Shown here in pieces: positions 1 through 64,000 of a DNA stretch of 64,000 bases. The position numbers were made by a program, and so were the translations under genes. Source of the stretch: Desulfurococcaceae archaeon (GTDB lineage: Archaea; Thermoproteota; Thermoprotei_A; Sulfolobales; Desulfurococcaceae). Positions within the stretch are counted from its first letter, which is position 1. Each line of letters starts with the position of its first letter. The stretch lies in contig JAWAJB010000003.1 in NCBI GenBank assembly GCA_038888155.1, forward strand, positions 114,279 to 178,278. Reading direction: 5' to 3'. The notes below the pieces were generated by a model. That model was given only the letters and a program-made list of their open reading frames with translations. It ran no database searches and was not told the DNA's origin.

Positions 1-1
1 G

Positions 2-310
2 AAGTACTATAGAGAGTTGCCGTATATGGTTGAGAAATTAGCTATCGAGCTGAGGCAGGGCGCTTGCAAAAAGATTATCTTGGTATCGCACTACGGTGTA
101 ACCCACTTAAATCTAGTAGGGGAGAGGAAAGAGTCCTATCCCTACTTGGCCTCTACTCGCTTTGAGAGCATCCTCAGGGGAGAGCTTGTAGACTTAGTTA
201 TACACGGGCACATTCACATGGGCAAGCTCGATGTCGTCAATATAAGAGGCATACCGGTGTACAACGTTTCTCTGCCAGCTAGGAGAAAGCTAGTTGAGGT
301 TAGGCTGTAG
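2..310 (+). CDS. Metallophosphoesterase (calcineurin-like), 5'-truncated by window edge
   Basis: Frame open from position 2; C-terminal motifs ILVSHY and VIHGHIH, ending GIPVYNVSLP. Confidence 0.75.
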   Translation, partial: KYYRELPYMVEKLAIELRQGACKKIILVSHYGVTHLNLVGERKESYPYLASTRFESILRGELVDLVIHGHIHMGKLDVVNIRGIPVYNVSLPARRKLVEVRL

Positions 311-1183
311 CTACCTCAACCCCTCAAAGGAGCCGAGAGAGGAAGTCAGCACAACAACTTCGCTAGCCCACTCGAAGAGTAGCTTATTCCTCCTGAACAG
401 CAGATCTAGCTCGTACATGAGCTTTGAGCACTCAGGAGTGGCCATGTACTTACACGTTTTTACCTCTTGGGTTCTTTCCTTGAATTGCTGGGGTAAGTGC
501 GGCTCTACAAGCTCCATGTAGAAGGCCACAGAAGTTGCAGCTAAGCTCTTGTAATCCCTGTAAAGGTCGCTGAACTGTTTGAGGTAGCTAAATACAGCCC
601 CCTCGCGCGCTTCGACTATCGAGAAACCGCGCCACTTAGAGCTAAGCACCCTGTACAGGTCATTGAAGGTAACTCCCGATCTAAGTATTGCGATTTGCGT
701 GTAGCCTAGTGACTGCAGGTGCTCGAACATGTCATCTCTATCTATGATTTTCAAGGAGTCAACAAACTGCCTTATATCACTCCACTTGCTCACAGAGTTT
801 ATTGTTTCAATGGCTTTTTTGAACTTAGCGCTCTCGCCTAGGATGCTCTCCACGCCGCTGAGCCCTAGGGAGACCCCAACTATTAAAAGCGGAGTAATGT
901 ACTGGGGATGGGTTGCATTGCACAACCTGAAGGAGTCCTTTAATGCGCTTGAGTAGAGCTTACCGTAATCTACGCTCGTAGAGGCTATCTCCCCACGCTT
1001 GATCCTCTCTCCAAGCGAGATCGCCTCTGCTACATGGTCTACAGACGCTATGAGGTTGCACATCACCTCGTCAAACGCTCTAACTGGAGCTAATCTATGT
1101 AAACCCCCAGGCTTAATGTAAGCAGCTAAACCTGTGATAGCGCCGCGAATAAGCGTTTTCGCAGATATTAATTCGCTGCTCAT
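311..1183 (-). CDS. CitG-like (triphosphoribosyl-dephospho-CoA synthase family) protein, divergent
   Basis: 290 aa helical protein; N-terminal KPGGLHR resembles the archaeal CitG KPGNVHR motif. Confidence 0.5.
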   Translation of the reverse strand: MSSELISAKTLIRGAITGLAAYIKPGGLHRLAPVRAFDEVMCNLIASVDHVAEAISLGERIKRGEIASTSVDYGKLYSSALKDSFRLCNATHPQYITPLLIVGVSLGLSGVESILGESAKFKKAIETINSVSKWSDIRQFVDSLKIIDRDDMFEHLQSLGYTQIAILRSGVTFNDLYRVLSSKWRGFSIVEAREGAVFSYLKQFSDLYRDYKSLAATSVAFYMELVEPHLPQQFKERTQEVKTCKYMATPECSKLMYELDLLFRRNKLLFEWASEVVVLTSSLGSFEGLR

Positions 1184-1219
1184 AACTTATCACGCGTTAC
1201 TCAGGGCCCTTCCAAGTGC

Positions 1220-1396
1220 CTATAATACTTTAATTGCGTGCTCGCCTATTATTTGTAACCTGCTAAACGCGGACACGCGAATTTTTAACTCTACAGCTCG
1301 CTCGTTTTTATGTAGAACCTCGATCTCTAGTAGCTCTCCCTCGTGGTTGAGAGCAAAGGTGTTGGCACTATATAAACCGTAATTCAGGTAACTCAT
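1220..1396 (-). CDS. Small hypothetical protein (58 aa), not in ORF track
   Basis: ATG 1396 to TAG 1220, MSYLNYGLYSANTFALNHEGELLEIEVL...; fills the gap upstream of the CitG-like gene. Confidence 0.35.
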   Translation of the reverse strand: MSYLNYGLYSANTFALNHEGELLEIEVLHKNERAVELKIRVSAFSRLQIIGEHAIKVL

Positions 1397-1424
1397 TGTT
1401 GATGCACACTTAGGTGTTAAGACT

Positions 1425-1715
1425 GTGGCTTTAGCTACCGCAGTATTAACGTGTAAAGGGGATTTGGTAGTCAGCTACAACGAAGCGGAGGAGCTAGTTA
1501 TCTACGATATGCAGGCCAAGAGAGTTATCTCTAGGTTGAGAAAGCCTAGTAACGCTCTACTACTAGAAGAAATTCTCGAAGACTTTGATCCGTGGGTGAT
1601 ATTCTCGGAGGACATACCCGCCGATATCGTAGACGCAATTAGGGATATGGGCATCAAGGTCCAGTTAGTCAAGGGATACACTGTAGAGGGCCTTATAAGC
1701 GAGCTATTTGTCTAA
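1425..1715 (+). CDS. NifB/NifX-like (FeMo-co binding fold) small protein
   Basis: 96 aa; YNEAEELVIYD ... DMGIKVQLVKGYTVEGLI matches the family pattern. Confidence 0.55.
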   Translation: MALATAVLTCKGDLVVSYNEAEELVIYDMQAKRVISRLRKPSNALLLEEILEDFDPWVIFSEDIPADIVDAIRDMGIKVQLVKGYTVEGLISELFV

Positions 1716-1731
1716 CGAGGTGACTTAAAAA

Positions 1732-2016
1732 GTGGTATACCACATTGCAATAGATGTGCTTAATCCTACTAGTAGCGTGGATGAGGGAACTAGGCGAGCA
1801 ATATCTGAGAAGTGCACCCTAGTTTGTAGCAATGAGCAACTAGGGCTATCCATATATGGGTGCACCCCAGGCGTTGTCTACATCCAGAAAGCCGGAGGCT
1901 CGCTCCTAATAGATATTATAGGTGGAGAGGAAACCTTCTTTGAGAATATCCTAAAGGCCCTTCCAAAGCACAGCGTAATGATAAGGTTGCTGGAGAGGGG
2001 TACACCAGAAGCCTGA
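1732..2016 (+). CDS. Hypothetical protein with probable degenerate AdoMetDC (SpeH) fold
   Basis: HIAIDV, LLIDII, ENILKAL and IRLLERG align to SpeH landmarks; ESH cleavage motif absent; RBS GAGGTGA upstream. Confidence 0.45.
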   Translation: MVYHIAIDVLNPTSSVDEGTRRAISEKCTLVCSNEQLGLSIYGCTPGVVYIQKAGGSLLIDIIGGEETFFENILKALPKHSVMIRLLERGTPEA

Positions 2017-2023
2017 CCTAGAA

Positions 2024-2563
2024 GTGATGCACATGAGTAGCGCTGATGTCGTAATAAAGCTCGACGAGAGCACGTGCAGGGGCTATGTAGATGACCCCTC
2101 TCACATAAGCGAACTAGCTGAGAGATGGTTTGGCAAGCTACACTTTAAGAGGCTTGTCCTCGATCTCGTAGAAGTAGCATACATTGTGTCCCAGCTTCAG
2201 GGAAAGGCAGTAGTTCTGGACTCCCAAGGAAGAGCCATTAAGAGCATTGAAGGGCTCGTGGAGGTATACGGGAAGTGCTTTGAGAGCCTTTTCTGGCCTA
2301 TGCTCTCTGTGCTAAAGGACCTGCGCGAAAGGGGGAGAAGGGTTAGAGTACTAGAGCCTATGAAATTCTTAGTCAAGGACAAAGAGGGAGAATTAAGACT
2401 AATATATATTCTCGAAGAGAAGTCAATTATCAACATAGACTCTTTAACTAACATAGTCGAGGAGGCACGTAGGAATAACCTTAAAGCCTCCCTAGCCATT
2501 GTCAGTCTACAAGGTGAGCTAACATATTACGATTTAAACCAAGCAGAAATTAAGGTGAATTAA
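2024..2563 (+). CDS. tRNA-splicing endonuclease structural (non-catalytic) subunit
   Basis: WFGK...LVLDLVEVAY and LKDLRERG motifs, C-terminal LAIVS.QGELTYY; catalytic Y/H/K motifs not evident. Confidence 0.75.
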   Translation: MMHMSSADVVIKLDESTCRGYVDDPSHISELAERWFGKLHFKRLVLDLVEVAYIVSQLQGKAVVLDSQGRAIKSIEGLVEVYGKCFESLFWPMLSVLKDLRERGRRVRVLEPMKFLVKDKEGELRLIYILEEKSIINIDSLTNIVEEARRNNLKASLAIVSLQGELTYYDLNQAEIKVN

Positions 2564-2564
2564 A

Positions 2565-3863
2565 TTGAGCGAACCACACTACAATCCGCCTCGAGGCATG
2601 AGGGATATTGTAGGGGAGGAAGCAGAGCTCTACGAGCACCTCTTCTCTGAATTTAAGGCCGCTGCGAGGAGGCACGGCTTCATGCCCATAATAACCCCTA
2701 CTGTAGAGTACTTCACGCTATTCGAGGCAAAGAGCGGCGAGGAGATAAAGAGATCAATGTACGTGTTTGAGGATAAGGGAGGAAGATTGCTCGCCCTCAG
2801 GCCAGAGGTTACTGCCAGCGTTGTTAGGGCTTACCTTAAATCGCTTAGGTCGCTACCGAAGCCTATTAAGGTTTACTATGTATCTCAGTGCTTTAGGTAT
2901 GAGGAACCCCAGCACGCTAGGTACAGGGAGTTTTGGCAGGGAGGCCTCGAAGTAATAGGAGAGCAGGACATTAACGCTGATCTACTTGTTGCTATTGCAG
3001 CCAGCGATTTCCTAGATAGAGTGGGGGTGAATCACCTTTACGAAGTAGGGAACGTCTCAATATACAGGGGCTTTATGCGCAAACTCGAGGTCAGCGGAGG
3101 GCTCCAGGACTACATACTGCATTTAATAGATAAGGACCAAGTTGACGCTGCAATCAACAAGCTAAGAGAAGTCGCTGGAGAGCGGGGAGCCGAGATCTTC
3201 AAGTCTCTTCTATCCACAAAGGATTTAGATAGAGTAGAGGGCTTTATTGCAGACTACGGAGATCTATTGGGGGAGCTTCGCGAGATCATTTTAACTGAGC
3301 ACGCTAGAACAAGGGGCTTTATTGATACCCTTCGAGAGATCGGCTACAGCGCTGAATATGAGCCTAAACTTGTAAGGGGATTGGCCTACTACACAGGGCT
3401 AATTTTTGAGTACAAAGTAACTGGCACTCAAGCGCTTCCCAGTATTGGAGGGGGCGGAAGATACGACGGACTTACGGAAGTTTACAGCGGCACATTTGAG
3501 TACTCTACAGGCCTGGCGCTAGGTATTGACAGAGTAGCGCTAGCTTTAAGCGGCAGGCCCCTACCTCAAACAGGTAAATACGTTGTCGTATTGATACTAG
3601 GAGATGCACCGCTTCACGTTGGTTACAGAACGCTTAAGGCAATTGTCAAGGGTACTAACGTAAACGGCTACGTTTACAGGGCTAGGTCCCTATCCAGGGG
3701 CTTAGAGCACGTCAATAAAGCTGGGTGCGAGCTCGCGGTCATCATCGGTGAAAGAGAGCTTAAGGGTAATAGCGTAATAATTAAGAACATGAAGACAGGA
3801 GAACAGGTTCAAGTCAGCTTGGGTTCAATCCTAGAGGCCGTCAAGAACATGATTAGTTCATAG
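2565..3863 (+). CDS. hisS: Histidine--tRNA ligase
   Basis: PRGMRD, LRPEVT, FRYEEPQ.ARYREFWQ, LVRGLAYYTG, GGGRYDGL. Confidence 0.97.
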   Translation: MSEPHYNPPRGMRDIVGEEAELYEHLFSEFKAAARRHGFMPIITPTVEYFTLFEAKSGEEIKRSMYVFEDKGGRLLALRPEVTASVVRAYLKSLRSLPKPIKVYYVSQCFRYEEPQHARYREFWQGGLEVIGEQDINADLLVAIAASDFLDRVGVNHLYEVGNVSIYRGFMRKLEVSGGLQDYILHLIDKDQVDAAINKLREVAGERGAEIFKSLLSTKDLDRVEGFIADYGDLLGELREIILTEHARTRGFIDTLREIGYSAEYEPKLVRGLAYYTGLIFEYKVTGTQALPSIGGGGRYDGLTEVYSGTFEYSTGLALGIDRVALALSGRPLPQTGKYVVVLILGDAPLHVGYRTLKAIVKGTNVNGYVYRARSLSRGLEHVNKAGCELAVIIGERELKGNSVIIKNMKTGEQVQVSLGSILEAVKNMISS

Positions 3864-3960
3864 CCAGCCTATCATCTATCAACTTTTAGAGAGATATAAG
3901 TGCCTTTACGAATTTAAACCTAAAGGTACTATTTACTAAGAATCTCTGAGGTGAAATCTC

Positions 3961-5409
3961 TTGGCTAGAGCTAAACTCGAGAAAATTGGGGAGTATGAAT
4001 GGCGCATACCCTCTAACCTCAAGCCGTGCATGAAGACAGACGCAATCATATTCTCAGACGAGTACCTCCTAGAGAAAATGGAGAGCGATTTGACGTTGGA
4101 TCAAGCTGCGAATGTAGCGTGTTTGCCGGGCATCAAGCTCTACTCCTATGTAATGCCTGATGGACACCAGGGGTACGGCTTCCCCATAGGCGGTGTAGCC
4201 GGCTTCGATGTGGAGGAGGGCGTTATAAGCCCGGGCGGAGTTGGCTACGATATAAACTGCGGTGTTAGGGTTCTAAAGACAAACCTCATGCTGGATGACC
4301 TAGAGGGCAAACTAAAAGAGCTTGTAGAAGTAATGTTCAGGAATATACCGAGCGGTGTAGGCTCCACGGGGCAGTTAAGGCTATCTTTCAGGGATCTCGA
4401 CGACGTGCTAGAGAGAGGTGTTAAGTGGGCCATCGAGAAGGGCTTCGGCTGGGAGAGAGATGCTGAGCACACTGAAGAGCAGGGATCCATGAAGGCCGCA
4501 AGAGCTGACAAGATAAGCAAGGTAGCCAAGCAGAGAGGACACGAGCAGCTTGGAACACTTGGAGCAGGCAATCACTTCCTTGAAATCCAGGTTGTAGATA
4601 GGATATACGATCCCCACATAGCCTCAGTCATGGGAATTAAAAGCGTTGGACAGGTAGCAGTGATGATCCACACTGGTAGCAGGGGGCTTGGCCACCAAGT
4701 TGCAAGCGACTACTTAATGGTAATGGAGAGAGCTATGAAGAAGTACGGCATCTCTGTGCCAGATAGGGAGCTAGCAGCCCTTCCCTTTCACAGCTCTGAA
4801 GCCCAGGATTACTTCGCTGCTATGGCTGCAGCTGCAAACTTCGCTTGGGCTAATAGACAGATAATAACGCACTGGGTGAGGGAGAGCTTTAGGAAAACCC
4901 TACAAGCGGCTCCCGAGGAGCTGGGATTAGATGTGATATACGACGTAGCTCACAACATAGCCAAAGTTGAAGAGCATACTATAAACGGAGAGAAGTACAA
5001 AGTAGTTGTTCACAGAAAAGGAGCTACGAGGGCATTTCCCCCGGGTCACCCCGATATACCTTCGGATTACAGCAAAATTGGCCAGCCAGTTTTAATACCT
5101 GGAAGCATGGGGACTGCTAGCTACATACTTATTGGGCTCAAAGAAGGAGCGAGAACGTGGTACAGTGCACCACACGGCGCTGGTCGGTGGCTTAGTAGAG
5201 GAGATGCCATAAGGTCTTATACGCCTGACCGCGTAATATCCGAGCTAACCCACAAGGGGATCTTTGTGAGAGCTGCAAGCAGGAGAGTTATAAGCGAGGA
5301 GGCCCCCGAAGCGTATAAGGACGTAGATAGAGTTGTGCTCGTAGCCGATAAAGTGAGGATCGCTAGACCTGTCGCTAGGTTGACTCCAGTAGGCGTTGTA
5401 AAGGGCTAG
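3961..5409 (+). CDS. rtcB: tRNA-splicing ligase RtcB
   Basis: MPDGHQGYGFPIGGV, GYDINCG, GNHFLE, HRKGAT, HGAGR, EEAPEAYKD; no intein. Confidence 0.97.
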   Translation: MARAKLEKIGEYEWRIPSNLKPCMKTDAIIFSDEYLLEKMESDLTLDQAANVACLPGIKLYSYVMPDGHQGYGFPIGGVAGFDVEEGVISPGGVGYDINCGVRVLKTNLMLDDLEGKLKELVEVMFRNIPSGVGSTGQLRLSFRDLDDVLERGVKWAIEKGFGWERDAEHTEEQGSMKAARADKISKVAKQRGHEQLGTLGAGNHFLEIQVVDRIYDPHIASVMGIKSVGQVAVMIHTGSRGLGHQVASDYLMVMERAMKKYGISVPDRELAALPFHSSEAQDYFAAMAAAANFAWANRQIITHWVRESFRKTLQAAPEELGLDVIYDVAHNIAKVEEHTINGEKYKVVVHRKGATRAFPPGHPDIPSDYSKIGQPVLIPGSMGTASYILIGLKEGARTWYSAPHGAGRWLSRGDAIRSYTPDRVISELTHKGIFVRAASRRVISEEAPEAYKDVDRVVLVADKVRIARPVARLTPVGVVKG

Positions 5410-5613
5410 AGCTTATCGGAGCTTTTTGCTACTGTTGTGCTGACTTAGCTTTTAGCGCTAACTCGTTATCGGCGTGGAAAGACAGAGGATGTGCCCACTT
5501 AATAAACCCCCTCGTTAGGAGTGCTCCAAAAGGTGACTAAGTTGTCCTTATGCAGGCCCTCAAGTCAATGTAAAGTAGATGGAGAATTGGAGGAGACGTT
5601 GTTTAGCACGCTG

Positions 5614-6306
5614 CTACTTCTTTGATGGTATAAACTTCCCCAGTATTTGGGCAAACATTGGTAGATTTCTGCTCTGTATCCACACTCTGCCGGGACCCTT
5701 TGTCTCAACTACTAGCCCCTCCCCACCTAGGAACAGCGTTTTAAGTCCTCCCAACTTCTTTATGCTCCAACTAACTCTCCCCTCGAGCGCAACGAAATGG
5801 CCGTTGTCAATTACGAATGCCTCTCCAGAGGGTATATTGATCTCCTCTATTGCACCGTAGCTGTTTAGGAAAACTATTCCCTCACCCGCAGCTTTAAGCC
5901 ATATAAGTTCGCCCTCAGCTATTAACCCCTTTAACCCCCTCCAGCCAACTGTAAGCGTTATGTTCCCTATGTGGCCTAGGTAGCTAGTGTCCTGTATAAG
6001 TATTTCATCCTTATTCAGCTCTACTGCTGCTATGTCTCCAGGGATACTTGGGGCAGCCCATATCTCTGCATTGGATTGAGCCATAAACGTGTTTAAAAAG
6101 AAGCTCTCTCCTCCAGCAAGGACTCTCGCTAAGCCGGACTTCACGCCGAGGGAGCTCGTGTTGATCTTAACCTCTCCTCGGTGCATCATATATGATCCGG
6201 GCTCAATAGTTACAGATTCGCCAGGGCTTAACTGGAGCTTCAGAATGGAGTAAGCCGGACCTTTATCAACTCTGTACTGAACCACTATTCCCATCCAAGT
6301 GAGCAA
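5614..6306 (-). CDS. TIGR00266/AIM24 family protein
   Basis: GGESFFLN, IDNGHFVA, GGEGLV..GPGRVWIQSR. Confidence 0.9.
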   Translation of the reverse strand: MLTWMGIVVQYRVDKGPAYSILKLQLSPGESVTIEPGSYMMHRGEVKINTSSLGVKSGLARVLAGGESFFLNTFMAQSNAEIWAAPSIPGDIAAVELNKDEILIQDTSYLGHIGNITLTVGWRGLKGLIAEGELIWLKAAGEGIVFLNSYGAIEEINIPSGEAFVIDNGHFVALEGRVSWSIKKLGGLKTLFLGGEGLVVETKGPGRVWIQSRNLPMFAQILGKFIPSKK

Positions 6307-6603
6307 TCGACATGGGGGTTAATATAAGAGGAATTTGCCCACAACTCATACAAAGTCGCTATGATTATCGCTCTCTTTAACAAGCCAGCAACGTTTGCCT
6401 TTACTTAGAATTTTTTAATGGCGTAAAATTTAATTGACCTGCTTGGTTGTCAAACTTATTTAAAGACCGTGTCCTCTAAAACAAGTAACAGCGCAGTAGC
6501 CTTTAGGCGCAAGTCCCTAATTGTCCTCTCCTTGGGTCAACATTAACGCGCTTTTTGGCCGGCTGAAGTTATTATATTCTAAAAAGCTCTTGTAATTTGA
6601 GGT

Positions 6604-7569
6604 GTGGTGGCGCTTTTGCGTGAATTGAGTTACAGCGAGTACCTCCAGTTCGCCTCAAAGCACAATAAAGTAGTTATAGAAGATCGGGAGATCAAGCTCG
6701 AGCCTATAGATGTTAAAAGGCTTAAGCCCTCTACCAAGGAGTTAACAGATACCTCGACAACTGTTTGGAGCTTCCCAAGGCGGGGTTCTTGGGCAACACA
6801 TAGAGGAGATTATAGGGGTAATTGGGCCCCACAGATCCCGAGGGCCCTCATAGAGAAATACTCTAGGCCGGGCGAAGTAGTTTTAGACCCTATGGTTGGT
6901 TCGGGGACTACTTGTGTGGAGGCGAGGCTCCTAGGTAGAAACTGCATTGGAGTTGATGTAAACTACAACTCTGCAATTTTAGCTCTCCACAGGCTTTACT
7001 GGCTAGAGGAGTACGCTAGGAGGTGGAGTGGTCCAGTTAAGCCAGTCGAGGTGGAGAACGTTGAGAAATCATGGAGTAAGATCTACCATGGTGATGCTCG
7101 GAGTATCTCTTTACTACAGGATAGCTCTGCTGACCTAGTGGCAGTACACCCACCATACTGGAACATCATCAAGTACGGCCAGGATGGGAAGGCTGAGGGA
7201 GATCTCTCGAGGGCTAGAACGCTAGAGGAGTACGTGAAGCTCATGAGCGAGGTCGCGAGCGAGCTGTATAGAGTCTTAAAGCGTGGAGGATACTTAGGCA
7301 TCTTAATAGGTGATACCAGGATCCGCAAACACTACATTCCTGTATCTCACTCCGTGCTTCAGGTGTTCTTGAAAGCAGGTTTCCTGTTAAAAGAAGAAGT
7401 GATCAAAGTACAGCACAAAATGAAAACAACTAGGGAGGTGTGGAGCAAAATGAAGGAAAAAGACTTCTTGCTGATTTATCACGAGAAGCTATACATATTC
7501 AGGAAGCCTGCGGATGCTAGCGACGCAGTCAAACATAAAAGTAGCGGTAAGTTGTTGCTATTAACATAA
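6604..7569 (+). CDS. DNA amino-methyltransferase (N4-C/N6-A), apparently orphan
   Basis: SAM motif DPMVGSGTT, catalytic HPPY, YRGNWAPQIPR, FLLIYHEKLYIFRKP. Confidence 0.85.
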   Translation: MVALLRELSYSEYLQFASKHNKVVIEDREIKLEPIDVKRLKPSTKELTDTSTTVWSFPRRGSWATHRGDYRGNWAPQIPRALIEKYSRPGEVVLDPMVGSGTTCVEARLLGRNCIGVDVNYNSAILALHRLYWLEEYARRWSGPVKPVEVENVEKSWSKIYHGDARSISLLQDSSADLVAVHPPYWNIIKYGQDGKAEGDLSRARTLEEYVKLMSEVASELYRVLKRGGYLGILIGDTRIRKHYIPVSHSVLQVFLKAGFLLKEEVIKVQHKMKTTREVWSKMKEKDFLLIYHEKLYIFRKPADASDAVKHKSSGKLLLLT

Positions 7570-7800
7570 GCTTCTGCAACCATATCCTTCCACGTAGCTG
7601 GAATTATGAGTGCATCTTTTCTGCTTAATTATGTCCCACTCGCATAACAGATAGATCACTTTGCCCCCACATTGTTCCTCATCGCCTTGAGCCTAGCAAA
7701 TTTGTCCCTTTCGATCTCATGTGTAACCTCCATGAAAATAGAGAGCAGTCCGTGGGATAGCTAGTTCAGTGATAGATTACTTATATTTTTCACGTTGTTT

Positions 7801-7851
7801 ATTGAGAGCCCGCGCGTGTTGTTATACCTTGATCCCCCATGGTATTTCTAA
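7801..7851 (+). pseudogene. Fragment of a Dam/D12-type adenine methyltransferase
   Basis: Reads IESPRVLLYLDPPWYF* (motif IV context); no complete gene. Confidence 0.4.
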
Positions 7852-7970
7852 AAGGAGTGCCTAGGACTCCAATCTCCCGATATTCACAACACCAATTTAC
7901 ATTTACTAACTCCTAACATCTTTAATGGTTATTTCTTATACGCATATGCGCTTGCTCTATGGGCGCAAAC

Positions 7971-8899
7971 TTAGAGCTTATGGATTTTTACTATCAGTGG
8001 TAGGTACTCTCTACCGAGCATATCTAGCTCTTTAAAGTACACTACCCTCATTTCGCGAGTATTTAAGCTGGCTTTGTACACGGTCCTTTCCACCAAGCTC
8101 AAGACATAGCTATCTATAGCATTTTCCCCTCCTTTAACTGCTCTCAGCAAGTAGAGCGTTGCCGGAAGAGTAAAGTAATTCTCTGCTATGCCCGCCTCTC
8201 TTGGTGGAATGGCTTTTGCTAGGATTGCTTTGTCAATCCAGCTAATATTATCTGGCTCTTTTGCCTTGTAGAAACCTGCTAGCTTGGAAGGAAGGTAGAA
8301 AGCAAAACCTCGCTTGGATCTATTTACAAGCAATCTATCAATGGAAATGGCATGTCCTCTAATAAGGTCCACGCTTATCCTGTAAAGCCTTTTAAGCCCG
8401 CCGTATCTCTTCTCTCTTAAATGAATATACGCGGGTACTTCGGCGTTTTTACCCACAACTACAGATATGTGGAGGTCAAAGCCTACTCTAGCTACTAATT
8501 CTACGTCTTCGCCGTAGTTTAGATCTCTCCACCCCCCTTTAGACAGTATTGCTTCCCGTTTAGCTATGATTGGGCCTACGTGTACAACTAGCTTTGTCTC
8601 GTAAGCGTATTCTAATGCCCTATGAAAAGCCTCATTGTATCTAGATCAAACCAGAGTGCTGTGCTTCCCTCTGCGCACTTATATAGCGCCAACTGCCTGC
8701 CTAGACCCCTGGTACACTCATATCGGTAAATCCTTAGATTAAGCTCTTTTCGAAGCTCCAGCAGTCTCTCCCATGTGCCGTCGCTCGAGTAGTTATCTAC
8801 AATTACTATTTCGGCCTCGGGCCTCCAAACGCTCCGAATAGGCTACTCAACCCATTTTATATTGTTGCACACTGTTCCGTATAGGCATATTTTATCTAT
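7971..8899 (-). pseudogene. Glycosyltransferase family 2 pseudogene
   Basis: Reads ICLYGTVCNN..VE*PIRS..IVIVDNYSSDGTWE..GLGRQLA..FDLD, frameshifts near 8640 into GGWRDLNYGEDVEL and continues as the 7971-8456 ORF; in-frame TAG at 8843-8845. Confidence 0.8.
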
Positions 8900-8921
8900 G
8901 CCGTTCGCCTCTCTGGCGGGC

Positions 8922-10064
8922 CTAACTTTTAATCAGTCCGTGCTTTCTAAGCAAATCGATAAACCTCTCCCTGAAAACACCGGCGCTGAACTCCCTTGAG
9001 CGCTCTACCGCAAGTCGCTTCAACCTCCTAGTCTTATCTTCTTTTGCTTCAAGGTCTCTAACTAGCTTAGGTACTTCGCCTAAGTTGCTGTACCCCAGCT
9101 CAGCGCTTATTGGGGAAACAATATCAGTCCAGGCGCCACCATCTCTGTAGACTAGCGGAATGCACCCAGCAGACATAGCCTCGACAACCGCTATGCCGAA
9201 GTGCTCTGCGAACTGTGGATGCACGTAGAAAGTAGCCCTTTGGAGTAGCTCCCTTAGTACGTTGCTCTGAGCGTTTATCAGCATGTGGAAGTTCCTAGCC
9301 CCGCATCTCTTTATCTCTTCTTTTACTTTCTCTGCAACGCGATTGCTAATATCTAGCTCATAGCTCCTCTCACCAGTTGAACCAACTAGGTACCAATCGT
9401 AGTCAGGCACCTTTGCTGCTACGCTCGGCAGCAGTTCGAGGTTTTTCTCTGGGGTGTACCTAGATATTGTTACTATGATCTTTTCCTTTTGTCTGCCGTC
9501 GTAGGCAAAGTACTCGACATCTACAGGTGGGTAAAGCACCTCGGCATCAATGCCGTAGGTTTCCTTTGTGAGCTTTGCTGTCCACTTGCTGTTAGTTAAA
9601 ACAACCTTAGGACGGCCGAGTATCTTCTTAGCTCTGTGCTCAACGAGCCAGTTGTACAGCCCCCAGTGGATAGAGCTAGAGGGAGAAGTCGAAAGCATGA
9701 TGGGGTAGTGGATGTAGGATATATCGACATCTACGGGTACATTTAGCCCCGTGTCTATTAGAATCCTATTGTCTTCTTTAATAGACCATAGCTTTGATGT
9801 AGCCTTTTCTAAAAGCAACAGCCTCCTATACCTTACAAATCTACCAGTATAGCCGAGAATTTTTTCAAGTAGGCTGTCAGCCTCTATAACCTGGTAATCG
9901 CCCGGCAATCCAAGCCGCTCTGCTATTTTTTTCATGACGCTGGCCGAGTTAGTTACATACACTACCTCAATACCTGCGTTTCTCAAAGCGCGTGCAATTT
10001 CTAGGCTAACTCTCTCGCCTCCTCCTGCTATATTAAATAAGTGAAGCACATAAGCCGTTAACAA
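8922..10064 (-). CDS. Glycosyltransferase family 4 (ALG11-like)
   Basis: GGGERV, YIHYP, NSKWT, LYPPVD, SRYTPEKN, EHFGIAVVEAMSAG. Confidence 0.92.
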   Translation of the reverse strand: MLTAYVLHLFNIAGGGERVSLEIARALRNAGIEVVYVTNSASVMKKIAERLGLPGDYQVIEADSLLEKILGYTGRFVRYRRLLLLEKATSKLWSIKEDNRILIDTGLNVPVDVDISYIHYPIMLSTSPSSSIHWGLYNWLVEHRAKKILGRPKVVLTNSKWTAKLTKETYGIDAEVLYPPVDVEYFAYDGRQKEKIIVTISRYTPEKNLELLPSVAAKVPDYDWYLVGSTGERSYELDISNRVAEKVKEEIKRCGARNFHMLINAQSNVLRELLQRATFYVHPQFAEHFGIAVVEAMSAGCIPLVYRDGGAWTDIVSPISAELGYSNLGEVPKLVRDLEAKEDKTRRLKRLAVERSREFSAGVFRERFIDLLRKHGLIKS

Positions 10065-10249
10065 GGCATTCCAACCTCGGCCTCAGATTAACTTAATATA
10101 CAGCGTTCTCAACAATTTATGAGTGAACTGACGGCTTTAAAATAAGACTTATTGTTAAAGGTAAAGCTCGCAAAGTAGTTTTTAAAGCGACGCTATCATT
10201 ATCTGTTGCTGTGTTTAATCAAGCCATCTCTTAAAAATTCACCAATGCG

Positions 10250-11221
10250 GTGTTGCTCGTGGTCTCACTGCCTGTGCTAATTCGCAGAATGCTCGGCAGG
10301 CGTGGGACGTTTTTACTAAGGCGCATAGCCTCTAACATAGCTTATTACACCGGGCATTACGAGTACGCCAATTTCACTAGCAGACAGAATGGTATCTCAG
10401 CATTGATGTGTACTTATAATGAAGAAGATTGGGTAGAGCCAGCAGTGCTCTCTATTAAGAACCTAGTAGACGAGTACGTTATCGTGGACTCCTCCACCGA
10501 CCGAACTCCCGAAATAATAAATGCCGTTAAGAATGAACACGGACTGAACATTAAGCTACTGAGAGTCCCCCCTGGGGACATCGTCAGGGCAAGGACAGCA
10601 GCTCTTGAAAACTCATCATTTAAGTGGCTACTATTCTTTGACGCGGATATGGTTCTACACGAGCGCGCGGTTAAAGCAGTGAAAGAGCTCACAGAGAGCT
10701 TAGATCCCAGGAGGCACTACATAGTTTACTGGAAATACCTCTTACTTTGCGGCGACTTAAACCACCTCTGTGGCGAAGAGCCATACCATGTTGAGCGTTG
10801 GCTAATTACATACTCTAGCAGGCTAAGGTACAAGTACCTCGACTACGGCAGAGGCGTTGCAATGGATTACCTATATGCACCGCTAAGGCTCTACAAGCCT
10901 ATATTACTAGACGAGGTGCTAGGGGTTCACCTGACGCGAGTAAGGACCCCCGAGAAGCTAGCAATGAAGCACATTAGGCTAGAGCACCGAAAGCTATTAG
11001 TGGAGCACACAATGAGAGGGCTTACAGCAGAAGAAGCAGTCTTGAGAATCGCGCGAGAAACTTACGGCACAGACGACCTTAGAGAGCTCGGAGAGAAACT
11101 AATAAGAGATATGACCTTTATGCTACCGCGCTATGATGAATCTAAGTACGGTCCCCTACCACAAGTACTACTGAACTACGTAAAGAACAACAAGCCACTC
11201 AAAATTAACTCTACGGGCTGA
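10250..11221 (+). CDS. Glycosyltransferase family 2
   Basis: CTYNEE, IVDSSTDRT, FFDAD (DxD). Confidence 0.88.
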   Translation: MLLVVSLPVLIRRMLGRRGTFLLRRIASNIAYYTGHYEYANFTSRQNGISALMCTYNEEDWVEPAVLSIKNLVDEYVIVDSSTDRTPEIINAVKNEHGLNIKLLRVPPGDIVRARTAALENSSFKWLLFFDADMVLHERAVKAVKELTESLDPRRHYIVYWKYLLLCGDLNHLCGEEPYHVERWLITYSSRLRYKYLDYGRGVAMDYLYAPLRLYKPILLDEVLGVHLTRVRTPEKLAMKHIRLEHRKLLVEHTMRGLTAEEAVLRIARETYGTDDLRELGEKLIRDMTFMLPRYDESKYGPLPQVLLNYVKNNKPLKINSTG

Positions 11222-12060
11222 AGCAATTGCTACTATTAATGAGATCCTCTACCCTCCCATCTATCCCTTGCTTTCAGCCTTAATTGATTTGCAAGCACTT
11301 ACTCGTCGCAGTATTTACAAGGCGAAAATCGAAAAACTGTACCATTGTAGCAAGTGCCCAGAACTTCTTCCTCGAGAGTCTAACCTTATTCAACTGTTGC
11401 TCGCTACAAGGGCCTCTGTCATTCTCCTAATCGCCAAGTTTATTGACATTTTGACCACTAATCGATGGCCCCAGTCCCCCCATGCCCTAGGAGAGCCAAC
11501 GCCTTTCTACAAATGAATTGAGGGTTACCAAAGGGCGCATCAGAATGGTGCCGAGTGCTGTAGCTAAAGCCCTAGGGCTACAATGCCCCAAACATGTAAT
11601 ATGATCTCCACAGTTGCAATTGCCATCAAGCTCTTGCGTGTGCATCCTCAGTGCTCTAGAGCCTTCAGCAACCCCAATGAGCTCAGATCTGCCCGGCGAT
11701 TACTTTAAAGGAAATACTCGCGACAGCCCCATCTAGGTCCCATTTACTGAGCCGAAGCCACTTTTACATATTTGTCGTAGGCATTTAGTATATAAAAACC
11801 TAATTTTCTATCTTAGTACTAACAACTCTGGTGAATAGGGATGAACACTTGGGACAAACTCACAGAGGCCGCTGCTGAAGGTGTTGAAATTATGGGCATT
11901 AGTAGCAGAGTAGCGTTACCAACACGTCTTAAAGCCCAAGCGATAGTACGCTGGTTGACATAAGCGTACCTCATAGGGTTATGGTAGAGAACACGGCACC
12001 TAAACTCCATTATAGTTTCCTTGATTGAGCGGCTAGAAATACAGCACGAGATGATCGCCA

Positions 12061-13563
12061 GTGAAGGAGAGAAAGATAGTATATGCGTTGATAATAGCGT
12101 TCGCCATTTCATTTGCGACCTCATACTATTTAAGGATCCCGGAAGACAAGTTGGGAGTTGAAATAATAAATTATTGGAGAACAACTACGGGGAACGCTGG
12201 AGATATTAATGATCTAGCAAGTTTTATCAAGCAGGCAATTTCGCTAGGCGTGTTTTTAACAGTAATAATTCTCACTGTAATCTCAATGGAGTACCGGTAC
12301 TATGGTACATTCCTTGGGATATCGTTAATCACAATGCTTGGAACAGCGCCGCCCCAGAGCTTAATTAGCGGAGTTGAGTGGAACTTAATAATGTTTCTAA
12401 TTGGAAGCATGACGCTTGCATTCATACTTAGGACTCTCGGGGTTTTCGAGTACATAGCTATAAGGATACTCGAGTTTTCAAAGGGCTCTGTGAAGAAGCT
12501 ACTCTTCACTATTTTACTCTTTTCCTGGTTTCTAGCGATGATTGTCGATGAAGCCACAAGCATAGTCTACGTAACTCTTTTAATATTCGAGATAAAAAGG
12601 CTATCCCGCCACGACGTAATGCCGTTGGCCATTCTCTCGGTTTTAGCGACGAACATCGGAAGCATGGCTTTGCCAGTTGGAAACCCCATTGGCATTTACA
12701 TCTCCTTTACAGCCCACCTCTCCGTTTCAGACTTCTTCCTTAGGGCCCTGCCTCTCTCACTATTACTACTGCTTATAACATTCGCTATTGTCTACTACCT
12801 GAACAAGAGCTACCTAAATGACCTCGCGCTCAAGCTAGACCCCGAAAGAATCGAGAAGAGAATGGAGGCTTACTACTCAAATATTCGAGGAGAGGAGTTA
12901 GTGAAGGTCAAAATAGGACTGGCCCTCACTGTATTATTCCTCTTCACAATATCTCTAGCCGATTTCCTAGCCGAGGCTCTAACGAGGTTTTCGGGAAACG
13001 CTGTGGAAGCTCACTCCCTGCTATCGTTCATACCTTACGCTTTCATATTGCTCGCTGGACTCCTATACGGGCCGCAGAGGCTTGAAAAAGCCATTATAAG
13101 GGGGGTCGAATGGGCATCCATACTATTTTTCATATCCTTGTTCATGCTCGGCTTTTCGCTACTATACACTGGAATAGCCTCAAAGCTTGCGTACGTTACT
13201 ATCAAGCTGAGCGACGTTGCTGGAAATAACTACGCGAGATTTCTAGTAGAAGTAATTCTAGTGTTCTCAGCCCTCTTGAGTAGCGCGCTTGACAACTTAA
13301 GCGTAATAGTGGCGCTAACTCCCATAGCTAAGACCGTTGAGGCAGTATTTTCCACGAAAAAAATCTACTGGAGCATGCTCTACGGTGGAGTTCTAGGCGG
13401 AAACTTCACCCCCGTTGGCTCCACTGCAAACATAGTCGCAATAGGATTGCTAAGCAGAGAAAAGATTAGCGTGTCCTGGAGCAATTGGTTCAAAATTGCA
13501 GCAATTCCCACGCTGGTACAGGTCTTGATGGCTGCCTTCTGGCTTTACATGTTTCCCGCTTAA
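12061..13563 (+). CDS. ArsB/NhaD (IT superfamily, SLC13/P-protein-like) ion transporter
   Basis: Polytopic; ATNIGSMALPVGNP and GGNFTPVGSTANIV repeats, SALDN. Confidence 0.88.
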   Translation: MKERKIVYALIIAFAISFATSYYLRIPEDKLGVEIINYWRTTTGNAGDINDLASFIKQAISLGVFLTVIILTVISMEYRYYGTFLGISLITMLGTAPPQSLISGVEWNLIMFLIGSMTLAFILRTLGVFEYIAIRILEFSKGSVKKLLFTILLFSWFLAMIVDEATSIVYVTLLIFEIKRLSRHDVMPLAILSVLATNIGSMALPVGNPIGIYISFTAHLSVSDFFLRALPLSLLLLLITFAIVYYLNKSYLNDLALKLDPERIEKRMEAYYSNIRGEELVKVKIGLALTVLFLFTISLADFLAEALTRFSGNAVEAHSLLSFIPYAFILLAGLLYGPQRLEKAIIRGVEWASILFFISLFMLGFSLLYTGIASKLAYVTIKLSDVAGNNYARFLVEVILVFSALLSSALDNLSVIVALTPIAKTVEAVFSTKKIYWSMLYGGVLGGNFTPVGSTANIVAIGLLSREKISVSWSNWFKIAAIPTLVQVLMAAFWLYMFPA

Positions 13564-13985
13564 TGCTTGCTAGACATCATTAAGCGTTTAGTTAGTTGCC
13601 GAAAGAGAGCTTAAGTTGATGTAAGTTTAGTGTAGCAGATGAAAGCGCGAGGACTGAAAATACAAAAAATTTGCGCCTAAGTCCCCCTGTAGTTGAGATT
13701 GTAGCCGCAAACGCCCTGCTGAAACGCATAGATAAACAAGGGGGAATGTTTAGAGGTAAAAACAACGGCAACACTTATCTACATTCTAGTTTCTCATTGG
13801 TAGAGCATATTGGCCCATATTGCAGGAAACCAAGGATCTACTCCTAGAACCCAGTTGAACTTCCTTTGAAGTAATGGCCGCCTGCAAATGAAAACATCGG
13901 GGGACTTAACAAAACCCCCAGCTCCTCGACCCGCAGCAAGTGCTTTACGCGTTATAGAGCAGATTAAACAGCTGTGCGCTCACTG

Positions 13986-14042
13986 CCGCAGGTTTGGCCT
14001 CGATCAGCATGAGTGGCTTCAGAGGCTATTACGTCATCACTC
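13986..14042 (-). ncRNA. Candidate C/D box sRNA
   Basis: Minus strand GTGATGA-11 nt-CTGA-8 nt-ATGCTGA-12 nt-CTGC, just after the threonine synthase stop. Confidence 0.4.
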
Positions 14043-14047
14043 TAGCA

Positions 14048-15199
14048 CTAGTTACTAGATCCTCGTTGACCCTCACTTACGAACACTCTATAGAGCGTGG
14101 AATCCACGCCGCCCAAGTACTTTAACCCGCTACCCGTTAAGGGGATTAAGACCCTACCACTTAACTCCTTCCTCGCCAACTTAAACGCGGCATAAGCTGC
14201 AGCACTAGTTGGCTCTACGGCAAGCCCCATCCTATAGAGGTCTTTCAGCGCATCAACTATTAAATTATCGTTAACTACTACCGAGAAGCCGCCCGACTTC
14301 TTAATGGCCTCAGCTATGTATGGTAGCCTAGGGGCGTTAGTCAACCTTATTGCATCAGCTAACGATGTAGGGCCTGTGCAGTCAGCAGCTATAATCTCGC
14401 TTAAGTAGCGGCTTAGGGAGTCGTAACCGCATGCCTGAACGCCTACTAACTTAGGCACAGTTGATATAAGCCCTAGCTCGGCTAATTCGTTAAAGCCCTT
14501 CCAAGTACCTAGCAATAAAGTGCCGCTCGCTACTGGCGTCACCACGTAATCAACGTACTTTAATTCTTCGTACACCTCGTACGCTAGCGTTTTAGTGCCC
14601 TCGACGAAGTAGGGATTCCACGTATGCCCTATGTAGTACCCCTTATTGCTTAAATCGCTGAGCACTTTCCTCGAAGCTTCATCTCTGCTGCCAGCTCTGA
14701 CAACCTCAGCTCCAAAAGACTTTATAAGCGAGTACTTGCCTACAGGAATATCGCTCGGCACGTATATGCGCGCCTTAATACCTGCGCAGGCAGCGTAAGC
14801 TGCTATTGAAATACCAGTATTACCCGAAGAGTCTTCTAGGACTTCATCAACGCCTAGGTCAACAGCCTTAGAAACCGCTACAGCAGAGCCCCTATCCTTA
14901 AAACTGCCAGTAGGGTTTAGATACTCCAGCTTAAAGTAGAGGGAGTTGTTCTCCGAAGACTTAACTACCGTGGGAGTTAAACCTTCCCCCAAAGAGACAT
15001 GGCGGTATATGTCCGGAAGAAGGTTTGAGTACCTGAAAACGCCTCTCACATTGCTATTAACAAGCCACTTAGAGCTCCTGAGATCTATTGAAACTTCCAG
15101 GACGCCCCCACAAGAGCATCTAAACAACCTGTAGTTTTCTCCATAAACCTTCCCGCACAGCTTACACTTAATTGAGTACTTAGCCATTAGGGCTCCCAC
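14048..15199 (-). CDS. thrC: Threonine synthase-like PLP enzyme
   Basis: N-terminal Zn-type Cys motifs, LGEGLTP, NPTGSFKDRG, SSGNTG, EPTSAA, TGSGLK. Confidence 0.85.
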   Translation of the reverse strand: MGALMAKYSIKCKLCGKVYGENYRLFRCSCGGVLEVSIDLRSSKWLVNSNVRGVFRYSNLLPDIYRHVSLGEGLTPTVVKSSENNSLYFKLEYLNPTGSFKDRGSAVAVSKAVDLGVDEVLEDSSGNTGISIAAYAACAGIKARIYVPSDIPVGKYSLIKSFGAEVVRAGSRDEASRKVLSDLSNKGYYIGHTWNPYFVEGTKTLAYEVYEELKYVDYVVTPVASGTLLLGTWKGFNELAELGLISTVPKLVGVQACGYDSLSRYLSEIIAADCTGPTSLADAIRLTNAPRLPYIAEAIKKSGGFSVVVNDNLIVDALKDLYRMGLAVEPTSAAAYAAFKLARKELSGRVLIPLTGSGLKYLGGVDSTLYRVFVSEGQRGSSN

Positions 15200-15909
15200 A
15201 GCTTATAAGAACGCTGAAATAAAAAAGCATAATTACAGTATTGATTACGGATGCAAACGTCAAATTAATCTCTTCAACCGAGTCCGCTCAACGTACACAA
15301 CCCCGCTAACGCCGGTTTTACGAGCTCATCTCCATCAGCTATTAAATTCCGTATTCGCGGGTCAAAGCCCTTACATGTAGGCCGCCTTCATGGGAATTCC
15401 TTTAGGGGCGCCTGCTTCCTATGCTTGAGCTGTCCCAAACCTCCTAGTTCTGCAGCCGCACTGCTCGAGCCTAGCTAGGTTGTTAGTAGATAATAATTCC
15501 TTGACAAGTGGATGTATTTCTGCTAGGCTACTCAGGCAACAAGCATAGCCTCGCCCGAAAGAGGTTGATAAACGCTGTCCGAGTTGCCTACGTGCGCTGA
15601 GGTTCCAAACCTAATGTAGTTTCTAGAATTCCTTGGGACAAGCTAAACAATAATATATCCAGAGAGGATACCTCACATCTGCATCAGGCTACACTACAGC
15701 AAGTCCAACCAAGGCAGCTCTTCTCTTTTCATACTTGGTTCTCGTCAGCCCCTTGAACCACCTAAGGCGTGAGGCCCTTGAAACCCCACCATAAACCCCT
15801 CAGAGTGAGCGGGCTCGTCTATCATCCAAACTGGAGTTCAGTTATGATCAACAAGTTTAATAAGTGCGTAGCCTATTTACGCGTGAAGGATGTTGAAAGG
15901 ATTAGTATC

Positions 15910-16371
15910 ATGAGAGTTATTGTGGTTTTCGAGACGAATTACGGTAACACGAGACGCGTGGCAGAGGAGATACGTGAGGGAATGAAGGAGGTTAGCGGGG
16001 TAGAGGTTGTCCTCAAGGAACTTAAGGAGGTAGACGTGAGGGATATCGCTAACTTTGACATGATCTTGATAGGCTCTCCAAACCACATGGGCGGTCCTAC
16101 GAGAGGCATTAAAGCGTTCATCGATGAGCTCGGTAGGCTACGGCTGGAGGGAGTTATGTACGCTGCCTTTGACACGTACATGGGGGGAGATCGCGAGAAG
16201 GCTGTGAGGAAGATTGTCGAGCGAGTGAGCAAGAGAGCTCCATGGCTGAAGCAGGTGGCAGGTGGCTTATCCGTGAGGGTGCAGGGCCTGAGGGGACCTG
16301 TTGCGGAAGGCGAGCTCCCTAAATGCAGGGAATTCGGGAGGAGCATAGCAGCCCAGCTTAAGAGAGGCTGA
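15910..16371 (+). CDS. Flavodoxin family protein
   Basis: Likely ATG 15910; TNYGNT FMN loop, IGSPNHMG, AAFDTY. Confidence 0.9.
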   Translation: MRVIVVFETNYGNTRRVAEEIREGMKEVSGVEVVLKELKEVDVRDIANFDMILIGSPNHMGGPTRGIKAFIDELGRLRLEGVMYAAFDTYMGGDREKAVRKIVERVSKRAPWLKQVAGGLSVRVQGLRGPVAEGELPKCREFGRSIAAQLKRG

Positions 16372-16374
16372 TAA

Positions 16375-16767
16375 GTGATGGGCAGGAAGTTAAGGGGGTC
16401 GCGGAGAGTTGCTTTCATCAGCTCCCTATGGGTTGTCCAATCAGTTGGCAGGCTTTTCTTCGCCGCACTCGGCACGCCTACAGGAATGGGGCGGTTCCTA
16501 GACACTCCAGTATCGTCTACGGTCTCGTTTTTGCTCTTCACGATGTTCCTCTCTTTGGGGGTCTTAGGGCTCATCGCCGCTCTCGGGCTCCTAGCAAGGC
16601 GGAAATGGGGTCTTTGGCTCACGATCATAGCCAGCGTAGCAACTATAGTCTTTGACGCGTGGGGGTTAACAATACAGCTCACAGCCGCCATTGGTCTCAT
16701 CGTGCCGGTTATATCAATCCTAGTTCTCTACCCCAGGAGATCACAGCTATTCACTGCTGCAAGCTGA
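16375..16767 (+). CDS. Small integral membrane protein (about 4 TM)
   Basis: Hydrophobic 130 aa, starts 3 nt after the flavodoxin stop. Confidence 0.7.
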   Translation: MMGRKLRGSRRVAFISSLWVVQSVGRLFFAALGTPTGMGRFLDTPVSSTVSFLLFTMFLSLGVLGLIAALGLLARRKWGLWLTIIASVATIVFDAWGLTIQLTAAIGLIVPVISILVLYPRRSQLFTAAS

Positions 16768-17139
16768 CTCCCTATCGCGCAGTCTAAGCCTCTATTGGTT
16801 TAAGCGAGCTCTTCTAGATCTATAGTGGTAAGGGGAATCTACTTACTGGATATACTCAACGAGTTCAACGGCACCCGAAACAGCCCCGATCTTGAGTCGA
16901 TCGATCGCCTTCGGCTTTCCATAATCAACTACACCTCTCTCGCTATGGACTCTCCACATGAAGATTTTGCCAATGCTGAGGACCTCAGAGCCCTCTCTCC
17001 ATCATTCTTGCTTTGCACCTACTGGAGAACCCTTAGCCTATCACTATCATCACGGCTCAAGGGTTCAAAACTTCATGCAAATGCCTCGCTGTCCAGCCCA
17101 CGGCATTAGCTCATAAATAATGGGCAAGCATAAGTGTAG

Positions 17140-17214
17140 CGGGCCCGCCGGGACTTGAACCCGGGACCTCCGGCTCCGAAGGCCGGCGCCCTGTCCTGGC
17201 TAGGCTACGGGCCC
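17140..17214 (-). tRNA. tRNA-Arg (TCG), intronless, CCA not encoded
   Basis: GGGCCCGTAGCCTAGCCAGGACAGGGCG-CCGGC CT TCG GA GCCGG-AGGTCCCGGGTTCAAGTCCCGGCGGGCCCG cloverleaf. Confidence 0.97.
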
Positions 17215-17251
17215 TCGCGGCTCTTGTGCGCCCGCTTGAAAAACCAAGGGC

Positions 17252-17851
17252 TTATGCAGTTTTAAACAGCAGCTCCTTGACGTTGTAGCCCTCTCTCGTG
17301 AACACAAGTAGGTCTACGCCATCTCCTGTTAGCACATCTCTCTCTATTACAGTCTTAATAGCCTCTATAGCTACTTTCTCTGCTTCTTCAGGAGCAATAT
17401 CCTCTCTGTACTTAGGCTCTATGTAGCCTAGCGCTAGCTGTGAGCCAGAGCCCACGGCAACGTATCGCTCCTCTATTAAGCTTCCAGCGGGGTCGAGCAC
17501 GTAGAGCGACGGGCCCTCGTCGTCGTAACCTCCCACTACTACCTCTGTGAACATTGGGAACAGCTTATAGCTGTAGAGCACTACTGAAAGCAACTTCGCG
17601 AGGCTCTTAGTTCTGATCTCCCTGTTGTGCTGCAGCTCGTACTGCTTTGCCTCAAACTTGAGCACCTTGACTAAGTAGCCAATATCGCCCATTAGCCCAG
17701 CGAACGCAACGCCGCACCTGCTTGTCACTGGGTAGACTTTTTTGGCCTGCTTACTTAGAACGAAGCCGTCATAGGTTACTCTCTTGTCGCTAGCTAGCAC
17801 AACGCTGTTTTTCGTCTTTAAGCCAATAGCTGTACCGGGTATTAACGCCAT
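17252..17851 (-). CDS. psmB: Proteasome beta subunit (PGTAIG type, likely non-catalytic)
   Basis: Ntn fold, LASDKR, GGYD..GPSLY.LD..GS, GSGS, RD..TGDG. Confidence 0.92.
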   Translation of the reverse strand: MALIPGTAIGLKTKNSVVLASDKRVTYDGFVLSKQAKKVYPVTSRCGVAFAGLMGDIGYLVKVLKFEAKQYELQHNREIRTKSLAKLLSVVLYSYKLFPMFTEVVVGGYDDEGPSLYVLDPAGSLIEERYVAVGSGSQLALGYIEPKYREDIAPEEAEKVAIEAIKTVIERDVLTGDGVDLLVFTREGYNVKELLFKTA

Positions 17852-17995
17852 GGTATATCTCCTATTAGCTATAAGTCTACAGAGCTATTAAATCCAGATA
17901 CGCCGCAGTGAAATACTTTCGGCAACCCCTCAGACTGCAGTTTAAAAAACACGCAGTATAAGAACAGGGTAGCCTAAGTTTATGCTGGTGATAGA

Positions 17996-18589
17996 GTGAA
18001 GTGCACCTGCTGCGGAGGCGCCCTAGTTTGGGACTACCGGAGCGGGGAGGTTGTGTGCAGTAAGTGCGGGGTAGTGCACGACAGGCTAACATCGCTTGAG
18101 GTAGCGGGCTTCAGGGAGTACCTGTACAAGGCCTCCGAGGAGAAACACAACAGGCCTCGTGGGACGCGCACCGCGAAGATAGTCTCCTCGGGGTACAAAT
18201 ACGCGGTCAGGCTCTACAGAGTAGGTAGCAGGTTAACTAAAGGCAGGCCTTGGCTCGAAGTAGACTACGAGAAGGTGTTCAGAAGCGGCAAGTTCGTGCA
18301 CTCAATTAGGTCGAGGGCTTCGCTAAAGGCCGCTAAGAACATCGAGCTGGGTGGTTGCTGGGGAACAGTCAAGAGAGGGCTTGAGTACGTAGATTCTGTG
18401 AACCCAGCGTACCTAGCTAGGAGCGAGAGAGGCAAGTACGCGCTAGCCTACATAGTGGCCAGGAGACTTGAGACAGGGAGGATACCCAAGCAGGACGAAG
18501 TACTAGAGGTATTCAACATCAGCATTATGAGTTATAAGCGTTTATGCGCAATAGCTGAGAGGCTCGTTAGGGGATACCTAAGCGCGTGA
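17996..18589 (+). CDS. TFIIB-type zinc-ribbon protein (short TFB paralog-like)
   Basis: CTCCG..LVWDYRSGEVVCSKCGVV; C-terminal HTH-like segment. Confidence 0.75.
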   Translation: MKCTCCGGALVWDYRSGEVVCSKCGVVHDRLTSLEVAGFREYLYKASEEKHNRPRGTRTAKIVSSGYKYAVRLYRVGSRLTKGRPWLEVDYEKVFRSGKFVHSIRSRASLKAAKNIELGGCWGTVKRGLEYVDSVNPAYLARSERGKYALAYIVARRLETGRIPKQDEVLEVFNISIMSYKRLCAIAERLVRGYLSA

Positions 18590-18675
18590 GCTAGTCGTTC
18601 GCGGCGCAGAGCTTTGATAATAAGAGTTAGTTAAGCTTATAGTAAGCAAGCGTTATTCCTAAATAGGTCTCAGAG

Positions 18676-19680
18676 ATGGCTTTCGCTAAATACTACATTA
18701 GAGATTACACTGAGCTATACGCCTATCTAAATGAGAGCCTAAAGAGAATAAAGCCCAGAGTAGGAGAGCCGCTTAACGAGCTCCTGAAGAGGAAGCTCGC
18801 TTTCTCCTACGAGGTTATTCTAAAGGAGCTGGAGCGGGTCTACGCAGTGCTAAGCGAGGTTAACTCCTCTGGTAGCTTTTACAGGGAGCTATTCAAAGCG
18901 TACGTAGGAGAAGATCCTCACGCATTAGCGCAACTCGTAAGGAGGAGGATCCAGCTAGCCAAGGAAGTGTACAGGGAGTTTGCAGGAGAGCTCAACGAGG
19001 TGAGCGGGACGAGGGGGAAGAACTACGCTGAGCTGTTCAGGGGCAACATAGGTAGATTGCTATCGCTGTACAAGAGGATCAACAGGAAAGTCGTCCTCGT
19101 TAAAGTGTTCCTAAAAGAAGTATCTAAGATGCCAGATGTGAGAGGAGATTACGTGGTGGTTATTGCGGGCCTCCCTCAGGTCGGGAAGTCAACTATCCTC
19201 TCAAAGCTAACATCAGCTAAGCCAGAGATTGGCACTTACCCGTTTACAACGAAAACCCTCATAGCGGGGCACATTTCAGTAGAGCCCTACGGGAGAATTG
19301 TGCTCATCGACTCCCCTGGCGTACTAGACTCGCCAATTGAGGAGAAGAACATCATTGAGCGCAAAGCCGTACTAGCTGTCAAGCACCTAGCTGACCACAT
19401 GCTGTACGTCTTCGCCGCAGACAGAGCGTTTTACTACACGCTTGACGAGCAGGTCAAAGTTTACTACGCGCTTAGAGCAATTCTGGGGGACAAGCCAACT
19501 AGCGTCGTAGTCAACAAAGTTGATACCGTTGATGAGATTTACCTACGGGAAGTTCTCAACGCAGTGAAAGGAGCTACCTCTACCTCTCCCATTCCAGTAT
19601 CAGCTGTAACAGGGCTGAACCTAGATAAGTTGAGGGATGCGCTAATAGGATACTTTATGGGTAGAAGCCAACGCCGCTGA
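18676..19680 (+). CDS. NOG1 family GTPase
   Basis: GLPQVGKST, YPFTT, DSPG, NKVD, SA motifs. Confidence 0.9.
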   Translation: MAFAKYYIRDYTELYAYLNESLKRIKPRVGEPLNELLKRKLAFSYEVILKELERVYAVLSEVNSSGSFYRELFKAYVGEDPHALAQLVRRRIQLAKEVYREFAGELNEVSGTRGKNYAELFRGNIGRLLSLYKRINRKVVLVKVFLKEVSKMPDVRGDYVVVIAGLPQVGKSTILSKLTSAKPEIGTYPFTTKTLIAGHISVEPYGRIVLIDSPGVLDSPIEEKNIIERKAVLAVKHLADHMLYVFAADRAFYYTLDEQVKVYYALRAILGDKPTSVVVNKVDTVDEIYLREVLNAVKGATSTSPIPVSAVTGLNLDKLRDALIGYFMGRSQRR

Positions 19681-20728
19681 CCGTTATTATTCCAGGCCTG
19701 TTGAGATCTCCGCTTACTTTTACTGATGCCTCTGGGAAGAAAACCTTAAGCACCTCAATAGCTGTGAGCAAGTGCATCGTGATCTTCGCAACTCCAACTC
19801 TACTACTCCCCCTCGCCAAAAACAAGTAGGGTATTAGCATGTCCCCCATGTGCCTGTCAAAGCTCATTCCCGTTTCGTAGTCCTCTATCAGACTTCTTGC
19901 CGCCTCTTCGCCTACTTTCTCAGCCGGTTTGCCCCTCTCGCCCACGGAGTCCCCAGCAACTCTAACCTTGTTATCTGTTTCAACGTAGATTAGTATACCG
20001 CTTCCAGGACCTAGGTGGGGGTCTCTATCCGGGGGATACGTCTCTAAGACAGCTCTTGGCTCAAGCCCAATTACCCTGCTCAACGCGCGTAGGGCAGAGT
20101 CCAATTGCCTCTTAGCTACGTGGTGAGGTAGCTTGACGCAGTGGCTTATTGCGCACAAATTAACTGGTTTGCCGCGAGATACTAAGTCAATTGGCTTGAT
20201 AGGCCCCTCAACTGGAGCTACATTTAGCTCTACTAATCCCCCTCCTCTAGGGTAGTGCCCGCGCCTGTGTAGCTTGATGTCTACGTTTATGCCTAAGTGC
20301 TTAATGTTGTAGCTAAAGACGTGTACCATGTAGTCTATGGGCGGGCTCATTGACACGTTTGTTCCTCCAGTTAAGGCGACCCTTGACTTGCAGTTGCTGT
20401 AGAGCAGAACAGGTAAAATGGCCTGTATTACCAGCGACGTGCTTCCAGCTGTTCCAATATCGAACTTAAAATCGCCGCACAGCCTCCTCTTTGGCTTAAA
20501 TACAATTGACGTGCTTCCAACGCGGTTGTTCTCCACTTCTGCTTGAGTTAGCTCTGCGATTGCATTTACAGCTGTTAGGTGCTGAGGTCGGAGGCCTGGG
20601 TTGCTCCGCTTAACTCTAATGTTGTAGATCTCCACAGGTTTGAGGAGGAGAGCTGAAAGCGCTAAGGCATACCTAAGTACTTGTCCCCCTCCCTCCCCAA
20701 TGCTACCATCTATTTTGACTGTGCTCAT
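19655..20728 (-). CDS. rtcA: RNA 3'-terminal phosphate cyclase
   Basis: DGSIGEGGGQVLR, PGLRPQHL, GGTNV..SPP, RGHYPRGGG, TMHLLT. Confidence 0.96.
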   Translation of the reverse strand: MSTVKIDGSIGEGGGQVLRYALALSALLLKPVEIYNIRVKRSNPGLRPQHLTAVNAIAELTQAEVENNRVGSTSIVFKPKRRLCGDFKFDIGTAGSTSLVIQAILPVLLYSNCKSRVALTGGTNVSMSPPIDYMVHVFSYNIKHLGINVDIKLHRRGHYPRGGGLVELNVAPVEGPIKPIDLVSRGKPVNLCAISHCVKLPHHVAKRQLDSALRALSRVIGLEPRAVLETYPPDRDPHLGPGSGILIYVETDNKVRVAGDSVGERGKPAEKVGEEAARSLIEDYETGMSFDRHMGDMLIPYLFLARGSSRVGVAKITMHLLTAIEVLKVFFPEASVKVSGDLNRPGIITVSGVGFYP

Positions 20729-21239
20729 CTACGCACAGCCTCTTAACTCTGTCTACTCCCTTTACTTCATCGATGTACTCTGAGACCTCGGCTGGCACTA
20801 GGTCTCTCCACTCGTCGTTGCCCTCTAGCATTAATCTCCTGATCTGCGCCCCGTGATACCTCTCTGGCTCAAGCAACTTCACTCCCTTCGTCTTAAACCC
20901 AAGCCAACTAAACAAGTAAAGGACTTGGGGGTTGCCTGAAGCTACTACCTCGACTTGGGGCGAGAGCGACAGCAAGTAAGATGACCACGCCAGCGGCATA
21001 TTTATGTCCGGGACAGGGATTACCCAAACTCTGCCTATGAGGTTGTTTCTAGCGATAACCCTGTACAGCATCTCCCAGCGCTCGCCGGCAGTAAATGGGT
21101 TTTTACACGTGTACCCTTCTTGCGCGCTACCTATAGCTACAACTACCTCGCTTACCTCTGAGAGGAGCTGGCTCAGCGCGCTTAAGTGTCCTTTGTGGAA
21201 AGGCTGAAATCTACCTGGGAAGAGCGCTCTCTTAAGCAA
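20703..21239 (-). CDS. nadM: Nicotinamide-nucleotide adenylyltransferase
   Basis: GRFQPFHKGH, IGSAQ, NPFTAGER. Confidence 0.95.
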   Translation of the reverse strand: MLKRALFPGRFQPFHKGHLSALSQLLSEVSEVVVAIGSAQEGYTCKNPFTAGERWEMLYRVIARNNLIGRVWVIPVPDINMPLAWSSYLLSLSPQVEVVASGNPQVLYLFSWLGFKTKGVKLLEPERYHGAQIRRLMLEGNDEWRDLVPAEVSEYIDEVKGVDRVKRLCVDEHSQNRW

Positions 21240-21259
21240 ATTTAAACACCACCATTAAT

Positions 21260-23197
21260 TTAAGAAGTTAAATTAATTGAGTCTAAGTTTGACGGAGTGT
21301 ATATCTTCTCCACGAACTGCCTTATCTCCCTAGATTTGCGTAAAAGCGCTGCAAGCGCTTCAATGGAGTTCCTCTCACCGTGATTAAGTATAATTGTCTT
21401 TGGCTTCGGGTTCATGTCGCGCACGTACGCGAGAAGCTCCCTTTGATCGCTGTGGCCGCTGAACCCATCAATGCTGTGTACTTCTAGTTGCACCTTGATG
21501 ACCTCAACTCTGTTCTCAGAAACTGTTGGGACTTCCTTAATTCCGTCCTTCACCGACCTTCCAAGAGTTCCCTCTGCTTGGTAGCCCACGAAGACAATTG
21601 CGTTTTTAGGGTCGCTAGCTAGTAGCTTGAAGTAATCTACAGCCGGCCCTCCGTTCAACATGCCGCTTGTCGCGATTATTATAGAGGGCCTATCCTCTAT
21701 TACGTCTGGTCTAGCAACAGGGCCTTCAAGTATCTTTACATTACTAGTTATAAATGGGTTCTCGCCATCGTAAATAGCGTCTCTTATTTTCTTGTTCAAG
21801 TACTCTGGGTACTGGAGGTGTATTGCTGTCACCTCGTTTACCAGCCCCTCCACGTAGATGTTCATTCTCGGTATTAAGCCCTGCTCAATTGCGCTGTTCA
21901 AGATCAACATGATTTCCTGCCCTCTGCCGGCTGCAAATACAGGTATCAGCATTATACCGTTCCGCTCAGCAACTCTCTTAGCTATCTCAACAAGCCTTGA
22001 CTCAGCGCTAGACCTTGACTCCTGTATGGTAGCGCCGTACGTGCTCTCCATTATCAGCGCTTCTGCCCTAGGGAACACTACGTTTGCCCTGCTAAGTAGC
22101 CTTGAGTCAGCGTACTTGAAGTCCCCAGTATAAACAACATTGTACATGCCCATTCCTATGTGCAGGTGCACTATAGCCGAGCCCAGCAAGTGCCCTCCGT
22201 TGTACATTGTCAGCTTTATATCCGGCGCTACGTCAGTTACTTCGTCGTAGTCCACTGCAATCGTGTGTAAAAGCGTTGATACGAGGTCTTTCTCTCCGTA
22301 AGGCAGGTACTTCCCCGATGTCCTAGACACGTCTAAGAGGTCCTTTAACATAATAGTTAAGAGCTCTCTAGTTGGCTTCGTCACGTAAACAGGGCCGCGG
22401 TACCCGTACTTGTACAGCAGGGGAAGCGATCCAATGTGGTCTAAGTGCGCGTGAGTTACTATTATTCCATCGAGCTCATCGAGTTTAAGCATATCTATTA
22501 GCGGGTAAGCTCTATTGGGGTCGTCGAAGGTGCCTACGTTTATCCCGAAGTCGAGGAGGGCCTTGCTCTCTCGGGTTTCAACTAGAATAGCTGACCTCCC
22601 TACCTCCATGAAGCCGCCTAAGGATGTTATCCTCGCATAGTTGTTCTTGTATATTATATCCCTGTGAACTCTATCCCCTAGCTCTCTGAGGAAATCCAAC
22701 CTGTAAGAGCTCTGCTTCAGTATAATTGAAGTTACCTCCTTTAGCGTCTTTGACTCAAACGGGGTTGTCCTCAGAGGTATAACTCTCCACCCCGTCTCGG
22801 CGAGGAGGACGTTTCTAAACATGCTGTTCTTCCCCACTAGGAGTCCCGGCTTCTCTGCTTTAACAATAACTTCCCCGCTTGCATCGTCAAAGAAGATCTC
22901 GCTTGGGTCAACGCCAGCCTCTTTAGGCGCGTGCTCGAGTATTTTCTTCTTGGCCTCAACGGGGTCTAGTCTAACTTCACCTGAAACTCTCAACACAATT
23001 CTCTTGCGCACTTTCTTCGCGATATTCTGGGCTAGCATGGGGTGCTTTACGAGGGCAGCTCTGTTCTTAACGTAGATCACAATGAAGGGACCTTCGAACT
23101 CTATGCTGGCTAGCCCGAGGTCTTCAGGTATCTCTTCCATTATGCTCTTCAACAACGTTAATTTGTTCTTATCTAGTAAAACTCTACCTGATTTCAC
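21260..23197 (-). CDS. fttA: beta-CASP ribonuclease aCPSF1 / transcription termination factor FttA
   Basis: N-terminal KH domains, THAHLDH, ESTYG, FSGHSD, HGE; adjacent to psmB as is typical. Confidence 0.95.
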   Translation of the reverse strand: MKSGRVLLDKNKLTLLKSIMEEIPEDLGLASIEFEGPFIVIYVKNRAALVKHPMLAQNIAKKVRKRIVLRVSGEVRLDPVEAKKKILEHAPKEAGVDPSEIFFDDASGEVIVKAEKPGLLVGKNSMFRNVLLAETGWRVIPLRTTPFESKTLKEVTSIILKQSSYRLDFLRELGDRVHRDIIYKNNYARITSLGGFMEVGRSAILVETRESKALLDFGINVGTFDDPNRAYPLIDMLKLDELDGIIVTHAHLDHIGSLPLLYKYGYRGPVYVTKPTRELLTIMLKDLLDVSRTSGKYLPYGEKDLVSTLLHTIAVDYDEVTDVAPDIKLTMYNGGHLLGSAIVHLHIGMGMYNVVYTGDFKYADSRLLSRANVVFPRAEALIMESTYGATIQESRSSAESRLVEIAKRVAERNGIMLIPVFAAGRGQEIMLILNSAIEQGLIPRMNIYVEGLVNEVTAIHLQYPEYLNKKIRDAIYDGENPFITSNVKILEGPVARPDVIEDRPSIIIATSGMLNGGPAVDYFKLLASDPKNAIVFVGYQAEGTLGRSVKDGIKEVPTVSENRVEVIKVQLEVHSIDGFSGHSDQRELLAYVRDMNPKPKTIILNHGERNSIEALAALLRKSREIRQFVEKIYTPSNLDSINLTS

Positions 23198-23287
23198 GTT
23201 TAACCCCTTAGGATGGAAGCAGTTAACTAGTTAAGTAGCTATTGGTTTATATATTACAGGGCTTTTTAAATGTAACCACCAAATCGC

Positions 23288-23911
23288 TTAAGTCAGGGGC
23301 TCTAGGGCTTTCTTGAACTTAATGGTTTCCTCTTTTAGTACTCCATCTTTGCCTATTACTAGCACGTCAACCCCCTCGCCCGAGAAGCTATCCCTACCTA
23401 GAGCGCTAGTTACTGCCCTAGCTGCTAGGTTAACAGCATCCTCTACGGGCAGGTTTTCCCTGTAGCCTGACTCCAGTACTCCTAGGGCTATTGGGGAGCC
23501 GCTGCCAGTTGCAGCGTATTTCTCCTTAGTGACTGTTCCATAAAGGTCTAAGTAGTAGAGGCTGGGACCTTCCTTGTCGTAGCCCCCAAGCAGGAGCTGG
23601 ACAATAAATGGGTAAACCCTTAAGTACAACGAGAGGGTAAGAGATAGATAATTGGCTAGGCTGCTAATGCTTAGGGCCCTACCAGTGCTAACTTCGTACT
23701 TCTTCGCGAAAAACCTAGCGTTTTCAACGATGAACTGAGCGTCAGCTACTAAGCCAGAAATAGTGAGGGCAGCCCTCTCGTTCACCTTTGATATCTTTCT
23801 CACATCCTTGTGGTAGATAGCTGCGCCCGCCGTTGCTCTCTTATCGGCAGCTAAAACAACGTAGCTACCCGTTGTAATGCCGACCGTTGTAGTCTTAGAC
23901 TCTGCTTTCAT
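23288..23911 (-). CDS. psmB: Proteasome beta subunit (catalytic TTTVG type)
   Basis: Short propeptide then TTTVG, AADKRAT, ATGSGS, RDSFSG. Confidence 0.95.
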   Translation of the reverse strand: MKAESKTTTVGITTGSYVVLAADKRATAGAAIYHKDVRKISKVNERAALTISGLVADAQFIVENARFFAKKYEVSTGRALSISSLANYLSLTLSLYLRVYPFIVQLLLGGYDKEGPSLYYLDLYGTVTKEKYAATGSGSPIALGVLESGYRENLPVEDAVNLAARAVTSALGRDSFSGEGVDVLVIGKDGVLKEETIKFKKALEPLT

Positions 23912-23986
23912 CTAAGCTGCACCTGAGTCAGTTTAAGCAACTGTTTTTACTTTTATTACATGCTCACTTAATATAGCTATCGAGAA

Positions 23987-25051
23987 GTGGTGGCCTTGAG
24001 CGACGTCCACGAAATTAAGTTGCCAATGAAGGTTATTGTGGGGAGCCAGGCTGTAGTCAAAGTCGTTGAAGTGCTAAGGGACATCAGCAGCCAACGCATT
24101 CGCATAGGCATTGTGACGGGGGAGAGCACGTACAGAGCTGGCGGTCGCTTGGTAGAGGAGCTCTTGGGCGAGAGCGCTGATATTACCACTTGGATTGTCC
24201 GAGAATCTGTTCTGCAAACAGCAAAAGAGATCTCCAGTAAAGTCGCTGAAAGCAAGGTAAAAGTGCTTCTAGGCGTGGGAGGAGGCAAGCCCATTGATAT
24301 AGCCAAGTACGCTGGACACAGCGCGGGCGTGCCCGTGATAAGCGTGCCCCTTTCGCCCAGTCACGACGGCATTGCAAGCCCATTTTCAAGCATTAGGGGC
24401 ACGGAGCGGTCGTACAGCATGTACACAGCTGTCCCCTACGCAGTTGTAGCAGACATAGACTTAATATCGAGGGCCCCTAAGAGGCTCATATTATCCGGTC
24501 TGGGCGACCTCCTGGGGAAGTTAGTCTCAGTTAAGGACTGGGCTTTAGCTCACAGGCTACGAGGAGAATACTACGGCGAGTACGCTGCCCAGCTTGCTCT
24601 CCTGAGCGCAAAGCACGTCATGAAGTATCACGAGTTAATAGCAAGCGCAACTCCAGAGGGCATTAGGGTGCTCGTTGAGGCCCTAATAAGCAGCGGGGTC
24701 TCAATGTGTATTGCGGGCTCGAGCAGGCCAGCTAGCGGTAGCGAGCACTTATTTGCTCACGCCCTTGAACTACTGGCGCCAGGCAAGGTGCTTCACGGCG
24801 AGGCTGTTGCCCTCGGCACTGTAGCCATGCTATACGTATACGGGGATCCCCTGTGGGCAAAGGTCAAGGAGATCGTGAGGAAAGTAGGGCTACCCTCTAC
24901 AGCCAAAGAGCTAAATGTACCAGGGGAAACGCTCGTTAAGGCGCTCACAATAGCTCACACTATTAGGCCAGAGCGCTATACTATATTAGGCGAAAAAGGG
25001 CTATCAAGGGAGGCAGCTCTTAGAGTTCTCGAGGGGACGGGTATATTGTAG
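23987..25051 (+). CDS. egsA: sn-glycerol-1-phosphate dehydrogenase
   Basis: GVGGGKPIDIAK, SHDGIASP, SSRPASGSEHLFAH, HGE. Confidence 0.96.
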   Translation: MVALSDVHEIKLPMKVIVGSQAVVKVVEVLRDISSQRIRIGIVTGESTYRAGGRLVEELLGESADITTWIVRESVLQTAKEISSKVAESKVKVLLGVGGGKPIDIAKYAGHSAGVPVISVPLSPSHDGIASPFSSIRGTERSYSMYTAVPYAVVADIDLISRAPKRLILSGLGDLLGKLVSVKDWALAHRLRGEYYGEYAAQLALLSAKHVMKYHELIASATPEGIRVLVEALISSGVSMCIAGSSRPASGSEHLFAHALELLAPGKVLHGEAVALGTVAMLYVYGDPLWAKVKEIVRKVGLPSTAKELNVPGETLVKALTIAHTIRPERYTILGEKGLSREAALRVLEGTGIL

Positions 25052-25055
25052 TACT

Positions 25056-25748
25056 CTAAGGCCTCTTTATTACCTCTTGGAACACTAGCACGCTCACGCT
25101 GTCCTTGAACAAGTCAAATACGTCTGCTGCTAGCGCTAGCTTAGCGTAGTTAATGTTCTCGTGGGATATATATTTGCTGGGCAGAGTTATTGTTAATTTC
25201 TTCTCGCTCTCCTCATAGCTGACTCCCAGCTCCTCGCCAGGTATTCTGAGGTGCCTGACGGCTAAGTTCTTTAGCTTTTCGAGGGCATCCTCGAGCTTCC
25301 TCAAAACCTTTACCTTGTACGTGAGGACCTTTCCTGCAAGCGGATGGTTAAAGTCTACAACTACTCTACCCCCGCTGATCTGCTTCACAATACCGCGCGA
25401 ACCGCCAATCTCTACGGCGTCTCCGATTTTCACGCTGTATCCTCTTCTCTGGAACTCCCTCAAGCTAAATACTCTTACCTTGTTTGGATCTCTTTCTCCG
25501 AAGGCCTTATCCGGCGGAACCTCTATTTCTCTCTCTTCGTTTTCATTCATTTGAGTGATTTCATCTTCTACAAAAGGGTTGACCCAGCTTTTCCCCAGAA
25601 CTACTAAAGTAGGGCCGTAGACCTTACCGGACTCGAAGATGTTCTCCTTCTTAGCTAGCTCTGCGTCAGTTGTGTCTATTACAGTGTTTGTATCCTTTAT
25701 CTTAACTGTGTACTCTACTAGCACGAAATCCCCCTTTGCGAGAGGCAT
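25056..25748 (-). CDS. FKBP-type peptidyl-prolyl isomerase (long archaeal SlyD-like)
   Basis: VPPDKAFGERDP, VDFNHPLAGK. Confidence 0.93.
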   Translation of the reverse strand: MPLAKGDFVLVEYTVKIKDTNTVIDTTDAELAKKENIFESGKVYGPTLVVLGKSWVNPFVEDEITQMNENEEREIEVPPDKAFGERDPNKVRVFSLREFQRRGYSVKIGDAVEIGGSRGIVKQISGGRVVVDFNHPLAGKVLTYKVKVLRKLEDALEKLKNLAVRHLRIPGEELGVSYEESEKKLTITLPSKYISHENINYAKLALAADVFDLFKDSVSVLVFQEVIKRP

Positions 25749-25940
25749 AGCTCACACCTTAACCAGCGAATTCACAAGTGTAACAAGTCTTAATAAGCAT
25801 AATAAATACACTTGAGTAAGTTGTTACCTCAGCGCACAGCTAACTAGCGGCGCATTGTGCGGAATCGAGTTTTTAAATCCTTGATAGTTTTAAGTAGTTT
25901 AGGCTTCAAGGTTGGAGCTCATTAAGCAAGGTGTTTTAAG

Positions 25941-26168
25941 TTGAGCGATACTGCGCACAAGATACTCGAGGAGAACATTGGAAACATTGTGTTAATCAAG
26001 ACAAGAGAGGGCATTTCACTTAGGGGAAGGCTCAGAAGCTTTGACCAACACTTGAACATAGTCCTAGAGGAAACTGAGGAGATTAGGAGCGAGGAATCTC
26101 CCCGCAAGCTTGGAACAGTTGTCGTAAGGGGGGACAACGTAATATTGATCTCCCCCGTAACTGAGTGA
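25941..26168 (+). CDS. Sm-like (Lsm/SmAP) protein
   Basis: GRLRSFDQHLNIVL and VRGDNVILISP; upstream of rpl37e. Confidence 0.95.
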   Translation: MSDTAHKILEENIGNIVLIKTREGISLRGRLRSFDQHLNIVLEETEEIRSEESPRKLGTVVVRGDNVILISPVTE

Positions 26169-26186
26169 GAGTAGAGGTGCATTAAC

Positions 26187-26375
26187 GTGGTCAAGGGGAC
26201 TGCAAGCCTCGGTAAGCGCGGGAGGAGCAAGACTCACATAAGGTGTAGGAGATGTGGAAGGCACAGCTTTAACGTAGCTAAGGGCTACTGTGCAGCTTGC
26301 GGCTTTGGTAGGAGCAAGAGGATAAGGAGGTACAGTTGGCAGAACAAGAAGGTCAGCGGGGTAAGGATAGTTTAA
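26187..26375 (+). CDS. rpl37e: 50S ribosomal protein L37e
   Basis: [18 protein letters not shown]...CAACGFG. Confidence 0.97.
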
Positions 26376-26451
26376 AAAGCCCCTATTTTAATTCTTAACC
26401 ACAGTGTTATACAGAGTGATTTCTCTGTATTCCTACCTCGGTGAAGAAGCA

Positions 26452-27654
26452 ATGGCGAAATACCTCATTAAGGCTAAAATAGTTATTGATGGAGTTGTTG
26501 AAAAGCACGATATTATAGGCGCGCTCTTTGGACAGACTGAAGGCCTCTTGGGGAGCGAGTTCGACTTAAGGAACCTCCAGGATAAGGGCAGAGTTGGGAG
26601 AATTCAGGTTAACACGAAAACCCACAGCAACAAAACTGTTGGAGAGGTCCTAATACCTAGCAACCTAGATAGGATCGAGACAGCCCTTTTGGCGGCAATG
26701 ATCGAGACTGTTGATAGAGTTGGACCTTACGATGCCGAAGTAAAGGTAGTTGATATACACGACCTCAGGATGGAGAGAATCAAGAAGGTAGTTGAGAGAA
26801 GCGTAGAGTTGCTAAGAGTATGGGGAAAGGAGAGAACTCCAGACGTCAAGGAGGTAATTAGAAGCATACAGGAACAACTAAAGGCCCCCGAGCCTATATT
26901 ATATGGCCCTGAGGAGTTGCCCGCTGGGCCTGATATTGAAAAAAGCGACACAATTATAGTAGTAGAGGGAAGAGCAGATGTAATAAACCTGCTGAAATAC
27001 GGCTACACGAACGTAATTGCCCTCGGGGGGGCTAGGAGGGTACCAGAAACAATTAAGTCGCTCTCCTCAAATAAGAAGGTAATTGTAATGGTCGATGGCG
27101 ACCATGCAGGGGAGCTAATCCTAAAGGAAGCCTTGAGGTCACTGAAAGTAGACTACATTGCTCGAGCCCCTGAAGGCCGTGAAGTAGAGGAGCTAACTAG
27201 CAAGGAGATCGAGGAGACGCTCAGTAGAGCCCAGCCCGCCCTAGAGTACCTCGAGAGCAAAGCGAAGCAAGAAAATAAGGAAGCTCTATCGCTACTCCAA
27301 ACTCAGCGGAAACTGCACAAAGTGCCCGAGGAGCTTGTGGAGTCAGCCACAATAACGGTCCCTAACAATATCATAGAGAGCTTAAAGGCCCTCCAGGGCA
27401 CCCTTGAGTCAGTCGTCTACGCGAGCGATTGGACTGAGATTAAAAGGCTTCCAGTTCGAGACTTAGTCGCAGAGCTCGAGGCTTTTGAGCCTGGAAAAGC
27501 CTACGCAGTTGTTCTAGACGGAATTATAACTCAAAGGCTCGTTAATGTAGCTACTAGCAAGAACATTAAATTAATTGTTGGAGCTAGGGTTGGAAAGCTA
27601 CAGCTTAAACCGGCTGAGCCAACCTTTATAACTTTCAACGAGCTCGCGCCCTAA
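26452..27654 (+). CDS. dnaG: Archaeal DnaG (exosome-associated, Toprim)
   Basis: Likely ATG 26452 after GGTGA; GALFGQTEGLLG, VVEGRADV, DGDHAG. Confidence 0.95.
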   Translation: MAKYLIKAKIVIDGVVEKHDIIGALFGQTEGLLGSEFDLRNLQDKGRVGRIQVNTKTHSNKTVGEVLIPSNLDRIETALLAAMIETVDRVGPYDAEVKVVDIHDLRMERIKKVVERSVELLRVWGKERTPDVKEVIRSIQEQLKAPEPILYGPEELPAGPDIEKSDTIIVVEGRADVINLLKYGYTNVIALGGARRVPETIKSLSSNKKVIVMVDGDHAGELILKEALRSLKVDYIARAPEGREVEELTSKEIEETLSRAQPALEYLESKAKQENKEALSLLQTQRKLHKVPEELVESATITVPNNIIESLKALQGTLESVVYASDWTEIKRLPVRDLVAELEAFEPGKAYAVVLDGIITQRLVNVATSKNIKLIVGARVGKLQLKPAEPTFITFNELAP

Positions 27655-30045
27655 TTATTTTTTACCGAAGTACTCAAGTAAGCTCCTCTTACCAGCGCTA
27701 GTCTTCTTTAGCTGCATATCTGTTACCCCAAAGCACTCAAGAATTCTAAGCGCGGCCGGCACTATTTGGTGATCGATGTAGTAGTTGTAGTCTATGATCT
27801 TGGGGTCCTTTACGAGCATGTAAGGCTCAGATCTATCTGATATCCTGCCGGACCCCTTGACAACAACAAACCCAACCTTATCCCCTATATCCACTTTAAA
27901 CCCCTGCCTCATCAGCTTCTTGGCTACGCTCAGGTGCGGCGTTTCAGCGTCGTACTCCTCAATAGGCTTAGTGAGGGTCTTCCATATGACTAGCTTTCCT
28001 AGCGGTATTCTCCCCTGCGCTAAATCCGAGATCACCCCCCTAACGTAATCAACTGCCCTGTCAACGCTTCCCTCCTTGAGGATTATCTCTGTAACCTTCT
28101 CCTGGACTTCTTTGGCGATCTCAGCCCAGTCCCCCCTTACGGCCTCGAACCCCACGATGTCAATTCTATTGTCGCCTAAGAGGCCTGCGTACCTCTTCTT
28201 AGCCTCACTGAAGAACACTCTCTTGTATACCTTGTCTACTTTAATTTCGAAACCTAGTTCCCTCTCTACGAGATCAACTAGTCCCTTTATCTTGTCCGGC
28301 TCGTACGACACAAATAGCGAGTCGGTGTCCCCGTAAATCACCTTCAACTCTAAACTCCCTGCAAGCTCTATTGCCTTCTTGATTAATCGCCTCCCCCACG
28401 CTGTTACAGCTTCTGCGCACTCGCGGCAATACCACCTAGCGGCAACCCAGCCCATGTATCCATAGGCGGCGTTTGCAAGTATTTTAACTGCGCGTTGCCG
28501 CTCATCAAGTAGCCTATGCTCGTACGTACCTGGAGGATGCTTCTTCATTTCCTCTCTAATGGATTTTCTAAGCTCTAGGAGCTTGGTTAAGACGCTCTTG
28601 AAGAAACCAGGAGGAGCGGCCCTAAAGCAGTGCCTCACCTCGGGGGCCACGTAGCTCTCCTCCTCATTGCACCCCTTGTTCCTTATAATAGTGTCAGGAC
28701 CTACGTTGTACTTAATCATTATGCTCGGGTACATGCTCGTGAAGTCCAGCACAGCAATATTCTCGTGTATACCTGACAGAGGCCGAAGAACTATAGCGCC
28801 CTTATATGGCTCTACCTCTTTTTCCTCTCTATTTGGTATTAGCTCGTTCCGCTTTGATGCCTCGTACATTAAGAACCACTCTAGCCTGTAGCCAACGCTA
28901 GCTGTCCCCACTTGATCTAGCGGGAGCCTAGTCAAGTACGAGAGCTGGACTGCAAACGGGAGGAACTTCTCGCCGAGGCCAAGTGTAGCGAGCGTGTCGT
29001 CTAGGTTGTACTTCAGTAGCTCCTGCCTCCTATCGCGGTCTTTCCAGTACTTTGGGAAATCGCTGTAATCTACAAGCGTCCTCTCGTTCCGCTTCATCAC
29101 TCCGAGGTAGTCTGCCACTATGTCGAGGCTCTTTAGCTTGATCTCAGGTATCTCCTCGGCGTAATTCAACAGGTCGACGTTAAGCCTGCCGGGAACAGAG
29201 ACGTGCCCATAAGTGCTCGTAGTAGGGGGCGAGCCCTTTCTCCTCCCTATATCCAGCCTGAGGCCGTGCACTTTTGCTCTCTCGAGCATGTAAGGCCAGT
29301 CAAATGCGTTGCTGTTGTATCCGAGGAGTATGTCTGGGTCGTAATTCAGCAAGTACTCGGAGAACTCTGAGATCACTTTGCTGTCGTCTACTTCATCTGC
29401 AACGAACTGCCTTACCTCCCCTCTATCTGTGGCAGTTCCAATTATTATTATAGGGTCTCTGCTAGCTCTAGGCGATGTGTGCTCGGTGTAGACCTCTATG
29501 TCTACAGCCATTACCCTGAGGTCCTTAGGTGGCGTGGAGTCCTCGAGAGACTTTATTTCCCCAGCCACTTCGTACTCGTCGCTCACCCTATAAGACCCCG
29601 TTGACCTTTGCTTAGCCAATTTAGCTGTGTGCCACCCGCAGGGCCTAAGCTCTTTGTCCAGTATATACCTCATGCTGAACCTTATGTCTGCCTCTAGGAC
29701 CTCGGAGATACCGCTCAGCTCTTTCACCTTTTCGCGGTACTTCCTAACAGTTTCGGGAATAACTGTAGTTACTCTCACGGCCTTTACGGGCCTGCCAAAG
29801 AACAGCTTGTCTACTTGCTCTACTCCAATTAATGGCGACGACCCCTCTGACAGCGATTTAACCTTGTTGATTACGCTTGGCGCCTCAGCCGCCTCGCGCA
29901 ATACAGCGTAAAAGTACGGCCTAAAGCCCCTGTCGCGCAGAACAATTCTCCTCCCCTCTCGGTTAATTGCCCACATAATTACGTGAGGCTCTCCCCCCAC
30001 TACTTCATACGTGACGTCAAGTAAGTAGAACTCTACTTCCTCCAT
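27655..30045 (-). CDS. polB: Family B DNA polymerase (PolB3 type)
   Basis: Exo DIE and GYNSNAFD, DFTSMYPSI, KILAN..YGY, YGDTDS, KKRY; no intein. Confidence 0.96.
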   Translation of the reverse strand: MEEVEFYLLDVTYEVVGGEPHVIMWAINREGRRIVLRDRGFRPYFYAVLREAAEAPSVINKVKSLSEGSSPLIGVEQVDKLFFGRPVKAVRVTTVIPETVRKYREKVKELSGISEVLEADIRFSMRYILDKELRPCGWHTAKLAKQRSTGSYRVSDEYEVAGEIKSLEDSTPPKDLRVMAVDIEVYTEHTSPRASRDPIIIIGTATDRGEVRQFVADEVDDSKVISEFSEYLLNYDPDILLGYNSNAFDWPYMLERAKVHGLRLDIGRRKGSPPTTSTYGHVSVPGRLNVDLLNYAEEIPEIKLKSLDIVADYLGVMKRNERTLVDYSDFPKYWKDRDRRQELLKYNLDDTLATLGLGEKFLPFAVQLSYLTRLPLDQVGTASVGYRLEWFLMYEASKRNELIPNREEKEVEPYKGAIVLRPLSGIHENIAVLDFTSMYPSIMIKYNVGPDTIIRNKGCNEEESYVAPEVRHCFRAAPPGFFKSVLTKLLELRKSIREEMKKHPPGTYEHRLLDERQRAVKILANAAYGYMGWVAARWYCRECAEAVTAWGRRLIKKAIELAGSLELKVIYGDTDSLFVSYEPDKIKGLVDLVERELGFEIKVDKVYKRVFFSEAKKRYAGLLGDNRIDIVGFEAVRGDWAEIAKEVQEKVTEIILKEGSVDRAVDYVRGVISDLAQGRIPLGKLVIWKTLTKPIEEYDAETPHLSVAKKLMRQGFKVDIGDKVGFVVVKGSGRISDRSEPYMLVKDPKIIDYNYYIDHQIVPAALRILECFGVTDMQLKKTSAGKRSLLEYFGKK

Positions 30046-30106
30046 GACGACCCTCTTGTTGATAACTACTGTTTAAGAGACTCAAAAACGCTAACCTCTA
30101 GTAGTA

Positions 30107-31177
30107 GTGGTAGAGATGCGCATAGTAGAGGAAGACCTCAAGAGGGGCTCACTCAAACTGCTAGTAGAGACTCTCGACGACCTGTGGGTTCTCTACAACA
30201 TAGTAAATGAAGGCGACACTATCTACGCAAAGACAACTAGAGAGGTTAAAGTAGGGGATAATTCCCACGGCTCGAGATTACCTATGACTCTGGGGATCAA
30301 GGTTCAAAGAGTAGAGTTCCAGCAATTTAGCGACAAGTTAAGAGTGGGAGGACTTATAGTAAATGGACCCGAGAAGTACGGCGTAAAGGGAAAGCACCAT
30401 ACCCTATCAATTGGAGTTGGCGATGTCTTGGTTATAGTTAAGGACAAGTGGGAAGACCCTCAGCTAGAGCTCATCAAGAGGTTCGCAACTAGAAGGGAGG
30501 CCCTGCTGATAATTGGTATAGACTACGACGAGGTATGCGTGGGAGCCCTAAGCGAGCAGGGCGTGAAGTACCTTTGGGAGGAGGTGCACAACATGCCAAG
30601 TAAAATGTACCAAGTTGATTACAACGAGCTAGTTAAGGGCTTTGCTGCTCGCGCGTTAAGAGCAGTGGAGGAGATAATACAGCGAGAAGAAGTTAAGGCG
30701 GTAATAATAGCGGGGCCGGGGGACATGAAGAGCCACTTAAGGTCTGAGCTGCTAAGCAAAATTAGCCTGCCTATATATATAGACTCGACCTCAACTGGCG
30801 GGTGTCAAGGGGTTAGAGAAGTCCTCAATAGGGATGTAGTCAAGGAAGTTGTTAGCGACTTAAATATAGTGAGGGCTAAGGGCGCGCTCGAGGACTTCAA
30901 GCGGCTACTCGTACTCGAAGACCAACTAGTTGCTTACGGACTAGAAGAAGTTCACCGCGCGTCGCTTATTGGAGCTATTAGCAAGTTGCTCGTAGCGGAT
31001 GAACTACTCAAGCTCCCCGAAGAAGAGGAGAGACAGCGGGTACTCGACGCTTTGAGAAATGCCTCCAATCACAGAGCAGAGATAATAGTTGTGCCGAGCA
31101 AGAGCGATGTAGGCTTAGAGCTGCTAGGCTTTGGGGGGATTGTAGCAATTCTCAGGTTCAAGCTAGGCAAGATCTGA
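30107..31177 (+). CDS. pelA: mRNA surveillance protein Pelota
   Basis: ETLDDLWVLYN, HHTL, AGPG, VAYG..EV, GFGGIVAILRF. Confidence 0.95.
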   Translation: MVEMRIVEEDLKRGSLKLLVETLDDLWVLYNIVNEGDTIYAKTTREVKVGDNSHGSRLPMTLGIKVQRVEFQQFSDKLRVGGLIVNGPEKYGVKGKHHTLSIGVGDVLVIVKDKWEDPQLELIKRFATRREALLIIGIDYDEVCVGALSEQGVKYLWEEVHNMPSKMYQVDYNELVKGFAARALRAVEEIIQREEVKAVIIAGPGDMKSHLRSELLSKISLPIYIDSTSTGGCQGVREVLNRDVVKEVVSDLNIVRAKGALEDFKRLLVLEDQLVAYGLEEVHRASLIGAISKLLVADELLKLPEEEERQRVLDALRNASNHRAEIIVVPSKSDVGLELLGFGGIVAILRFKLGKI

Positions 31178-31882
31178 GTAAGCCCTCCTCAACAGCGGCT
31201 TCTCCTTAAGTAGGCGCTTAACTCCTTCCTCGAAGCTCTCCCCTGGGAGTAGGGCTAACTTGCCGAAAATGCCCGTTCTACCGGCCTCATCTCTTCTAGT
31301 CAGCACTTTAACTCTCTCCTTCACTACGCTCACGTCGACCCCAAGAACCCTAGCGGTGTAATCCTCGTAGCCTACAACAGGGGCCTCTAAGTGCCCTCCA
31401 GGAGTTGGGAGGATGAGCACAAGGCTCTTGTTAACCCCGGGGACGCGCTTACCACTTAAGAGCTCGTGCAGGGTTAAGAAACCGCCGAACTTGTAGAACT
31501 CCAGCTCATGAGGCTTGTAGTCTGCGAGCGGGAAGCTGACTGTTACTCGCTCTTCTTGGTCTAGCGCAATGTATGCCTTCAACGTAGTTGTGGGCGTAGC
31601 GGCTACTAGGTACTTAGCGTAGGGTTTAAAGCCAGCCCCCTCTAGCGCTAGCTCAACTGCGTATCCATTAACTCTCCTAGGTATAACTATATCGATATCG
31701 CTTTTAGCCCAGACGTCCCCTCTAGCTAAGCTCCCGTGGAGCCAGGCTTCAATGCCCTTCGTCGAGAAGGCCTCCACGACTCTAATCGCTGTTGACCTCA
31801 GCTCCTCTAAGAGCTTCCAGTGCTCCTCGCTGTAAATTACTTCCCTGAACTCGGGCTTGTACCTAACTTTGACCCTAGACAA
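31163..31882 (-). CDS. Nucleotidyltransferase domain protein (Pol beta superfamily)
   Basis: HGSLARGDV..SDIDI, EFYKFGG, RVPGVNK. Confidence 0.85.
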   Translation of the reverse strand: MSRVKVRYKPEFREVIYSEEHWKLLEELRSTAIRVVEAFSTKGIEAWLHGSLARGDVWAKSDIDIVIPRRVNGYAVELALEGAGFKPYAKYLVAATPTTTLKAYIALDQEERVTVSFPLADYKPHELEFYKFGGFLTLHELLSGKRVPGVNKSLVLILPTPGGHLEAPVVGYEDYTARVLGVDVSVVKERVKVLTRRDEAGRTGIFGKLALLPGESFEEGVKRLLKEKPLLRRAYSDLA

Positions 31883-31989
31883 GAGCTTCCCTTTAGTAAG
31901 GGATTTTAAAATGGCCTAAAATAACAGCTGAATAATTAAGGCGCTAGGTAAATTAACCGCAGAGAAGAATATTATATAGTGGTGTTTCA

Positions 31990-33063
31990 ATGGAGCCACG
32001 ACTATACGTAGCTACGCTGGCATCGCTTTGGCTTGTTATAAACATTGTATATAAGCTTTACCTGCAAAGAGCGAAGTTCAGAAACCTCAGCGTTGACTTA
32101 AAGTACTGGTTTCTGCTTATAATTAAGAGGCAGAGCTCGCCTGCTCCGTCGAGCAAGTACAGAGGTCCCTACATTGCGCTCAGCATACTCCTATACGCAG
32201 TAGCCTCTGCCCTCGCGTTCTATACCCTAATATACACGTTGTACTCGGGTCTGTTTATGCAAGTTCGAGGAACAGTTGTACTAGTACCTGGGCTGAACAT
32301 CACTGGCGAAGACCTCGTCTTCTTTCTACTTGCTGTAGGTATAGCTGTTTCTCTCCACGAGTACTTTCACGCTAAGCTGGCCTTGAAGGCAAATATACCA
32401 ATTAAGTCCTACGGATTTGCGCTCGCTTTAATATTCCCCGCAGCCTTTGTTGAAATAGATGAGAGCTCCTTTGAGAGAGCCGCTAAAGTCGCAAAGGTAG
32501 GGATCCTAGCCGCTGGAGTGTCAATAAACTTAGTTCTATTTGGTCTCTCAGCGCTCCTTTTGAACTCGATTGCATCCCCAGCTGGTTTAACAGTCGTAGA
32601 AGTCGAGGAGGGTGGCCTCGCTTGGGCTAGCGGAATAAAGCAGTACGACATTATATACAGCATTAACAACACAGAGGCCACTCTAACCTCCCTAAGGGAG
32701 TACTTAAGCATTAACAGGACAGTGACATTAGAGCTTGAAGTGTACAGGCCTGGAGTAGGGTTCCTCAGCATAACGCTAGTGAAGGTCGCAACTGTTAACA
32801 GGCTAGGGGTGTATATCTCGTTAGCTCCGCCTAGGCAGCTCGCTTCACTAGTGCATCCAGCGGGGTTCATCACACTGTTCAAGCTCACTTACTGGAACTA
32901 CGTAGTTAACTACAGCCTGGTGTTCCTCAACGCGCTACCGCTGTTCATAACTGACGGAGGCAGAGTTTTCAGAGAGGTCCTTGGCGATAAGCTAAGTAAA
33001 GCGGTAAACACGCTAGTGTTAATTGTGCTGGCGGTATCCCTACTTGTGAGCTTGAGGCTTTAA
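31990..33063 (+). CDS. Site-2 protease (M50) with PDZ domain
   Basis: HEYFH, AAFVE, NALPLFITDGG. Confidence 0.92.
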   Translation: MEPRLYVATLASLWLVINIVYKLYLQRAKFRNLSVDLKYWFLLIIKRQSSPAPSSKYRGPYIALSILLYAVASALAFYTLIYTLYSGLFMQVRGTVVLVPGLNITGEDLVFFLLAVGIAVSLHEYFHAKLALKANIPIKSYGFALALIFPAAFVEIDESSFERAAKVAKVGILAAGVSINLVLFGLSALLLNSIASPAGLTVVEVEEGGLAWASGIKQYDIIYSINNTEATLTSLREYLSINRTVTLELEVYRPGVGFLSITLVKVATVNRLGVYISLAPPRQLASLVHPAGFITLFKLTYWNYVVNYSLVFLNALPLFITDGGRVFREVLGDKLSKAVNTLVLIVLAVSLLVSLRL

Positions 33064-33075
33064 ATAGCCATAGGT

Positions 33076-33363
33076 GCCCGCGGGCGAGCTTTACGCGCCA
33101 AGTAGGGCAACCCGCTAGAGCCTTCTCACACCGGCTCCCACCGGTGACCCATGAACGCTGGTGTCCAGGGTTAGGTTGCTCCCTTCCGGGCCTGGCCAGG
33201 TTCCCCCAGCTAAGGTGGTTGACCCCCTCCCTCCAGAGGGAGCTCCACCTCCACCAGCCCCATGGGGCGGAGTTCACTGCCTGCATGTGAGGGATAGCGG
33301 GCGCCTCTACCTGACGCGTAATTGTCTGCCCTGGTAGTCCAGGGCCTACCCCTACCCGCGGGC
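33076..33363 (-). ncRNA. ffs: Archaeal signal recognition particle (7S) RNA
   Basis: GC-rich 288 nt with complementary ends GCCCGCGGG/CCCGCGGGC and helix-8 signature CCAGGCCCGGAAGGGAGCAAC on the minus strand. Confidence 0.93.
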
Positions 33364-33387
33364 TAATAAATAGTTTCTTTGAAGCTA

Positions 33388-33395
33388 TTTATAAA
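33388..33395 (-). promoter_or_regulatory. TATA box of SRP RNA
   Basis: TTTATAAA 25-32 nt upstream of the SRP RNA 5' end. Confidence 0.7.
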
Positions 33396-33420
33396 TCATC
33401 CTAGGAATTTAGAGTTTTAA

Positions 33421-34089
33421 TCACGGTTTAACTGGTCTTAGGCAACCGCTCTCCAGAAAGTATTCCTCATCTACATCGAAGTGCGTGCTTAAGTCTACTG
33501 TCGTTATCAATGCTACAGCTCTTTCCTTCTCAACGAAGCTCTCTATGTAGCTGTGGACTATTTTCATTGTATCGTCGTCCAGGCTAGAGTAGGGCTCATC
33601 AGCGACGATCAGCCTCGGCCTCTTAACTAGAGCTCTCGCTACAGCGACTCTCTGCCTCTGGCCCCCAGAGAGCTGGCTGGGGTAGGAGTTTTCAAGGCCG
33701 TGTAGCCCAAGCGCCTCAACTAACATCCTAACGGCCTCATTTCTCCTCTCCTTGTTCACCCCTATGATCTTTAACGGCAGCTCAATGTTTTCATAAACTG
33801 ACAGCTCTGGGAGCAACTTACAGTCCTGATCAACGTAGCCCAGCTCCCTCAGCCTTATTGAGGCAACCATGGACTCGCCGAGCTTCCACACATCCAGTCC
33901 GCGGTAAAATACCGTTCCTATGTGTGGTTTTATCAGCATAGACGCGACTTTTGCAAGAGTTGTCTTACCAACGCCGCTTTTACCGCGAACGAGGGTAACC
34001 GTGCCTTCAACTAGCTCTAAGTCAACGCCCCTGAGAACGAACTCGCCGCTGTACCTAAGCCACACGTTGGATAACTTAAGATAGGACAT
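33421..34089 (-). CDS. ABC transporter ATP-binding protein (LolD/MacB-like)
   Basis: GKSGVGKTT, LSGGQRQRVAVARAL, ADEP; H-loop reads ITTVD rather than VTHD. Confidence 0.9.
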   Translation of the reverse strand: MSYLKLSNVWLRYSGEFVLRGVDLELVEGTVTLVRGKSGVGKTTLAKVASMLIKPHIGTVFYRGLDVWKLGESMVASIRLRELGYVDQDCKLLPELSVYENIELPLKIIGVNKERRNEAVRMLVEALGLHGLENSYPSQLSGGQRQRVAVARALVKRPRLIVADEPYSSLDDDTMKIVHSYIESFVEKERAVALITTVDLSTHFDVDEEYFLESGCLRPVKP

Positions 34090-35557
34090 GCAGATAACCT
34101 GCGTTAAATACTACGCTCCTACAGTTAGGTAAGCTAGAGGGTAGCTTTATAAAGTCCACGGGAGATATTGGCACGCCATATATGTAGTTGCCCCTAGATA
34201 GAACAGCGAGTCCGCGTTGTCTGCACAAATCTACAGCCGTTAGCGGAGATATCTCAACAACTTCAGGCACCATGTAGGCGTACTTCGGGTCGCCAGAGAT
34301 AGGAGCATCAATCGCCTTTAACTTTACGAGATCTCCGAGAACTACGTCGTACTCTCCATACCTCCAGTAGAAGGTATAGGGATCCTCGCCGAGAGTTACC
34401 GTGGCAGTGCATCCCGCTGTAATTACTGCTAACAGTGTGAACACTGCTAAACTGGACCTAGAGTTGCTCTCGCCTAGGCTAATACTCATCAATATAAGGG
34501 CGAAGACGAGGTAGTTGGCAACCCTGTGGACAATCCCAACTGCTTCAACCGCATAGGACAAAATATATAGAAATATTGTCGCAATAGGCAGTAGAACACC
34601 CGCTCTCAGTCTACCTGCGGGCAGTTCAGCAGACTTGTAGGTAGCGGAGGAAATCAAAGGAACAATGTATAGGGCAAATGGAACAACGCTGATAGGCGCT
34701 GTAACAGTGTAGAGAAGCGATATAACTGCTGGGAGCGCGGCAAAGGCCATAAGTAAACTAGAGCCCAGCCTGCCGAGGAAAAGGTAGGCTAAGTACACAG
34801 CTACTGCGTATAAGCCGAGTGAGGACAGGTCGTAGGCCGACATCCTCAGGGGTAGCTTGGTTGTTGCAGTTGAATAGATCGCAAAGGCTGAAAATAGAAG
34901 CATGCAGCATACTAGATACCTGCTGCTCAATTCTAGGGGCTTTCTGGCTCTAATCTTCCACGCGAAGTCGGCGTAGGCAGCGCTGAAGAGCACAGCCGTG
35001 CACATAGCGCTTGCAAGGGGGTGGCTTAGTACTAAAGCCGTAGAAAGTATGGATAACGCCAGCCAGCCCCTCAACTTATTCTCACGAGATGCTGCAAGGT
35101 AGAGAATTAAGGGAATTAACGTATAGCCGTAGAACTCTTTGAGGTATGCAGATGTATAAATAGCGAACGAGGGCATTGAAGATATAGCTAGTGAAGCTAG
35201 TAAGCGGGATCCGCGGATACTCGCTAACCTACCTGCAAAGGTGTAAACTAGCACAAACATTGCTGAAGAGAGCATAGCTACGCCGATAAACATGAAAAAC
35301 CACTCTATAGGCACGCCAGTGACGATGGCGTACACAACGCACTCTAGTGTTGAGAGTGGATACTCAGCGTGGTGGCCGAAAGCTTCCGCTAGAGAGTATA
35401 TGCCTAAGTTAGGGTTTTCTAGGACGCGCCTCGCTAAATGTACAAGAGGCCATACGTCGTTTGAGAAGAAAGTGCCCGTGTAAATACTCGGCAGTAGCCT
35501 AATTAAAGCAGTAAAGAGGAGAATTGCCACAATAGGAACCAATCCGCTAAACTTCAA
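34076..35557 (-). CDS. Polytopic membrane protein, GT-C-like architecture
   Basis: About 12 TM; first external loop FFSNDVW...EYPL; short soluble C-terminal domain. Confidence 0.55.
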   Translation of the reverse strand: MKFSGLVPIVAILLFTALIRLLPSIYTGTFFSNDVWPLVHLARRVLENPNLGIYSLAEAFGHHAEYPLSTLECVVYAIVTGVPIEWFFMFIGVAMLSSAMFVLVYTFAGRLASIRGSRLLASLAISSMPSFAIYTSAYLKEFYGYTLIPLILYLAASRENKLRGWLALSILSTALVLSHPLASAMCTAVLFSAAYADFAWKIRARKPLELSSRYLVCCMLLFSAFAIYSTATTKLPLRMSAYDLSSLGLYAVAVYLAYLFLGRLGSSLLMAFAALPAVISLLYTVTAPISVVPFALYIVPLISSATYKSAELPAGRLRAGVLLPIATIFLYILSYAVEAVGIVHRVANYLVFALILMSISLGESNSRSSLAVFTLLAVITAGCTATVTLGEDPYTFYWRYGEYDVVLGDLVKLKAIDAPISGDPKYAYMVPEVVEISPLTAVDLCRQRGLAVLSRGNYIYGVPISPVDFIKLPSSLPNCRSVVFNAGYLHVLS

Positions 35558-36641
35558 GGGCTCTTACCCCTCGAACGGCTCCTACTGCACATAGAGTGTA
35601 GTTGGCTACGGCTGTGTAGACAACGCTCTGGATGCCTATTTCTAAGGGTATAGAGTAGTCCAAGAAAATTAGCGGCGGCATTAAATTTAGGCTGTACACT
35701 GCCAGGGACAGCACTACAGAGATGAGTGTTAATACAGCTGTAAAAGAAAGCAGCACAAATACAAGGGCCCTCCTCGAAGCTCCTAGGGCTACAAATAGCT
35801 TCAACTCTCCGCGAAGGGCCTCCGCTATCCCTAACCCCAGTACAGGCAGGCCTAGAAGTGCTACTACAGATATTGAGTAGGCTGCGTAAATTATGTAATC
35901 CCTGTAGATCCCTAGCTTAAGGAAGTAAATCTCCGTTGGGCTTTCAGCGCCTCTTAGCTCAAAGATATCTCCTCTGCGAATTGCTACAAGGAAGGCCCTC
36001 CTAATTAGCCCCTCTAAATGTTGCTCGGCTTCAAGCCCTAAAGCCCTATAAACTTCATTTAAAGCGGTATTATCGTAGATGTACGCTACGGCAAAGCTGT
36101 AGTAACCTGGCTTAACGCCTCGAAGCCTAGCTATAGTAGAGTAGCTAACGCCGAGACCCGGTTTATCACCAATGCCGCACACTCTAAGGATTAAGACCTC
36201 ACCGGTAAAAAGTGATTGAATAGGCAGGAAGCTACCCACAGCTGGGCCAACTCTACTTAGCACGCTTGTACTTGGGTAGAGGCATGTATCGTTGGCGATA
36301 GGCGTCTCGTAAAGCACAGTTGGTTCGCCGCCTAGAAGCCCAACAGTTATGAAGATTGGCTGTATCTCTACTTTGTCAACGGCGCTTAACTTTCCCTTGA
36401 TGTACTCAAAGTTTATTAACGATGTAAAAGGAGAAATAGCATCGCTAGATATAATGATAGTAGAGGTAGCAGCGGCGTCTCGAGGGTAGAATACATCGTA
36501 CACTCTAGACAGAGAGCTTACGTAGCCAATCGCGTAGAGCGACAGCGTTGATAAAGCTGTAGAGACGAGAAGGGCGAGCACAAATAGGCTGACCTTTTTA
36601 CTGAGAAGATATATTAGGATTGCCCTAAAGCAGCTTAACAC
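35547..36641 (-). CDS. FtsX/LolE-like ABC permease
   Basis: TM-soluble domain-3 TM layout; ELKLFVALGASRR motif. Confidence 0.65.
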   Translation of the reverse strand: MLSCFRAILIYLLSKKVSLFVLALLVSTALSTLSLYAIGYVSSLSRVYDVFYPRDAAATSTIIISSDAISPFTSLINFEYIKGKLSAVDKVEIQPIFITVGLLGGEPTVLYETPIANDTCLYPSTSVLSRVGPAVGSFLPIQSLFTGEVLILRVCGIGDKPGLGVSYSTIARLRGVKPGYYSFAVAYIYDNTALNEVYRALGLEAEQHLEGLIRRAFLVAIRRGDIFELRGAESPTEIYFLKLGIYRDYIIYAAYSISVVALLGLPVLGLGIAEALRGELKLFVALGASRRALVFVLLSFTAVLTLISVVLSLAVYSLNLMPPLIFLDYSIPLEIGIQSVVYTAVANYTLCAVGAVRGVRALEV

Positions 36642-37554
36642 CTCTAACCTCCCTCAAACTTATTACAATAGACACCAAAAGTGAGATACAAAGTACTTCA
36701 ATCACCGCGAAAGCAATTGAGGTTTGTAGCAGTAGTGGTAGAGCAGGCCAATATAGGCTTATCAGCTTGTGTAGAGCGTTGAGAGCCACTGCACTTAGTG
36801 AGAGGAGGAAGACTGCTATCAATGAAGATACAGTGAAGGAAGCAACAGTGAATCCTAGGGCAAGCTTTCCTCTACTGACGCCTAGATTAATCAAGGCAGT
36901 AAATTCCTCGCTGAGTATTCGCTGAACTCTCATTACAGCTAAGTAGGCCATTGGAATGTAGGCGAGGAATAAAGTGTTTAGCCAAGCCGTAGATGTCTCC
37001 CTAAGGCTTTCCTCTACGTATGCCAAAGCTCGCTTAAAAACGTCAGCCTGAGTTGCACTACAGAGCTTGACTCTACTTTCAACAGACATAAAGCCTACCT
37101 GTATAACGGCGTAAATGCCCTCGTGAACGTGTGAAACGCACTTCTCTACGTCCCCAATAACAACGTACTCGCCGCGGTGCTTTTCGTACACATCAGCTGG
37201 AATAGATATGAAATCGCAGTTTTCAGCAACTGCCTTAAAATCGACAAGGCCACTTCGTAGAAAATCCTCAGGGGTTGCAACTAGGGGCAGCTCAACGCTA
37301 CCTATACGGGCAATGCCTGCTATTTGCAAATCAAAGCAGCTATCGCGCCCATTAAAAACAACTAGCTTTATGCACTCCACGCTGCTTTGTTGCGGAACTG
37401 TATCTACAAATACAGTTAGGCTTGGGACAGAGAGCAGAACTGCCGACAGCAATAAGGGGGGCGCAAAAGCGGCAATTAAGACTTTATATGCGCCTTTCCT
37501 AAAGATAGATAGAAGAATTGCAGAGATAATCCCTCTCAATTTCACACTCAGCAA
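36625..37554 (-). CDS. FtsX/LolE-like ABC permease
   Basis: Same layout; EFTALINLGVSR motif. Confidence 0.6.
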   Translation of the reverse strand: MLSVKLRGIISAILLSIFRKGAYKVLIAAFAPPLLLSAVLLSVPSLTVFVDTVPQQSSVECIKLVVFNGRDSCFDLQIAGIARIGSVELPLVATPEDFLRSGLVDFKAVAENCDFISIPADVYEKHRGEYVVIGDVEKCVSHVHEGIYAVIQVGFMSVESRVKLCSATQADVFKRALAYVEESLRETSTAWLNTLFLAYIPMAYLAVMRVQRILSEEFTALINLGVSRGKLALGFTVASFTVSSLIAVFLLSLSAVALNALHKLISLYWPALPLLLQTSIAFAVIEVLCISLLVSIVISLREVRGVKLL

Positions 37555-37583
37555 ACCCCCACAGTAAACATGTTAGGCAAAAG

Positions 37584-38501
37584 CTACGCGCTAGATCTAT
37601 TAATTAGCTCTTTTATTAAACGCCTTATCCTCAGCTCCATTCGCTTGAGATACATTGATAGAATCGCCAGCATGAACGCCTGAAGTCCCGCTATAGTTAA
37701 GAACACAGCCACTAAGCCCTTAACGTAGTAGTTTATCCCAGTAAAAAAGTAGTGGTAGGCTACATATCCCCCTATTATGAGCCCGGGAATAACTATTGTG
37801 CTGGCACACATTAGCAACATCGTGACCGGGCTATACCTCCACGCTAGCCTTACGATATCTATTGCTATCTGAAGCCCACTAAAAGCGGTAAGCTTCTTTC
37901 TACCAAGCCTTTTCCTGTACTCAATTCCGTACTCGTAGTAAGGTATTCCCTCCCCTACTACGTGGGCAACTAACTCTACCTCAATGCTAAAGTTCTTTGT
38001 CTCGAACAGCATGTCCCTGAACTCATCAATGTTGAGCAGGTACATGCCAGTACAAACGTCATATAAGTTGCCGCCAATTAAGACGTTGAATAAGTTGGTT
38101 AGAAGCCAATTACCAAGCCTATTCAAAATAGGTATGTTCTCCCTTCCGTACACCCTCTTGCCTGAAACGAATGAGATGCCCCTCTCTTTAGCTTCTTTAA
38201 GCAAAGTAGGTATGAACTTAGCTGGGTAAGTGTAGTCGCCGTCCATAACCAGTACGTACTTTGTTGAAACACGCCTCAGCCCGGTTCTAATAGCATCGCT
38301 TTTGCCGTTGCCCTCTTGCTCAACCAGCACTACCCCTCTGCTCTTCACAATCTCAGCTGTCCCATCAGTGCTGTGCCCATCAACAACGATAACCCTCTCC
38401 CTAGGAACACCTACCGATAAAACCTCATCTAAAACCCTCCCAATTGCCTCCTCTTCGTTTTTTACAGGAATAAGCACTGTAATGTCTTCTAGGTAACTCA
38501 T
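37584..38501 (-). CDS. GT2 polyprenol-phosphate glycosyltransferase (DPM1/GtrB-like) with 2 C-terminal TM
   Basis: IPVKNEE, VDGHSTDGT, MDGDYTYP, YRKRLG.KKL. Confidence 0.9.
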   Translation of the reverse strand: MSYLEDITVLIPVKNEEEAIGRVLDEVLSVGVPRERVIVVDGHSTDGTAEIVKSRGVVLVEQEGNGKSDAIRTGLRRVSTKYVLVMDGDYTYPAKFIPTLLKEAKERGISFVSGKRVYGRENIPILNRLGNWLLTNLFNVLIGGNLYDVCTGMYLLNIDEFRDMLFETKNFSIEVELVAHVVGEGIPYYEYGIEYRKRLGRKKLTAFSGLQIAIDIVRLAWRYSPVTMLLMCASTIVIPGLIIGGYVAYHYFFTGINYYVKGLVAVFLTIAGLQAFMLAILSMYLKRMELRIRRLIKELINRSSA

Positions 38502-38711
38502 TTCAGCCCCTCTGACATTAATTTAGTAGCTCGCAGAATTAAAAAATCTATTTACATCCATGCAGGGGAGCGTTGAAAAGGCCGTCCTACACTTGCTGAG
38601 CGAGCGCATTGGCGCTTATAACAATTAGGTCTCTATAAGCAATTAATAGAGACTTTAAGTACACGAAGTCCAAGTTTGAAGTCTTCACCCTGTGTTCATT
38701 GGTGTTGTCAA

Positions 38712-40352
38712 TTGGCATCCAGAGTGGACTACGAGAAAGGCATAGTTGCAGGGTATTTGGCAATTATATCTATTGTAGCTTTAATGGCCCAAGGTACTTA
38801 CAGAGAGTACATTGAGTCCGCCCTCAGGCTTATGTTCTCTGAAGACTACAGCTACTTGCTAGTTGTACTTACACTAGTTATTTACGCTATTTACTCCTAT
38901 ATAAAGCGCGCAGGCTTTACAAGTGAAATACAGCTTAGTAGACTGCTTGTATCTCTTCTCTTAGCTGTAAGCTCTATTGCACTGTACTACGCCTCTAAGT
39001 TAACAGTAGAGCTCTCTCTACACGTGCTTGGATTAAGCTTCGCCGCTGCAGTTGTATCTGTATTGATTATACTATTCAAACCAGCAAATATTGGAGAAGC
39101 CACTTTATTTTTAACCCCCCTTCTCACTGCGCCCATTCCAGCTAATGTCGTAGACGCAATTACGATAGGGCTCTCTAAATTTCTAGGCGCGCTAGTAGCT
39201 ACCTCTACAGGCGCTAGACTTATAAGCACTGACGATCTCTCCCTAATTGAGGTCGAGACAAGCCAGGGCGCTATCACAGTTAGCGTTGAGGCAACATGTA
39301 GCGGAATCCCGTTGCTTAGCGCAGTAGTGGCGACTATTGCGATATTACCGCACTACCTTGCTTCAACCCGCGAGAACGCGCTCAAGAAGCTTAGGACATC
39401 GCTAGTAGCCCTGTTGATTAGCCTCTCTATAGGACTCGTTGGAAGCTATGCGAGGGGGGCGCTCATTGTATTAGTTGCGAGATGTTGCGGTGTAGACGCT
39501 GCAATTGCCTCCCTCTGCTACATGCCCTCAGCAATTTACGCGGCACTCTCAGCTTCTCTAGCCTATGCCTTGATCAAAAGATCAGCTGGAGTGAACTCAG
39601 CGCAGGCAAGTACAAGCAGAAAATTCTTGAATTTCGAGTACATGACCTTGACGGTAGCAATAGCAGTAGCAGTTATGATGCTAATACAGGGCTTGACTTT
39701 TATAGGGGCAGGCAACAGCTACATGCGTAGTAGTATTGCAGTTGGAGCAAATGCCTTTAGTGAAGTGCTAAAAAACCCAATCGCGCATTTTTTTAGCAAC
39801 AAGGCAGAAGTTATAGACTCAGCGCACGATGTCCTTCTAACTAGGGCCATGGGGGCTATATCCCTTTACAGAGTGAGCGCTACAGTTAACAGCACGCAGT
39901 ATCTTGGATTTGTAGAGTTAGTGGATACTCCTGCAAGATTGCACACACTGCAGCTGTGTTTAAGGCTTCAGGGCTTCAGCGTGATAACATCTTGGGGAGA
40001 GCTTTACAAGTCCCTTCAACTGGGGTACATTATCGTGGAGAAAGAAAACACCAAGTACATTCTACTATATACCTTGCTTCCCGTTGAATTTCAAGCCCCA
40101 GGAGAAAGCCAGGCGCTCTACGCAAGGATTTCAATATTCAAGCCGTACAGAGGCGTTCAAGACTTAGAGTCTGTTAGAGCAGACTTACTGGAAGCGATAA
40201 GCATTAAAATCAGCCATGAGGCTGTAAGCCCGTGGAGCAACACTATAGGCGCCTTCAGCTTATCTATTGTAGCTTTATTTATTTCGCTTGTACTGTATTC
40301 TCTCATGGTTTACGCATACAGGTATATTCACCTAAAGGGGGCTAGACCTTGA
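38712..40352 (+). CDS. Exosortase/archaeosortase family protein fused to an EpsI-like domain
   Basis: Multi-TM N half with VSVEATCSG and YARG motifs; soluble domain with LHTLQLCLRLQGF (EpsI H....C...QG); C-terminal TM. Likely TTG 38712 after GGTG (track start 38676). Confidence 0.78.
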   Translation: MASRVDYEKGIVAGYLAIISIVALMAQGTYREYIESALRLMFSEDYSYLLVVLTLVIYAIYSYIKRAGFTSEIQLSRLLVSLLLAVSSIALYYASKLTVELSLHVLGLSFAAAVVSVLIILFKPANIGEATLFLTPLLTAPIPANVVDAITIGLSKFLGALVATSTGARLISTDDLSLIEVETSQGAITVSVEATCSGIPLLSAVVATIAILPHYLASTRENALKKLRTSLVALLISLSIGLVGSYARGALIVLVARCCGVDAAIASLCYMPSAIYAALSASLAYALIKRSAGVNSAQASTSRKFLNFEYMTLTVAIAVAVMMLIQGLTFIGAGNSYMRSSIAVGANAFSEVLKNPIAHFFSNKAEVIDSAHDVLLTRAMGAISLYRVSATVNSTQYLGFVELVDTPARLHTLQLCLRLQGFSVITSWGELYKSLQLGYIIVEKENTKYILLYTLLPVEFQAPGESQALYARISIFKPYRGVQDLESVRADLLEAISIKISHEAVSPWSNTIGAFSLSIVALFISLVLYSLMVYAYRYIHLKGARP

Positions 40353-41299
40353 GCGCGTTTGACTTCGACAAGATAAGGGAAACGCTTAGAGAAGTTGTCA
40401 GCGCTATTTCAAAAGTACACGTTGGCAAACAGGATATAGTAAAGTACGCAGTCGCAACCCTCCTTGCGGGTGGACATCTACTAATTGAGGGCTACCCTGG
40501 AACTGGGAAAACACTGTTAGCTAAGGCGCTCGCCAAAGCAATAAGCGGTGAGTATCGGAGGGTGCAAGGCCACCCAGATATACTACCCAGCGACATTATT
40601 GGTTTCCATATGTATAGGCCTGGCGGCGAAAGGATATTTATAAAAGGACCAATATTTACTAACATACTGCTTTTCGACGAGTTGAACAGGACTCCAACGA
40701 GAACTCAGGCTTCACTGCTAGAGGCCTTGCAGGAATACCAAGTAACAGTGGATGGGATATCATACCCAATCTCGAGGCCGTTCATGCTTATTGCCACCCA
40801 AGTCGCAGAGAAGCACGCTGTAGGCTCGTATAAAGTTATGGAGACCTTGGCCGATAGGTTTACACTGAAGCTCTCCAGCTACTACAACCCTCCCGAAGAG
40901 GAAGCTGAAATAGTCGCCAAGGCCGATGCAATCTCATCTCTCCCAATAGAGCCCGTGATAAGTCTTGAGGACCTCAAAGCCATTTATGAATCTCTGCCAA
41001 GTGTCGTTGAGGTAAGCCCCCATGTAATCGATTATATTGTCAGACTAGTAAACTATGTTAGGTCGCACCCCTCAGTTGCCTACGGGCCATCGCATCGCGC
41101 CACAATAGATATTGCAAGGCTCTCAAGGCCGCTAGCCCTTCTCGATGGGCGAGATTACGTAATACCGGATGACGTGAAGTCTATCTTTGTAGGCACAGTT
41201 GCACATAGAGTAAAGTTAAAAGAGGAGCACGAGCTTGAGGGGTTAACCGCAGAACCAATTATGCTGGAGGCACTGAATAATGTCCCAACTCCAAAGTAG
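40349..41299 (+). CDS. MoxR family AAA+ ATPase
   Basis: EGYPGTGKT, PDILPSDIIG, DELNR..RTQASLLEALQE, DRF, GRDYVIPDDVK. Confidence 0.95.
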   Translation: MSAFDFDKIRETLREVVSAISKVHVGKQDIVKYAVATLLAGGHLLIEGYPGTGKTLLAKALAKAISGEYRRVQGHPDILPSDIIGFHMYRPGGERIFIKGPIFTNILLFDELNRTPTRTQASLLEALQEYQVTVDGISYPISRPFMLIATQVAEKHAVGSYKVMETLADRFTLKLSSYYNPPEEEAEIVAKADAISSLPIEPVISLEDLKAIYESLPSVVEVSPHVIDYIVRLVNYVRSHPSVAYGPSHRATIDIARLSRPLALLDGRDYVIPDDVKSIFVGTVAHRVKLKEEHELEGLTAEPIMLEALNNVPTPK

Positions 41300-42005
41300 C
41301 GTAAGCAAATACTTCCAACCGCTAAAGCTGTATGCGCCAGCATACTCTGCTCTGCTTTTATATTCAGCTTTGATCTCGGTATTCTACTTCTATAAAGCCC
41401 AACTTATTCCACAATACCTCGCTATAGCGGTTTTATTTGCCCTACTCAACGCAGTGATGGCGCTTAGGAAGTTAATAGCACACTATATCCCAGTAACCCT
41501 CTACACCCTAACCGCGCTTGTCTACATGCTGTCCTCTCAAATGCTTGGAGGATTAGAGGGACTGCTTGAGGACGCAGTTGATGCGCTTCTCATCATAACG
41601 TTATTATTCACTTACGCCTACTGCAATTATCCAAGAGACCTGCAAGGAGCAATTCGACTGTACATTCCATTTATAGTGCTAGTTTCAACAATCATAGGCA
41701 TTTACTTAGGCGTTGAGCGCCCCCTCCGGTTCTCGCTTCTAACGCTTATTGACTTGCTTGCATCTATTGCTGTATCTTTAGATAGCAGAGCCCCCCTTAG
41801 GTACGCATCCCCCCTGCTTTTCTTCTTTTTGCTCTACACCTCACCAATTGTAAATGTTAAGGCAGCCTCCCTAATTCTGTTCTCGCTACTTCACCTAACT
41901 AGAAACAAGTTGATATTAAGCAACAGTCATAAACACATTAATTATGCAAACGCCGTTCTCAGCCTAGACTTATTGATTAAACCTATAGCGGTGTCACTGA
42001 TATGA
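41280..42005 (+). CDS. Integral membrane protein
   Basis: Hydrophobic 241 aa, overlaps both neighbours. Confidence 0.65.
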   Translation: MSQLQSSVSKYFQPLKLYAPAYSALLLYSALISVFYFYKAQLIPQYLAIAVLFALLNAVMALRKLIAHYIPVTLYTLTALVYMLSSQMLGGLEGLLEDAVDALLIITLLFTYAYCNYPRDLQGAIRLYIPFIVLVSTIIGIYLGVERPLRFSLLTLIDLLASIAVSLDSRAPLRYASPLLFFFLLYTSPIVNVKAASLILFSLLHLTRNKLILSNSHKHINYANAVLSLDLLIKPIAVSLI

Positions 42006-42691
42006 ACACGCGCCTCTTCATTGTAGGCGTAGATGTAGTTATCATCTCAGCGCTACTAGCCCTCTACGGGTTAGCAGCAGGCGATCAGGGCCTTGTGGGA
42101 ATAGGCACATCGATAGGTGTAGCAGGGAGCGTACTAGTTGCTTATAGCACCACTCCTAAGGAGCCTGTGCTCGGGGCAGTCCTCAGCTACACATCTATGC
42201 TAGCACACGCTGTTACAGCAGTAGCGGAAGACCTGGACCTCTTGAACAGCCGAGTATGCGCACACAATACGCCTTCCCTTGCTCTGATTTCATTCTCAAA
42301 ATCTAAGTGCCCCAATAACCCTAACCCGGGTATAGGCCTCGCCGAAGGGTCCCCGTACATCTCAATTCCTGTCAGCGTGTTCCAAGAGGTAGGGGAACTA
42401 GAAGAGAGGAATGCACAAAACTTCGAGGAATCTCTCAACTCGCTACTAGTTGACGAACTTGGCGTGTGCAGTGCTGTTAGAGTTGAGCAGAGAGGAGATC
42501 TATTCATTGTTGACTTACTTGGTATATCGAAGCTACTAGCTGAGTACAGTAAGTATCCAGTAGACCCCGCTGCCCTCCTCTTGCTAGCTATTACTGCAAA
42601 GATAATGGGTGAATGTAGAGTACACCTAGTTGAAAAAGAGTCAGCGCCAACGCATGAAAGGTTTGTAATAAGGGTGGAGGAAATTGCCTAG
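42002..42691 (+). CDS. Membrane-anchored hypothetical protein (2 N-terminal TM plus soluble domain)
   Basis: ATGA overlap with the upstream stop; TM hairpin then alpha/beta domain. Confidence 0.7.
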   Translation: MNTRLFIVGVDVVIISALLALYGLAAGDQGLVGIGTSIGVAGSVLVAYSTTPKEPVLGAVLSYTSMLAHAVTAVAEDLDLLNSRVCAHNTPSLALISFSKSKCPNNPNPGIGLAEGSPYISIPVSVFQEVGELEERNAQNFEESLNSLLVDELGVCSAVRVEQRGDLFIVDLLGISKLLAEYSKYPVDPAALLLLAITAKIMGECRVHLVEKESAPTHERFVIRVEEIA

Positions 42692-42935
42692 AAGACAAGA
42701 GCTCTTGCCGTTTATCTACGTCCTGCTAGTAACTTCAATGAATATCTCTCTTTATACACTAGGTGAAAAGAGAGTTGACGCATACCTTGCATTAAATGTG
42801 CTGTTGTACTTTATTTCCTACGCAGTAGTTAGGCCATTTTATGCTGCGCCTCTCTTAGTTAAGGCGTTAAACGCTTCACTTTTGCTCGTATTTGCACTCA
42901 TAGTGGCTTTCAGAGTTTACGAGGTGCTGTTCTAG
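42684..42935 (+). CDS. Small membrane protein (3 TM)
   Basis: 83 aa hydrophobic, RBS GGAGG, overlaps neighbours. Confidence 0.7.
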   Translation: MPRRQELLPFIYVLLVTSMNISLYTLGEKRVDAYLALNVLLYFISYAVVRPFYAAPLLVKALNASLLLVFALIVAFRVYEVLF

Positions 42936-44680
42936 TGAAGAGAAGGTTTTACATGCTTGTAGCGTTGCTCATGCTGGCAGCCTACCAAGTGCAAGCTCCT
43001 GCACTTAGCTCTTCAAGCAACACTGACTGCCTCTACCTACTTGAACTTATGGATATAGTGTTAGATTACGCAATTAAGGGAGACACTAATGGTGAGTTAA
43101 TGTCTCATTACCTCCTAGAATCTGCAGTACCTACTGAACTTAGGAGCCTACACGTTAATGCATACAGAGCAGTCCTCAACTACTACAGCATTTTGCGCGG
43201 AGTTGAAGGGAGCTTAAGCACTTCACTGCCGCGCCTTGCTCAAGTGAACCTAGAGCACATTGAGAGTTACGCTAATAGGCTTGCTGGGTGCAGCCGCGAT
43301 AGAGAGGGGGCAAGAGCCATTCTCGCCTCTATAAACTCGAAGATCCGCAGGCTGGAAGAATTCGCGTTTCAAATAACTAAATTCCACTATGTAAATCAAA
43401 CAGGTGAAGGCTACTACATACTTCAGCTCAAAGACTTGTACCTCCCCTATGAGGCAGTTGAGCTCGTTGTCTCCAAGGAACTTCAGCCCGGTTCGGTTGA
43501 GGTGTACACTTATCCAGACCACGTTAAAATATCTGACTTTAAGCCCGCTGAAATTAATGAAACGCACTGCAAATTTACAGTAGATCTCCCCTCGGCATTT
43601 ACTATTGAGATGTTGCACTCAACAATTGCACAAGAGGTCCCTCTCGCCCTTTACTTGAGGCTAGTGAACGGCTCGTATAGACCTGTCGCGCTACTAAAAG
43701 TCCAGTACGGATTGCCGAACATCCAGCTGGACTTCCCTAGGGCAATCAAGTACAGCGAACCGCTAAATATCACTTTAGTTTCAGACAGGCTCTACAACGC
43801 AACTCTGTACTTCAACAACTTTAAGTTTGCCGCTATGCTGCTTAGGCCAGGCATGACGCACATCTCGCTAGATTACTCTTCACTAAACTATACCTTTGGG
43901 TTGAACAGAGTCAAGCTATGTGTAAATGCTACGCGAGAAACGCTATCGAGGTGTTTCGATAGACCAGTCTACATAGAGCCCCTATATCCGCGCGTAAAAG
44001 TAGTTGCTGAAAACGTGTCTATTGCTTGGCTAGGCTATGCAGCTCTGCTAATTAGGAACGAGGACGCAGGTGATGTGCGCGTAACTGTGATCGACTTAAG
44101 CCCAAAAACTTTATTCTTAGCTGGTGGCGAGATGCAAGAGGTAGAGATATACAGCGGCTTTTTGCCTATACAGGTAGTAAATCTTAGAGTTGTAGTTGAG
44201 CCGACTAATGAGGTATACAGCACTTTAGAACAAAGCTTGAGCGTAATCGCTATTAATGTCCCGGCTTTAATTCTCCTCACTGTAGCATCCGTTTTAGTTG
44301 TGCCCTCAGTAGCGGGGCATGAAAGGAGCTTTACCCTAGCATTTACTTCAGCCTTGGGGAAGGCACAGAGGGCTTCTCCCAGCACGAAAGCGCCATTAAA
44401 GAGCGGTATTTTAAAGCCGCACGAGCTGGGCCTAAATTCGCGGATAGCAGAGCTCTACTACACTCTACTAAGAAAGCTAAAGCTAAGGCTGCCCCTTTTG
44501 AGCGAAACCCTTAGGGAACACTACACAGCTACACTAGGGCTTACACCTGAAAAACTTAGAGAGAAGCTGTGGAGACTTCTACTGCTCGTAGAGAGAGACC
44601 TCTACTCAAGCAAAAAACCCGCGTATAAAGAAGCTGAAGGGCTATACAGTGGTGTCCTAGATGCTACTACCGAGAATTAA
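42935..44680 (+). CDS. Exported single-pass protein with beta-rich ectodomain and DUF4129-like cytoplasmic tail
   Basis: Signal peptide, many NxS/T sequons, late TM, SETLREH...ERDLYS motif. Confidence 0.65.
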   Translation: MKRRFYMLVALLMLAAYQVQAPALSSSSNTDCLYLLELMDIVLDYAIKGDTNGELMSHYLLESAVPTELRSLHVNAYRAVLNYYSILRGVEGSLSTSLPRLAQVNLEHIESYANRLAGCSRDREGARAILASINSKIRRLEEFAFQITKFHYVNQTGEGYYILQLKDLYLPYEAVELVVSKELQPGSVEVYTYPDHVKISDFKPAEINETHCKFTVDLPSAFTIEMLHSTIAQEVPLALYLRLVNGSYRPVALLKVQYGLPNIQLDFPRAIKYSEPLNITLVSDRLYNATLYFNNFKFAAMLLRPGMTHISLDYSSLNYTFGLNRVKLCVNATRETLSRCFDRPVYIEPLYPRVKVVAENVSIAWLGYAALLIRNEDAGDVRVTVIDLSPKTLFLAGGEMQEVEIYSGFLPIQVVNLRVVVEPTNEVYSTLEQSLSVIAINVPALILLTVASVLVVPSVAGHERSFTLAFTSALGKAQRASPSTKAPLKSGILKPHELGLNSRIAELYYTLLRKLKLRLPLLSETLREHYTATLGLTPEKLREKLWRLLLLVERDLYSSKKPAYKEAEGLYSGVLDATTEN

Positions 44681-45503
44681 GGCCTATACGCTATTTATTG
44701 CGCTCGGAGCTCTAGTTGGGCTGTTTACACTAATCTCTCTGCCGTCAACTGTGCCCTACAGCGTGGCTAATCGGGGACCCAGCGGGCTTTATACTCTACG
44801 TACATTGTTGAATGCTGAAGTACTGTACTCACTAGACGGACTGGAAAGCTTCAGCAGCAAGAGCACGCTGTTGATCTCAGCTCGCTCTAAGCCTATTGGC
44901 GAGGCTCAAAAACTGCTCAACTTCGTAATGGAGGGGGGAACGGCCCTGATTTACGGATCACCAGAAAACGTTATTAACTTGCTCAGGGAGATGGGCATAT
45001 ACACGAGCTTCAGGGGATACGTTCGGGACATAGTATTCAACGTTGAAGGCAACTTAAACACTGTCGTAGCATATAATACTAGGTACACGAGGGTTGTTTT
45101 TAAAAATCCCTATACGCTCGGCGTGGATTTCAGCGAAGAGGGTATAGCTGCGTGGAGCAGCGTATTTTCACACGTCGATATAAATGGAAACGGCGCGTAC
45201 GATCTAGGTGAGCCGATAGGCATGTTTCCACTTGGTTTAGAGATTGCCTATGGTTCCGGTAAAATAGTGGCCTTGTTTACTGAGCAGCTACTGGAAAATG
45301 ATGTCTTAGATTATAACCTAGAGCTTATTACCGCAGAATGTGAAAACAAGAGAGCATTAATAGATCAGTCTGAGGTAGCGCTCTACCCAATGGAGGCTCT
45401 AAGGGCTTACTTTGTGCACAGTATGCCCCCCGCTAATGCACATTTAGTTTTAGTCCTAGTAGCAATACTCTCTACGGTTGCGTACTATGCAACTAAGAGA
45501 TGA
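44661..45503 (+). CDS. DUF4350-like protein
   Basis: N-terminal TM, YSVANRGPSGLY, FVMEGGTALI, YGSGKIVAL, C-terminal TM. Confidence 0.7.
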   Translation: MLLPRIKAYTLFIALGALVGLFTLISLPSTVPYSVANRGPSGLYTLRTLLNAEVLYSLDGLESFSSKSTLLISARSKPIGEAQKLLNFVMEGGTALIYGSPENVINLLREMGIYTSFRGYVRDIVFNVEGNLNTVVAYNTRYTRVVFKNPYTLGVDFSEEGIAAWSSVFSHVDINGNGAYDLGEPIGMFPLGLEIAYGSGKIVALFTEQLLENDVLDYNLELITAECENKRALIDQSEVALYPMEALRAYFVHSMPPANAHLVLVLVAILSTVAYYATKR

Positions 45504-47109
45504 AGCTCTAAAGTATGGAGCCCTAGTTGTGGAAGTTGCTGGTTGTTTAGCTGCTTATACCCTCGCTGGCTACCCTACTCTAGTTCTGTTGCCCTTTCCA
45601 GCTCTACTACTAGTGGGAAACCCGCACATATGGCTTATATCCTCGCTATCCTATTGTTTTCTACTTTCAACGCTTTTAGATCAACCGGTATTGAACCTAC
45701 TTGCAGTGCTATTAGCATCTGCGGCTACAGCGCGCTTCATTATTTACTCAGGCGTTCAGGACCCCTCAAAACCCGTATATACGCTTCTGCTCTTCTTTGC
45801 ACCTTTGTACGTAGTTTCCCCCAGGACTTTAATAGTAGTTTTAGCCTCAGCGATATCACTATTTTCAGCTGTGGCCGTTGAGTACTACAGGCTCAGCAAG
45901 TCAAGTGTAAAACTGCCGTTAATCAACCCAACTGCTTACTTAAATGACTACTTCAGCTTTGCGCTAGAGATTAAATGCCCGGGCCAGTTCAGGTATCGCA
46001 TTGAGCTAGACGACAAGCTATATGCAGAAAAAGCAGCTCTAAACAACGCTCTCGATAGCGTTAAGATAAGGGCCTCTAGGCTCGGCCTAAATAAACACAC
46101 CATTAGAGCAGTAGTGCAGGACCCGCGGCAGCTAGCTAGAGTTGAACACGGGCCTTACACAATTGAGTACACAGTTGTACCCCGCTTTGCAGAGCTGTAC
46201 AAACGCGCGCAGAGGGTTTTAAGGGAGTACTCAAGCTATATTGCGCTTCCGCTTATAGCAAGGCTAATAATTCAGGTGGCCCCTACATCAACCGAGGGAG
46301 CTGAGGCTAGAGGATCAAAAGGCGCTGAACCTCTAGAGAGAGACCTCCTAGAGCCTTCCTCTCAAGTTACGAGGGGCGTAGAGTCGAGATATAGGCGCCA
46401 CTTCGAAGTCAGAATTGAGTTCAAGACCCCGCAGAGGCTCTTGGAGAGAGCGTCGCAAATAGCGGCAAGCGTCGTTGGAGAGTACTTGGGAGTTAGAGAG
46501 TATACTCCTGGGGACTCTTTGAGGCTAATTCACTGGAAAAAGAGCGCTCGCAGAAGCGATACATTGGATCTAGCCGTTAAAGTCTACAGCGCAAGCGACG
46601 TAGATAAGTACGCAGCTTCGCCTAGGAGCATTTTAGTAGCTGACCTTACAGCTACAAATGCAGCAGAGCTAGACCTGTTGCTTCAAACGCTCTACAGCTA
46701 CATTCTCTCGAGCGTAGAGACGTCAGCAAAAACGCCCTATGAGTTCTACTTATACCTCGTAACGCCTAAGGGCGAGACATACTTAATGAGGGGAAAGCCT
46801 GTTGATGTCCTGTTGGGGCTCAACGCTCTTGTGGTCGAGGGAGATATAGTAGCGCTGTACAGTTACAGCAGCTGGCCTAGGTTTAATCCTCCTGTTGACC
46901 AAGCTCCTGAGGGAGGAGCTCTAAAAGACCTTGTAGACTACTATGAGGCTTATGGAGCAGCCCTAGTAAAAGATCTAAAGTCTCACGGCGTTGAGGGTGT
47001 TGCAGTAGCGTTTGTGTACCCAAAAGCGCTCAGCTTTAAGTACGGCGTTGTTGCAAGCGTATTTACGAGAAGTGGATATTATGTTGCATCGCCGGGCGCC
47101 AGTCGATAG
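45478..47109 (+). CDS. DUF58 domain protein with N-terminal TMs (MoxR partner)
   Basis: GEYLGVREYTPGDSLRLIHWKKSAR; degenerate MIDAS-like ADLTAT. Confidence 0.88.
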   Translation: MRTMQLRDEALKYGALVVEVAGCLAAYTLAGYPTLVLLPFPALLLVGNPHIWLISSLSYCFLLSTLLDQPVLNLLAVLLASAATARFIIYSGVQDPSKPVYTLLLFFAPLYVVSPRTLIVVLASAISLFSAVAVEYYRLSKSSVKLPLINPTAYLNDYFSFALEIKCPGQFRYRIELDDKLYAEKAALNNALDSVKIRASRLGLNKHTIRAVVQDPRQLARVEHGPYTIEYTVVPRFAELYKRAQRVLREYSSYIALPLIARLIIQVAPTSTEGAEARGSKGAEPLERDLLEPSSQVTRGVESRYRRHFEVRIEFKTPQRLLERASQIAASVVGEYLGVREYTPGDSLRLIHWKKSARRSDTLDLAVKVYSASDVDKYAASPRSILVADLTATNAAELDLLLQTLYSYILSSVETSAKTPYEFYLYLVTPKGETYLMRGKPVDVLLGLNALVVEGDIVALYSYSSWPRFNPPVDQAPEGGALKDLVDYYEAYGAALVKDLKSHGVEGVAVAFVYPKALSFKYGVVASVFTRSGYYVASPGASR

Positions 47110-47157
47110 TAGCCTAAATAAATCTCCGCACAATTCAAGTAAATGTGAGGTAGCTGG

Positions 47158-47583
47158 GTGATTAGATTGCTTAAATCCGCAGCGCTTGCTCTTGTGTTAT
47201 TTGCAGCTGTAATAACAGCGCTTGTGCCGATAGGTTCTAGCCAAGTGGACTTCGCTACAGAAATAGAGCTTGCTGTTAGAGAGCTGGAGTACCTCTACAG
47301 CAGGGGAGTGGATGTAGAACAGCCTATAGAGTTACTAAACAAGGCAATAAGCGAATACAGCAGCGGGAGGCTTGAGAGCGCATATATGCATCTCCAAGAG
47401 GCTAAAAGGCTCATAAGCGACCTTAAGCTAGAGGAGGGATCTGTATACGCTTTGGCCATGGCTACAAAAGCAGCAACTGTACTTGCCCTCGCCTCAATTC
47501 CAATAGCTCTCTACATTGGGTTGCCAAGGCTATACCTATACCTTTGGTATAAGCTTCACAGAAAGTGGATTGTTAGGTGGTAG
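47158..47583 (+). CDS. Membrane-anchored helical protein
   Basis: Signal/TM, helical bundle, C-terminal TM and basic tail. Confidence 0.7.
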   Translation: MIRLLKSAALALVLFAAVITALVPIGSSQVDFATEIELAVRELEYLYSRGVDVEQPIELLNKAISEYSSGRLESAYMHLQEAKRLISDLKLEEGSVYALAMATKAATVLALASIPIALYIGLPRLYLYLWYKLHRKWIVRW

Positions 47584-48083
47584 AGTTGATCATAGATGAA
47601 GAAGTTTTCGCTGTATTAATTGCAATATCAGTCGTTGGGTCAGTTATTGGAATAGCAACAGTGCTTAGGCCAGAGACCGTTGAGCCCTTTACGGCGATTG
47701 GTTTACTGAGCGCCAGCTGTCAAATAGGCGACTACCCCACTAAGGCTTTTAATAATTCAGCTTTAAGCCTGTGCATCTTCGTGTTGAACCACATGGGCAA
47801 ACCTGTCCTATACAGAGTTGTATACAAAGTAGGGGATCTAGAGACGCTTCCAACAAATGCGACTCCCTCCCCCGCGAGAGAGGCTATGGCGTGGATAGGG
47901 GTTTTAGGCAACAAGCAAAACGCGACGACCTCCATAGAAGTGCCAGTATATGCAAATGGACCGCTACCCACTAAAGTAGCGTTGATCTTCGAGCTCTGGC
48001 TCTACGATACTGAGTTGAATCGCTGGGTTTACACGGGCAGGTGGGTACACTTGTACGTAGATGTCAGTCCGCAGATAGCATGA
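47577..48083 (+). CDS. DUF1616-like (TM plus soluble C-terminal half)
   Basis: EPFTAIGLL...GDYP, VLNHMG, FELW...HLYVDV. Confidence 0.7.
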   Translation: MVELIIDEEVFAVLIAISVVGSVIGIATVLRPETVEPFTAIGLLSASCQIGDYPTKAFNNSALSLCIFVLNHMGKPVLYRVVYKVGDLETLPTNATPSPAREAMAWIGVLGNKQNATTSIEVPVYANGPLPTKVALIFELWLYDTELNRWVYTGRWVHLYVDVSPQIA

Positions 48084-48095
48084 GGTTAGAAAAAC

Positions 48096-48653
48096 ATGGA
48101 GAGGAGACGCACTACCTTAGAGGAATACGTCAACGGGCAGCTCAAGAGAAAAGGGAACAAGTACGCAGCTCTTCAAGAGGCATGGAAGGGCGCCCAAGAA
48201 GGGAAGCTGAAGCTTGAGGATCCAAACCCCCCATTAACGCTGATATCCTACGCATTTAGGCTGGACTACACCTTGTGGTTTTGGACTGCAGCTATACTCT
48301 CAACATTAACGCTTGTCCTGATTTACTTAGCTGATTACTTGCCTCTGCTCACTCCAGCTAGGTATGTACTTGGCACAATCTACGTATTGTTCATACCCGG
48401 TTACTCCCTAGTGGAGGCGCTCTACCCGCGAAAAGAAGACCTCACCCCCCTTGAGAGAGTCGCCCTCTCTATTGGCTTATCGCTCGCAGTAATTCCCCTT
48501 GTAGGGTTGCTGCTAAACTACACTCCATGGGGAATTAGGCTAGCGCCAATAATTACCTCAACTGCACTGTTCATAGCAACAATGCTCGTTATATCGCTTT
48601 ATAGAAAGTTCAGCTACATTAAGTTGAACATTAACAGAAGTCCGAGGAGTTGA
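48096..48653 (+). CDS. DUF1616 membrane domain protein
   Basis: LFIPGYSLVEALYP..L..LERVALSIGLSLA..PLVGLLLNYTPWGIRL. Confidence 0.85.
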   Translation: MERRRTTLEEYVNGQLKRKGNKYAALQEAWKGAQEGKLKLEDPNPPLTLISYAFRLDYTLWFWTAAILSTLTLVLIYLADYLPLLTPARYVLGTIYVLFIPGYSLVEALYPRKEDLTPLERVALSIGLSLAVIPLVGLLLNYTPWGIRLAPIITSTALFIATMLVISLYRKFSYIKLNINRSPRS

Positions 48654-48935
48654 TTAATAGGAAAGGCCGCAGGACTACACACCTTGAATTTAAGGAGAAG
48701 ACGACCCCGATTTAAAACATACATCTACTACACGGGGGTCCTTGCGCTATAAGTTCACAGTCAGAGGTAGGGCTGTGTTATTCGAGCCCTAAAAATCCAG
48801 CCGCTTTTAATGTCTTCGCTCAAAAAGGGCGTGCTTTAAGCCTCCCCGCTTCGCAAGATCCTAGGTCTTCCTAGCTGGGGCTAGCTTTTACCCGCGCCCA
48901 AGTTTGCTCGCTGAGCTATTGGAGAAAGCACTTAG

Positions 48936-50300
48936 TTAAGCTTCGCGGCCAGTTTTCACTAATACGTATCTCTCGTATATTGCGACCACGCGATCTCCCT
49001 CGATGATGAACTCCACTGGCACTTTTACGCCAATATTGTATAGGTAGAACAGCGCGTAGTCATCCTGCACTTTAGCTGGGAATATTGGGAGCTGAGTTTT
49101 TCTAACTAGGTCCTCCACAATTAACGACCCTCCTGCTTTCTTCAGCTTAAACGCCATAGAGTTCTTGTAGCCAGTGTAAATTCCCTCGAGCTTGTCGAGT
49201 ATTTCATCTTGCTTTATGAAGCCGAGCTCCCTGTCAGGGTCTAGCCCGAGGGCTAGGGTTAATGCGTACGCCCCTATGAACGATAGCGGGTAGCCGCTTG
49301 AATTAGCTAGAATAGCTACTGCAACTTTCTCGCTTGGTATGTATCCCAGAAAAGCAGTGTAGACTAGCACGGAGCCGCTGTGGTTAACGAGCTTCTTGCC
49401 GTGGAAATCGTCGTGTGCTGTTAGACCATACCCATAGTAGCGGCTAATTGGAGACTCGTAGGGGAGCTTCACGTGAGGTCTCTCCATGAGCTCAACGAGG
49501 CTTGGCTCAACTATCTGGGCTCCTTTGTAGCTACCCCTGCCTATGAACATGCTCGCGTACTTCAGCAGGTCGAGGATGTTGCTGAACAGCCCCCCGTCAG
49601 ATGTAATGGTGAAAATAGGCTCTGCTCTCGCGAGCTTCCCCTCTGGGCTGAGGTAGTAAGGAGTAGCCTTATCGCTATCCCTTAAGTACTCATCCCTTCC
49701 GAAGTAGCTCTTGTTCATCTCGAGTTTTTCGAGGAGGTTGCTCTTCACGTATTCCTCGTACTTAACGCCGGATACTTTCTCGACTATCTTCCCCAGCAGA
49801 GCGTACCCCTCATTAAGGTAAAACCATCTCTCCCCTGGCTTGAACTGTATCCACGAAGTGTAGTCGCTCATGTATGTAGACACGTGATCTGGAGATGACA
49901 CGGGTAGCCAAAGCCCCCTAGAGGAGTAGTAGCTGTTAATTAGCGCCTCAGCGTAAGCTAGAGCAGGTATACCAGAGGTGTGAGTTAATAAGTGGTGGAT
50001 CTTTATATCAGGCGATTTAATTACGTCAACGTATTTATTTACGGGGTCATCAGGGCTCAGCTTTCCCCTTTCATATAGTTGCATAACCGCGAGGGCTGTA
50101 AAGGACTTTGTAACCGAGCCAATGCAGTGATTTGTACTAGGCGTCTGGGGGAGGGACTGCTCGAGATCCCTGAACCCGAATCCCCTAGCGTAAACAACCT
50201 CTTCCCCCTTTAGTAGCCCTATAGCTAGGCCAGGCATCCTGTACTTCGAGATCTTTTCAAGCACAAACTTATCCAGCCTACACAAATCCAAGAAAGTCAC
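48936..50300 (-). CDS. Serine hydrolase, beta-lactamase family (Pab87-like peptidase)
   Basis: SVTK (SxxK), LLTHTSG, YLN, HSG; extra C-terminal beta domain. Confidence 0.92.
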   Translation of the reverse strand: MTFLDLCRLDKFVLEKISKYRMPGLAIGLLKGEEVVYARGFGFRDLEQSLPQTPSTNHCIGSVTKSFTALAVMQLYERGKLSPDDPVNKYVDVIKSPDIKIHHLLTHTSGIPALAYAEALINSYYSSRGLWLPVSSPDHVSTYMSDYTSWIQFKPGERWFYLNEGYALLGKIVEKVSGVKYEEYVKSNLLEKLEMNKSYFGRDEYLRDSDKATPYYLSPEGKLARAEPIFTITSDGGLFSNILDLLKYASMFIGRGSYKGAQIVEPSLVELMERPHVKLPYESPISRYYGYGLTAHDDFHGKKLVNHSGSVLVYTAFLGYIPSEKVAVAILANSSGYPLSFIGAYALTLALGLDPDRELGFIKQDEILDKLEGIYTGYKNSMAFKLKKAGGSLIVEDLVRKTQLPIFPAKVQDDYALFYLYNIGVKVPVEFIIEGDRVVAIYERYVLVKTGREA

Positions 50301-50474
50301 CTCTAGGAGACAAGTATAGCCTAGAATAAAATAAACCTTTACGCCAATAAGCTTGCCGCCTCAGATTACAGCAAGTCAGCCTCAACGGAACTGTGTGGCC
50401 CGTGCGCCAAGTCGCTATTACATTTAAAAAAGGCTATCTTAATACAACACGATGTTGATTAGGGGTATAGCTTA

Positions 50475-51320
50475 ATGCACGCGTTGCTTATACCAGTAGT
50501 GTCCGCTATAATTGCTAGCTTTGACCCAGCAATTATATCTAAGTTCGCTAGGAGCGCGCCTCCTCTAACCTTTAACGCCATAAGGGCCTTGATAGCAACG
50601 CTACTCCTAGGTCTATTCATTGTGATAAGCGGCAACGGCATATTCTTTACGGCATTCTGGGCCCTGCTCTTGATTATCGCGTCTGGTATGCTAGGTCCAG
50701 GCATAGGGGGATCTGCCTACATAAAGGCAATACAGATAATGGGCGGCTCCCTGCCCGTTGTGATAACTCACACTTACATTTTCGTAGCTCAGTTTTTATC
50801 AGCTTTATTAGTAGGAGAGTCTCTAACCTTAAGTGGAATAATTGGGGGAGCTTTAGCCTTCACAGGTATACTCGTTGCCCTTCTGAAGAATGGAGCGAAA
50901 TTCAACAGCAAGGGGGTTGCACTTGCATCTGTGGCCGCATTTTCGTGGGGTACTGCAACTGTAATTATAAAGCTCGTTGATATGTACACTGATATCTACA
51001 CGTTAGCCCTGTTCAGGCTGTTTGGAGTCTTCCTTTTTACCATGCCCTTAGGCCTCCTCAGAGGGGAGAAGGTAGTCGTAAACCACGACTTCATTATAGC
51101 TTCAGCGTATGGAGGAATTCTGAGTTGGGGCATTGGAATGTTCCTATACGTCTACGCTGTGCACACTTTAGGGGTCTCAGCTACGGTAATAATTACTGCA
51201 ATCACGCCAATTTTATCCCAGGCAGCAAATAGGTTTATAGCTCGCGAAAAGCTATCTGGCAGAGTATTGATAGGGGCCTCTCTTGTAGCGCTTGCAATTG
51301 CTATACAGGTCGTTCACTAG
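50475..51320 (+). CDS. DMT/EamA family transporter
   Basis: 10 TM, two EamA repeats. Confidence 0.88.
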   Translation: MHALLIPVVSAIIASFDPAIISKFARSAPPLTFNAIRALIATLLLGLFIVISGNGIFFTAFWALLLIIASGMLGPGIGGSAYIKAIQIMGGSLPVVITHTYIFVAQFLSALLVGESLTLSGIIGGALAFTGILVALLKNGAKFNSKGVALASVAAFSWGTATVIIKLVDMYTDIYTLALFRLFGVFLFTMPLGLLRGEKVVVNHDFIIASAYGGILSWGIGMFLYVYAVHTLGVSATVIITAITPILSQAANRFIAREKLSGRVLIGASLVALAIAIQVVH

Positions 51321-51449
51321 CCTGCATTTAAGCGGGAGCGCGCTACTTGTTCCCCCAATAGGTATTAAAGGCTCCTGGGATGGGGCTATTAAGTATATTA
51401 ATAGGGGGGAGCATTTAATAACCACGTAAAAACCTCAGGGGCCCTCTCT

Positions 51450-51839
51450 ATGAAGGCTGTACACACAGTTAGAGTACCCGAAAAAGCAGTTGTCCACGAT
51501 TACTTAAAGGACTACATTATCTCCAATGGCTTAAGGGGGGGAGTAATAGTAGGCATAGGCGGATTTGAGTACGCTCAACTCGGCTTCCTCAACGTGGCTT
51601 CTAAGACCTACGTGCTTAAGGAGTTCAGGGGAGGCGAGGAAATTTTAGAGGTAGCTCCAATAACAGGGAACTACATTGTAAAGCCTGACGGCAGCGTGAG
51701 CATACACCTCCACGCGAACATCTCAACAGTTGAGGGCGCAATAGCTGGCCACTTATTAAAAGCTGTTGTCAACCCCTTCTTAGAGCTGTTCTTAATTGAA
51801 GTAGGCAGTAGCGTCGGCGAAGTTTTCACTCACAGGTAG
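51450..51839 (+). CDS. DUF296/PPC domain protein
   Basis: GIGG, E..GN, HLHA, AGHL. Confidence 0.88.
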   Translation: MKAVHTVRVPEKAVVHDYLKDYIISNGLRGGVIVGIGGFEYAQLGFLNVASKTYVLKEFRGGEEILEVAPITGNYIVKPDGSVSIHLHANISTVEGAIAGHLLKAVVNPFLELFLIEVGSSVGEVFTHR

Positions 51840-51917
51840 GGATGAAGAGGAGCACCTACTTTTGCGGATAGGCCTATAATCAATTAAAGATTTTTCATAG
51901 GGGATCTTTAAAGTCTC

Positions 51918-52616
51918 TTAGTGTACAGAGAAGGTGCTTGCCTGAGTCAAGATGTATACAGCTGTAGAAATCATGATAAGCGATCCAGCGACTTTAATTG
52001 CCCTCTCGTTCCTCAAAATGAGGCCATAGGCGAACTTCAGCTTAGATATGAAGACCATTGCTATGTATATCAACACTAGCGGCGACACAAAGATAGCTAC
52101 ATAGAGCAGCGTCAGAAGAATCCACGTCGAGAACTCGTAGTTTTTAGTCACGATGTTGTATGCAATGTAGAGCCCCGCAGAGCAGGGGAGAAGAGCAAAG
52201 GAGGACAAAATGCCTAGGACGAACGCCGAGAGCGCGCTCTTGTTCACTAGCTTGTTCAGCCTAAGCGCTGAAGCTACCCTGCACGGTAACTCATCTTCCC
52301 TGCACACTAGCTCGTTGCTCTGAGGCCTCCTAGCTGAAGTCGCTAGGGTGAAGAAGCCGTACATGAACATCACAATTGCTAGCATGTGAGTGGGAACTCT
52401 CACAGCCAAGTACTTGAGTAGCGCCCCAAATATAACGTAGCCTATGTACAAGGCAATTATGTACGCCCCTCCATTTCTGGCAGCGTACTTCACATCTATG
52501 AGGATAGATGAGCTGAGAATTAGCGCGAATAGCGTGTATATGCATGGATCAAAAGAGTCCAATAGCGCATATGTGAGCACCATTACTAGTATTTCTGGGG
52601 CTACCACTAAGGGCAC
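51918..52616 (-). CDS. CcdA/DsbD-like transmembrane thiol-disulfide protein
   Basis: DSFDPC and LPCSAG.Y motifs in TM segments. Confidence 0.8.
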   Translation of the reverse strand: MPLVVAPEILVMVLTYALLDSFDPCIYTLFALILSSSILIDVKYAARNGGAYIIALYIGYVIFGALLKYLAVRVPTHMLAIVMFMYGFFTLATSARRPQSNELVCREDELPCRVASALRLNKLVNKSALSAFVLGILSSFALLPCSAGLYIAYNIVTKNYEFSTWILLTLLYVAIFVSPLVLIYIAMVFISKLKFAYGLILRNERAIKVAGSLIMISTAVYILTQASTFSVH

Positions 52617-52731
52617 CTTCTTGGGCTGCCTTTCTCTGTATGCGATTATTATTTACTTTTACCCGCTAACCTACTAATATACTGCACTGAACTTATAATA
52701 ACGAACTTGCCCTCTCCAATTATAAGGAAAC

Positions 52732-53619
52732 TCAGCACTCCTTCTCTAGGAGCTCTCTGAGGCCCTCCTCTATTTTAACAGAAGGAGACCAGCCAAGCTC
52801 AAGGGCTCTCCTAATGTCCGCCACACTGCGCTTGATGTCGCCGCGCCTAGGGGGCTCGTACACAGGGCTGCCTGTGATCCCAGCCAAGTCCATTACTAGC
52901 CTAGCCAGTTTATTAATGGTTATACCCTCGCCCGTCCCCGCATTGAAAACTCCGACCTTTTTCTTGTCAATTACTATCTGAATGAATTTTGCCAAGTCCC
53001 TCACGTGAATGAAGTCCCTTACTTGCTCCCCGCCGCCGTATATTACAGGGGGGAGGCCCTGCCTAGCCCTTTCAACGAACTTCAGTATTACGCCCGAGTA
53101 AGCTTTACTCTGGCAGGGCCCATAGACGTTAAACGGCCTTATAATGGTGTACTCAGCTCCCATCCTTCCGTAAAAAGCAATTACCTCCTCTCCCATCCAC
53201 TTGCTGAGGCCGTACAAAGAGATAGGATTAGCAGGGTGGTCTTCACTCACTGGTATACTATGAGGTTCACCGTAAACAGCAGCAGAGCTTATGTAAATTA
53301 CGTGCGCGCCTCTCTCATAAGCTGCTTTTGCTATTTTAGCAGTAACAGCGGCGTTGTTGACTACGTACTTATAGGGCTCCTCAAAGGACTCTGCCACATC
53401 TATGTACGCAGCCGCGTGAACTATTACATCTGCGGGCGGGAGCTCCTGAAGATCTCTCAAGTCAGCTACTATTAAGCGGATTTTAGCGCCCCTCAAGGCG
53501 TTAATCATAGAGGCTCTCTCTAGGTTGTCAACAGCTAGCACATCGTATCCTTTGCTCTCTAGGTGAAGAGCTAAGTGCCCACCAATGAAGCCAGCTCCCC
53601 CAGTTATAAGAACTTTCAA
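52732..53619 (-). CDS. NAD-dependent epimerase/dehydratase (GalE-like)
   Basis: TGGAGFIG, SSAAVYG, YGLSK, FNVYGP, RDFIHV. Confidence 0.93.
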   Translation of the reverse strand: MKVLITGGAGFIGGHLALHLESKGYDVLAVDNLERASMINALRGAKIRLIVADLRDLQELPPADVIVHAAAYIDVAESFEEPYKYVVNNAAVTAKIAKAAYERGAHVIYISSAAVYGEPHSIPVSEDHPANPISLYGLSKWMGEEVIAFYGRMGAEYTIIRPFNVYGPCQSKAYSGVILKFVERARQGLPPVIYGGGEQVRDFIHVRDLAKFIQIVIDKKKVGVFNAGTGEGITINKLARLVMDLAGITGSPVYEPPRRGDIKRSVADIRRALELGWSPSVKIEEGLRELLEKEC

Positions 53620-53647
53620 GCGCCACCAGTCCTTAACTCCCCCAGAG

Positions 53648-54322
53648 CTACATGAGCAGAGCTATTGATCTCAAGACGTCTGCAACATCTTCGCACCTAT
53701 CTGCAGAGCTCTCAACTACGTCTACTATTTCCTTAACTAGTAAACAGTACGAGATCTTTGTTGCCTCATTGCAGAACGAGAAGGTCTCGCTTAGGGCCTC
53801 GATGCGGACCTCATCTACTTTTTCCTCTATTGACTCTATTTTGTTAGCTAGAGCTAAGACGTTTGCTTTTTCCTCGGAGACGAGCTTCTTAGACGCCTCT
53901 ACAATAAGCGTTGACGCCTCGTGAACGCTATCGGCCATCTCTAGGATTTTGTCCATTATGTTCCTCGGGATAATGTTGTCGCGTATAAACCCGAGCCTCC
54001 TAGTCCACGCCTTAGCGAATGAAGCTATGTCATCGCTCACAGTAACTAGCCTTATTACCTCCTCTCGGTCTATTGGGTGGAACAACCCCTTAGCTAGCTC
54101 TGCTAGGATTTTTCTCTTGAGGGCATCAGCTTCCTTCTCTAGGTCGAATACTTTACGCCACTCCTCGCTGAACTTCTCCCAGTTGTTCTCGCGGTGGGCC
54201 TTTAAGGCCTCTACGCCGTGCATAACTATATCTGCTATTTTAGAGGAGTGCTCAACGTACATTTCTAGTGCCTTTTTCTCCCGCGTCCTAGATATCCAGC
54301 CCCACGTGGACACTCTACCCAC
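53648..54322 (-). CDS. DUF47 / TIGR00153 phosphate transport regulator
   Basis: LEKEAD.LKR, PIDRE, ADRCEDVAD; coupled to a PiT gene. Confidence 0.9.
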   Translation of the reverse strand: MGRVSTWGWISRTREKKALEMYVEHSSKIADIVMHGVEALKAHRENNWEKFSEEWRKVFDLEKEADALKRKILAELAKGLFHPIDREEVIRLVTVSDDIASFAKAWTRRLGFIRDNIIPRNIMDKILEMADSVHEASTLIVEASKKLVSEEKANVLALANKIESIEEKVDEVRIEALSETFSFCNEATKISYCLLVKEIVDVVESSADRCEDVADVLRSIALLM

Positions 54323-55340
54323 CTATAAATAGAGTTGTAACTGCACAATATAATCCTGTACTTATAGCTATAACTAACGGGAGCGTGAGCACCCATGAGG
54401 CTAGTATCATTCCAATAATTCTGAGGTTAAGCCCTCGCTTAATGCTCCTGTTCTTAGCAATGCCTACTCCAATTATTGAAGAAACTGAAGTGTAAGTTGT
54501 AGAGATAGGCATTCCGTACCCCGTCAACAGGTAGGGTATAGTTGTAAATATCCACACAGATAGGGCTGTAGTCAAAGACGACGAGAGGGCGCTAATAGCG
54601 TCAAGCCTAGTGATCTTATAGCCCATCGTTTCAACTACTCGCTTGCCAGAGATTATGCCTCCAAGGGAAATAAACAGCGCCCCGTAGAGCGCGAGTAAAA
54701 TGTGCGAGCTGATCCCCGCGAATAGAAAAGAGCTACCGGCTACGGCCAAGTAGACGCCAGTAGCGTTAGCGACGTCGTTAGCCCCGAAGCAGTACCCGCT
54801 AAAGCCAACTAGGCTTGCAGCTACCCCCCTTACCGTCCTTTCTCTCATTAGCTCTCTTCTCTCAATTGCCTCGAGCGCTAAGTACACGAACGTAGCAAAA
54901 GGTATTGTCAATAGGGGGGATGCAACCCAGCTGGCTATAATTTTGTACACAGTGCTGAAGTTAACTAGCCCCCAATCCCTAGTCTTGAGGATATACGCTA
55001 CTCCAATGCCTATTACCCCGCTAGTAATGCTCTGCGACGTTGAGACGGGCAAGCCTAGCGCTGTAGCAACAGCTACCCATATAACAGCAGAAATAGATGC
55101 AATTACAGCTCCAACGACGTCGAGGTCCTTGACTATACCGTGGCCTAGGGTCTTCATTACCATATACCCCTGAAGGAGAGAGCCAGCTATGACGCTTACG
55201 GCAAAAATCAGCGATGCAGCTCTGTACTTCAAAGTCCCGCTCCCAATGAAAGCAGCCACTACATTGGCCATGTCGTTAGCGCCCATTAGCCACGCATAAG
55301 CTGCTGCAAGCGCTAGGCCAACAAGTAAAAGCAAGTCCAA
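54315..55340 (-). CDS. pitA: Inorganic phosphate transporter (PiT family)
   Basis: GANDMAN, GLPVSTSQ, GANDVAN, GMPISTT. Confidence 0.93.
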   Translation of the reverse strand: MDLLLLVGLALAAAYAWLMGANDMANVVAAFIGSGTLKYRAASLIFAVSVIAGSLLQGYMVMKTLGHGIVKDLDVVGAVIASISAVIWVAVATALGLPVSTSQSITSGVIGIGVAYILKTRDWGLVNFSTVYKIIASWVASPLLTIPFATFVYLALEAIERRELMRERTVRGVAASLVGFSGYCFGANDVANATGVYLAVAGSSFLFAGISSHILLALYGALFISLGGIISGKRVVETMGYKITRLDAISALSSSLTTALSVWIFTTIPYLLTGYGMPISTTYTSVSSIIGVGIAKNRSIKRGLNLRIIGMILASWVLTLPLVIAISTGLYCAVTTLFIGG

Positions 55341-55597
55341 GAAAAATCACCGCTTTATAAATATTGGTTGAAGGATTAAATAAGAAACGAAGCATCTATA
55401 TACATATATATATTTCGCTGCTAGAAGCTCTACTTCACCCTACTTACCCCCATTCAATTTAGCGGCAGTTTACTGCGCAATTAAACCATGTTTGGAGCTG
55501 TGGCCTTATTTTAATAGGGTGTTTACTAGCTTGTATACATTGGATGAAGAGGGCTGTACTCTCCGAGTTGGTGAGGAATCCATTGAATGCTGACCCT

Positions 55598-56470
55598 CTA
55601 CACCTTTCCTGTAACCAGCTTGATGAATAAGCTGTGCGCTCTACTTGGCTTAGGCTTAAGTGCAAGCCCCACCTCGAGGGAAGTTTCAGCCTTTGCGCGC
55701 TCCACAAAGTACCGCGACCTAAGGCCTTCCCACTCTTTATCCTCTAAGTACTTTGAGACAAGCTCGCGCACTTCCTTGGTCTTAGTGTAAACGAGTACTC
55801 TGCCGGGCGCAACAACAGCAATAAAGTCCACTTTATCTAGCACGCCTACGTAGGGAGCAATAGCGTCGTTAAAGCTCTCAACGAACGCTATATCTGAATC
55901 TCGCGAGATTTTATCTAGGCAAGCGTTTAAATTCTCCTCAACTGCTGGCGAGCTCAAGTAAGCAAGAGCCTCTGTAATAGAGCTTTGCTCTGCGTTGAGC
56001 CTCCTGTAAGCCCTTTCAACAGCCCTTCTCACTCTAGGCGGAGCTCTCCCTAAGTTCTCTAAGTACACGTAGTGCTTCACTGAGCCGTTGCTACAATTAC
56101 TGAAGCGGGAGAGGACAGCTGTCGAGGGAGCGCTCTCTAAGTCCCTCATGTAGCTTTCGACATCTTTGTACAGGTAGGGGTCAGGCGGAGCTGTTGCTAA
56201 AGCTATAGGATTGGATAGTGAGACTGCGTCTACCAGCCCGCTGTTATAGTACTCTAGGATATCGTTGCCTACTAGCAAGCCCAATTCAATGCTCTTTCTC
56301 AGCGTCTTAGGGCTGTACCACAAGTTGTGAGCAGCCACAGGCTTAAACACGCCTACTCTAATACCCATGACTTTAGCCGCTAGCGCAGAGCTCACAGTAA
56401 ACCAAGTCTTGCCCGCGTCGTAGGGTATTAAGCCGGAGATTAGCACCAGCCTAGTCATAGCCTCGCCCAC
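55598..56470 (-). CDS. Archaeal P-loop ATPase (COG4028-like)
   Basis: YDAGKT, FKPVAAHN.W, VESFND. Confidence 0.8.
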   Translation of the reverse strand: MGEAMTRLVLISGLIPYDAGKTWFTVSSALAAKVMGIRVGVFKPVAAHNLWYSPKTLRKSIELGLLVGNDILEYYNSGLVDAVSLSNPIALATAPPDPYLYKDVESYMRDLESAPSTAVLSRFSNCSNGSVKHYVYLENLGRAPPRVRRAVERAYRRLNAEQSSITEALAYLSSPAVEENLNACLDKISRDSDIAFVESFNDAIAPYVGVLDKVDFIAVVAPGRVLVYTKTKEVRELVSKYLEDKEWEGLRSRYFVERAKAETSLEVGLALKPKPSRAHSLFIKLVTGKV

Positions 56471-56549
56471 CAGCTTGAAATAGGCGCTCAGCTTTATTAA
56501 ATGGCGAGCTGTTTTCCACTACAAGCTACAGCTCAGCCTCACTCAACCG

Positions 56550-56577
56550 CACTGGAGCGCGCTCGCGCGCTCCAGTG
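56550..56577. repeat. Perfect inverted repeat / hairpin between divergent genes
   Basis: CACTGGAGCGCGC-TC-GCGCGCTCCAGTG, 13-bp arms. Confidence 0.85.
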
Positions 56578-56632
56578 AGTAGCTTTTTTATTTGCGCCCT
56601 AACTAAAACTAAAATGTAGAGGTGTCTTCGCT

Positions 56633-57853
56633 TTGAATAAATCTGTTAGAGAGAATTTTCCTACGCTAGGAGTTTACAATGCGTACTTGAATACAGCATC
56701 GCTTGGCTTGATCCCCAGATCAACTGTTTCGCTGTTAAATAGCATCCTTTCTGAGCTAAGCCTTGAGCCAGACCTCGAGGACTACCTAGATGGAGTTAAG
56801 GAGAACGCTAGGAGAGAGATAGGGAGGCTGATTAACGCAAAACCCATCGAGATAGGCTTCAGCATACAGACCACAGAGTGCTTAAAGAAAGCTATTACCA
56901 TGCTCGAGCCTGACGAGGGAACGGGAGTTATCTCGCTAGACCTAGAGTTCCCCACAGTGACCTCTATAATTGAATCTATGTGCAGGGCTAAGAAGTGCAA
57001 GCCAATAGTAGTTAGCTCGCGCTCACTCGAGGACTTAGAGAGCGCCTTCAATAGGGCTGCAAGGGAGAGCAACTTAAAGAAGCTCATAATTGCAGTCTCC
57101 TCCGTTAATTGGGTGAGGGGATTCAGGTTGAAGCTAAGGGAGCTATCTAAGATAGCCCATGAGAACAGCGGGCTCTTGATAGTGGACGGTGTCCAGCAAG
57201 TTGGGGCTTTAAAGCTAGACGCGAAAAAAGAGGACGTAGATATACTCTGCTCTGGCGGCGAGAAGTGGCTCCTCACCCCGTGCATTGGTGCTGGCTTTAT
57301 GTACATTAGGGAAGAGCTAATTAGCGAGCTCGAGCTCCCCCCCTACGGTATTCTGAACAGGAGCGAGCCTGAAAACAAGTGGAGCTACTACTGGGCAGAT
57401 CCCAACAAAGACCCTTGGGCTTTACCCCCCGTTTCAAGGGATGCAGCTAAGTACGAGTGGGGCGGAGGCCCAGCTTACTTCCCCATAGCTGCCCTTGGGG
57501 AGTCCGTTAAGCTAATTAATTCAATCGGCATTGAAGCTGTAGAAGAGCACTTAATGAGGCTCAGGAAAGCCATCTTGGACAAAGCCATAGAGAATGGGTA
57601 CACGTTCTTAAGTCCTACATCAGATCCTGAGAGGTACTCCTCTATAGTGCTCGTGTCAACTGGTAGAGGAATAAGCGTAGACATGAAGATAGCAAAAACG
57701 CTGAGGAGCACAAAGTACATGATATCTTATCGCGGGGCAAACGGGTTCGGAGGGATAAGGATCTCACCGCATTTCTATAATACCCTCGAGGACATTGAGA
57801 TATTCTTCGAAGAATTCAGTAGGCAAGTTAGGAGCGCAAGCTCTGGAATATAG
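56633..57853 (+). CDS. Class V PLP aminotransferase / cysteine desulfurase-like
   Basis: YLNTASLG, VDGVQQVG, GGEKWL (PLP Lys), IRISPHFYNT. Confidence 0.9.
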   Translation: MNKSVRENFPTLGVYNAYLNTASLGLIPRSTVSLLNSILSELSLEPDLEDYLDGVKENARREIGRLINAKPIEIGFSIQTTECLKKAITMLEPDEGTGVISLDLEFPTVTSIIESMCRAKKCKPIVVSSRSLEDLESAFNRAARESNLKKLIIAVSSVNWVRGFRLKLRELSKIAHENSGLLIVDGVQQVGALKLDAKKEDVDILCSGGEKWLLTPCIGAGFMYIREELISELELPPYGILNRSEPENKWSYYWADPNKDPWALPPVSRDAAKYEWGGGPAYFPIAALGESVKLINSIGIEAVEEHLMRLRKAILDKAIENGYTFLSPTSDPERYSSIVLVSTGRGISVDMKIAKTLRSTKYMISYRGANGFGGIRISPHFYNTLEDIEIFFEEFSRQVRSASSGI

Positions 57854-58223
57854 AGGCTGTTACCTCTTCATTTAGATGGCGCTAGACTAGCCAATTTGCG
57901 TCCCTCCTGCGTCAATTTATTTTAACTTTTTACAGCTCTTTATGAAATCATCTACTATATTAAATACGCCAGGTAAAGGAGCTTACATTATTGGGGCTTA
58001 GAACGCATCTGGACACTCAATCTGTCGCTGATGAGCACTAGGTCATTGTTGCAGTGGACAACGGGGTAGCTAGAGCCGATTTCCAATATACCTTGAAGTT
58101 ACATATATAGGAAGTTTACATGAATCTCCAAAAAATCTTGTGTTAAAGGTCAAAAATTTTGCTAATCGTGGGAATTAAATATATATAAGGCTATTTATAT
58201 AATTATGCATAAAGGGTATCTAT

Positions 58224-60011
58224 ATGACTATAGAACGATTCGCATCTATCCTGGCAAAGTACCTGCAGAAACTTGGGACTAGGCATGTATTCGTTTACCC
58301 TGGGCTAGCCGATCTACCCTTGTTATCCAGTATAAAGTATGAAACTAATATTCAAGGAATATACCCAAGGAAAGAAGACCAAGCAGTATTTATGGCTGAT
58401 GGATACTGGAGGGCATCAAGGGATCTACCCCTGGGTGTCGTCATTACCACACAGGGACCTGGCTTGATGTATGCTCTAGCACCGTTAAACAATGCGTTCT
58501 TAGACTCCAGCGCTTTGCTTCATATCTCAGGTACGACGCCGACTTTATGGGTAGATAGAGGGAGGATTCAGGAGCTATATAGACATGGGCCAGATATGTG
58601 GGAAGAATTTATTAGACCAATTGTTAAGAGAGCCTTTAGGATCCCAAGGCCGGAGATAGGCATTGAAATAGTGGCCAAGGCCCATTACACTTCTATATCC
58701 GGGAGACCGGGCCCCACAAGTGTGTTAATACCTAATGATGTGATGTACCATTACGAAGAAAGTCTAAGTAAGAAAACAAGGTGGGTGGACCCGACTCCCT
58801 ACACTAGTTGCTCACGGGTAGCCCCTTGTCCGTACGCGATAACTAAAGCCGTAGATCTTGTGCTCAAGGCAGAGAGACCTTTAATCCTGGCTGGAGGTGG
58901 GGTTCATAACTCGAGGGCTTGGGAAGAGCTCAGATCCCTGGTGGAGACATTCACTGTTCCTATGATAACAACATTTATGGGTAAGGGGGCATTGCCCGAA
59001 GATCATCCATTAAATCTAGGCGTGGCGGGAGCATGCGGGTCTTTGTTAGCGAATAAGGCAGCAATGGAAACGGATGTTCTCATTGCTGTTGGTGCTAGGT
59101 TCAGCGAGATGCATACTATAGGTTACCAACTATATAAGATTCCAACCGACACTAAGCTTATACACGTCGACATTGACCCAACAGAGATTAATAGAGTATA
59201 CCCCGCAGAAGTAGGGATAATTGCCGACGCAAAAATAGCTCTGAAGACCATCAACGAAGCTTTACTATATAAGGTAGGAAAGAAGCAGTTGCCGCCGGAG
59301 TCCTGGCTCGCAAAAATAAAGAAGTACGCTGAAGAATGGGATAGAGTTTTCACAGAAGAAACCAGTAAGCCAAACCTGGAGTACTCTACAGTATTTAGCG
59401 ATGTTTCGAAAATAATAAAGGAGGTTAATTCAAAGACAACAGTTTTCGCAGACACCGGACTCACGCATACATATGCTCCACCTTTCTTTAAGGCCTTTAG
59501 CGAAGCTTTCTCTACAGATGGACACATGGCACAAATGGGCTTTGCACCCGCAGGGATAATCGGCGCGAAACTAAAAAGGCCCGATCATCCTGCGGTTTCT
59601 CTCTCAGGAGACGGGCCGATTTTCATGGTAGGAAGCGCTATATCGACAGCGGTCGAAAACGAGATTCCTGTTGTATGGGTTGTTATGGAGAATAAGGCTA
59701 CATACATAGAAACAGTTCTTCAGGAGGACTGGCTACAAGGCGAGGCGTGGAGTGTTTGGAGAAGGAAAGGCGAACCATATAACCCTGATATAGTGAAAAT
59801 GACTGAGAGCATGGGTGCTAGAGCTGTAAAAGTTAAGACGCGGGACGAGTTCAGAGAAACATTTAAGGAAGCCCTAAAGTCACCAGAGCCCTTCCTGATA
59901 GACGTACCTACACCATGGGTAAGAGGCTGGTGGGCTGGACCACCATTGGGACTCCATGTATGGCCTCTGCCGATATTTACAGGGGTACCATACACGCCGC
60001 CTAAGGGTTGA
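58224..60011 (+). CDS. ThDP-dependent enzyme, acetolactate synthase/carboligase-like
   Basis: RKEDQAVFMADGY, QGPG, GRPGP, AERPLILAGGG, MGF, SGDG. Confidence 0.9.
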   Translation: MTIERFASILAKYLQKLGTRHVFVYPGLADLPLLSSIKYETNIQGIYPRKEDQAVFMADGYWRASRDLPLGVVITTQGPGLMYALAPLNNAFLDSSALLHISGTTPTLWVDRGRIQELYRHGPDMWEEFIRPIVKRAFRIPRPEIGIEIVAKAHYTSISGRPGPTSVLIPNDVMYHYEESLSKKTRWVDPTPYTSCSRVAPCPYAITKAVDLVLKAERPLILAGGGVHNSRAWEELRSLVETFTVPMITTFMGKGALPEDHPLNLGVAGACGSLLANKAAMETDVLIAVGARFSEMHTIGYQLYKIPTDTKLIHVDIDPTEINRVYPAEVGIIADAKIALKTINEALLYKVGKKQLPPESWLAKIKKYAEEWDRVFTEETSKPNLEYSTVFSDVSKIIKEVNSKTTVFADTGLTHTYAPPFFKAFSEAFSTDGHMAQMGFAPAGIIGAKLKRPDHPAVSLSGDGPIFMVGSAISTAVENEIPVVWVVMENKATYIETVLQEDWLQGEAWSVWRRKGEPYNPDIVKMTESMGARAVKVKTRDEFRETFKEALKSPEPFLIDVPTPWVRGWWAGPPLGLHVWPLPIFTGVPYTPPKG

Positions 60012-60456
60012 TTGACCTTTTACTCATTTTTTTAATTTGATCACCTCTCTATCGCTGGCTTCCATCGGCTTTACTTGCCTCTTGAGACAATATTCCGGGT
60101 TAAGTTGTTAAAATATGCCTCGAATGGACCTTGGCGCTTAAGCAATGGACAGGCTAGGATTTTTATCTTCAATTCCTCTCATACACTCTAGCCTTCCAGT
60201 TCTGTAGTCTCCACGTAGTGATCCTGCTCGCACCGAGGACCTCCAGAATTCTCTCCATTCAATGCTTGTCCACTAACCACGTACTGAAGAATTCCGACTT
60301 CATCTATATTACCCATGCCTCCGAGCTCTGCGCTTCATACAAGGCTTCAATGTCCACCTCCAATAATTATTTGACTGCACCATTGTTTGAATGTTTAATG
60401 GAGTATACATGTTCCATGAAAAATTAGTTTATAAAACGTCACCGCGCATAGAGTAA

Positions 60457-60480
60457 CGCCCCGGGCGGAATATGAACCCG
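60457..60480 (-). repeat. Degenerate tRNA 3'-end-like fragment (possible att remnant)
   Basis: Minus strand CGGGTTCATATTCCGCCCGGGGCG resembles T-arm plus 3' acceptor strand. Confidence 0.4.
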
Positions 60481-60575
60481 TGTGTGCAGAGAGCTAGTAA
60501 GCCCCTTAAATCGGAGATTATTCCTTTACGCTGATTTATAAACTTCTAAAGCAATAAAATACTTGGCGATCTCCT

Positions 60576-60746
60576 GTGAGTGAAGAGAAGGAGGGAAAGA
60601 AGGAAAAAGGCAAGGCAGAAGAAGTCGCTGAGAAGACTGGTGAGGCAGTAGCTAAGGGAGCAAAGAAGGGTGTTGGAGTAGTCAAAGGCCTTGGTAAAGG
60701 CTTATCAAAGGGGATTAAAGGAGAAGAAGAAAAGGAAGAAAAGTAA
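60576..60746 (+). CDS. Small K/E/G-rich protein (56 aa), not in ORF track
   Basis: GTG..TAA, MSEEKEGKKEKGKAEEVAEKTGEAVAKGAKKGVGVVKGLGKGLSKGIKGEEEKEEK; TTTATAAA at 60535-60542; T-tract downstream. Confidence 0.75.
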   Translation: MSEEKEGKKEKGKAEEVAEKTGEAVAKGAKKGVGVVKGLGKGLSKGIKGEEEKEEK

Positions 60747-60873
60747 GAACTTTAATTCCGCACGCATCTCACTTCATTTTTCACATAAACTCACCTATTT
60801 GAGCTGGATTTTCCTACCCTTCAAAGCCTTAAGATAGGGGCAACTGCTTATCCTCCATTCCCTCGCCATGAGA

Positions 60874-61299
60874 TCAACATTCATCACTTCTATTCTCCAA
60901 GAATTTTTCAACGTACTGTCTAATTCCTTCTCTAACGATATCGTCCACTAAATAAACTACGCCAGGCAAGCCAACGATGCAGTGCTCACTAGGGGACTTT
61001 GTATCAGCGATGTGGGCATCGTTGTCGGGCATTTCCGACAAATGATGTAAGGGGGATGTTAAGCTCACGCATTTATTCCAGGAGAAGAGGCTTTGAATAG
61101 CACATGCAATACATAGGGCGATTGAAGAAGGCTTTATCACAGAGGACTTAAACGTGGACGGTCTTTGCCTAGAGCCCTCGCCGGCAGCTTGAATAAGTCC
61201 ATTCAAATTGCACACATAAAGAATATTCATCATACACATATATGTAGATGTATTAACGCCTTTAGTCATGCTCAAGAATATACTGTTAGGATTTTTCAT
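60874..61299 (-). CDS. Hypothetical protein or eroded gene
   Basis: 141 aa ORF in the AT-richer island; no recognisable family. Confidence 0.3.
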   Translation of the reverse strand: MKNPNSIFLSMTKGVNTSTYMCMMNILYVCNLNGLIQAAGEGSRQRPSTFKSSVIKPSSIALCIACAIQSLFSWNKCVSLTSPLHHLSEMPDNDAHIADTKSPSEHCIVGLPGVVYLVDDIVREGIRQYVEKFLENRSDEC

Positions 61300-61408
61300 A
61301 TACTTTTATTTTGTACAAATTGATGCTTCCACCAGAGTGCACTTCATTTAATTCAATGTCCTCAATGCTGAAAGGTATTTCTAATTTATACGTTGATTGG
61401 AGTCGAGC

Positions 61409-61636
61409 CTAGAAATCCTCTGGATCATTCGTGATATTGACAAACTCATATGTCAGGTTCCTCGATGAAACAACGTAGATCAAGCTCATATTGTTCTTAG
61501 CCATAAAGTATATCGCTCGTTCTAATCCAGGCTCTCCGCTAGTTGCAATTACGTTAATCGGGTTTCTTAAATGTACATCCAACTCTGGATACATCAAGTA
61601 ATTAACCAAGACCGGGTCTTTAACCGCGTAGAGCAA
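61409..61636 (-). pseudogene. Probable C-terminal gene fragment
   Basis: 75 aa protein-like stretch with no clear N-terminus, next to the composition change near 61650. Confidence 0.35.
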
Positions 61637-61668
61637 CTCCGCTATTCTAGAAGAATCAGCTAAATTAA

Positions 61669-61926
61669 CTACCGCTGGAGCAAGTTCCCATGGCCTAACC
61701 TCTCAATACTGCCCAACCGATCCTCTAGCTCCTTAACTTGAGCTAAGAGCCTATCGACCCGACCAAACAAGTCAGCAAACTGCTTTACCCTAGACCTAAC
61801 CTCTGAGTACCCGGGGAGAAGCTCCCAAACCTTATACGTACTACAGCCAAGAACTTCAGCAATCTGCTTATACGTATACCGTTTCTCAGTGGATGGCTGT
61901 TCATAGGCTTTCACTTTCTTTCGCAC
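61669..61926 (-). CDS. Small HTH plus coiled-coil protein
   Basis: YTYKQIAEVLGCSTYKVW HTH; heptad C-terminus; GGAGG RBS before GTG. Confidence 0.7.
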   Translation of the reverse strand: MRKKVKAYEQPSTEKRYTYKQIAEVLGCSTYKVWELLPGYSEVRSRVKQFADLFGRVDRLLAQVKELEDRLGSIERLGHGNLLQR

Positions 61927-62080
61927 TCAGCCTCCCAGCCGCCCACTTCTCAACGGCTTGTTCTTCCCCTGCCCCACCTGCGGGAGCGTGTCTCCAGCGG
62001 TTGCCCGCGGGTTCACCCAGCTCCCTGCGGCGAAGCAGAGTGCACGAGAGTCCCCCTCGCCACGCTCATCGAGTTCATCC
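61927..62080 (-). ncRNA. Candidate structured RNA / 5' leader
   Basis: About 67% GC; closing stem GAGCGTG/CACGCTC enclosing four hairpins including GCGG-GCAA-CCGC. Confidence 0.55.
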
Positions 62081-62148
62081 TTACTCCAATATTATCATTT
62101 ACGTAAAGACTTATAAGCTTTTCTGCAATACGTTGTAACGGTGGTGGT

Positions 62149-62295
62149 TTGCCAGAGGAGTATGTGTTCTATGCGAGGATCTCGAGGACAAGCCACGGTT
62201 TGCTATGCATCTACATACCCAAGCATCTCAGTGAGAGAATGAAGCACCTCCACAGAAGAGAGGTTGTTGTACGTGTCACAGTACCAGATGCATAG
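62149..62295 (+). CDS. AbrB/SpoVT-like microprotein (48 aa), not in ORF track
   Basis: TTG after GGTGGTGG; MPEEYVFYARISRTSHGLLCIYIPKHLSERMKHLHRREVVVRVTVPDA; overlaps the TnpB ATG at 62288. Confidence 0.7.
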   Translation: MPEEYVFYARISRTSHGLLCIYIPKHLSERMKHLHRREVVVRVTVPDA

Positions 62296-63382
62296 AGTCA
62301 GAGATGCTTCAAAGCTAGTAGAGTACGTAACGATAGTCGGGAGGTTTGAACCGCTCACCGAAGAAGACTACGTGAAGCTTGTGAGACTAGCACACGAGTT
62401 CAGGGAAGAAGTAACCTACGCTACGAGAATGATAGCAAAGGGTATAGACTCCAAAGTTGTTCTCAGAGAACTGCGGTCGATGCTTAACAAGGCGTACGGG
62501 GACTCGGCGTTCAGGCTTGCTAAATCCATAGTGGAGAGCGCTAGAGCAAACAACGGAAACCCGCTGAAGGTTGAAATCAAGAAGCTCTTCATAGTCTCAG
62601 AGGGTGAAGCAGGTAAGCAAGGTAACAGGAACGTGAGACTGGATGACTCCAGCAAGGTGAGGATCAGGTATCCGTACGACAAGTCGTGGCTCAGCTTCAG
62701 AGCAAGATTCGGAGAAAACTATATACCACTCGTCAGGGAGCTATCAGAGCTTGCTAAATCGAGGAAGTGTAGCTACGGTGTAAGAGTTGTCTTCAGAAAC
62801 GGTAGAATCTACCTCCACCTATCCGTGCCCGTAGAGCTCTACCTAAAGTACTTCAGGAAAGCTGAAGCCAGAGGGAGCTTAATTGCAGGCTTCGACCTAA
62901 ACAGCGATAGGATAAACATGGTGATAGTAGACAAATCTGGAGTTGTAAGGGATGTGAGAACTGAGTGGTTTCCCGAGGCAACATCACCTGGTTACCCAAG
63001 AAACAAAGCTAGGGTTGTTAGACTTCGAGCTCTCACAAGGTTACTCAGCTACGCATACCACCACGGTGCTGGTGTAGCTGTGTTCGAAGACCTCGATAAG
63101 ATCAAGTGGAGGAGGTTCACCAGTTCACCCAAAGCCAACAGGAAGATAGCCAAATTCGCAAAGAAACAACTACTAACACACGCAGTAGTCATGGGACTAA
63201 AGTACGGGTTTTAACCCGTACTAGTCGACCCCCGAGGAACCACGAGTTCATCCGTACACAGCACTGTAATGAAGAAGCATGGTCTAGACAAGCACACAGC
63301 GTCAGCGTACCTAATAGCACTCAGATACCTTCAGAACAGAAAGACAGTGAATAGCTACAAAGCATATAAACAACACAAATGA
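62288..63382 (+). pseudogene. tnpB: TnpB-like RuvC nuclease (IS200/IS605/IS607 accessory) with single in-frame TAA
   Basis: RuvC-I GFDLN, RuvC-II VFEDL; after TAA 63212-63214 the frame continues PVLVDPRGTT...HGLDKHTASAYLIALR (RuvC-III) to TGA 63380-63382. Confidence 0.85.
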
Positions 63383-63787
63383 ATATCAAAAAGAAAACTG
63401 CCTCTCTCCCTCAACACAGCATCATCGTACCTCCTCCTAGGCACACAACCACCCAATAAAACAGAACGCATACGTTATATAAAAATTATTATAAAACAAC
63501 CATCACACATAGCACTATCCGCAGGAGTGAAACAGCGGAGAGGCGGTTATGTGTGGTGTGTTTTTGAGTGATCTCCTCGGTTTTGCGGGTTTGTTCATGG
63601 GTTTGATTGCGTGTTTCTGCGCATGAGGTACTACCGGTTCCTACGTTAGTCTTTCTTGTTGTTCTTCATGGAGTTTTCATAGGTTTCACACTCGGTTATG
63701 CGCGACGTATACGATTCCTTCATAAGTCCTTCATGCTGTCTTCCTCGGGATTTAAGGAGGTTTTATAGAGGATTTATGAGTTGGAGT

Positions 63788-63842
63788 CCGGTGTACTGTA
63801 CGAGCCTCTGAAAAGTTTCCTCGAGGTGTACAGTACAGCCGG
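63788..63842. repeat. Imperfect inverted repeat
   Basis: CCGGTGTACTGTAC ... GTACAGTACAGCCGG (14 bp, one bulge). Confidence 0.6.
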
Positions 63843-64000
63843 GTCTACATGATCCGGTCGAGAACGCGGTGATGTGTGGAAGCTGTTTGGTTTGTTTTAT
63901 AACAACTGAGGTAATGCGTAGGAATCCGGGTCGAGGTTGAAGGTAGCGAGGTACTTTAAGACGTGGGTAGTCGTGCTTGTCTCACTTTCCCTAGCTCTAC

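Follow-up and report, generated by a model that had tools for sequence, protein, structure and literature searches.

A predicted archaeal MoxR/DUF58 membrane complex with exosortase-family and LolCDE-like neighbours in a 16-gene envelope locus from a hot-spring archaeon

A predicted archaeal complex and its counterpart in the window

On the basis of comparative genomics, Makarova, Galperin and Koonin described in 2015 an arCOG01314/arCOG02884 "predicted secretion or membrane-remodelling complex" (PMC5898192), the title of their section 3.2 leaving both functions open. Its components, as listed in Table 2 of that paper, are DUF4350, MoxR, DUF58/vWA and pfam07760 proteins together with an Ig-like "S-layer" protein and small transmembrane proteins, and the D. 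mucosus operon given in supplementary Table 3 reads arCOG00434-11910-11497-03665-01314-02744-11424-02884-02887. Both this paper and a 2019 review (PMC6393860) label the system as predicted or as "dark matter".

The window analysed here, a stretch of 64,000 nucleotides from a hot-spring archaeon (Desulfurococcaceae), contains a 16-gene cell-envelope locus (Table 1). Re-reading the window recovered everything that an earlier note had described of its layout, namely the 16 open reading frames, their overlaps, the divergent arrangement and the adjoining SRP RNA gene. Five frames form the left arm (A1-A5, minus strand) and eleven the right arm (B1-B11, plus strand); the arms diverge from a spacer of 175-210 nt (38502-38675/38711), and neighbouring genes either overlap by 1-26 nt or are separated by 12-48 nt. 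All 16 genes are syntenic, at 38-75% identity, with those of a second locus (L002), which shows that the gene arrangement is not due to chance and supports the earlier view of a coherent envelope system. Contigs from an RNA-library run that are identical to pieces of A3/A4, A4/A5, B2 and B7 (depth 2-5), and a B4 piece with one letter different and two omitted, give a weak hint that the locus is expressed, DNA carry-over being possible.

Table 1. Features of the locus, with window coordinates
Feature	Position	Strand	Assignment	Basis
SRP RNA	33082-33351	-	archaeal SRP RNA	132 bits
A1	33421..34089	-	ABC ATPase, LolD/FtsE/MacB type	PF00005 8e-28
A2	34076..35557	-	493-aa polytopic membrane protein, GT-C-like (lead only)	Atlas structure neighbours
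A3	35547..36641	-	LolC/LolE-like (FtsX-type) permease	Pfam FtsX E 0.006; family profile
A4	36625..37554	-	second FtsX-like permease (weak)	loop motif and topology as in A3
A5	37584..38501	-	GT2, polyprenol-phosphate hexosyltransferase-like (AglJ/DPM1-like)	PF00535 1.4e-24
Spacer	38502..38711	.	divergent intergenic spacer, putative promoters	A/T-rich TATA-like stretches toward both arms; direct reading
B1	38712..40352	+	exosortase-family membrane domain and EpsI-like ectodomain, divergent copy	family-level matches
B2	40349..41299	+	MoxR AAA+ ATPase	AAA_3 1.3e-40, AAA_lid_2 2.1e-16
B3	41280..42005	+	5-TM membrane protein	topology prediction
B4	42002..42691	+	membrane protein, 2 N-terminal TM and soluble domain	kept in 21/49 B11-anchored loci
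B5	42684..42935	+	83-aa protein, 2-3 TM segments	kept in 35/49 loci
B6	42935..44680	+	predicted exported glycoprotein, Ig-like domains and DUF4129-like tail	AF2, Foldseek, sequons
B7	44661..45503	+	DUF4350 (GldG-like) ectodomain protein, N- and C-terminal TM	PF14258 4.2e-8, 34.1 bits vs 30.4
B8	45478..47109	+	polytopic N-terminus and DUF58 (vWA-like) domain	PF01882 3.8e-4, 20.1 vs cut-off 23.4
B9	47158..47583	+	141-aa bitopic protein	alignments
B10	47577..48083	+	DUF1616 C-part, one TM and beta-rich ectodomain	PF07760 positions 153-236, 6.8e-7, 29.2 vs 31.6
B11	48096..48653	+	DUF1616 N-part, cytoplasmic head and 4 TM	PF07760 positions 5-118, 1.3e-30, 107 bits

The order and gene sizes of B2-B4-B5-B6-B7-B8-B9-B10-B11 match those of the D. 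mucosus operon (PMC5898192). These nine genes, B2 (MoxR) and B4-B11, are the conserved core, which is the arCOG01314/arCOG02884 system, itself a prediction of comparative genomics. The earlier note regarded the whole combination as without precedent, a claim that does not stand given that its MoxR/DUF4350/DUF58/DUF1616/Ig-protein core is the one predicted in 2015. Conservation was counted in 49 B11-anchored loci of at least 10 kb, obtained from the 80 most similar (40-70% identity) of at least 576 B11 relatives in genome contigs; many are kin, and the counts are not independent. Spanning Thermoprotei-type lineages, Bathyarchaeia, Nitrososphaeria and Methanomethylicia, these loci contain B10 in 41 cases, B8 and B5 in 35 each, MoxR in 34 and B7 in 33, with B9 (28), B6 (22) and B4 (21) being less frequent.

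The sequon-rich exported protein of the earlier note is B6, which carries 8 N-x-S/T sequons (13.8 per 1000 aa versus a background of 4.0). Its predicted architecture (AF2 pLDDT 79.5) comprises a signal peptide, a helical domain, about three Ig-like domains, a transmembrane segment and a cytoplasmic DUF4129-like tail, and the best Foldseek match is the S-layer protein SbsC (2.4e-11), followed by FN3/Ig strings. An ETLREH motif is invariant in B6, and a paralogue encoded on contig C27 of the window's genome, the tail of which passes PF13559, aligns with it (hhalign 94.8%). DUF58 is matched by 4/9 B8 orthologues, the block GEYxGVREYxPGDSxRxIHWKKS being conserved with 14 invariant columns; within its REYxPGD..IHWKKS part, every named letter except E is invariant. 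B7 and B8 are fused as one 795-aa open frame in genome G170. B9, which adjoins B10-B11 in 28/49 loci, begins with a signal, continues into a helical ectodomain and ends in a strongly conserved C-terminal transmembrane segment with a basic tail. Neither B3 (Pfam, NCBIfam) nor B4 has a family match, and hhalign finds no likeness of B4 to B10. The two DUF1616 parts reported earlier do both match PF07760, as do 8/8 B10 orthologues (4 above the cut-off), but they are separate conserved genes, by position arCOG02884 (B10) and arCOG02887 (B11); a reading of the pair as halves of one broken DUF1616 gene was rejected.

The exosortase-family gene

B1 has a membrane domain of about nine transmembrane segments, an EpsI-like ectodomain and a last transmembrane segment; its frame is open from a TTG at 38676, and the start of its homologues falls at 38712. 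The proposal that this frame encodes an exosortase-EpsI fusion holds at family level, where 62/81 members match PF09721 and 63/81 match TIGR04178, and orthologues are 30-45% identical across 76-98% of the query. The window protein itself has no Pfam or NCBIfam match, exosortase HMMs included, so that read literally it fails the exosortase models by which the earlier note had proposed to judge it. Moreover, it has Cys at position His269 (Cys in 2/81 family members, His in 64/81) and Ser at position Asn245 (Ser in 9/81). These changes are not an assembly error because they also occur in P0001, a 95%-identical protein from another assembly. The EpsI-like nature of the C-domain is suggested by predicted-structure likeness only (TM 0.55 to PF11984 clusters), none of the 81 family members matching the EpsI models PF11984 and TIGR02914. 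In a quick tree, the sortases linked to the cassette group as a single clade (SH-aLRT 100), distinct from those of 680-770 aa in polysaccharide loci, and the B1 branch is about 2.4 times the length of its sisters'.

The sortase lies inside or adjoining the core in 10 of the 12 sortase-anchored loci with flanks, in three placements (B1-B2, B8-B1-B9 and B9-B1-B2), and the in-operon form is seen in one clade of Desulfurococcaceae/Ignisphaera relatives. B3 occurs where the sortase directly precedes MoxR and, in addition, in G149 and G277. That sortase and MoxR modules occur together, as the earlier note expected, is borne out by a full-length B8-type DUF58 gene in each of the 11 genomes whose cassette-clade sortase is intact; a twelfth (G126) has a sortase remnant only, no B8-type DUF58 gene and no core. 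B8-type matches reaching E 1e-40, fragmentary ones counted (G120, G191), occur in 14 genomes, of which 11 contain the sortase. No sortase was detected in G003 and G134, which have the core cassette; G149 and G277 do encode one, but some 300 kb distant from theirs. Since the core also exists with no sortase, the latter is an accessory.

Efforts to find a sorting signal or a sortase substrate among the cassette proteins and the tails read in genome G000 were unsuccessful. The B9 and B7 C-termini and the Asn before the B6 transmembrane segment are conserved equally in sortase-less genomes, and 35 tails read by eye, of 74 G000 frames with a signal and a C-terminal transmembrane segment, have no shared motif. 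The glycosylating, exporting and lipid-anchoring role proposed earlier is not supported by these analyses, and lipid anchoring by the locus is something that we infer.

The left arm and its linkage to the core

The top NCBIfam rows for A1 are LolD (6e-43) and FtsE (1.2e-42), with MacB-type models also present and all below their equivalog cut-offs. A2 has zero matches to Pfam, NCBIfam or PDB profiles; Atlas structure neighbours (TM 0.68-0.80 to clusters with STT3/PMT_2) and residues invariant in 17 homologues (D33, K139, E140, H178 and R344, with the invariant Asp in loop 1) offer a lead to a GT-C-like fold. The earlier note had named two FtsX-like permeases. A3 is one by its topology (a first transmembrane segment, an ectodomain of about 220 aa and three further segments) and by a 12-sequence family profile that aligns in register with LolC/LolE chains (5.9e-5 to 5e-4). 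The case for A4, which matches no Pfam or NCBIfam model, is weak; it has the same topology as A3, a loop motif in common with it (BLASTP E 0.003) and synteny in L002, L003, L007 and L009. A5 is the DPM1-like GT2 reported previously; it matches the AglJ model TIGR04182 (6.5e-52, 176.7 bits, below the cut-off of 325) and NF041391 (1.5e-34), and ends in two transmembrane segments.

A2, A3 or A4 lies 0-4.8 kb from a core gene in 18 of the 49 loci of at least 10 kb, and 8/11 Bathyarchaeia loci have A1 plus A2. L002 carries all five left-arm genes, A2-A1 lies directly upstream of B9-MoxR...B11 on the same strand in G149 and G277, and A5 adjoins the sortase in G170 and is divergent from MoxR in G134. 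In addition, contig C27 of the window's genome has a second, diverged cassette, also with A2-, A3- and A1-like genes. Neighbour counts for A1 and A5 are inflated by chance because both families are very common. Elsewhere the arms co-occur in part: portions of the left arm lie by the core in other arrangements and classes, but within 10 kb the arm is absent from five loci (L004, L005, L008, L010 and L012).

Readings of the locus

It is possible, although we hold this as a tentative view, that the sortase is a general processor of surface proteins whose substrates come from other loci, and that it owes its operon position to drift of gene order or to being co-regulated with envelope genes rather than to any action on the core complex. 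The distant sortase of G149 and G277 indeed sits among housekeeping genes, no cassette protein bears a sortase-specific tag, and distant relatives occur in polysaccharide loci (GT2 in 8/10, a Wzx-like flippase in 4/10). Against this, the gene stays by the core through all three arrangements, the core accompanies every intact cassette-clade sortase and is missing where only a remnant survives, and the 35 tails read in G000 have no common motif. We think it rather unlikely that the window sortase is impaired in catalysis and retained, as a pseudo-enzyme or scaffold, for binding or on account of its EpsI-like ectodomain, even though the His and Asn columns altered in B1 belong to two of the three motifs called invariant in the accessible part of Haft 2006 (PMC1569441), and the missing HMM matches, the long branch and the identical changes in P0001 point the same way. 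B1 keeps the CSG Cys196 and Arg248, its full-length frame is intact and its AF2 pLDDT is 91. Moreover, the His column is non-His in 17/81 family members, and His may therefore be non-essential here; a review, in the part accessible, reports for ArtA only a requirement for conserved residues resembling those of sortases (PMC6098224).

Membrane remodelling or vesicle formation by the core, in place of surface-protein secretion or assembly, is the other option kept by Makarova 2015 (PMC5898192), and MoxR-vWA pairs are known from membrane-remodelling contexts. We regard it as unlikely, given that most of the components have Ig-like folds and are ectodomain or membrane proteins, that B6 resembles SbsC, and that glycosylation and LolCDE-like genes are what recurs alongside the core. 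It seems more doubtful still that the arms are independent neighbours, the left one being an ordinary ABC exporter with N-glycosylation helpers and no tie to the MoxR complex. The five loci lacking the arm, and the ubiquity of ABC ATPases and GT2 genes, would fit such an arrangement; the proximity to the core of A2, A3 and A4, for none of which Pfam has a dedicated family, the 8/11 Bathyarchaeia among those 18 loci, the same-strand run in G149 and G277, and the left-arm genes of the second cassette do not.

The "one integrated system" of the earlier note is partly supported; co-occurrence and left-arm recurrence speak for it, and the dispensability of the sortase (G003, G134, G149, G277) against it. 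We consider the locus to be, somewhat more probably than otherwise, a lineage-specific, enlarged arCOG01314/arCOG02884 membrane complex. In the mechanism that we propose, cytoplasmic MoxR would act via the cytoplasmic domains of DUF58 (vWA-like) and DUF4129-like type, assembling or remodelling the membrane-anchored ectodomain proteins B6, B7 and B10 at the cell surface. A5 would load dolichyl phosphate with hexose, which A2 might move, outside the membrane, onto B6, B7, B10 or other surface proteins, while the LolCDE-like ABC module could perform ATP-driven mechanical work on a membrane-anchored component. The sortase, where present and active, would cut the C-terminal anchor of some surface protein. 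The core is the part of the locus already predicted, and what goes beyond it is the in-operon exosortase/EpsI-like gene and the recurrent left-arm genes: in one Desulfurococcaceae/Ignisphaera clade the core operon took in B1, often with the 5-TM protein B3, and the LolCDE-like ABC module (A1, A3 and A4), A2 and A5 recur beside the core in different archaeal classes.

Layout of the locus and its conserved core

The ORF listing bears out the earlier description of two tightly packed arms that diverge beside the SRP RNA gene. Five genes on the reverse strand (A1-A5) are separated from eleven on the forward strand (B1-B11) by an A/T-rich spacer of 175-210 nt, and neighbouring genes overlap by 1-26 nt or are otherwise spaced by gaps of 12-48 nt. 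The flanking genes are housekeeping genes unrelated to the locus. Desulfurococcaceae MAGs are the nearest relatives of the window, and its DNA is present in hot-spring metagenome runs. In one RNA library, shallow contigs match short stretches of the two arms exactly, a weak hint that the locus is expressed; most bins of the locus lack a contig in that run, which is uninformative. The deepest part of the window by far in the RNA run is the SRP RNA piece, for which an identical contig has a depth of 188.

Coordinates of the locus, its flanking genes and related loci in other contigs (window positions unless a locus or contig is named)
Feature	Location	Strand	Description
Window	G000:C3:114279-178278		Stretch of a contig in the 134-contig source bin (G000)
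Upstream flank			eRF1, nucleotidyltransferase, M50 site-2 protease
M50 site-2 protease	31990-33063	+	PDZ domain; directly adjoins the SRP RNA gene
Archaeal SRP RNA	33082-33351	-	
Left arm, A1-A5	33421-38501	-	5 genes
Right arm, B1-B11	38676/38712-48653	+	11 genes
B9	47158-47583	+	Small bitopic protein
Pab87-type peptidase	48936-50300	-	Convergent with the locus end; PF00144 7.9e-63, octamerisation domain PF13969 7.2e-16
Downstream flank			Pab87-type beta-lactamase-fold peptidase, EamA transporter
Second cassette	L034:1-13257		Source bin, contig C27
Lone B9-B10-B11 triad	L035:10888-12306		Source bin, contig C8
B7-B8 fusion	L026:2525-4891 (G170:C9)		One 795-aa open frame
Sortase remnant	L027 (G126:C1:1003793-1004260)		C-terminal domain, in-frame TGA

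The core of the right arm comprises B2 and B4-B11. B2 is a MoxR protein (AAA_3, 1.3e-40), and B7 is a DUF4350 protein (PF14258, 34.1 against 30.4 bits) with a signal sequence and a C-terminal TM segment. B8 combines a polytopic N-terminus with the DUF58 signature block, the named letters of which are invariant except for E; it scores 20.1 against a cut-off of 23.4 with the DUF58 HMM, which four of nine orthologues match at E <= 0.01. A fusion of B7 and B8 in a single open frame occurs in one other genome, a Rosetta-stone hint that the two proteins may act together. The two DUF1616 parts recognized previously do match the N- and C-terminal halves of the model (pfam07760), in B11 with 107 bits and in B10 with 29.2 against 31.6 bits (8/8 B10 orthologues match, 4 of them above the cut-off), but they are separate conserved genes. 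The B11-type N-domain protein is unusually well conserved (40-55% identity) from Desulfurococcales to Bathyarchaeia, Nitrososphaeria, Methanomethylicia, Odin- and Baldrarchaeota (L036-L115), with the invariant block LNYTPWGIR. No relation between B4 and B10 was seen (hhalign probability 0.7%), and one table of Makarova et al. (PMC5898192) places arCOG11910 in pfam07760. B5 and B3 are small TM proteins by topology, and B9 is a small bitopic protein.

The predicted structure of the exported protein B6 (pLDDT 79.5) begins with a signal peptide and a helical domain, continues with about three sandwiches of Ig-like fold and, after a TM segment, closes with a helical cytoplasmic tail; Foldseek places the S-layer protein SbsC at the top (2.4e-11), followed by FN3/Ig strings. 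All eight of its sequons lie in the ectodomain, a density of 13.8 per 1000 aa compared with a background of 4.0. The tail, which carries the invariant motif ETLREH...E.DLYS..KP, gave no match to DUF4129 (PF13559) in B6 or in six orthologues. A 617-aa B6 paralogue on contig C27 passes PF13559, however (29.2 against 24.8 bits), and its alignment with the B6 family extends across the TM segment and the tail (hhalign 94.8%, E 5e-8).

The earlier note had considered this combination of genes to be uncharacterised in Thermoproteota, which overstates its novelty since the core has already been predicted in print. Among the components of the arCOG01314/arCOG02884 system, Makarova, Galperin and Koonin (2015, PMC5898192) list a DUF4350/GldG-like anchored protein, MoxR, DUF58/vWA, pfam07760 membrane proteins, Ig-like 'S-layer' proteins and small TM proteins, and the locus in the window has the same parts list. 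In particular, B2 and B4-B11 reproduce the order and sizes of a D. mucosus operon in supplementary Table 3 of that work, with rows for MoxR, proteins of 232, 84 and 577 aa, arCOG01314 (280 aa), DUF58 (535 aa), a 140-aa protein, arCOG02884 (162 aa) and arCOG02887 (178 aa), a mapping by order and size, not alignment. The cassette also resembles the bacterial and archaeal DUF4129-DUF4350-MoxR-DUF58 modules and the MoxR-vWA pair in having the same four domains, DUF4129 by way of the C27 paralogue, but differs in that the B6 tail falls short of PF13559 and in the embedded DUF1616, B9, B4 and B5 genes. What sets the present locus apart from the arCOG01314/arCOG02884 system as described in PMC5898192 is the sortase-EpsI fusion in the operon and the linked LolCDE-like ABC module, GT-C-like protein and GT2. 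Exosortase, sortase and FtsX are mentioned nowhere in the main text of PMC5898192, the neighbourhood tables of which span five genes per side, and the first two of six 'exosortase' rows in its supplementary file 3 are on other sheets. A title and abstract listing, with most subscription journals outside its coverage, yielded no published link between a sortase and the complex.

Linkage of the left arm and the sortase gene to the core

Relatives of B11 number at least 576 in genome_contigs, and the best 80 of these (40-70% identity) represent Desulfurococcales, Ignisphaera, Sulfolobales MAGs, Bathyarchaeia, Nitrososphaeria, Methanomethylicia, Odin- and Baldrarchaeota. Scanning the 49 loci of at least 10 kb among these best 80 of at least 576 with HMMs from the cassette families recovers B10 in 41/49 loci, B8 and B5 in 35/49 each, MoxR in 34/49, B7 in 33/49, B9 in 28/49, B6 in 22/49 and B4 in 21/49. 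For the left arm, the A5-type GT2 is found in 21/49 loci and A1 in 20/49, counts that include chance neighbours because both families are very common, while A2 (16/49), A3 (10/49) and A4 (2/49) are, unlike these, family-specific. One or more of A2, A3 and A4 lies 0-4.8 kb from a core gene in 18 of the 49 loci, and A1 and A2 together adjoin B10/B11 in 8 of the 11 Bathyarchaeia loci of the same set, so the linkage of the two arms suggested previously is upheld among these best matches. The sortase is present in 11/49 loci, and in 15/80 when all of the best 80 of at least 576 are counted, where it is restricted to Thermoprotei-type loci, one Geothermarchaeota locus and one unclassified record.

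The source bin itself contains a second, diverged cassette on contig C27, which combines A2, A3, A1, B8, MoxR, B7, a DUF4129 protein, B5, B11, B10 and B9, together with the lone triad on contig C8. Despite these extra copies there is one sortase only in the bin. The C27 cassette and the C8 triad may come from a second organism because the bin, at 97.4% completeness and 6.4% contamination, amounts to 2.42 Mb in 134 contigs compared with 1.3-1.5 Mb for genomes of the same genus.

We also assembled a set of sortase-anchored loci from six genome_contigs matches and 20 regions from a 401-genome sample of the phylum, in which 33 of the 401 genomes have sortase matches. Twelve loci of the close subfamily have usable flanks, and the sortase gene lies within or beside the core in ten of these (L002, L003, L004, L007, L008, L009, L010, L012, L013 and L026), although the independent cases are fewer than ten because L002/L003 and L007/L009 are near-identical pairs. 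In the other two (L011 and L014, from one genus) it is found among housekeeping genes. Several arrangements are seen, namely B1-B2-B3..., B8-B1-B9 (Ignisphaera, Staphylothermus and others), B9-B1-B2 and GT2-B1-B2. In a quick ML tree with midpoint rooting only, all 26 cassette-type sortase rows form one group (SH-aLRT 100), outside which fall nine sortases of 680-770 aa from other families of Thermoproteota, and two stand-alone sortase genes nest within the B1-B2 clade (96). The 680-770-aa sortases lie in polysaccharide loci (L016-L025, n=10) with GT2 in eight, a Wzx-type flippase in four, sugar-nucleotide enzymes in four and a DUF1616 gene in three. These sortases match PF09721 at 1e-26 to 1e-41, and Big_1 surface proteins are encoded in their loci.

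Viewed from the core, the B8 profile matches 14 of the 401 genomes at E <= 1e-40, counting full-length proteins or fragments (G120, G191), and 11 of the 14 also have the sortase, the exceptions being G003, G134 and G120. G003 and G134 nevertheless encode the complete cassette MoxR-B4-B5-B6-B7-B8-B9-B10-B11 with the sortase undetected, and an A5-like GT2 is divergent from MoxR in G134. In G149 and G277, a run on one strand has the order A2-A1-B9-MoxR-B4...B8-B10-B11, and the sortase gene is about 300 kb away. The sortase remnant listed in the table adjoins a short B11-like fragment, as if the module were decaying in one genus. Overall, co-occurrence of the sortase with the MoxR module is upheld as proposed, on the evidence of 10/12 sortase loci and 11/14 B8-positive genomes, and the sortase is a clade-specific accessory.

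The sortase-like protein B1

The earlier note regarded the ORF at 38712 as an exosortase-EpsI fusion. The exosortase part of this assignment holds for the family but not for the window protein taken by itself, which gives zero matches with thresholds as lax as E 10 in Pfam and 0.1 in NCBIfam. Four full-length orthologues (P0002 and P0004-P0006) cover 89-97% of the query and are 33-42% identical to it; precomputed PF09721 annotation is present on five of six matches (P0002-P0006, with P0003 a 437-aa partial sequence), and two of the six carry the NCBI name 'archaeosortase/exosortase family protein'. Searching 1.84 billion representatives with a profile brought up 160 relatives, of which 78 reach E <= 1e-30; most are 530-570 aa in length and match end to end. 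Among 81 aligned members, PF09721 is matched at E <= 0.001 by 62 and TIGR04178 at E <= 0.01 by 63, and the best specific models are of bacterial type, namely EpsH (39), XrtA (38), XrtV (34) and XrtD (29), with ArtE and ArtC at two each. On these profile matches, the B1 family is classed as an unnamed subfamily outside the named Xrt/Art subfamilies.

In sharing PF09721/TIGR04178, a polytopic topology, the CSG cysteine and a conserved Arg, the B1 family resembles EpsH/XrtA and Haloferax ArtA. The invariant motifs of EpsH given by Haft (2006, PMC1569441) are Cys-x-Gly, Asn-x-x-Arg and His-x-x-x-Gly, and the consensus of the B1 family reads CSGI, GNxxR and FHxxPS. Cys-x-Gly is kept in the window protein (C196-S-G198; Cys in 71/81 and Gly in 80/81 members), as is Arg248 of the second motif (Arg in 76/81). 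Unlike exosortases and archaeosortases, however, it is without the motif Asn, which is replaced by Ser245 (Asn in 65 and Ser in 9 of 81), and without the motif His, which is Cys269. His occupies this column in 64/81 members and Cys in 2/81, the window protein and its 95%-identical relative P0001. Window B1 also lies on a long branch in the quick ML tree, and the enzyme may be catalytically impaired.

Nine hydrophobic segments precede the C-terminal domain of B1, and in the confident AF2 model (pLDDT 91.2) a helical membrane domain is followed by an ectodomain rich in beta structure (residues ~340-480) and then by one final TM segment. Foldseek searches of this model against the PDB gave nothing at E <= 0.001 and weak DcrB/PsbP-like rows only (E 0.01-0.1). 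As a lead from Atlas models, residues 349-500 superpose on PF11984/EpsI clusters that include an XrtD-type exosortase-EpsI fusion (TM 0.55; features score 0.84). B1 would in this respect resemble the many bacterial exosortases to which an EpsI-like domain is fused C-terminally. The EpsI HMMs PF11984 and TIGR02914 match none of the 81 family members, and a search of genomes with PF11984, which had no match in 21 relatives, is uninformative because 14 control genomes were equally blank.

Efforts to identify a substrate or sorting signal used a crude screen of raw ORFs in the source bin for a signal sequence, a C-terminal TM segment and a basic tail, without CTERM HMMs. Among the 74 candidate ORFs, 35 tails (<=1 mid-TM) were read by eye and share no C-terminal motif, and no PEP/PGF-type sorting-signal family was found in this screen. 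B9 drew attention as a dedicated substrate, given that its C-terminal TM segment and basic tail (ASIPxxxYxxxPRxYxYxWFKxRRKW) are its best-conserved part and that in some arrangements it is relocated together with the sortase. We rejected this tag as sortase-specific because its conservation is no lower in G003 and G134, two genomes in which the sortase is undetected. The C-terminus of B7 and an invariant Asn ahead of the B6 TM segment were discarded as well, since neither differs in genomes without a sortase. A search of the source bin with an HMM built on the B9 tag led only to the B9 paralogues on C8 and C27. With or without a sortase, the TM/juxtamembrane motif of B9 and its orthologues (SIP...Y...PR.Y.Y.W[FY]K.RRKW) shows much stronger conservation than the ectodomain, and it is probably a site of contact within the complex.

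Left-arm partners and the proposed function

A1 is an ABC ATPase for which the top NCBIfam rows are of the LolD, FtsE, bacteriocin-export, DevA and MacB types, each below the equivalog cut-off. In A3, TM1 is followed by an ectodomain of about 220 aa and then by three more TM segments; the protein matches Pfam FtsX below the cut-off (E 0.006), and a family profile of 12 members aligned to PDB sequences places solved LolC/LolE chains, in register, in the top five rows (5.9e-5 to 5e-4). A4 matches no model; it has the same topology, however, and shares a cytoplasmic loop motif with A3 (BLASTP E 0.003). The module resembles LolCDE in topology and in having two such paralogues side by side, as well as in an ATPase closest to LolD/FtsE, but its sequence likeness to LolCDE, MacB and FtsEX is weak, with all matches below curated cut-offs. 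To our knowledge, archaea have neither an outer membrane nor a Lol pathway.

Of the two glycosylation-type genes, A5 codes for a GT2 (PF00535, 87.3 bits against a cut-off of 23.3) that has a pair of C-terminal TM segments, scores 176.7 bits with the AglJ equivalog TIGR04182, not reaching the cut-off of 325, and appears by best hits only to be of the Dol-P-hexose type. A2 (493 aa, about nine or more TM segments) has no match in Pfam, NCBIfam or PDB sequences, and its family profile finds nothing in the PDB below E 0.07. In the Atlas, the A2 model superposes both on archaeal clusters, of which one bears the name oligosaccharyltransferase, and on clusters with STT3/PMT_2 in 11-32% of their members (TM 0.68-0.80), and the first-loop residue D33 (FS[NT]DVW) is invariant in 17 homologues. 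We treat the GT-C-like label as a lead, not membership, because it comes from predicted-structure likeness and the invariant Asp with no sequence-model match. Polyprenol-phosphate sugar synthases are known to be paired with GT-C enzymes, as in AglJ/AglD with AglS, GtrB with the Gtr GT-C protein and ArnC with ArnT. A5 and A2 resemble these pairs in that a GT2 with C-terminal TM segments, nearest to AglJ/dolichyl-phosphate hexose transferase models, adjoins a GT-C-like polytopic protein, but A5 is below the dolichyl-phosphate hexose transferase cut-offs and A2 has no HMM or PDB-sequence match. No flippase was identified with A5/A2.

These observations suggest a working model in which the cytoplasmic MoxR ATPase would have the DUF58 (vWA-like) domain, and perhaps a DUF4129-like tail, as its target and would build or remodel a membrane-anchored set of ectodomains comprising B6, B7 and B10 with B11 and B9. 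The Dol-P-hexose synthase A5 and the GT-C-like transferase A2 would glycosylate surface components outside the membrane, the LolCDE-like ABC module would perform mechanical work on a membrane-anchored component, and the sortase-type enzyme would remove a C-terminal anchor. This last step is the weakest because no sorting signal was found, two of the three motif residues are gone and the window protein lies on a long branch.

In its fullest form, the ancient arCOG01314/arCOG02884 complex would be a machine for assembling and anchoring surface proteins. MoxR/DUF58/DUF4129 would supply power from the cytoplasm, the Dol-P-sugar GT2 and GT-C enzyme would decorate the Ig-domain ectodomains, and the LolCDE-like ABC would extract or hand over membrane-anchored proteins; in Desulfurococcaceae and Ignisphaera, the exosortase-type enzyme would then cut the C-terminal anchor and transfer the protein to a lipid or glycan. 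We consider it unlikely that all of these steps hold jointly. The earlier proposal of one integrated system stands as far as a single system with linked sortase and MoxR modules and recurrently linked arms is concerned, but the function was overstated and the sortase is confined to its clade.

The partners that recur beside the core nonetheless offer a useful new lead. They represent three kinds of enzyme of known chemistry, namely a sortase-family protease/transpeptidase, a LolCDE-like mechanotransducing ABC and a lipid-linked glycosylation pair, and lead to testable hypotheses on the cargo of the complex, which we suggest to be membrane-anchored, glycosylated surface proteins. HVO_2173, the arCOG02884 protein, has been reported as an AglB-dependent N-glycoprotein. 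A 2018 review of archaeal cell-surface biogenesis assigns archaeosortases to 'a subset of Euryarchaeota' and none to Sulfolobales, whereas the present locus documents an exosortase-family clade in Thermoproteota. If the proposed function is correct, Thermoproteota would gain a sortase pathway where reviews report none. Moreover, a 2019 review (PMC6393860) describes arCOG02884 (HVO_2173) as still uncharacterised and counts this DUF1616 family and its partners among the most widespread uncharacterised archaeal genes, and the model would, if true, provide the first functional handle on one of these most widespread gene sets.

Follow-up and report, generated by a model that had tools for sequence, protein, structure and literature searches.

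A GC-rich island is the core of an RNA gene at one end of a mobile element

We analysed a window of 64,000 nucleotides (64 kb), by which we mean the whole stretch of DNA presented above, from a contig of a Desulfurococcaceae archaeon. Against a G+C fraction of 0.475 over the whole window, 107 of the 160 nucleotides at positions 61921-62080 are G+C, and 100-nt windows over this island peak at 0.67 with flanks at 0.41-0.49, which bears out the GC island claimed in an initial annotation of the locus. The left limit given there was too narrow: the island makes up the core of a minus-strand RNA gene of ~212 nt, which reaches ~48 nt further, to position 61879. This gene occupies the left end of an IS607-like, non-autonomous element of 1.5 kb, in which a zinc-finger-less TnpB of the RHH/MazE-TnpB clade is also encoded, and the element interrupts an HTH gene. 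The features of the locus are as follows.

61858-61878, minus strand: putative guide, flanking sequence that would be read through from the scaffold, beginning UAUACGUAUAAG..
61878-61957, minus strand: terminal domain of the RNA, made up of helices 8 and 9, with the closing stem GCCGUU (61952-61957)/AACGGU (61878-61883)
61879-62090, minus strand: omega-like RNA gene (scaffold) of ~212 nt, recognised by its fold, its covariation and a score of 219.7 bits with RNA model R1
61879-63402: mobile element of ~1524 bp, tnpB-only, with IS607-like ends; its plus strand starts CCGTTTCTC and ends AAAACTGCC
61967-62040, minus strand: domain 1 of the RNA, a long irregular hairpin of helices 3-7 with a GGGAGC/GCUCCC helix, an internal loop (UGAA/AGA) and an apical GNRA hairpin
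62044-62081, minus strand: conserved 5' region of the RNA, GGAUGAACUCGAUGAGC..GGCGAGGGGGAC, mostly unpaired in the consensus, with invariant or near-invariant columns 10-40 in alignment A2
62100-62129: palindromic predicted promoter region, in which A-rich, BRE-like stretches flank the TATA box CTTATAAG (62110-62117) on each side, conserved in copies
62149-62295, plus strand: 48-aa ORF, conserved at the protein level in 12 copies, with a stop codon that overlaps the ATG in ATGCATAG
62264-63382, plus strand: gene for a TnpB-like protein of the RHH/MazE-TnpB clade, with an in-frame TAA (63212-63214) that disables it
63380-63402, plus strand: right end of the element, ..TGAATATCAAAAAGAAAACTGCC, ending in a CC core (GG on the RNA strand), from an alignment of 13 right ends and multi-copy boundaries

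A comparison with Rfam, one of the checks suggested beforehand, returned no family over the island at gathering score or at E ≤ 10, HEARO included, and ARAGORN detected no tRNA there. On six loci with partial matches to the RNA, Rfam reported nothing but a nearby tRNA.

Compensatory changes support the fold of the RNA

The fold beats chance solely when the whole RNA is taken: the minimum free energy of 61879-62090 on the minus strand is -91.9 kcal/mol (z = -3.87, with none of 200 shuffles as good), compared with z = -1.88 for the 165-nt stretch originally proposed and z = -1.28 for the plus strand. Covariation, likewise suggested as a check in homologues, was examined in 27 copies, where 89.8% of the cells in predicted pairs are paired against 36.5-56.0% when the partners are slid. 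In these copies 23 pairs change on both sides, and none of 500 shuffles attains the covariation score. Among 31 matches aligned by the model, pairing holds in 88.4% of cells and both partners vary in 45 of 52 pairs, values that are biased towards the model to which this alignment was fitted.

Two elements of the structure drawn in the initial annotation, the GNRA hairpin with its GCAA loop and the CUCUGC/GCAGGG stem, lie within the fold that covariation supports. The arms of the enclosing stem that it proposed, GAGCGUG (62061-62067) and CACGCUC (61984-61990), are located where it placed them, as is the palindromic CTTATAAG; the stem itself is broken in close copies (for example L027 and L028), and RNAalifold pairs GCUCCC with GGGAGC instead. 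The AGCCG/CGGCU stem is absent from the consensus, in which GCCGUU pairs with the 3'-terminal AACGGU. Within domain 1, the apical loop (62001-62004, minus strand) is GCAA in the window and just GCAA, GCGA, GUAA or GUGA in most of the 27 copies, and it reads as a GNRA loop on the minus strand only. Tandem U.G pairs are found in 25 of the 27 copies; the remaining two have C-G or U-A at these places. The inner stem of the terminal domain comprises 12 bp (61936-61947 with 61888-61899) and carries a variable, A-rich loop with AUGAA motifs; helices 8 and 9 have 98.1% and 87.7% of their cells paired, with seven pairs that change on both sides. The architecture of this domain is also present in canonical IS607 loci.

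Over all predicted pairs, G.U occupies 120 cells and A.C 23, but among the 13 pairs with compensatory changes the counts are 25 and 20, and since G.U barely exceeds A.C in these covarying pairs, the wobble argument for the strand comes mainly from the invariant tandem U.G, the GNRA loop and the comparison with IS607. All five partial matches to model R1 in IS607 loci fall on the strand that encodes tnpA/tnpB. In a scan for pseudoknots, the covariation signal was swamped by the phylogeny of two subfamilies.

The RNA gene accompanies a divergently oriented TnpB-like gene

We then asked whether the RNA goes with tnpB or with the HTH gene, the linkage check suggested at the outset, using the loci that hold the 5' end of a tnpB-like gene plus upstream DNA. 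In 25 of these 27 loci the RNA is encoded divergently, upstream of tnpB (E ≤ 1.5e-5), and the other two, both from Thermococci, have weak matches at the equivalent place. The same inverted layout is found in two genomes of 2.8-2.9 Mb (family f13), at a protein identity of 40-43%. The RNA is thus linked to tnpB. A canonical omega RNA, on the tnpB strand and overlapping or following its 3' end, was rejected as an alternative at this locus: the canonical site (63240-63402, plus strand) folds no better than shuffles (z = +0.64), and ~20 nt separate the tnpB stop codon from the end of the element.

The region between the two divergent units (62100-62129) is predicted to be a bidirectional promoter and likely an operator, as judged from archaeal BRE/TATA geometry. 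It is conserved as ..ACAGAAAG.CTTATAAGCTTTTCTGTAG.. in seven full-length copies with 65-88% identity, and the RNA gene has a predicted 5' end at ~62085-62090, ~25 nt from the TATA box. Short derivatives of the L028 type (MITEs) retain the TATA box and have other sequence in place of the A-rich stretch, the candidate BRE for leftward transcription. Four runs are recorded as RNA: X12 and X20, metatranscriptomes (small word share), and X18 and X19, which are flagged as probably DNA; all consist of contigs. Contigs of X12 cover the RNA gene at high word depth, and this coverage is not counted as evidence of expression because contigs cannot show the strand or the ends of an RNA, nor a ranking of its parts, and gaps in their coverage carry no weight.

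A small ORF ends at or overlaps the tnpB start in 25 of 27 loci scanned, and the position-equivalent ORFs of relatives are of AbrB/MazE type or RHH-like; that of L095 matches PF04014 at 2.2e-12, and that of L079 gives weak RHH matches. The 48-aa ORF of the window itself matched no family, had an hhalign probability of 0.2% against the AbrB-type ORF of L095 and had no match in a sequence-profile search of the PDB. Its AF2 model has a pLDDT of 90.6, and its best Foldseek match, at E = 0.88, is a dimeric RIFT-fold protein.

The tnpB of the window is 84% identical to an intact copy of 372 aa in genome G032 (L004:1885-3003) and has one internal TAA. Owing to this premature stop, the locus could act only via TnpB made elsewhere. 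The AF2 model of the TnpB-like protein (pLDDT 87.5) retrieved Cas12f (2e-9), Cas12k, ISFba1 TnpB (4.5e-6) and ISDra2 TnpB (6e-6) in Foldseek. At the sequence level there was no Pfam match in a local library without PF27229, NCBIfam gave weak TnpB-family matches only, and the PDB sequence-profile alignment covers the RuvC-II region only. We note that PF27229 is pre-assigned to this protein family, and that this accession was not found in the literature searched. In the motif GLDRHTASAY, D342 and H344 are invariant in 32 sequences, and there is no CxxC pair. The RuvC-III aspartate thus appears to be replaced by histidine (DRDxN to DRHxA), an assignment made from the motif as described in the text of PMC10691335 consulted here; with this histidine in place, nuclease activity is assumed.

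These features agree with the RHH/MazE-TnpB clade, placed within RIIIr-4 by Altae-Tran et al. 2023 (PMC10691335). In the sections of that paper covered here, the clade is archaeal (crenarchaeal and euryarchaeal), its TnpBs lie downstream of a small AbrB/MazE or RHH gene, lack the C4 zinc finger and have histidine for the RuvC-III aspartate. The same sections count the clade among non-mobile, exapted TnpBs, propose a toxin-antitoxin system with TnpB as the toxin, and look for a guide in a long 3' UTR. The small upstream ORF, the missing C4 zinc finger and the RuvC-III histidine are shared by the element described here. It differs from that account in being a bounded mobile element with short derivatives, which ends ~20 nt after the stop codon, and in having its conserved RNA upstream on the other strand rather than 3' of the gene.

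The element is mobile and has IS607-type ends

A collinear copy in G032, 88% identical, covers exactly 61879-63402, and the boundaries of homology are sharp in 14 further loci and at 13 right ends. Flanks at the left end are unrelated in 14 of 15 cases, the one repeat (L006/L016) being an orthologous locus, and those of a second set of 19 ends are likewise unrelated. Searches at the DNA level gave matches in 13 of 61 genomes and in 46 of 325, with copies 85-90% identical across genera and families, and model R1 finds 100+ matches in 47 of 151 genomes, with at most 13 per genome; the element is found across archaeal orders and phyla, and Vulcanisaeta souniana JCM 11219 and Caldivirga sp. MU80 are candidate cultured hosts of the family. 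In addition, there are gene-less deletion derivatives of 265-342 nt that keep both ends and the whole RNA gene. With its defined ends, empty sites, multiple copies, MITE derivatives and 85-90% identity across families, the element is mobile.

An uninterrupted allele of the window's insertion site lies on contig C90 of genome G000 and reads, on the RNA strand, ..GAGAAAGGG followed by UAUACGUAUAGGCAG.., with GGG directly 5' of the flank into which the RNA would read. The empty site of the G032 copy, CATAA-GCC-CTC, is found in G153. Joints between the two flanks in X1 hold 17-25 nt and are not clean empty sites, which the C90 allele explains.

On the RNA strand, the far junction has the form flank-G-GG-CUGUUU in 12 of 13 copies and in ~10 of 16 clear cases of the second set, and the near junction the form ..GAGAAAC-GG-Y flank. 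As in IS607 elements, there is therefore a GG core dinucleotide at both junctions and no long target duplication. Exceptions at position -3 are the window's copy (A), L163 and L164 of the same genome (A and C) and L161 (A), and because the G at -3 is not universal, a target-adjacent motif (TAM) cannot be fixed from the flanks alone.

No transposase gene was found inside any of the copies examined, in which 1.5 kb leaves no room for one, or near L047, L051, L054, L042 and L013, which share only the first 80-110 nt of the left end. Searches of the window's genome (an assembly 97% complete, in 134 contigs) returned no Y1 TnpA and no resolvase domain (PF00239), and none of the best 30 serine-recombinase loci searched with R1 carries the full RNA. 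Serine recombinases are present in 169 of 325 genomes of the order, so that the transposase could be supplied in trans.

The RNA resembles IS607 omega RNAs at its 3' end

The 3' end of the scaffold coincides with the end of the element (..GAGAAACGG), the last bases on the RNA strand being ..AAACGG and the last element base falling on position 213 of model R1. Runs of three or more U are absent from the RNA gene, as are runs of four or more from the following 178 nt, and neither an oligo-U terminator nor a processing site that would fix the length of a guide was found. The lack of a U-run terminator, together with copy-specific flanks and the GGG 5' of the matching sequence in the C90 allele, suggests that the adjoining flank (61858-61878) serves as a guide.

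Work on IS607, as represented by the parts of a study of the Clostridium botulinum IStron TnpB (PMC10690162) used here, describes a GG core dinucleotide, a TGGG TAM and a scaffold ending in UCGG, and regards the G at -3 as a discriminator of self and non-self. L126 is a bona fide IS607 element of the same order, with a 216-aa TnpA that matches NF033518 at 1.7e-71 and a TnpB. Together with L122, L121 and L115, it ends in CCGUU, a long stem, an A-rich loop and GGGAC-AAACGG, followed by unrelated flanks; the RNA of the window ends GCCGUU..stem/loop..CUGAGAAACGG. The two groups thus share the terminal AAACGG with its CCGUU partner, the long stem and the A-rich loop. With IS607 omega RNAs in general, the RNA shares a structured scaffold whose 3' end is the transposon end, a flank that then serves as guide (here putative), the GG core at both ends, a scaffold ending ..CGG and a far-end flank tending to ..GGG. 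Only in the terminal domain is this likeness seen, where positions 145-202 of the model match with E = 0.003-0.12 over 17 kb of searched sequence; none is demonstrable by alignment beyond it, and the TnpB of the element is barely alignable with canonical IS607 TnpB (BLASTP E = 0.12). Furthermore, the RNA is encoded here on the strand opposite to tnpB and at the element end that precedes this gene, with a predicted promoter of its own (shared and bidirectional). It has no overlap with the tnpB ORF and therefore cannot be carved from the tnpB mRNA. The element also differs from the IS607 family in having no tnpA and in encoding a protein of a distant, zinc-finger-less clade.

Other mobile elements offer partial parallels. 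The bridge (seek) RNA of IS110/IS1111 elements is, like this RNA, a structured molecule of ~200 nt encoded in a noncoding end of the element upstream of its sole large protein, but the protein here has a TnpB/Cas12f fold and not that of a DEDD-plus-Tnp recombinase. Unlike in those systems, the insertion sites are diverse and the RNA is nearly constant, so that it cannot set the target via its internal loops. Gene-less mini-elements carrying an omega RNA are known as PATE-like derivatives of IS200/IS605, and the 265-342-nt derivatives resemble them in keeping both ends and the RNA gene; here, however, the ends are of IS607 and not IS605 type, and the RNA faces the end upstream of the parent's tnpB. 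Finally, the omega RNA of IscB/IsrB (HEARO) is also encoded upstream of the nuclease gene, as stated in the part of PMC10691335 consulted, but lies on the same strand as iscB and has a 5' guide, whereas the present RNA is on the opposite strand and its guide is expected 3'.

A model for an inverted guide RNA

Taken together, the linkage to tnpB, the coincidence of the scaffold's end with that of the element and the terminal likeness to IS607 omega RNAs support a possibility raised in the initial annotation, that of an atypically placed, divergently transcribed TnpB scaffold RNA. We consider it probable that the island encodes an omega guide RNA of IS607 type, which has a promoter to itself and faces the opposite way from tnpB. 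According to this model, the palindromic TATA/BRE promoter would fire both ways, rightward to produce the 48-aa DNA-binding-type protein and TnpB, and leftward to produce a structured RNA of ~210 nt. Having no terminator of its own, leftward transcription would run past ..AAACGG into the flank, which would become the guide. TnpB, once bound to this RNA, could then cut the element-free locus on recognising (G)GG followed by the flank sequence, and the element's own copy would be spared by the C that replaces G at -3 (..ACGG). Movement of the element and of its gene-less derivatives (265-342 nt) would depend on a serine-recombinase TnpA, presumably provided in trans.

Guide RNAs of TnpB are taken to lie 3' of tnpB on the same strand and to be excised from the tnpB transcript, and large surveys, as described in the sections of PMC10691335 covered here, sought guides only downstream of the gene. 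A literature search for divergent or upstream TnpB guide RNAs and for the names of the clade, which took in passages of the main text of PMC10691335, found no such report. If the model holds, it provides a counter-example in which a whole archaeal clade has its guide scaffold as a separate, inverted transcription unit at the opposite end. What was previously filed as an immobile clade and a probable toxin-antitoxin pair would then have to be seen as an OMEGA system that is active and mobile. By the same token, the RNA gene and the protein gene of such systems could uncouple and invert, a step towards separate units like those of tracr/CRISPR, and the model would account for the multiplication of gene-less copies that consist of nearly nothing but the RNA gene. 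For a hyperthermophilic nuclease of ~370 aa with an unusual active site, it would also supply an RNA partner open to testing, as well as candidates for its TAM and targets.

Alternative explanations

The RNA might be real and borne by the element without being a guide. In an RHH/MazE-TnpB module that works much like a toxin-antitoxin pair, it could have a regulatory or antitoxin-like function, such as sequestering TnpB or acting antisense on outside transcripts that enter the element. This would fit the proposal in PMC10691335, in the part consulted, of a toxin-antitoxin system with TnpB as toxin and a possible guide in the 3' region, and the fact that the flank motif at -3 is not universal. 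Several observations make it unlikely in our view: the scaffold ends at the element boundary in ..AAACGG, as do the co-directional IS607 omega regions; there is no internal terminator; and the protein has a full TnpB/Cas12f fold, the solved members among the listed Foldseek matches being RNA-guided enzymes throughout. Moreover, the spread of gene-less derivatives that are mostly RNA gene is better explained by a guide used in trans than by a cis regulator of tnpB.

A more radical variant of the guide RNA model, which seems to us improbable, dispenses with a classical transposase: TnpB, lacking the zinc finger and bearing histidine in its RuvC site, and the outward-reading RNA at one end would themselves be the mobility machine, through RNA-guided cut-and-copy homing or even integration. 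No transposase is seen in the copies examined or in the window's genome (searched for Y1 TnpA and a resolvase domain), and none of the 30 recombinase loci carries the full RNA, despite the wide spread of the element; this scenario is compatible with these observations. On such a reading the clade would form an RNA-guided mobile element complete in itself and not a passenger of IS607.

We regard it as very improbable that the structure is conserved only at the DNA level, as a long sub-terminal region for recombinase binding or synapsis, with the apparent RNA fold arising incidentally. Several TnpA dimers bind to each of the long ends of IS607 (eLife 2018, PMC6188088, as excerpted here), and AUGAAY motifs and GAAAC/GUUUC occur in inverted orientation at both ends of the element, as would suit such a role. 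Yet duplex binding sites need no compensatory changes, whereas the pairs covary while remaining paired in both alignments described above; loop variation restricted to GNRA and conserved tandem U.G pairs are features of RNA; and the right end, which would also have to be bound, has no such structure.

The second proposal of the initial annotation was a cis-regulatory leader of the downstream HTH gene in which an internal CUCCC masks a GGAGG ribosome-binding site. This is rejected, even though an 85-aa ORF with a weak HTH_23 match (E = 0.0028, below the cut-off) has its GTG just after GGAGG, since dozens of loci whose flanks are unrelated carry the RNA, the supposed site and start belong to a hairpin loop of the RNA, within the mobile element, that is variable and rich in indels (with deletions of ~20 nt in L008, L038 and L046), the first ~16 codons of the ORF are element sequence, and the uninterrupted C90 allele reads through, its open frame continuing upstream to 132 aa with a different N-terminus. 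The HTH ORF is thus a fragment of a gene truncated at its 5' end by the element.

A GC-rich island inside a mobile element

The island at 61921-62080, initially described as GC-rich between AT-richer flanks, indeed holds 107 G+C among its 160 nt, against 47.5% for the whole window, with a maximum G+C fraction of 0.67 per 100 nt there versus 0.41-0.49 in the flanks. Comparison with related genomes identifies it as part of a mobile element (61879-63402) that carries an RNA gene (61879-62090, minus strand) and, on the plus strand, a 48-aa ORF and a tnpB-like gene. A second copy on another contig of the same genome (G000:C98) is 85% identical; its homology begins at 61878/9, inside the 5' end of the ORF annotated as an HTH gene, and reaches the tnpB region, and it lacks 62074-62181. 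The copy in the related genome G032 is collinear at 88% identity across exactly 61879-63402, with an intact 372-aa ORF whose stop lies 20 nt short of the right end. The left boundary was sharp in 14 further loci, with flanks that are all unrelated save in one orthologous pair (L006/L016), and the right ends (n = 13) stop at ..AAAC(A/T)GCC. Four deletion derivatives (L028, L031, L033 and L055) retain 61878 to ~62118 plus the final ~135 bp, another (L030) retains 61879-62162 and 63169-63402, and in multi-copy genomes most copies measure 265-342 nt, that is, the RNA gene plus 60-110 nt. BLAST detected the left end in 13 of 61 relatives and 46 of 325 genomes of the order, while a covariance model of the RNA (R1), run on 151 genomes drawn from across the class, matched 47 of them, at most 13 times per genome and twice in the window's own.

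Two congeneric genomes (G000:C98, loci L002/L016; G012:C1, loci L006/L032) share the orthologous insertion, which follows an MFS-transporter gene. In this pair the missing 62074-62181 takes in the promoter along with the small ORF's start, and a TCGAG direct repeat bounds the deletion; this copy is promoter-less and vertically inherited. Some 16 of the listed matches (L049, L053 and others; query positions 143-203 or 172-203) are confined to the first 30-60 nt of the RNA gene (62020-62080) at 75-93% identity, the one in L053 extending to 62290; they probably represent family members that have diverged too far in the 3' part for blastn to align it. At one locus (L034/L077, genome G209), two outward-facing RNA genes occupy opposite strands ~480 nt apart (locus positions 809-1019 and 1501-1713), one within a full element and the other solo.

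The element splits the HTH gene

The second reading in the initial annotation, a cis-regulatory leader of the HTH gene, is excluded. The first ~16 codons of the 85-aa 'HTH' ORF (61669-61926, minus strand) are element sequence. An uninterrupted allele is present on another contig of the same genome (G000:C90, L167:1060-1400), with flanks 97.5% and 96% identical to those in the window and 26 nt between them, and it reads through the site as a 132-aa open frame with a different upstream part. This allele shows that the element has split a gene, of which the 'HTH' ORF is the 3' remainder. The coexistence of two alleles can be set beside the size of the assembly, which is 2.42 Mb and 6.4% contaminated where congeners measure 0.9-1.5 Mb; given this excess and contamination, it is probably a mix of two strains.

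The 26 nt at the insertion point (L167:1106-1131) begin with an end-like CCTTTCTC and close with AACAGCTT, resembling the two tips of the element, and also form an in-frame 7-codon repeat (..LREKAVELREKG..). An end-mimicking target, a footprint and chance are all candidate explanations. In the DNA run X1, joints with 17-25 nt between the flanks represent the C90 allele and a variant of it.

A covarying RNA fold

An Infernal search of the island against Rfam, as had been suggested, returned no family either at the gathering score or at E<=10, and ARAGORN found no tRNA there. The sole matches elsewhere in the window were the archaeal SRP RNA (132 bits; 33082-33351, minus strand) and a tRNA-Arg(TCG) (17139-17214, minus strand).

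Once delimited by the element boundary, the RNA gene folds on the minus strand at -91.9 kcal/mol (z -3.87), a value equalled by 0 of 200 shuffles; the 165-nt stretch originally put forward showed only a moderate excess over shuffles (minus strand z -1.88, plus strand z -1.28). In an alignment of 27 copies at 65-90% identity, RNAalifold gave a 36-pair structure in which 13 pairs show compensatory changes. A 52-pair consensus was then compared with controls whose partners were slid by 1-3 columns and with 500 shuffles, and the covariation among homologs that the initial annotation had proposed examining was found.

Covariation of the 52-pair consensus in 27 copies
Cells in standard pairs: consensus 89.8%; slid controls 36.5-56.0%
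Pairs changed on both sides: consensus 23; slid controls 7-10
Covariation score: consensus 0.302; slid controls <=0.099
Shuffles matching the observed covariation score: 0/500

A further 31 R1 matches beside tnpB relatives had 88.4% of cells paired and both-side changes in 45 of 52 pairs, in an alignment that is fitted to R1 and hence biased toward the structure. The predicted features are as follows.

62044-62081, minus strand: conserved 5' region, mostly unpaired
61967-62040, minus strand: long hairpin comprising the helix GGGAGC/GCUCCC, the internal loop UGAA/AGA and, at its apex, a GNRA hairpin (loop 62001-62004)
61952-61957 with 61878-61883, minus strand: closing stem of the terminal domain, GCCGUU with AACGGU (the very last bases)
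61936-61947 with 61888-61899, minus strand: 12-bp stem inside the terminal domain; loop variable and A-rich

Parts of the earlier fold survive. The minus-strand GNRA hairpin belongs to the consensus, its apical loop reading GCAA, GCGA, GUAA or GUGA, but neither the GAGCGUG/CACGCUC stem nor AGCCG/CGGCU is supported, GCCGUU pairing with the terminal AACGGU. The supposed GGAGG ribosome-binding site and GTG start both fall in a variable RNA loop that bears ~20-nt deletions in three copies.

The minus strand is indicated by four lines of evidence, of which resemblance to IS607 elements (see below) is the strongest and the GNRA reading of the apical loop another. Two adjacent U.G pairs occur in 25 of 27 copies, with C-G or U-A in the other two; a plus-strand reading is disfavoured because these would become tandem A.C mismatches. 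Over all predicted pairs, G.U cells outnumber A.C cells by 120 to 23, although among the 13 covarying pairs only the counts are 25 and 20, so that the wobble argument is weaker than it appears. A single metatranscriptome contig (run X12; depth 29.4, side 32 nt) connects 62084 back to 61961, a joint not listed for X1. On the minus strand it would be a circular junction around the 5' region and long hairpin, starting from the predicted RNA 5' end; one contig at 85% likeness offers only a hint of this. Circular omega-RNA isoforms are described in archaea (PMC12558985).

A probable divergent partner of a TnpB-like protein

Scanning one genome per species yielded 38 loci with tnpB relatives at 36-100% identity, including Thermococci, Bathyarchaeia, Caldivirga and candidate Baldrarchaeota and Nezhaarchaeota. 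Among the 27 that hold the tnpB 5' end and upstream DNA, 24 carry an R1 match at E<=1.5e-5; L079 has one with filters off (24.1 bits, E 4e-6), and two Thermococci loci have weak matches at the same place (E 0.002 and 0.021). All lie upstream of tnpB on the opposite strand, the RNA 5' end ~175-400 nt from the protein-match start. Linkage is thus with tnpB rather than the HTH gene. The divergent arrangement recurs in two large genomes of family f13, where the protein is 40-43% identical. At the canonical omega-RNA place, the tnpB 3' side, no fold exceeded shuffles (z +0.64). The structured RNA gene very probably belongs to the element and is partnered with its TnpB. The openly accessible literature searched, with the main text of PMC10691335, contained no account of a TnpB guide RNA placed upstream of its gene or divergently from it.

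The 372-aa protein had no Pfam match and only sub-threshold NCBIfam TnpB matches (TIGR01765, 4e-9; guided_TnpB, 2e-7). Its family counts 482 members at E<=0.001, from Desulfurococcaceae, Zestosphaera, Staphylothermus, Ignisphaera and Vulcanisaeta; D211, E275, D342 and H344 are invariant in 32 aligned members, which lack the zinc-ribbon cysteine pair. An AlphaFold model (pLDDT 87.5) best matched the solved structures of Cas12f (2e-9), Cas12k, ISFba1 TnpB (4.5e-6) and ISDra2 TnpB (~6e-6). The window's tnpB carries a single in-frame TAA (63212-63214), a nonsense mutation with no frameshift. A GLDRH motif, the lack of a zinc finger and a small gene upstream agree with the RHH/MazE-TnpB clade, an archaeal group in RIIIr-4 (Altae-Tran et al. 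2023) in which the RuvC-III aspartate is replaced by histidine. That paper (PMC10691335) classes the clade with the non-mobile TnpBs, proposes that it forms a toxin-antitoxin pair, and names a long 3' untranslated region as the suggested place of the guide, guides having been sought by aligning downstream regions.

IS607-type ends and a candidate target site

A search of the order for small serine recombinases was positive in 169 of 325 genomes and negative in the window's own. R1 detected the full RNA in none of the 30 best recombinase loci. Five gave weak partial matches (model ~145-205, E 0.003-0.12) on the strand of the recombinase gene and ~1.3 kb downstream of it, which is the 3' end of the canonical tnpB there. 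Four of these five (L126, L122, L121, L115) read ..GCCGUUGGG.., a long stem with an A-rich loop, GGGAC-AAACGG and then unrelated flanks at that place; L126 can be assigned to IS607 as a bona fide member, with a TnpA that matches NF033518 at 1.7e-71 and a TnpB also encoded. The 3' part of the window RNA reads GCCGUU.., stem and loop, ..CUGAGAAACGG. Both kinds of RNA have the final hexamer, the partner it pairs with and the architecture in common, and this fixes the RNA strand; outside the terminal domain the RNAs have no convincing alignment and the TnpBs are barely alignable. The divergently transcribed, atypically placed TnpB scaffold RNA of the initial annotation is supported by this end together with the upstream, opposite-strand position, its transcription being predicted.

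For an IS607-family element, PMC10690162 reports that the core dinucleotide is strictly GG, that the TAM is TGGG and the scaffold finishes in ..UCGG, and that the element's own copy is spared through the G at -3. On the RNA strand, our element starts flank-G-GG-CUGUUUC and ends ..GAGAAAC-GG-Y. The -3 G is present in 12 of 13 copies of the right-end set and ~10 of 16 clear cases of the multi-copy set (exceptions: A in the window, L163 and L161, C in L164). The G032 site is filled as CATAA-GCC/GCTTCTC..ACAGCC/CATTC and is empty in G153 (CATAA-GCC-CTC); its counterpart in G154 has diverged (CATAA-GTT-CTC). On the RNA strand of the C90 allele, ..GAGAAAGGG directly precedes the stretch that corresponds to the window RNA's would-be read-through tail, with one difference in the first 20 positions. 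A TAM is only suggested by these alignments.

Proposed mechanism, promoter and small ORF

The island is likely an omega-type guide RNA with its own promoter, inverted relative to tnpB, with transcription, binding and cleavage all predicted. A bidirectional promoter would drive the small protein and TnpB one way and the scaffold RNA the other. No U-run of at least 3 lies within the element's RNA and none of at least 4 in the next 178 nt; lacking such a terminator, the RNA should read into the flank and gain a copy-specific guide. The RNP would cut the uninterrupted site via (G)GG plus flank, ..ACGG plus flank being spared, and a trans-supplied serine recombinase would mobilise full elements and RNA-only derivatives.

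The palindromic TATA-like box noticed initially, CTTATAAG at 62110-62117, sits in a near-palindrome between the RNA gene and the small ORF, and its region is kept in seven full-length copies otherwise only 65-88% identical. The conserved RNA part starts ~25-30 nt leftward of the box and the small ORF ~32 nt rightward. By standard archaeal promoter geometry, the A-rich stretches on either side could be candidate BREs of a bidirectional promoter; L028-type MITEs retain the box but not the right-hand A-rich stretch.

The 48-aa ORF (62149-62295, plus strand) is conserved at the protein level in 12 copies and had no significant match. In distant tnpB relatives the same slot encodes an AbrB/MazE-type protein (L095; PF04014, 2.2e-12) or an RHH-like one (L079, weak matches). 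Across L064-L096, the slot holds a 48-55-aa window-type, an AbrB/MazE-type or an RHH-like protein; with three types there, unrelated small DNA-binding folds appear to have been exchanged beside a palindromic promoter. According to a recent preprint (10.64898/2026.09.24.754181), IS605 elements encode an RHH protein, Arc, that acts as a repressor of the promoter of its own transposon, and an Arc-like promoter repressor may be an alternative to the antitoxin idea for the small ORF. RHH-like slot proteins were seen in L079, L080, L082, L086, L087, L090, L093 and L096.
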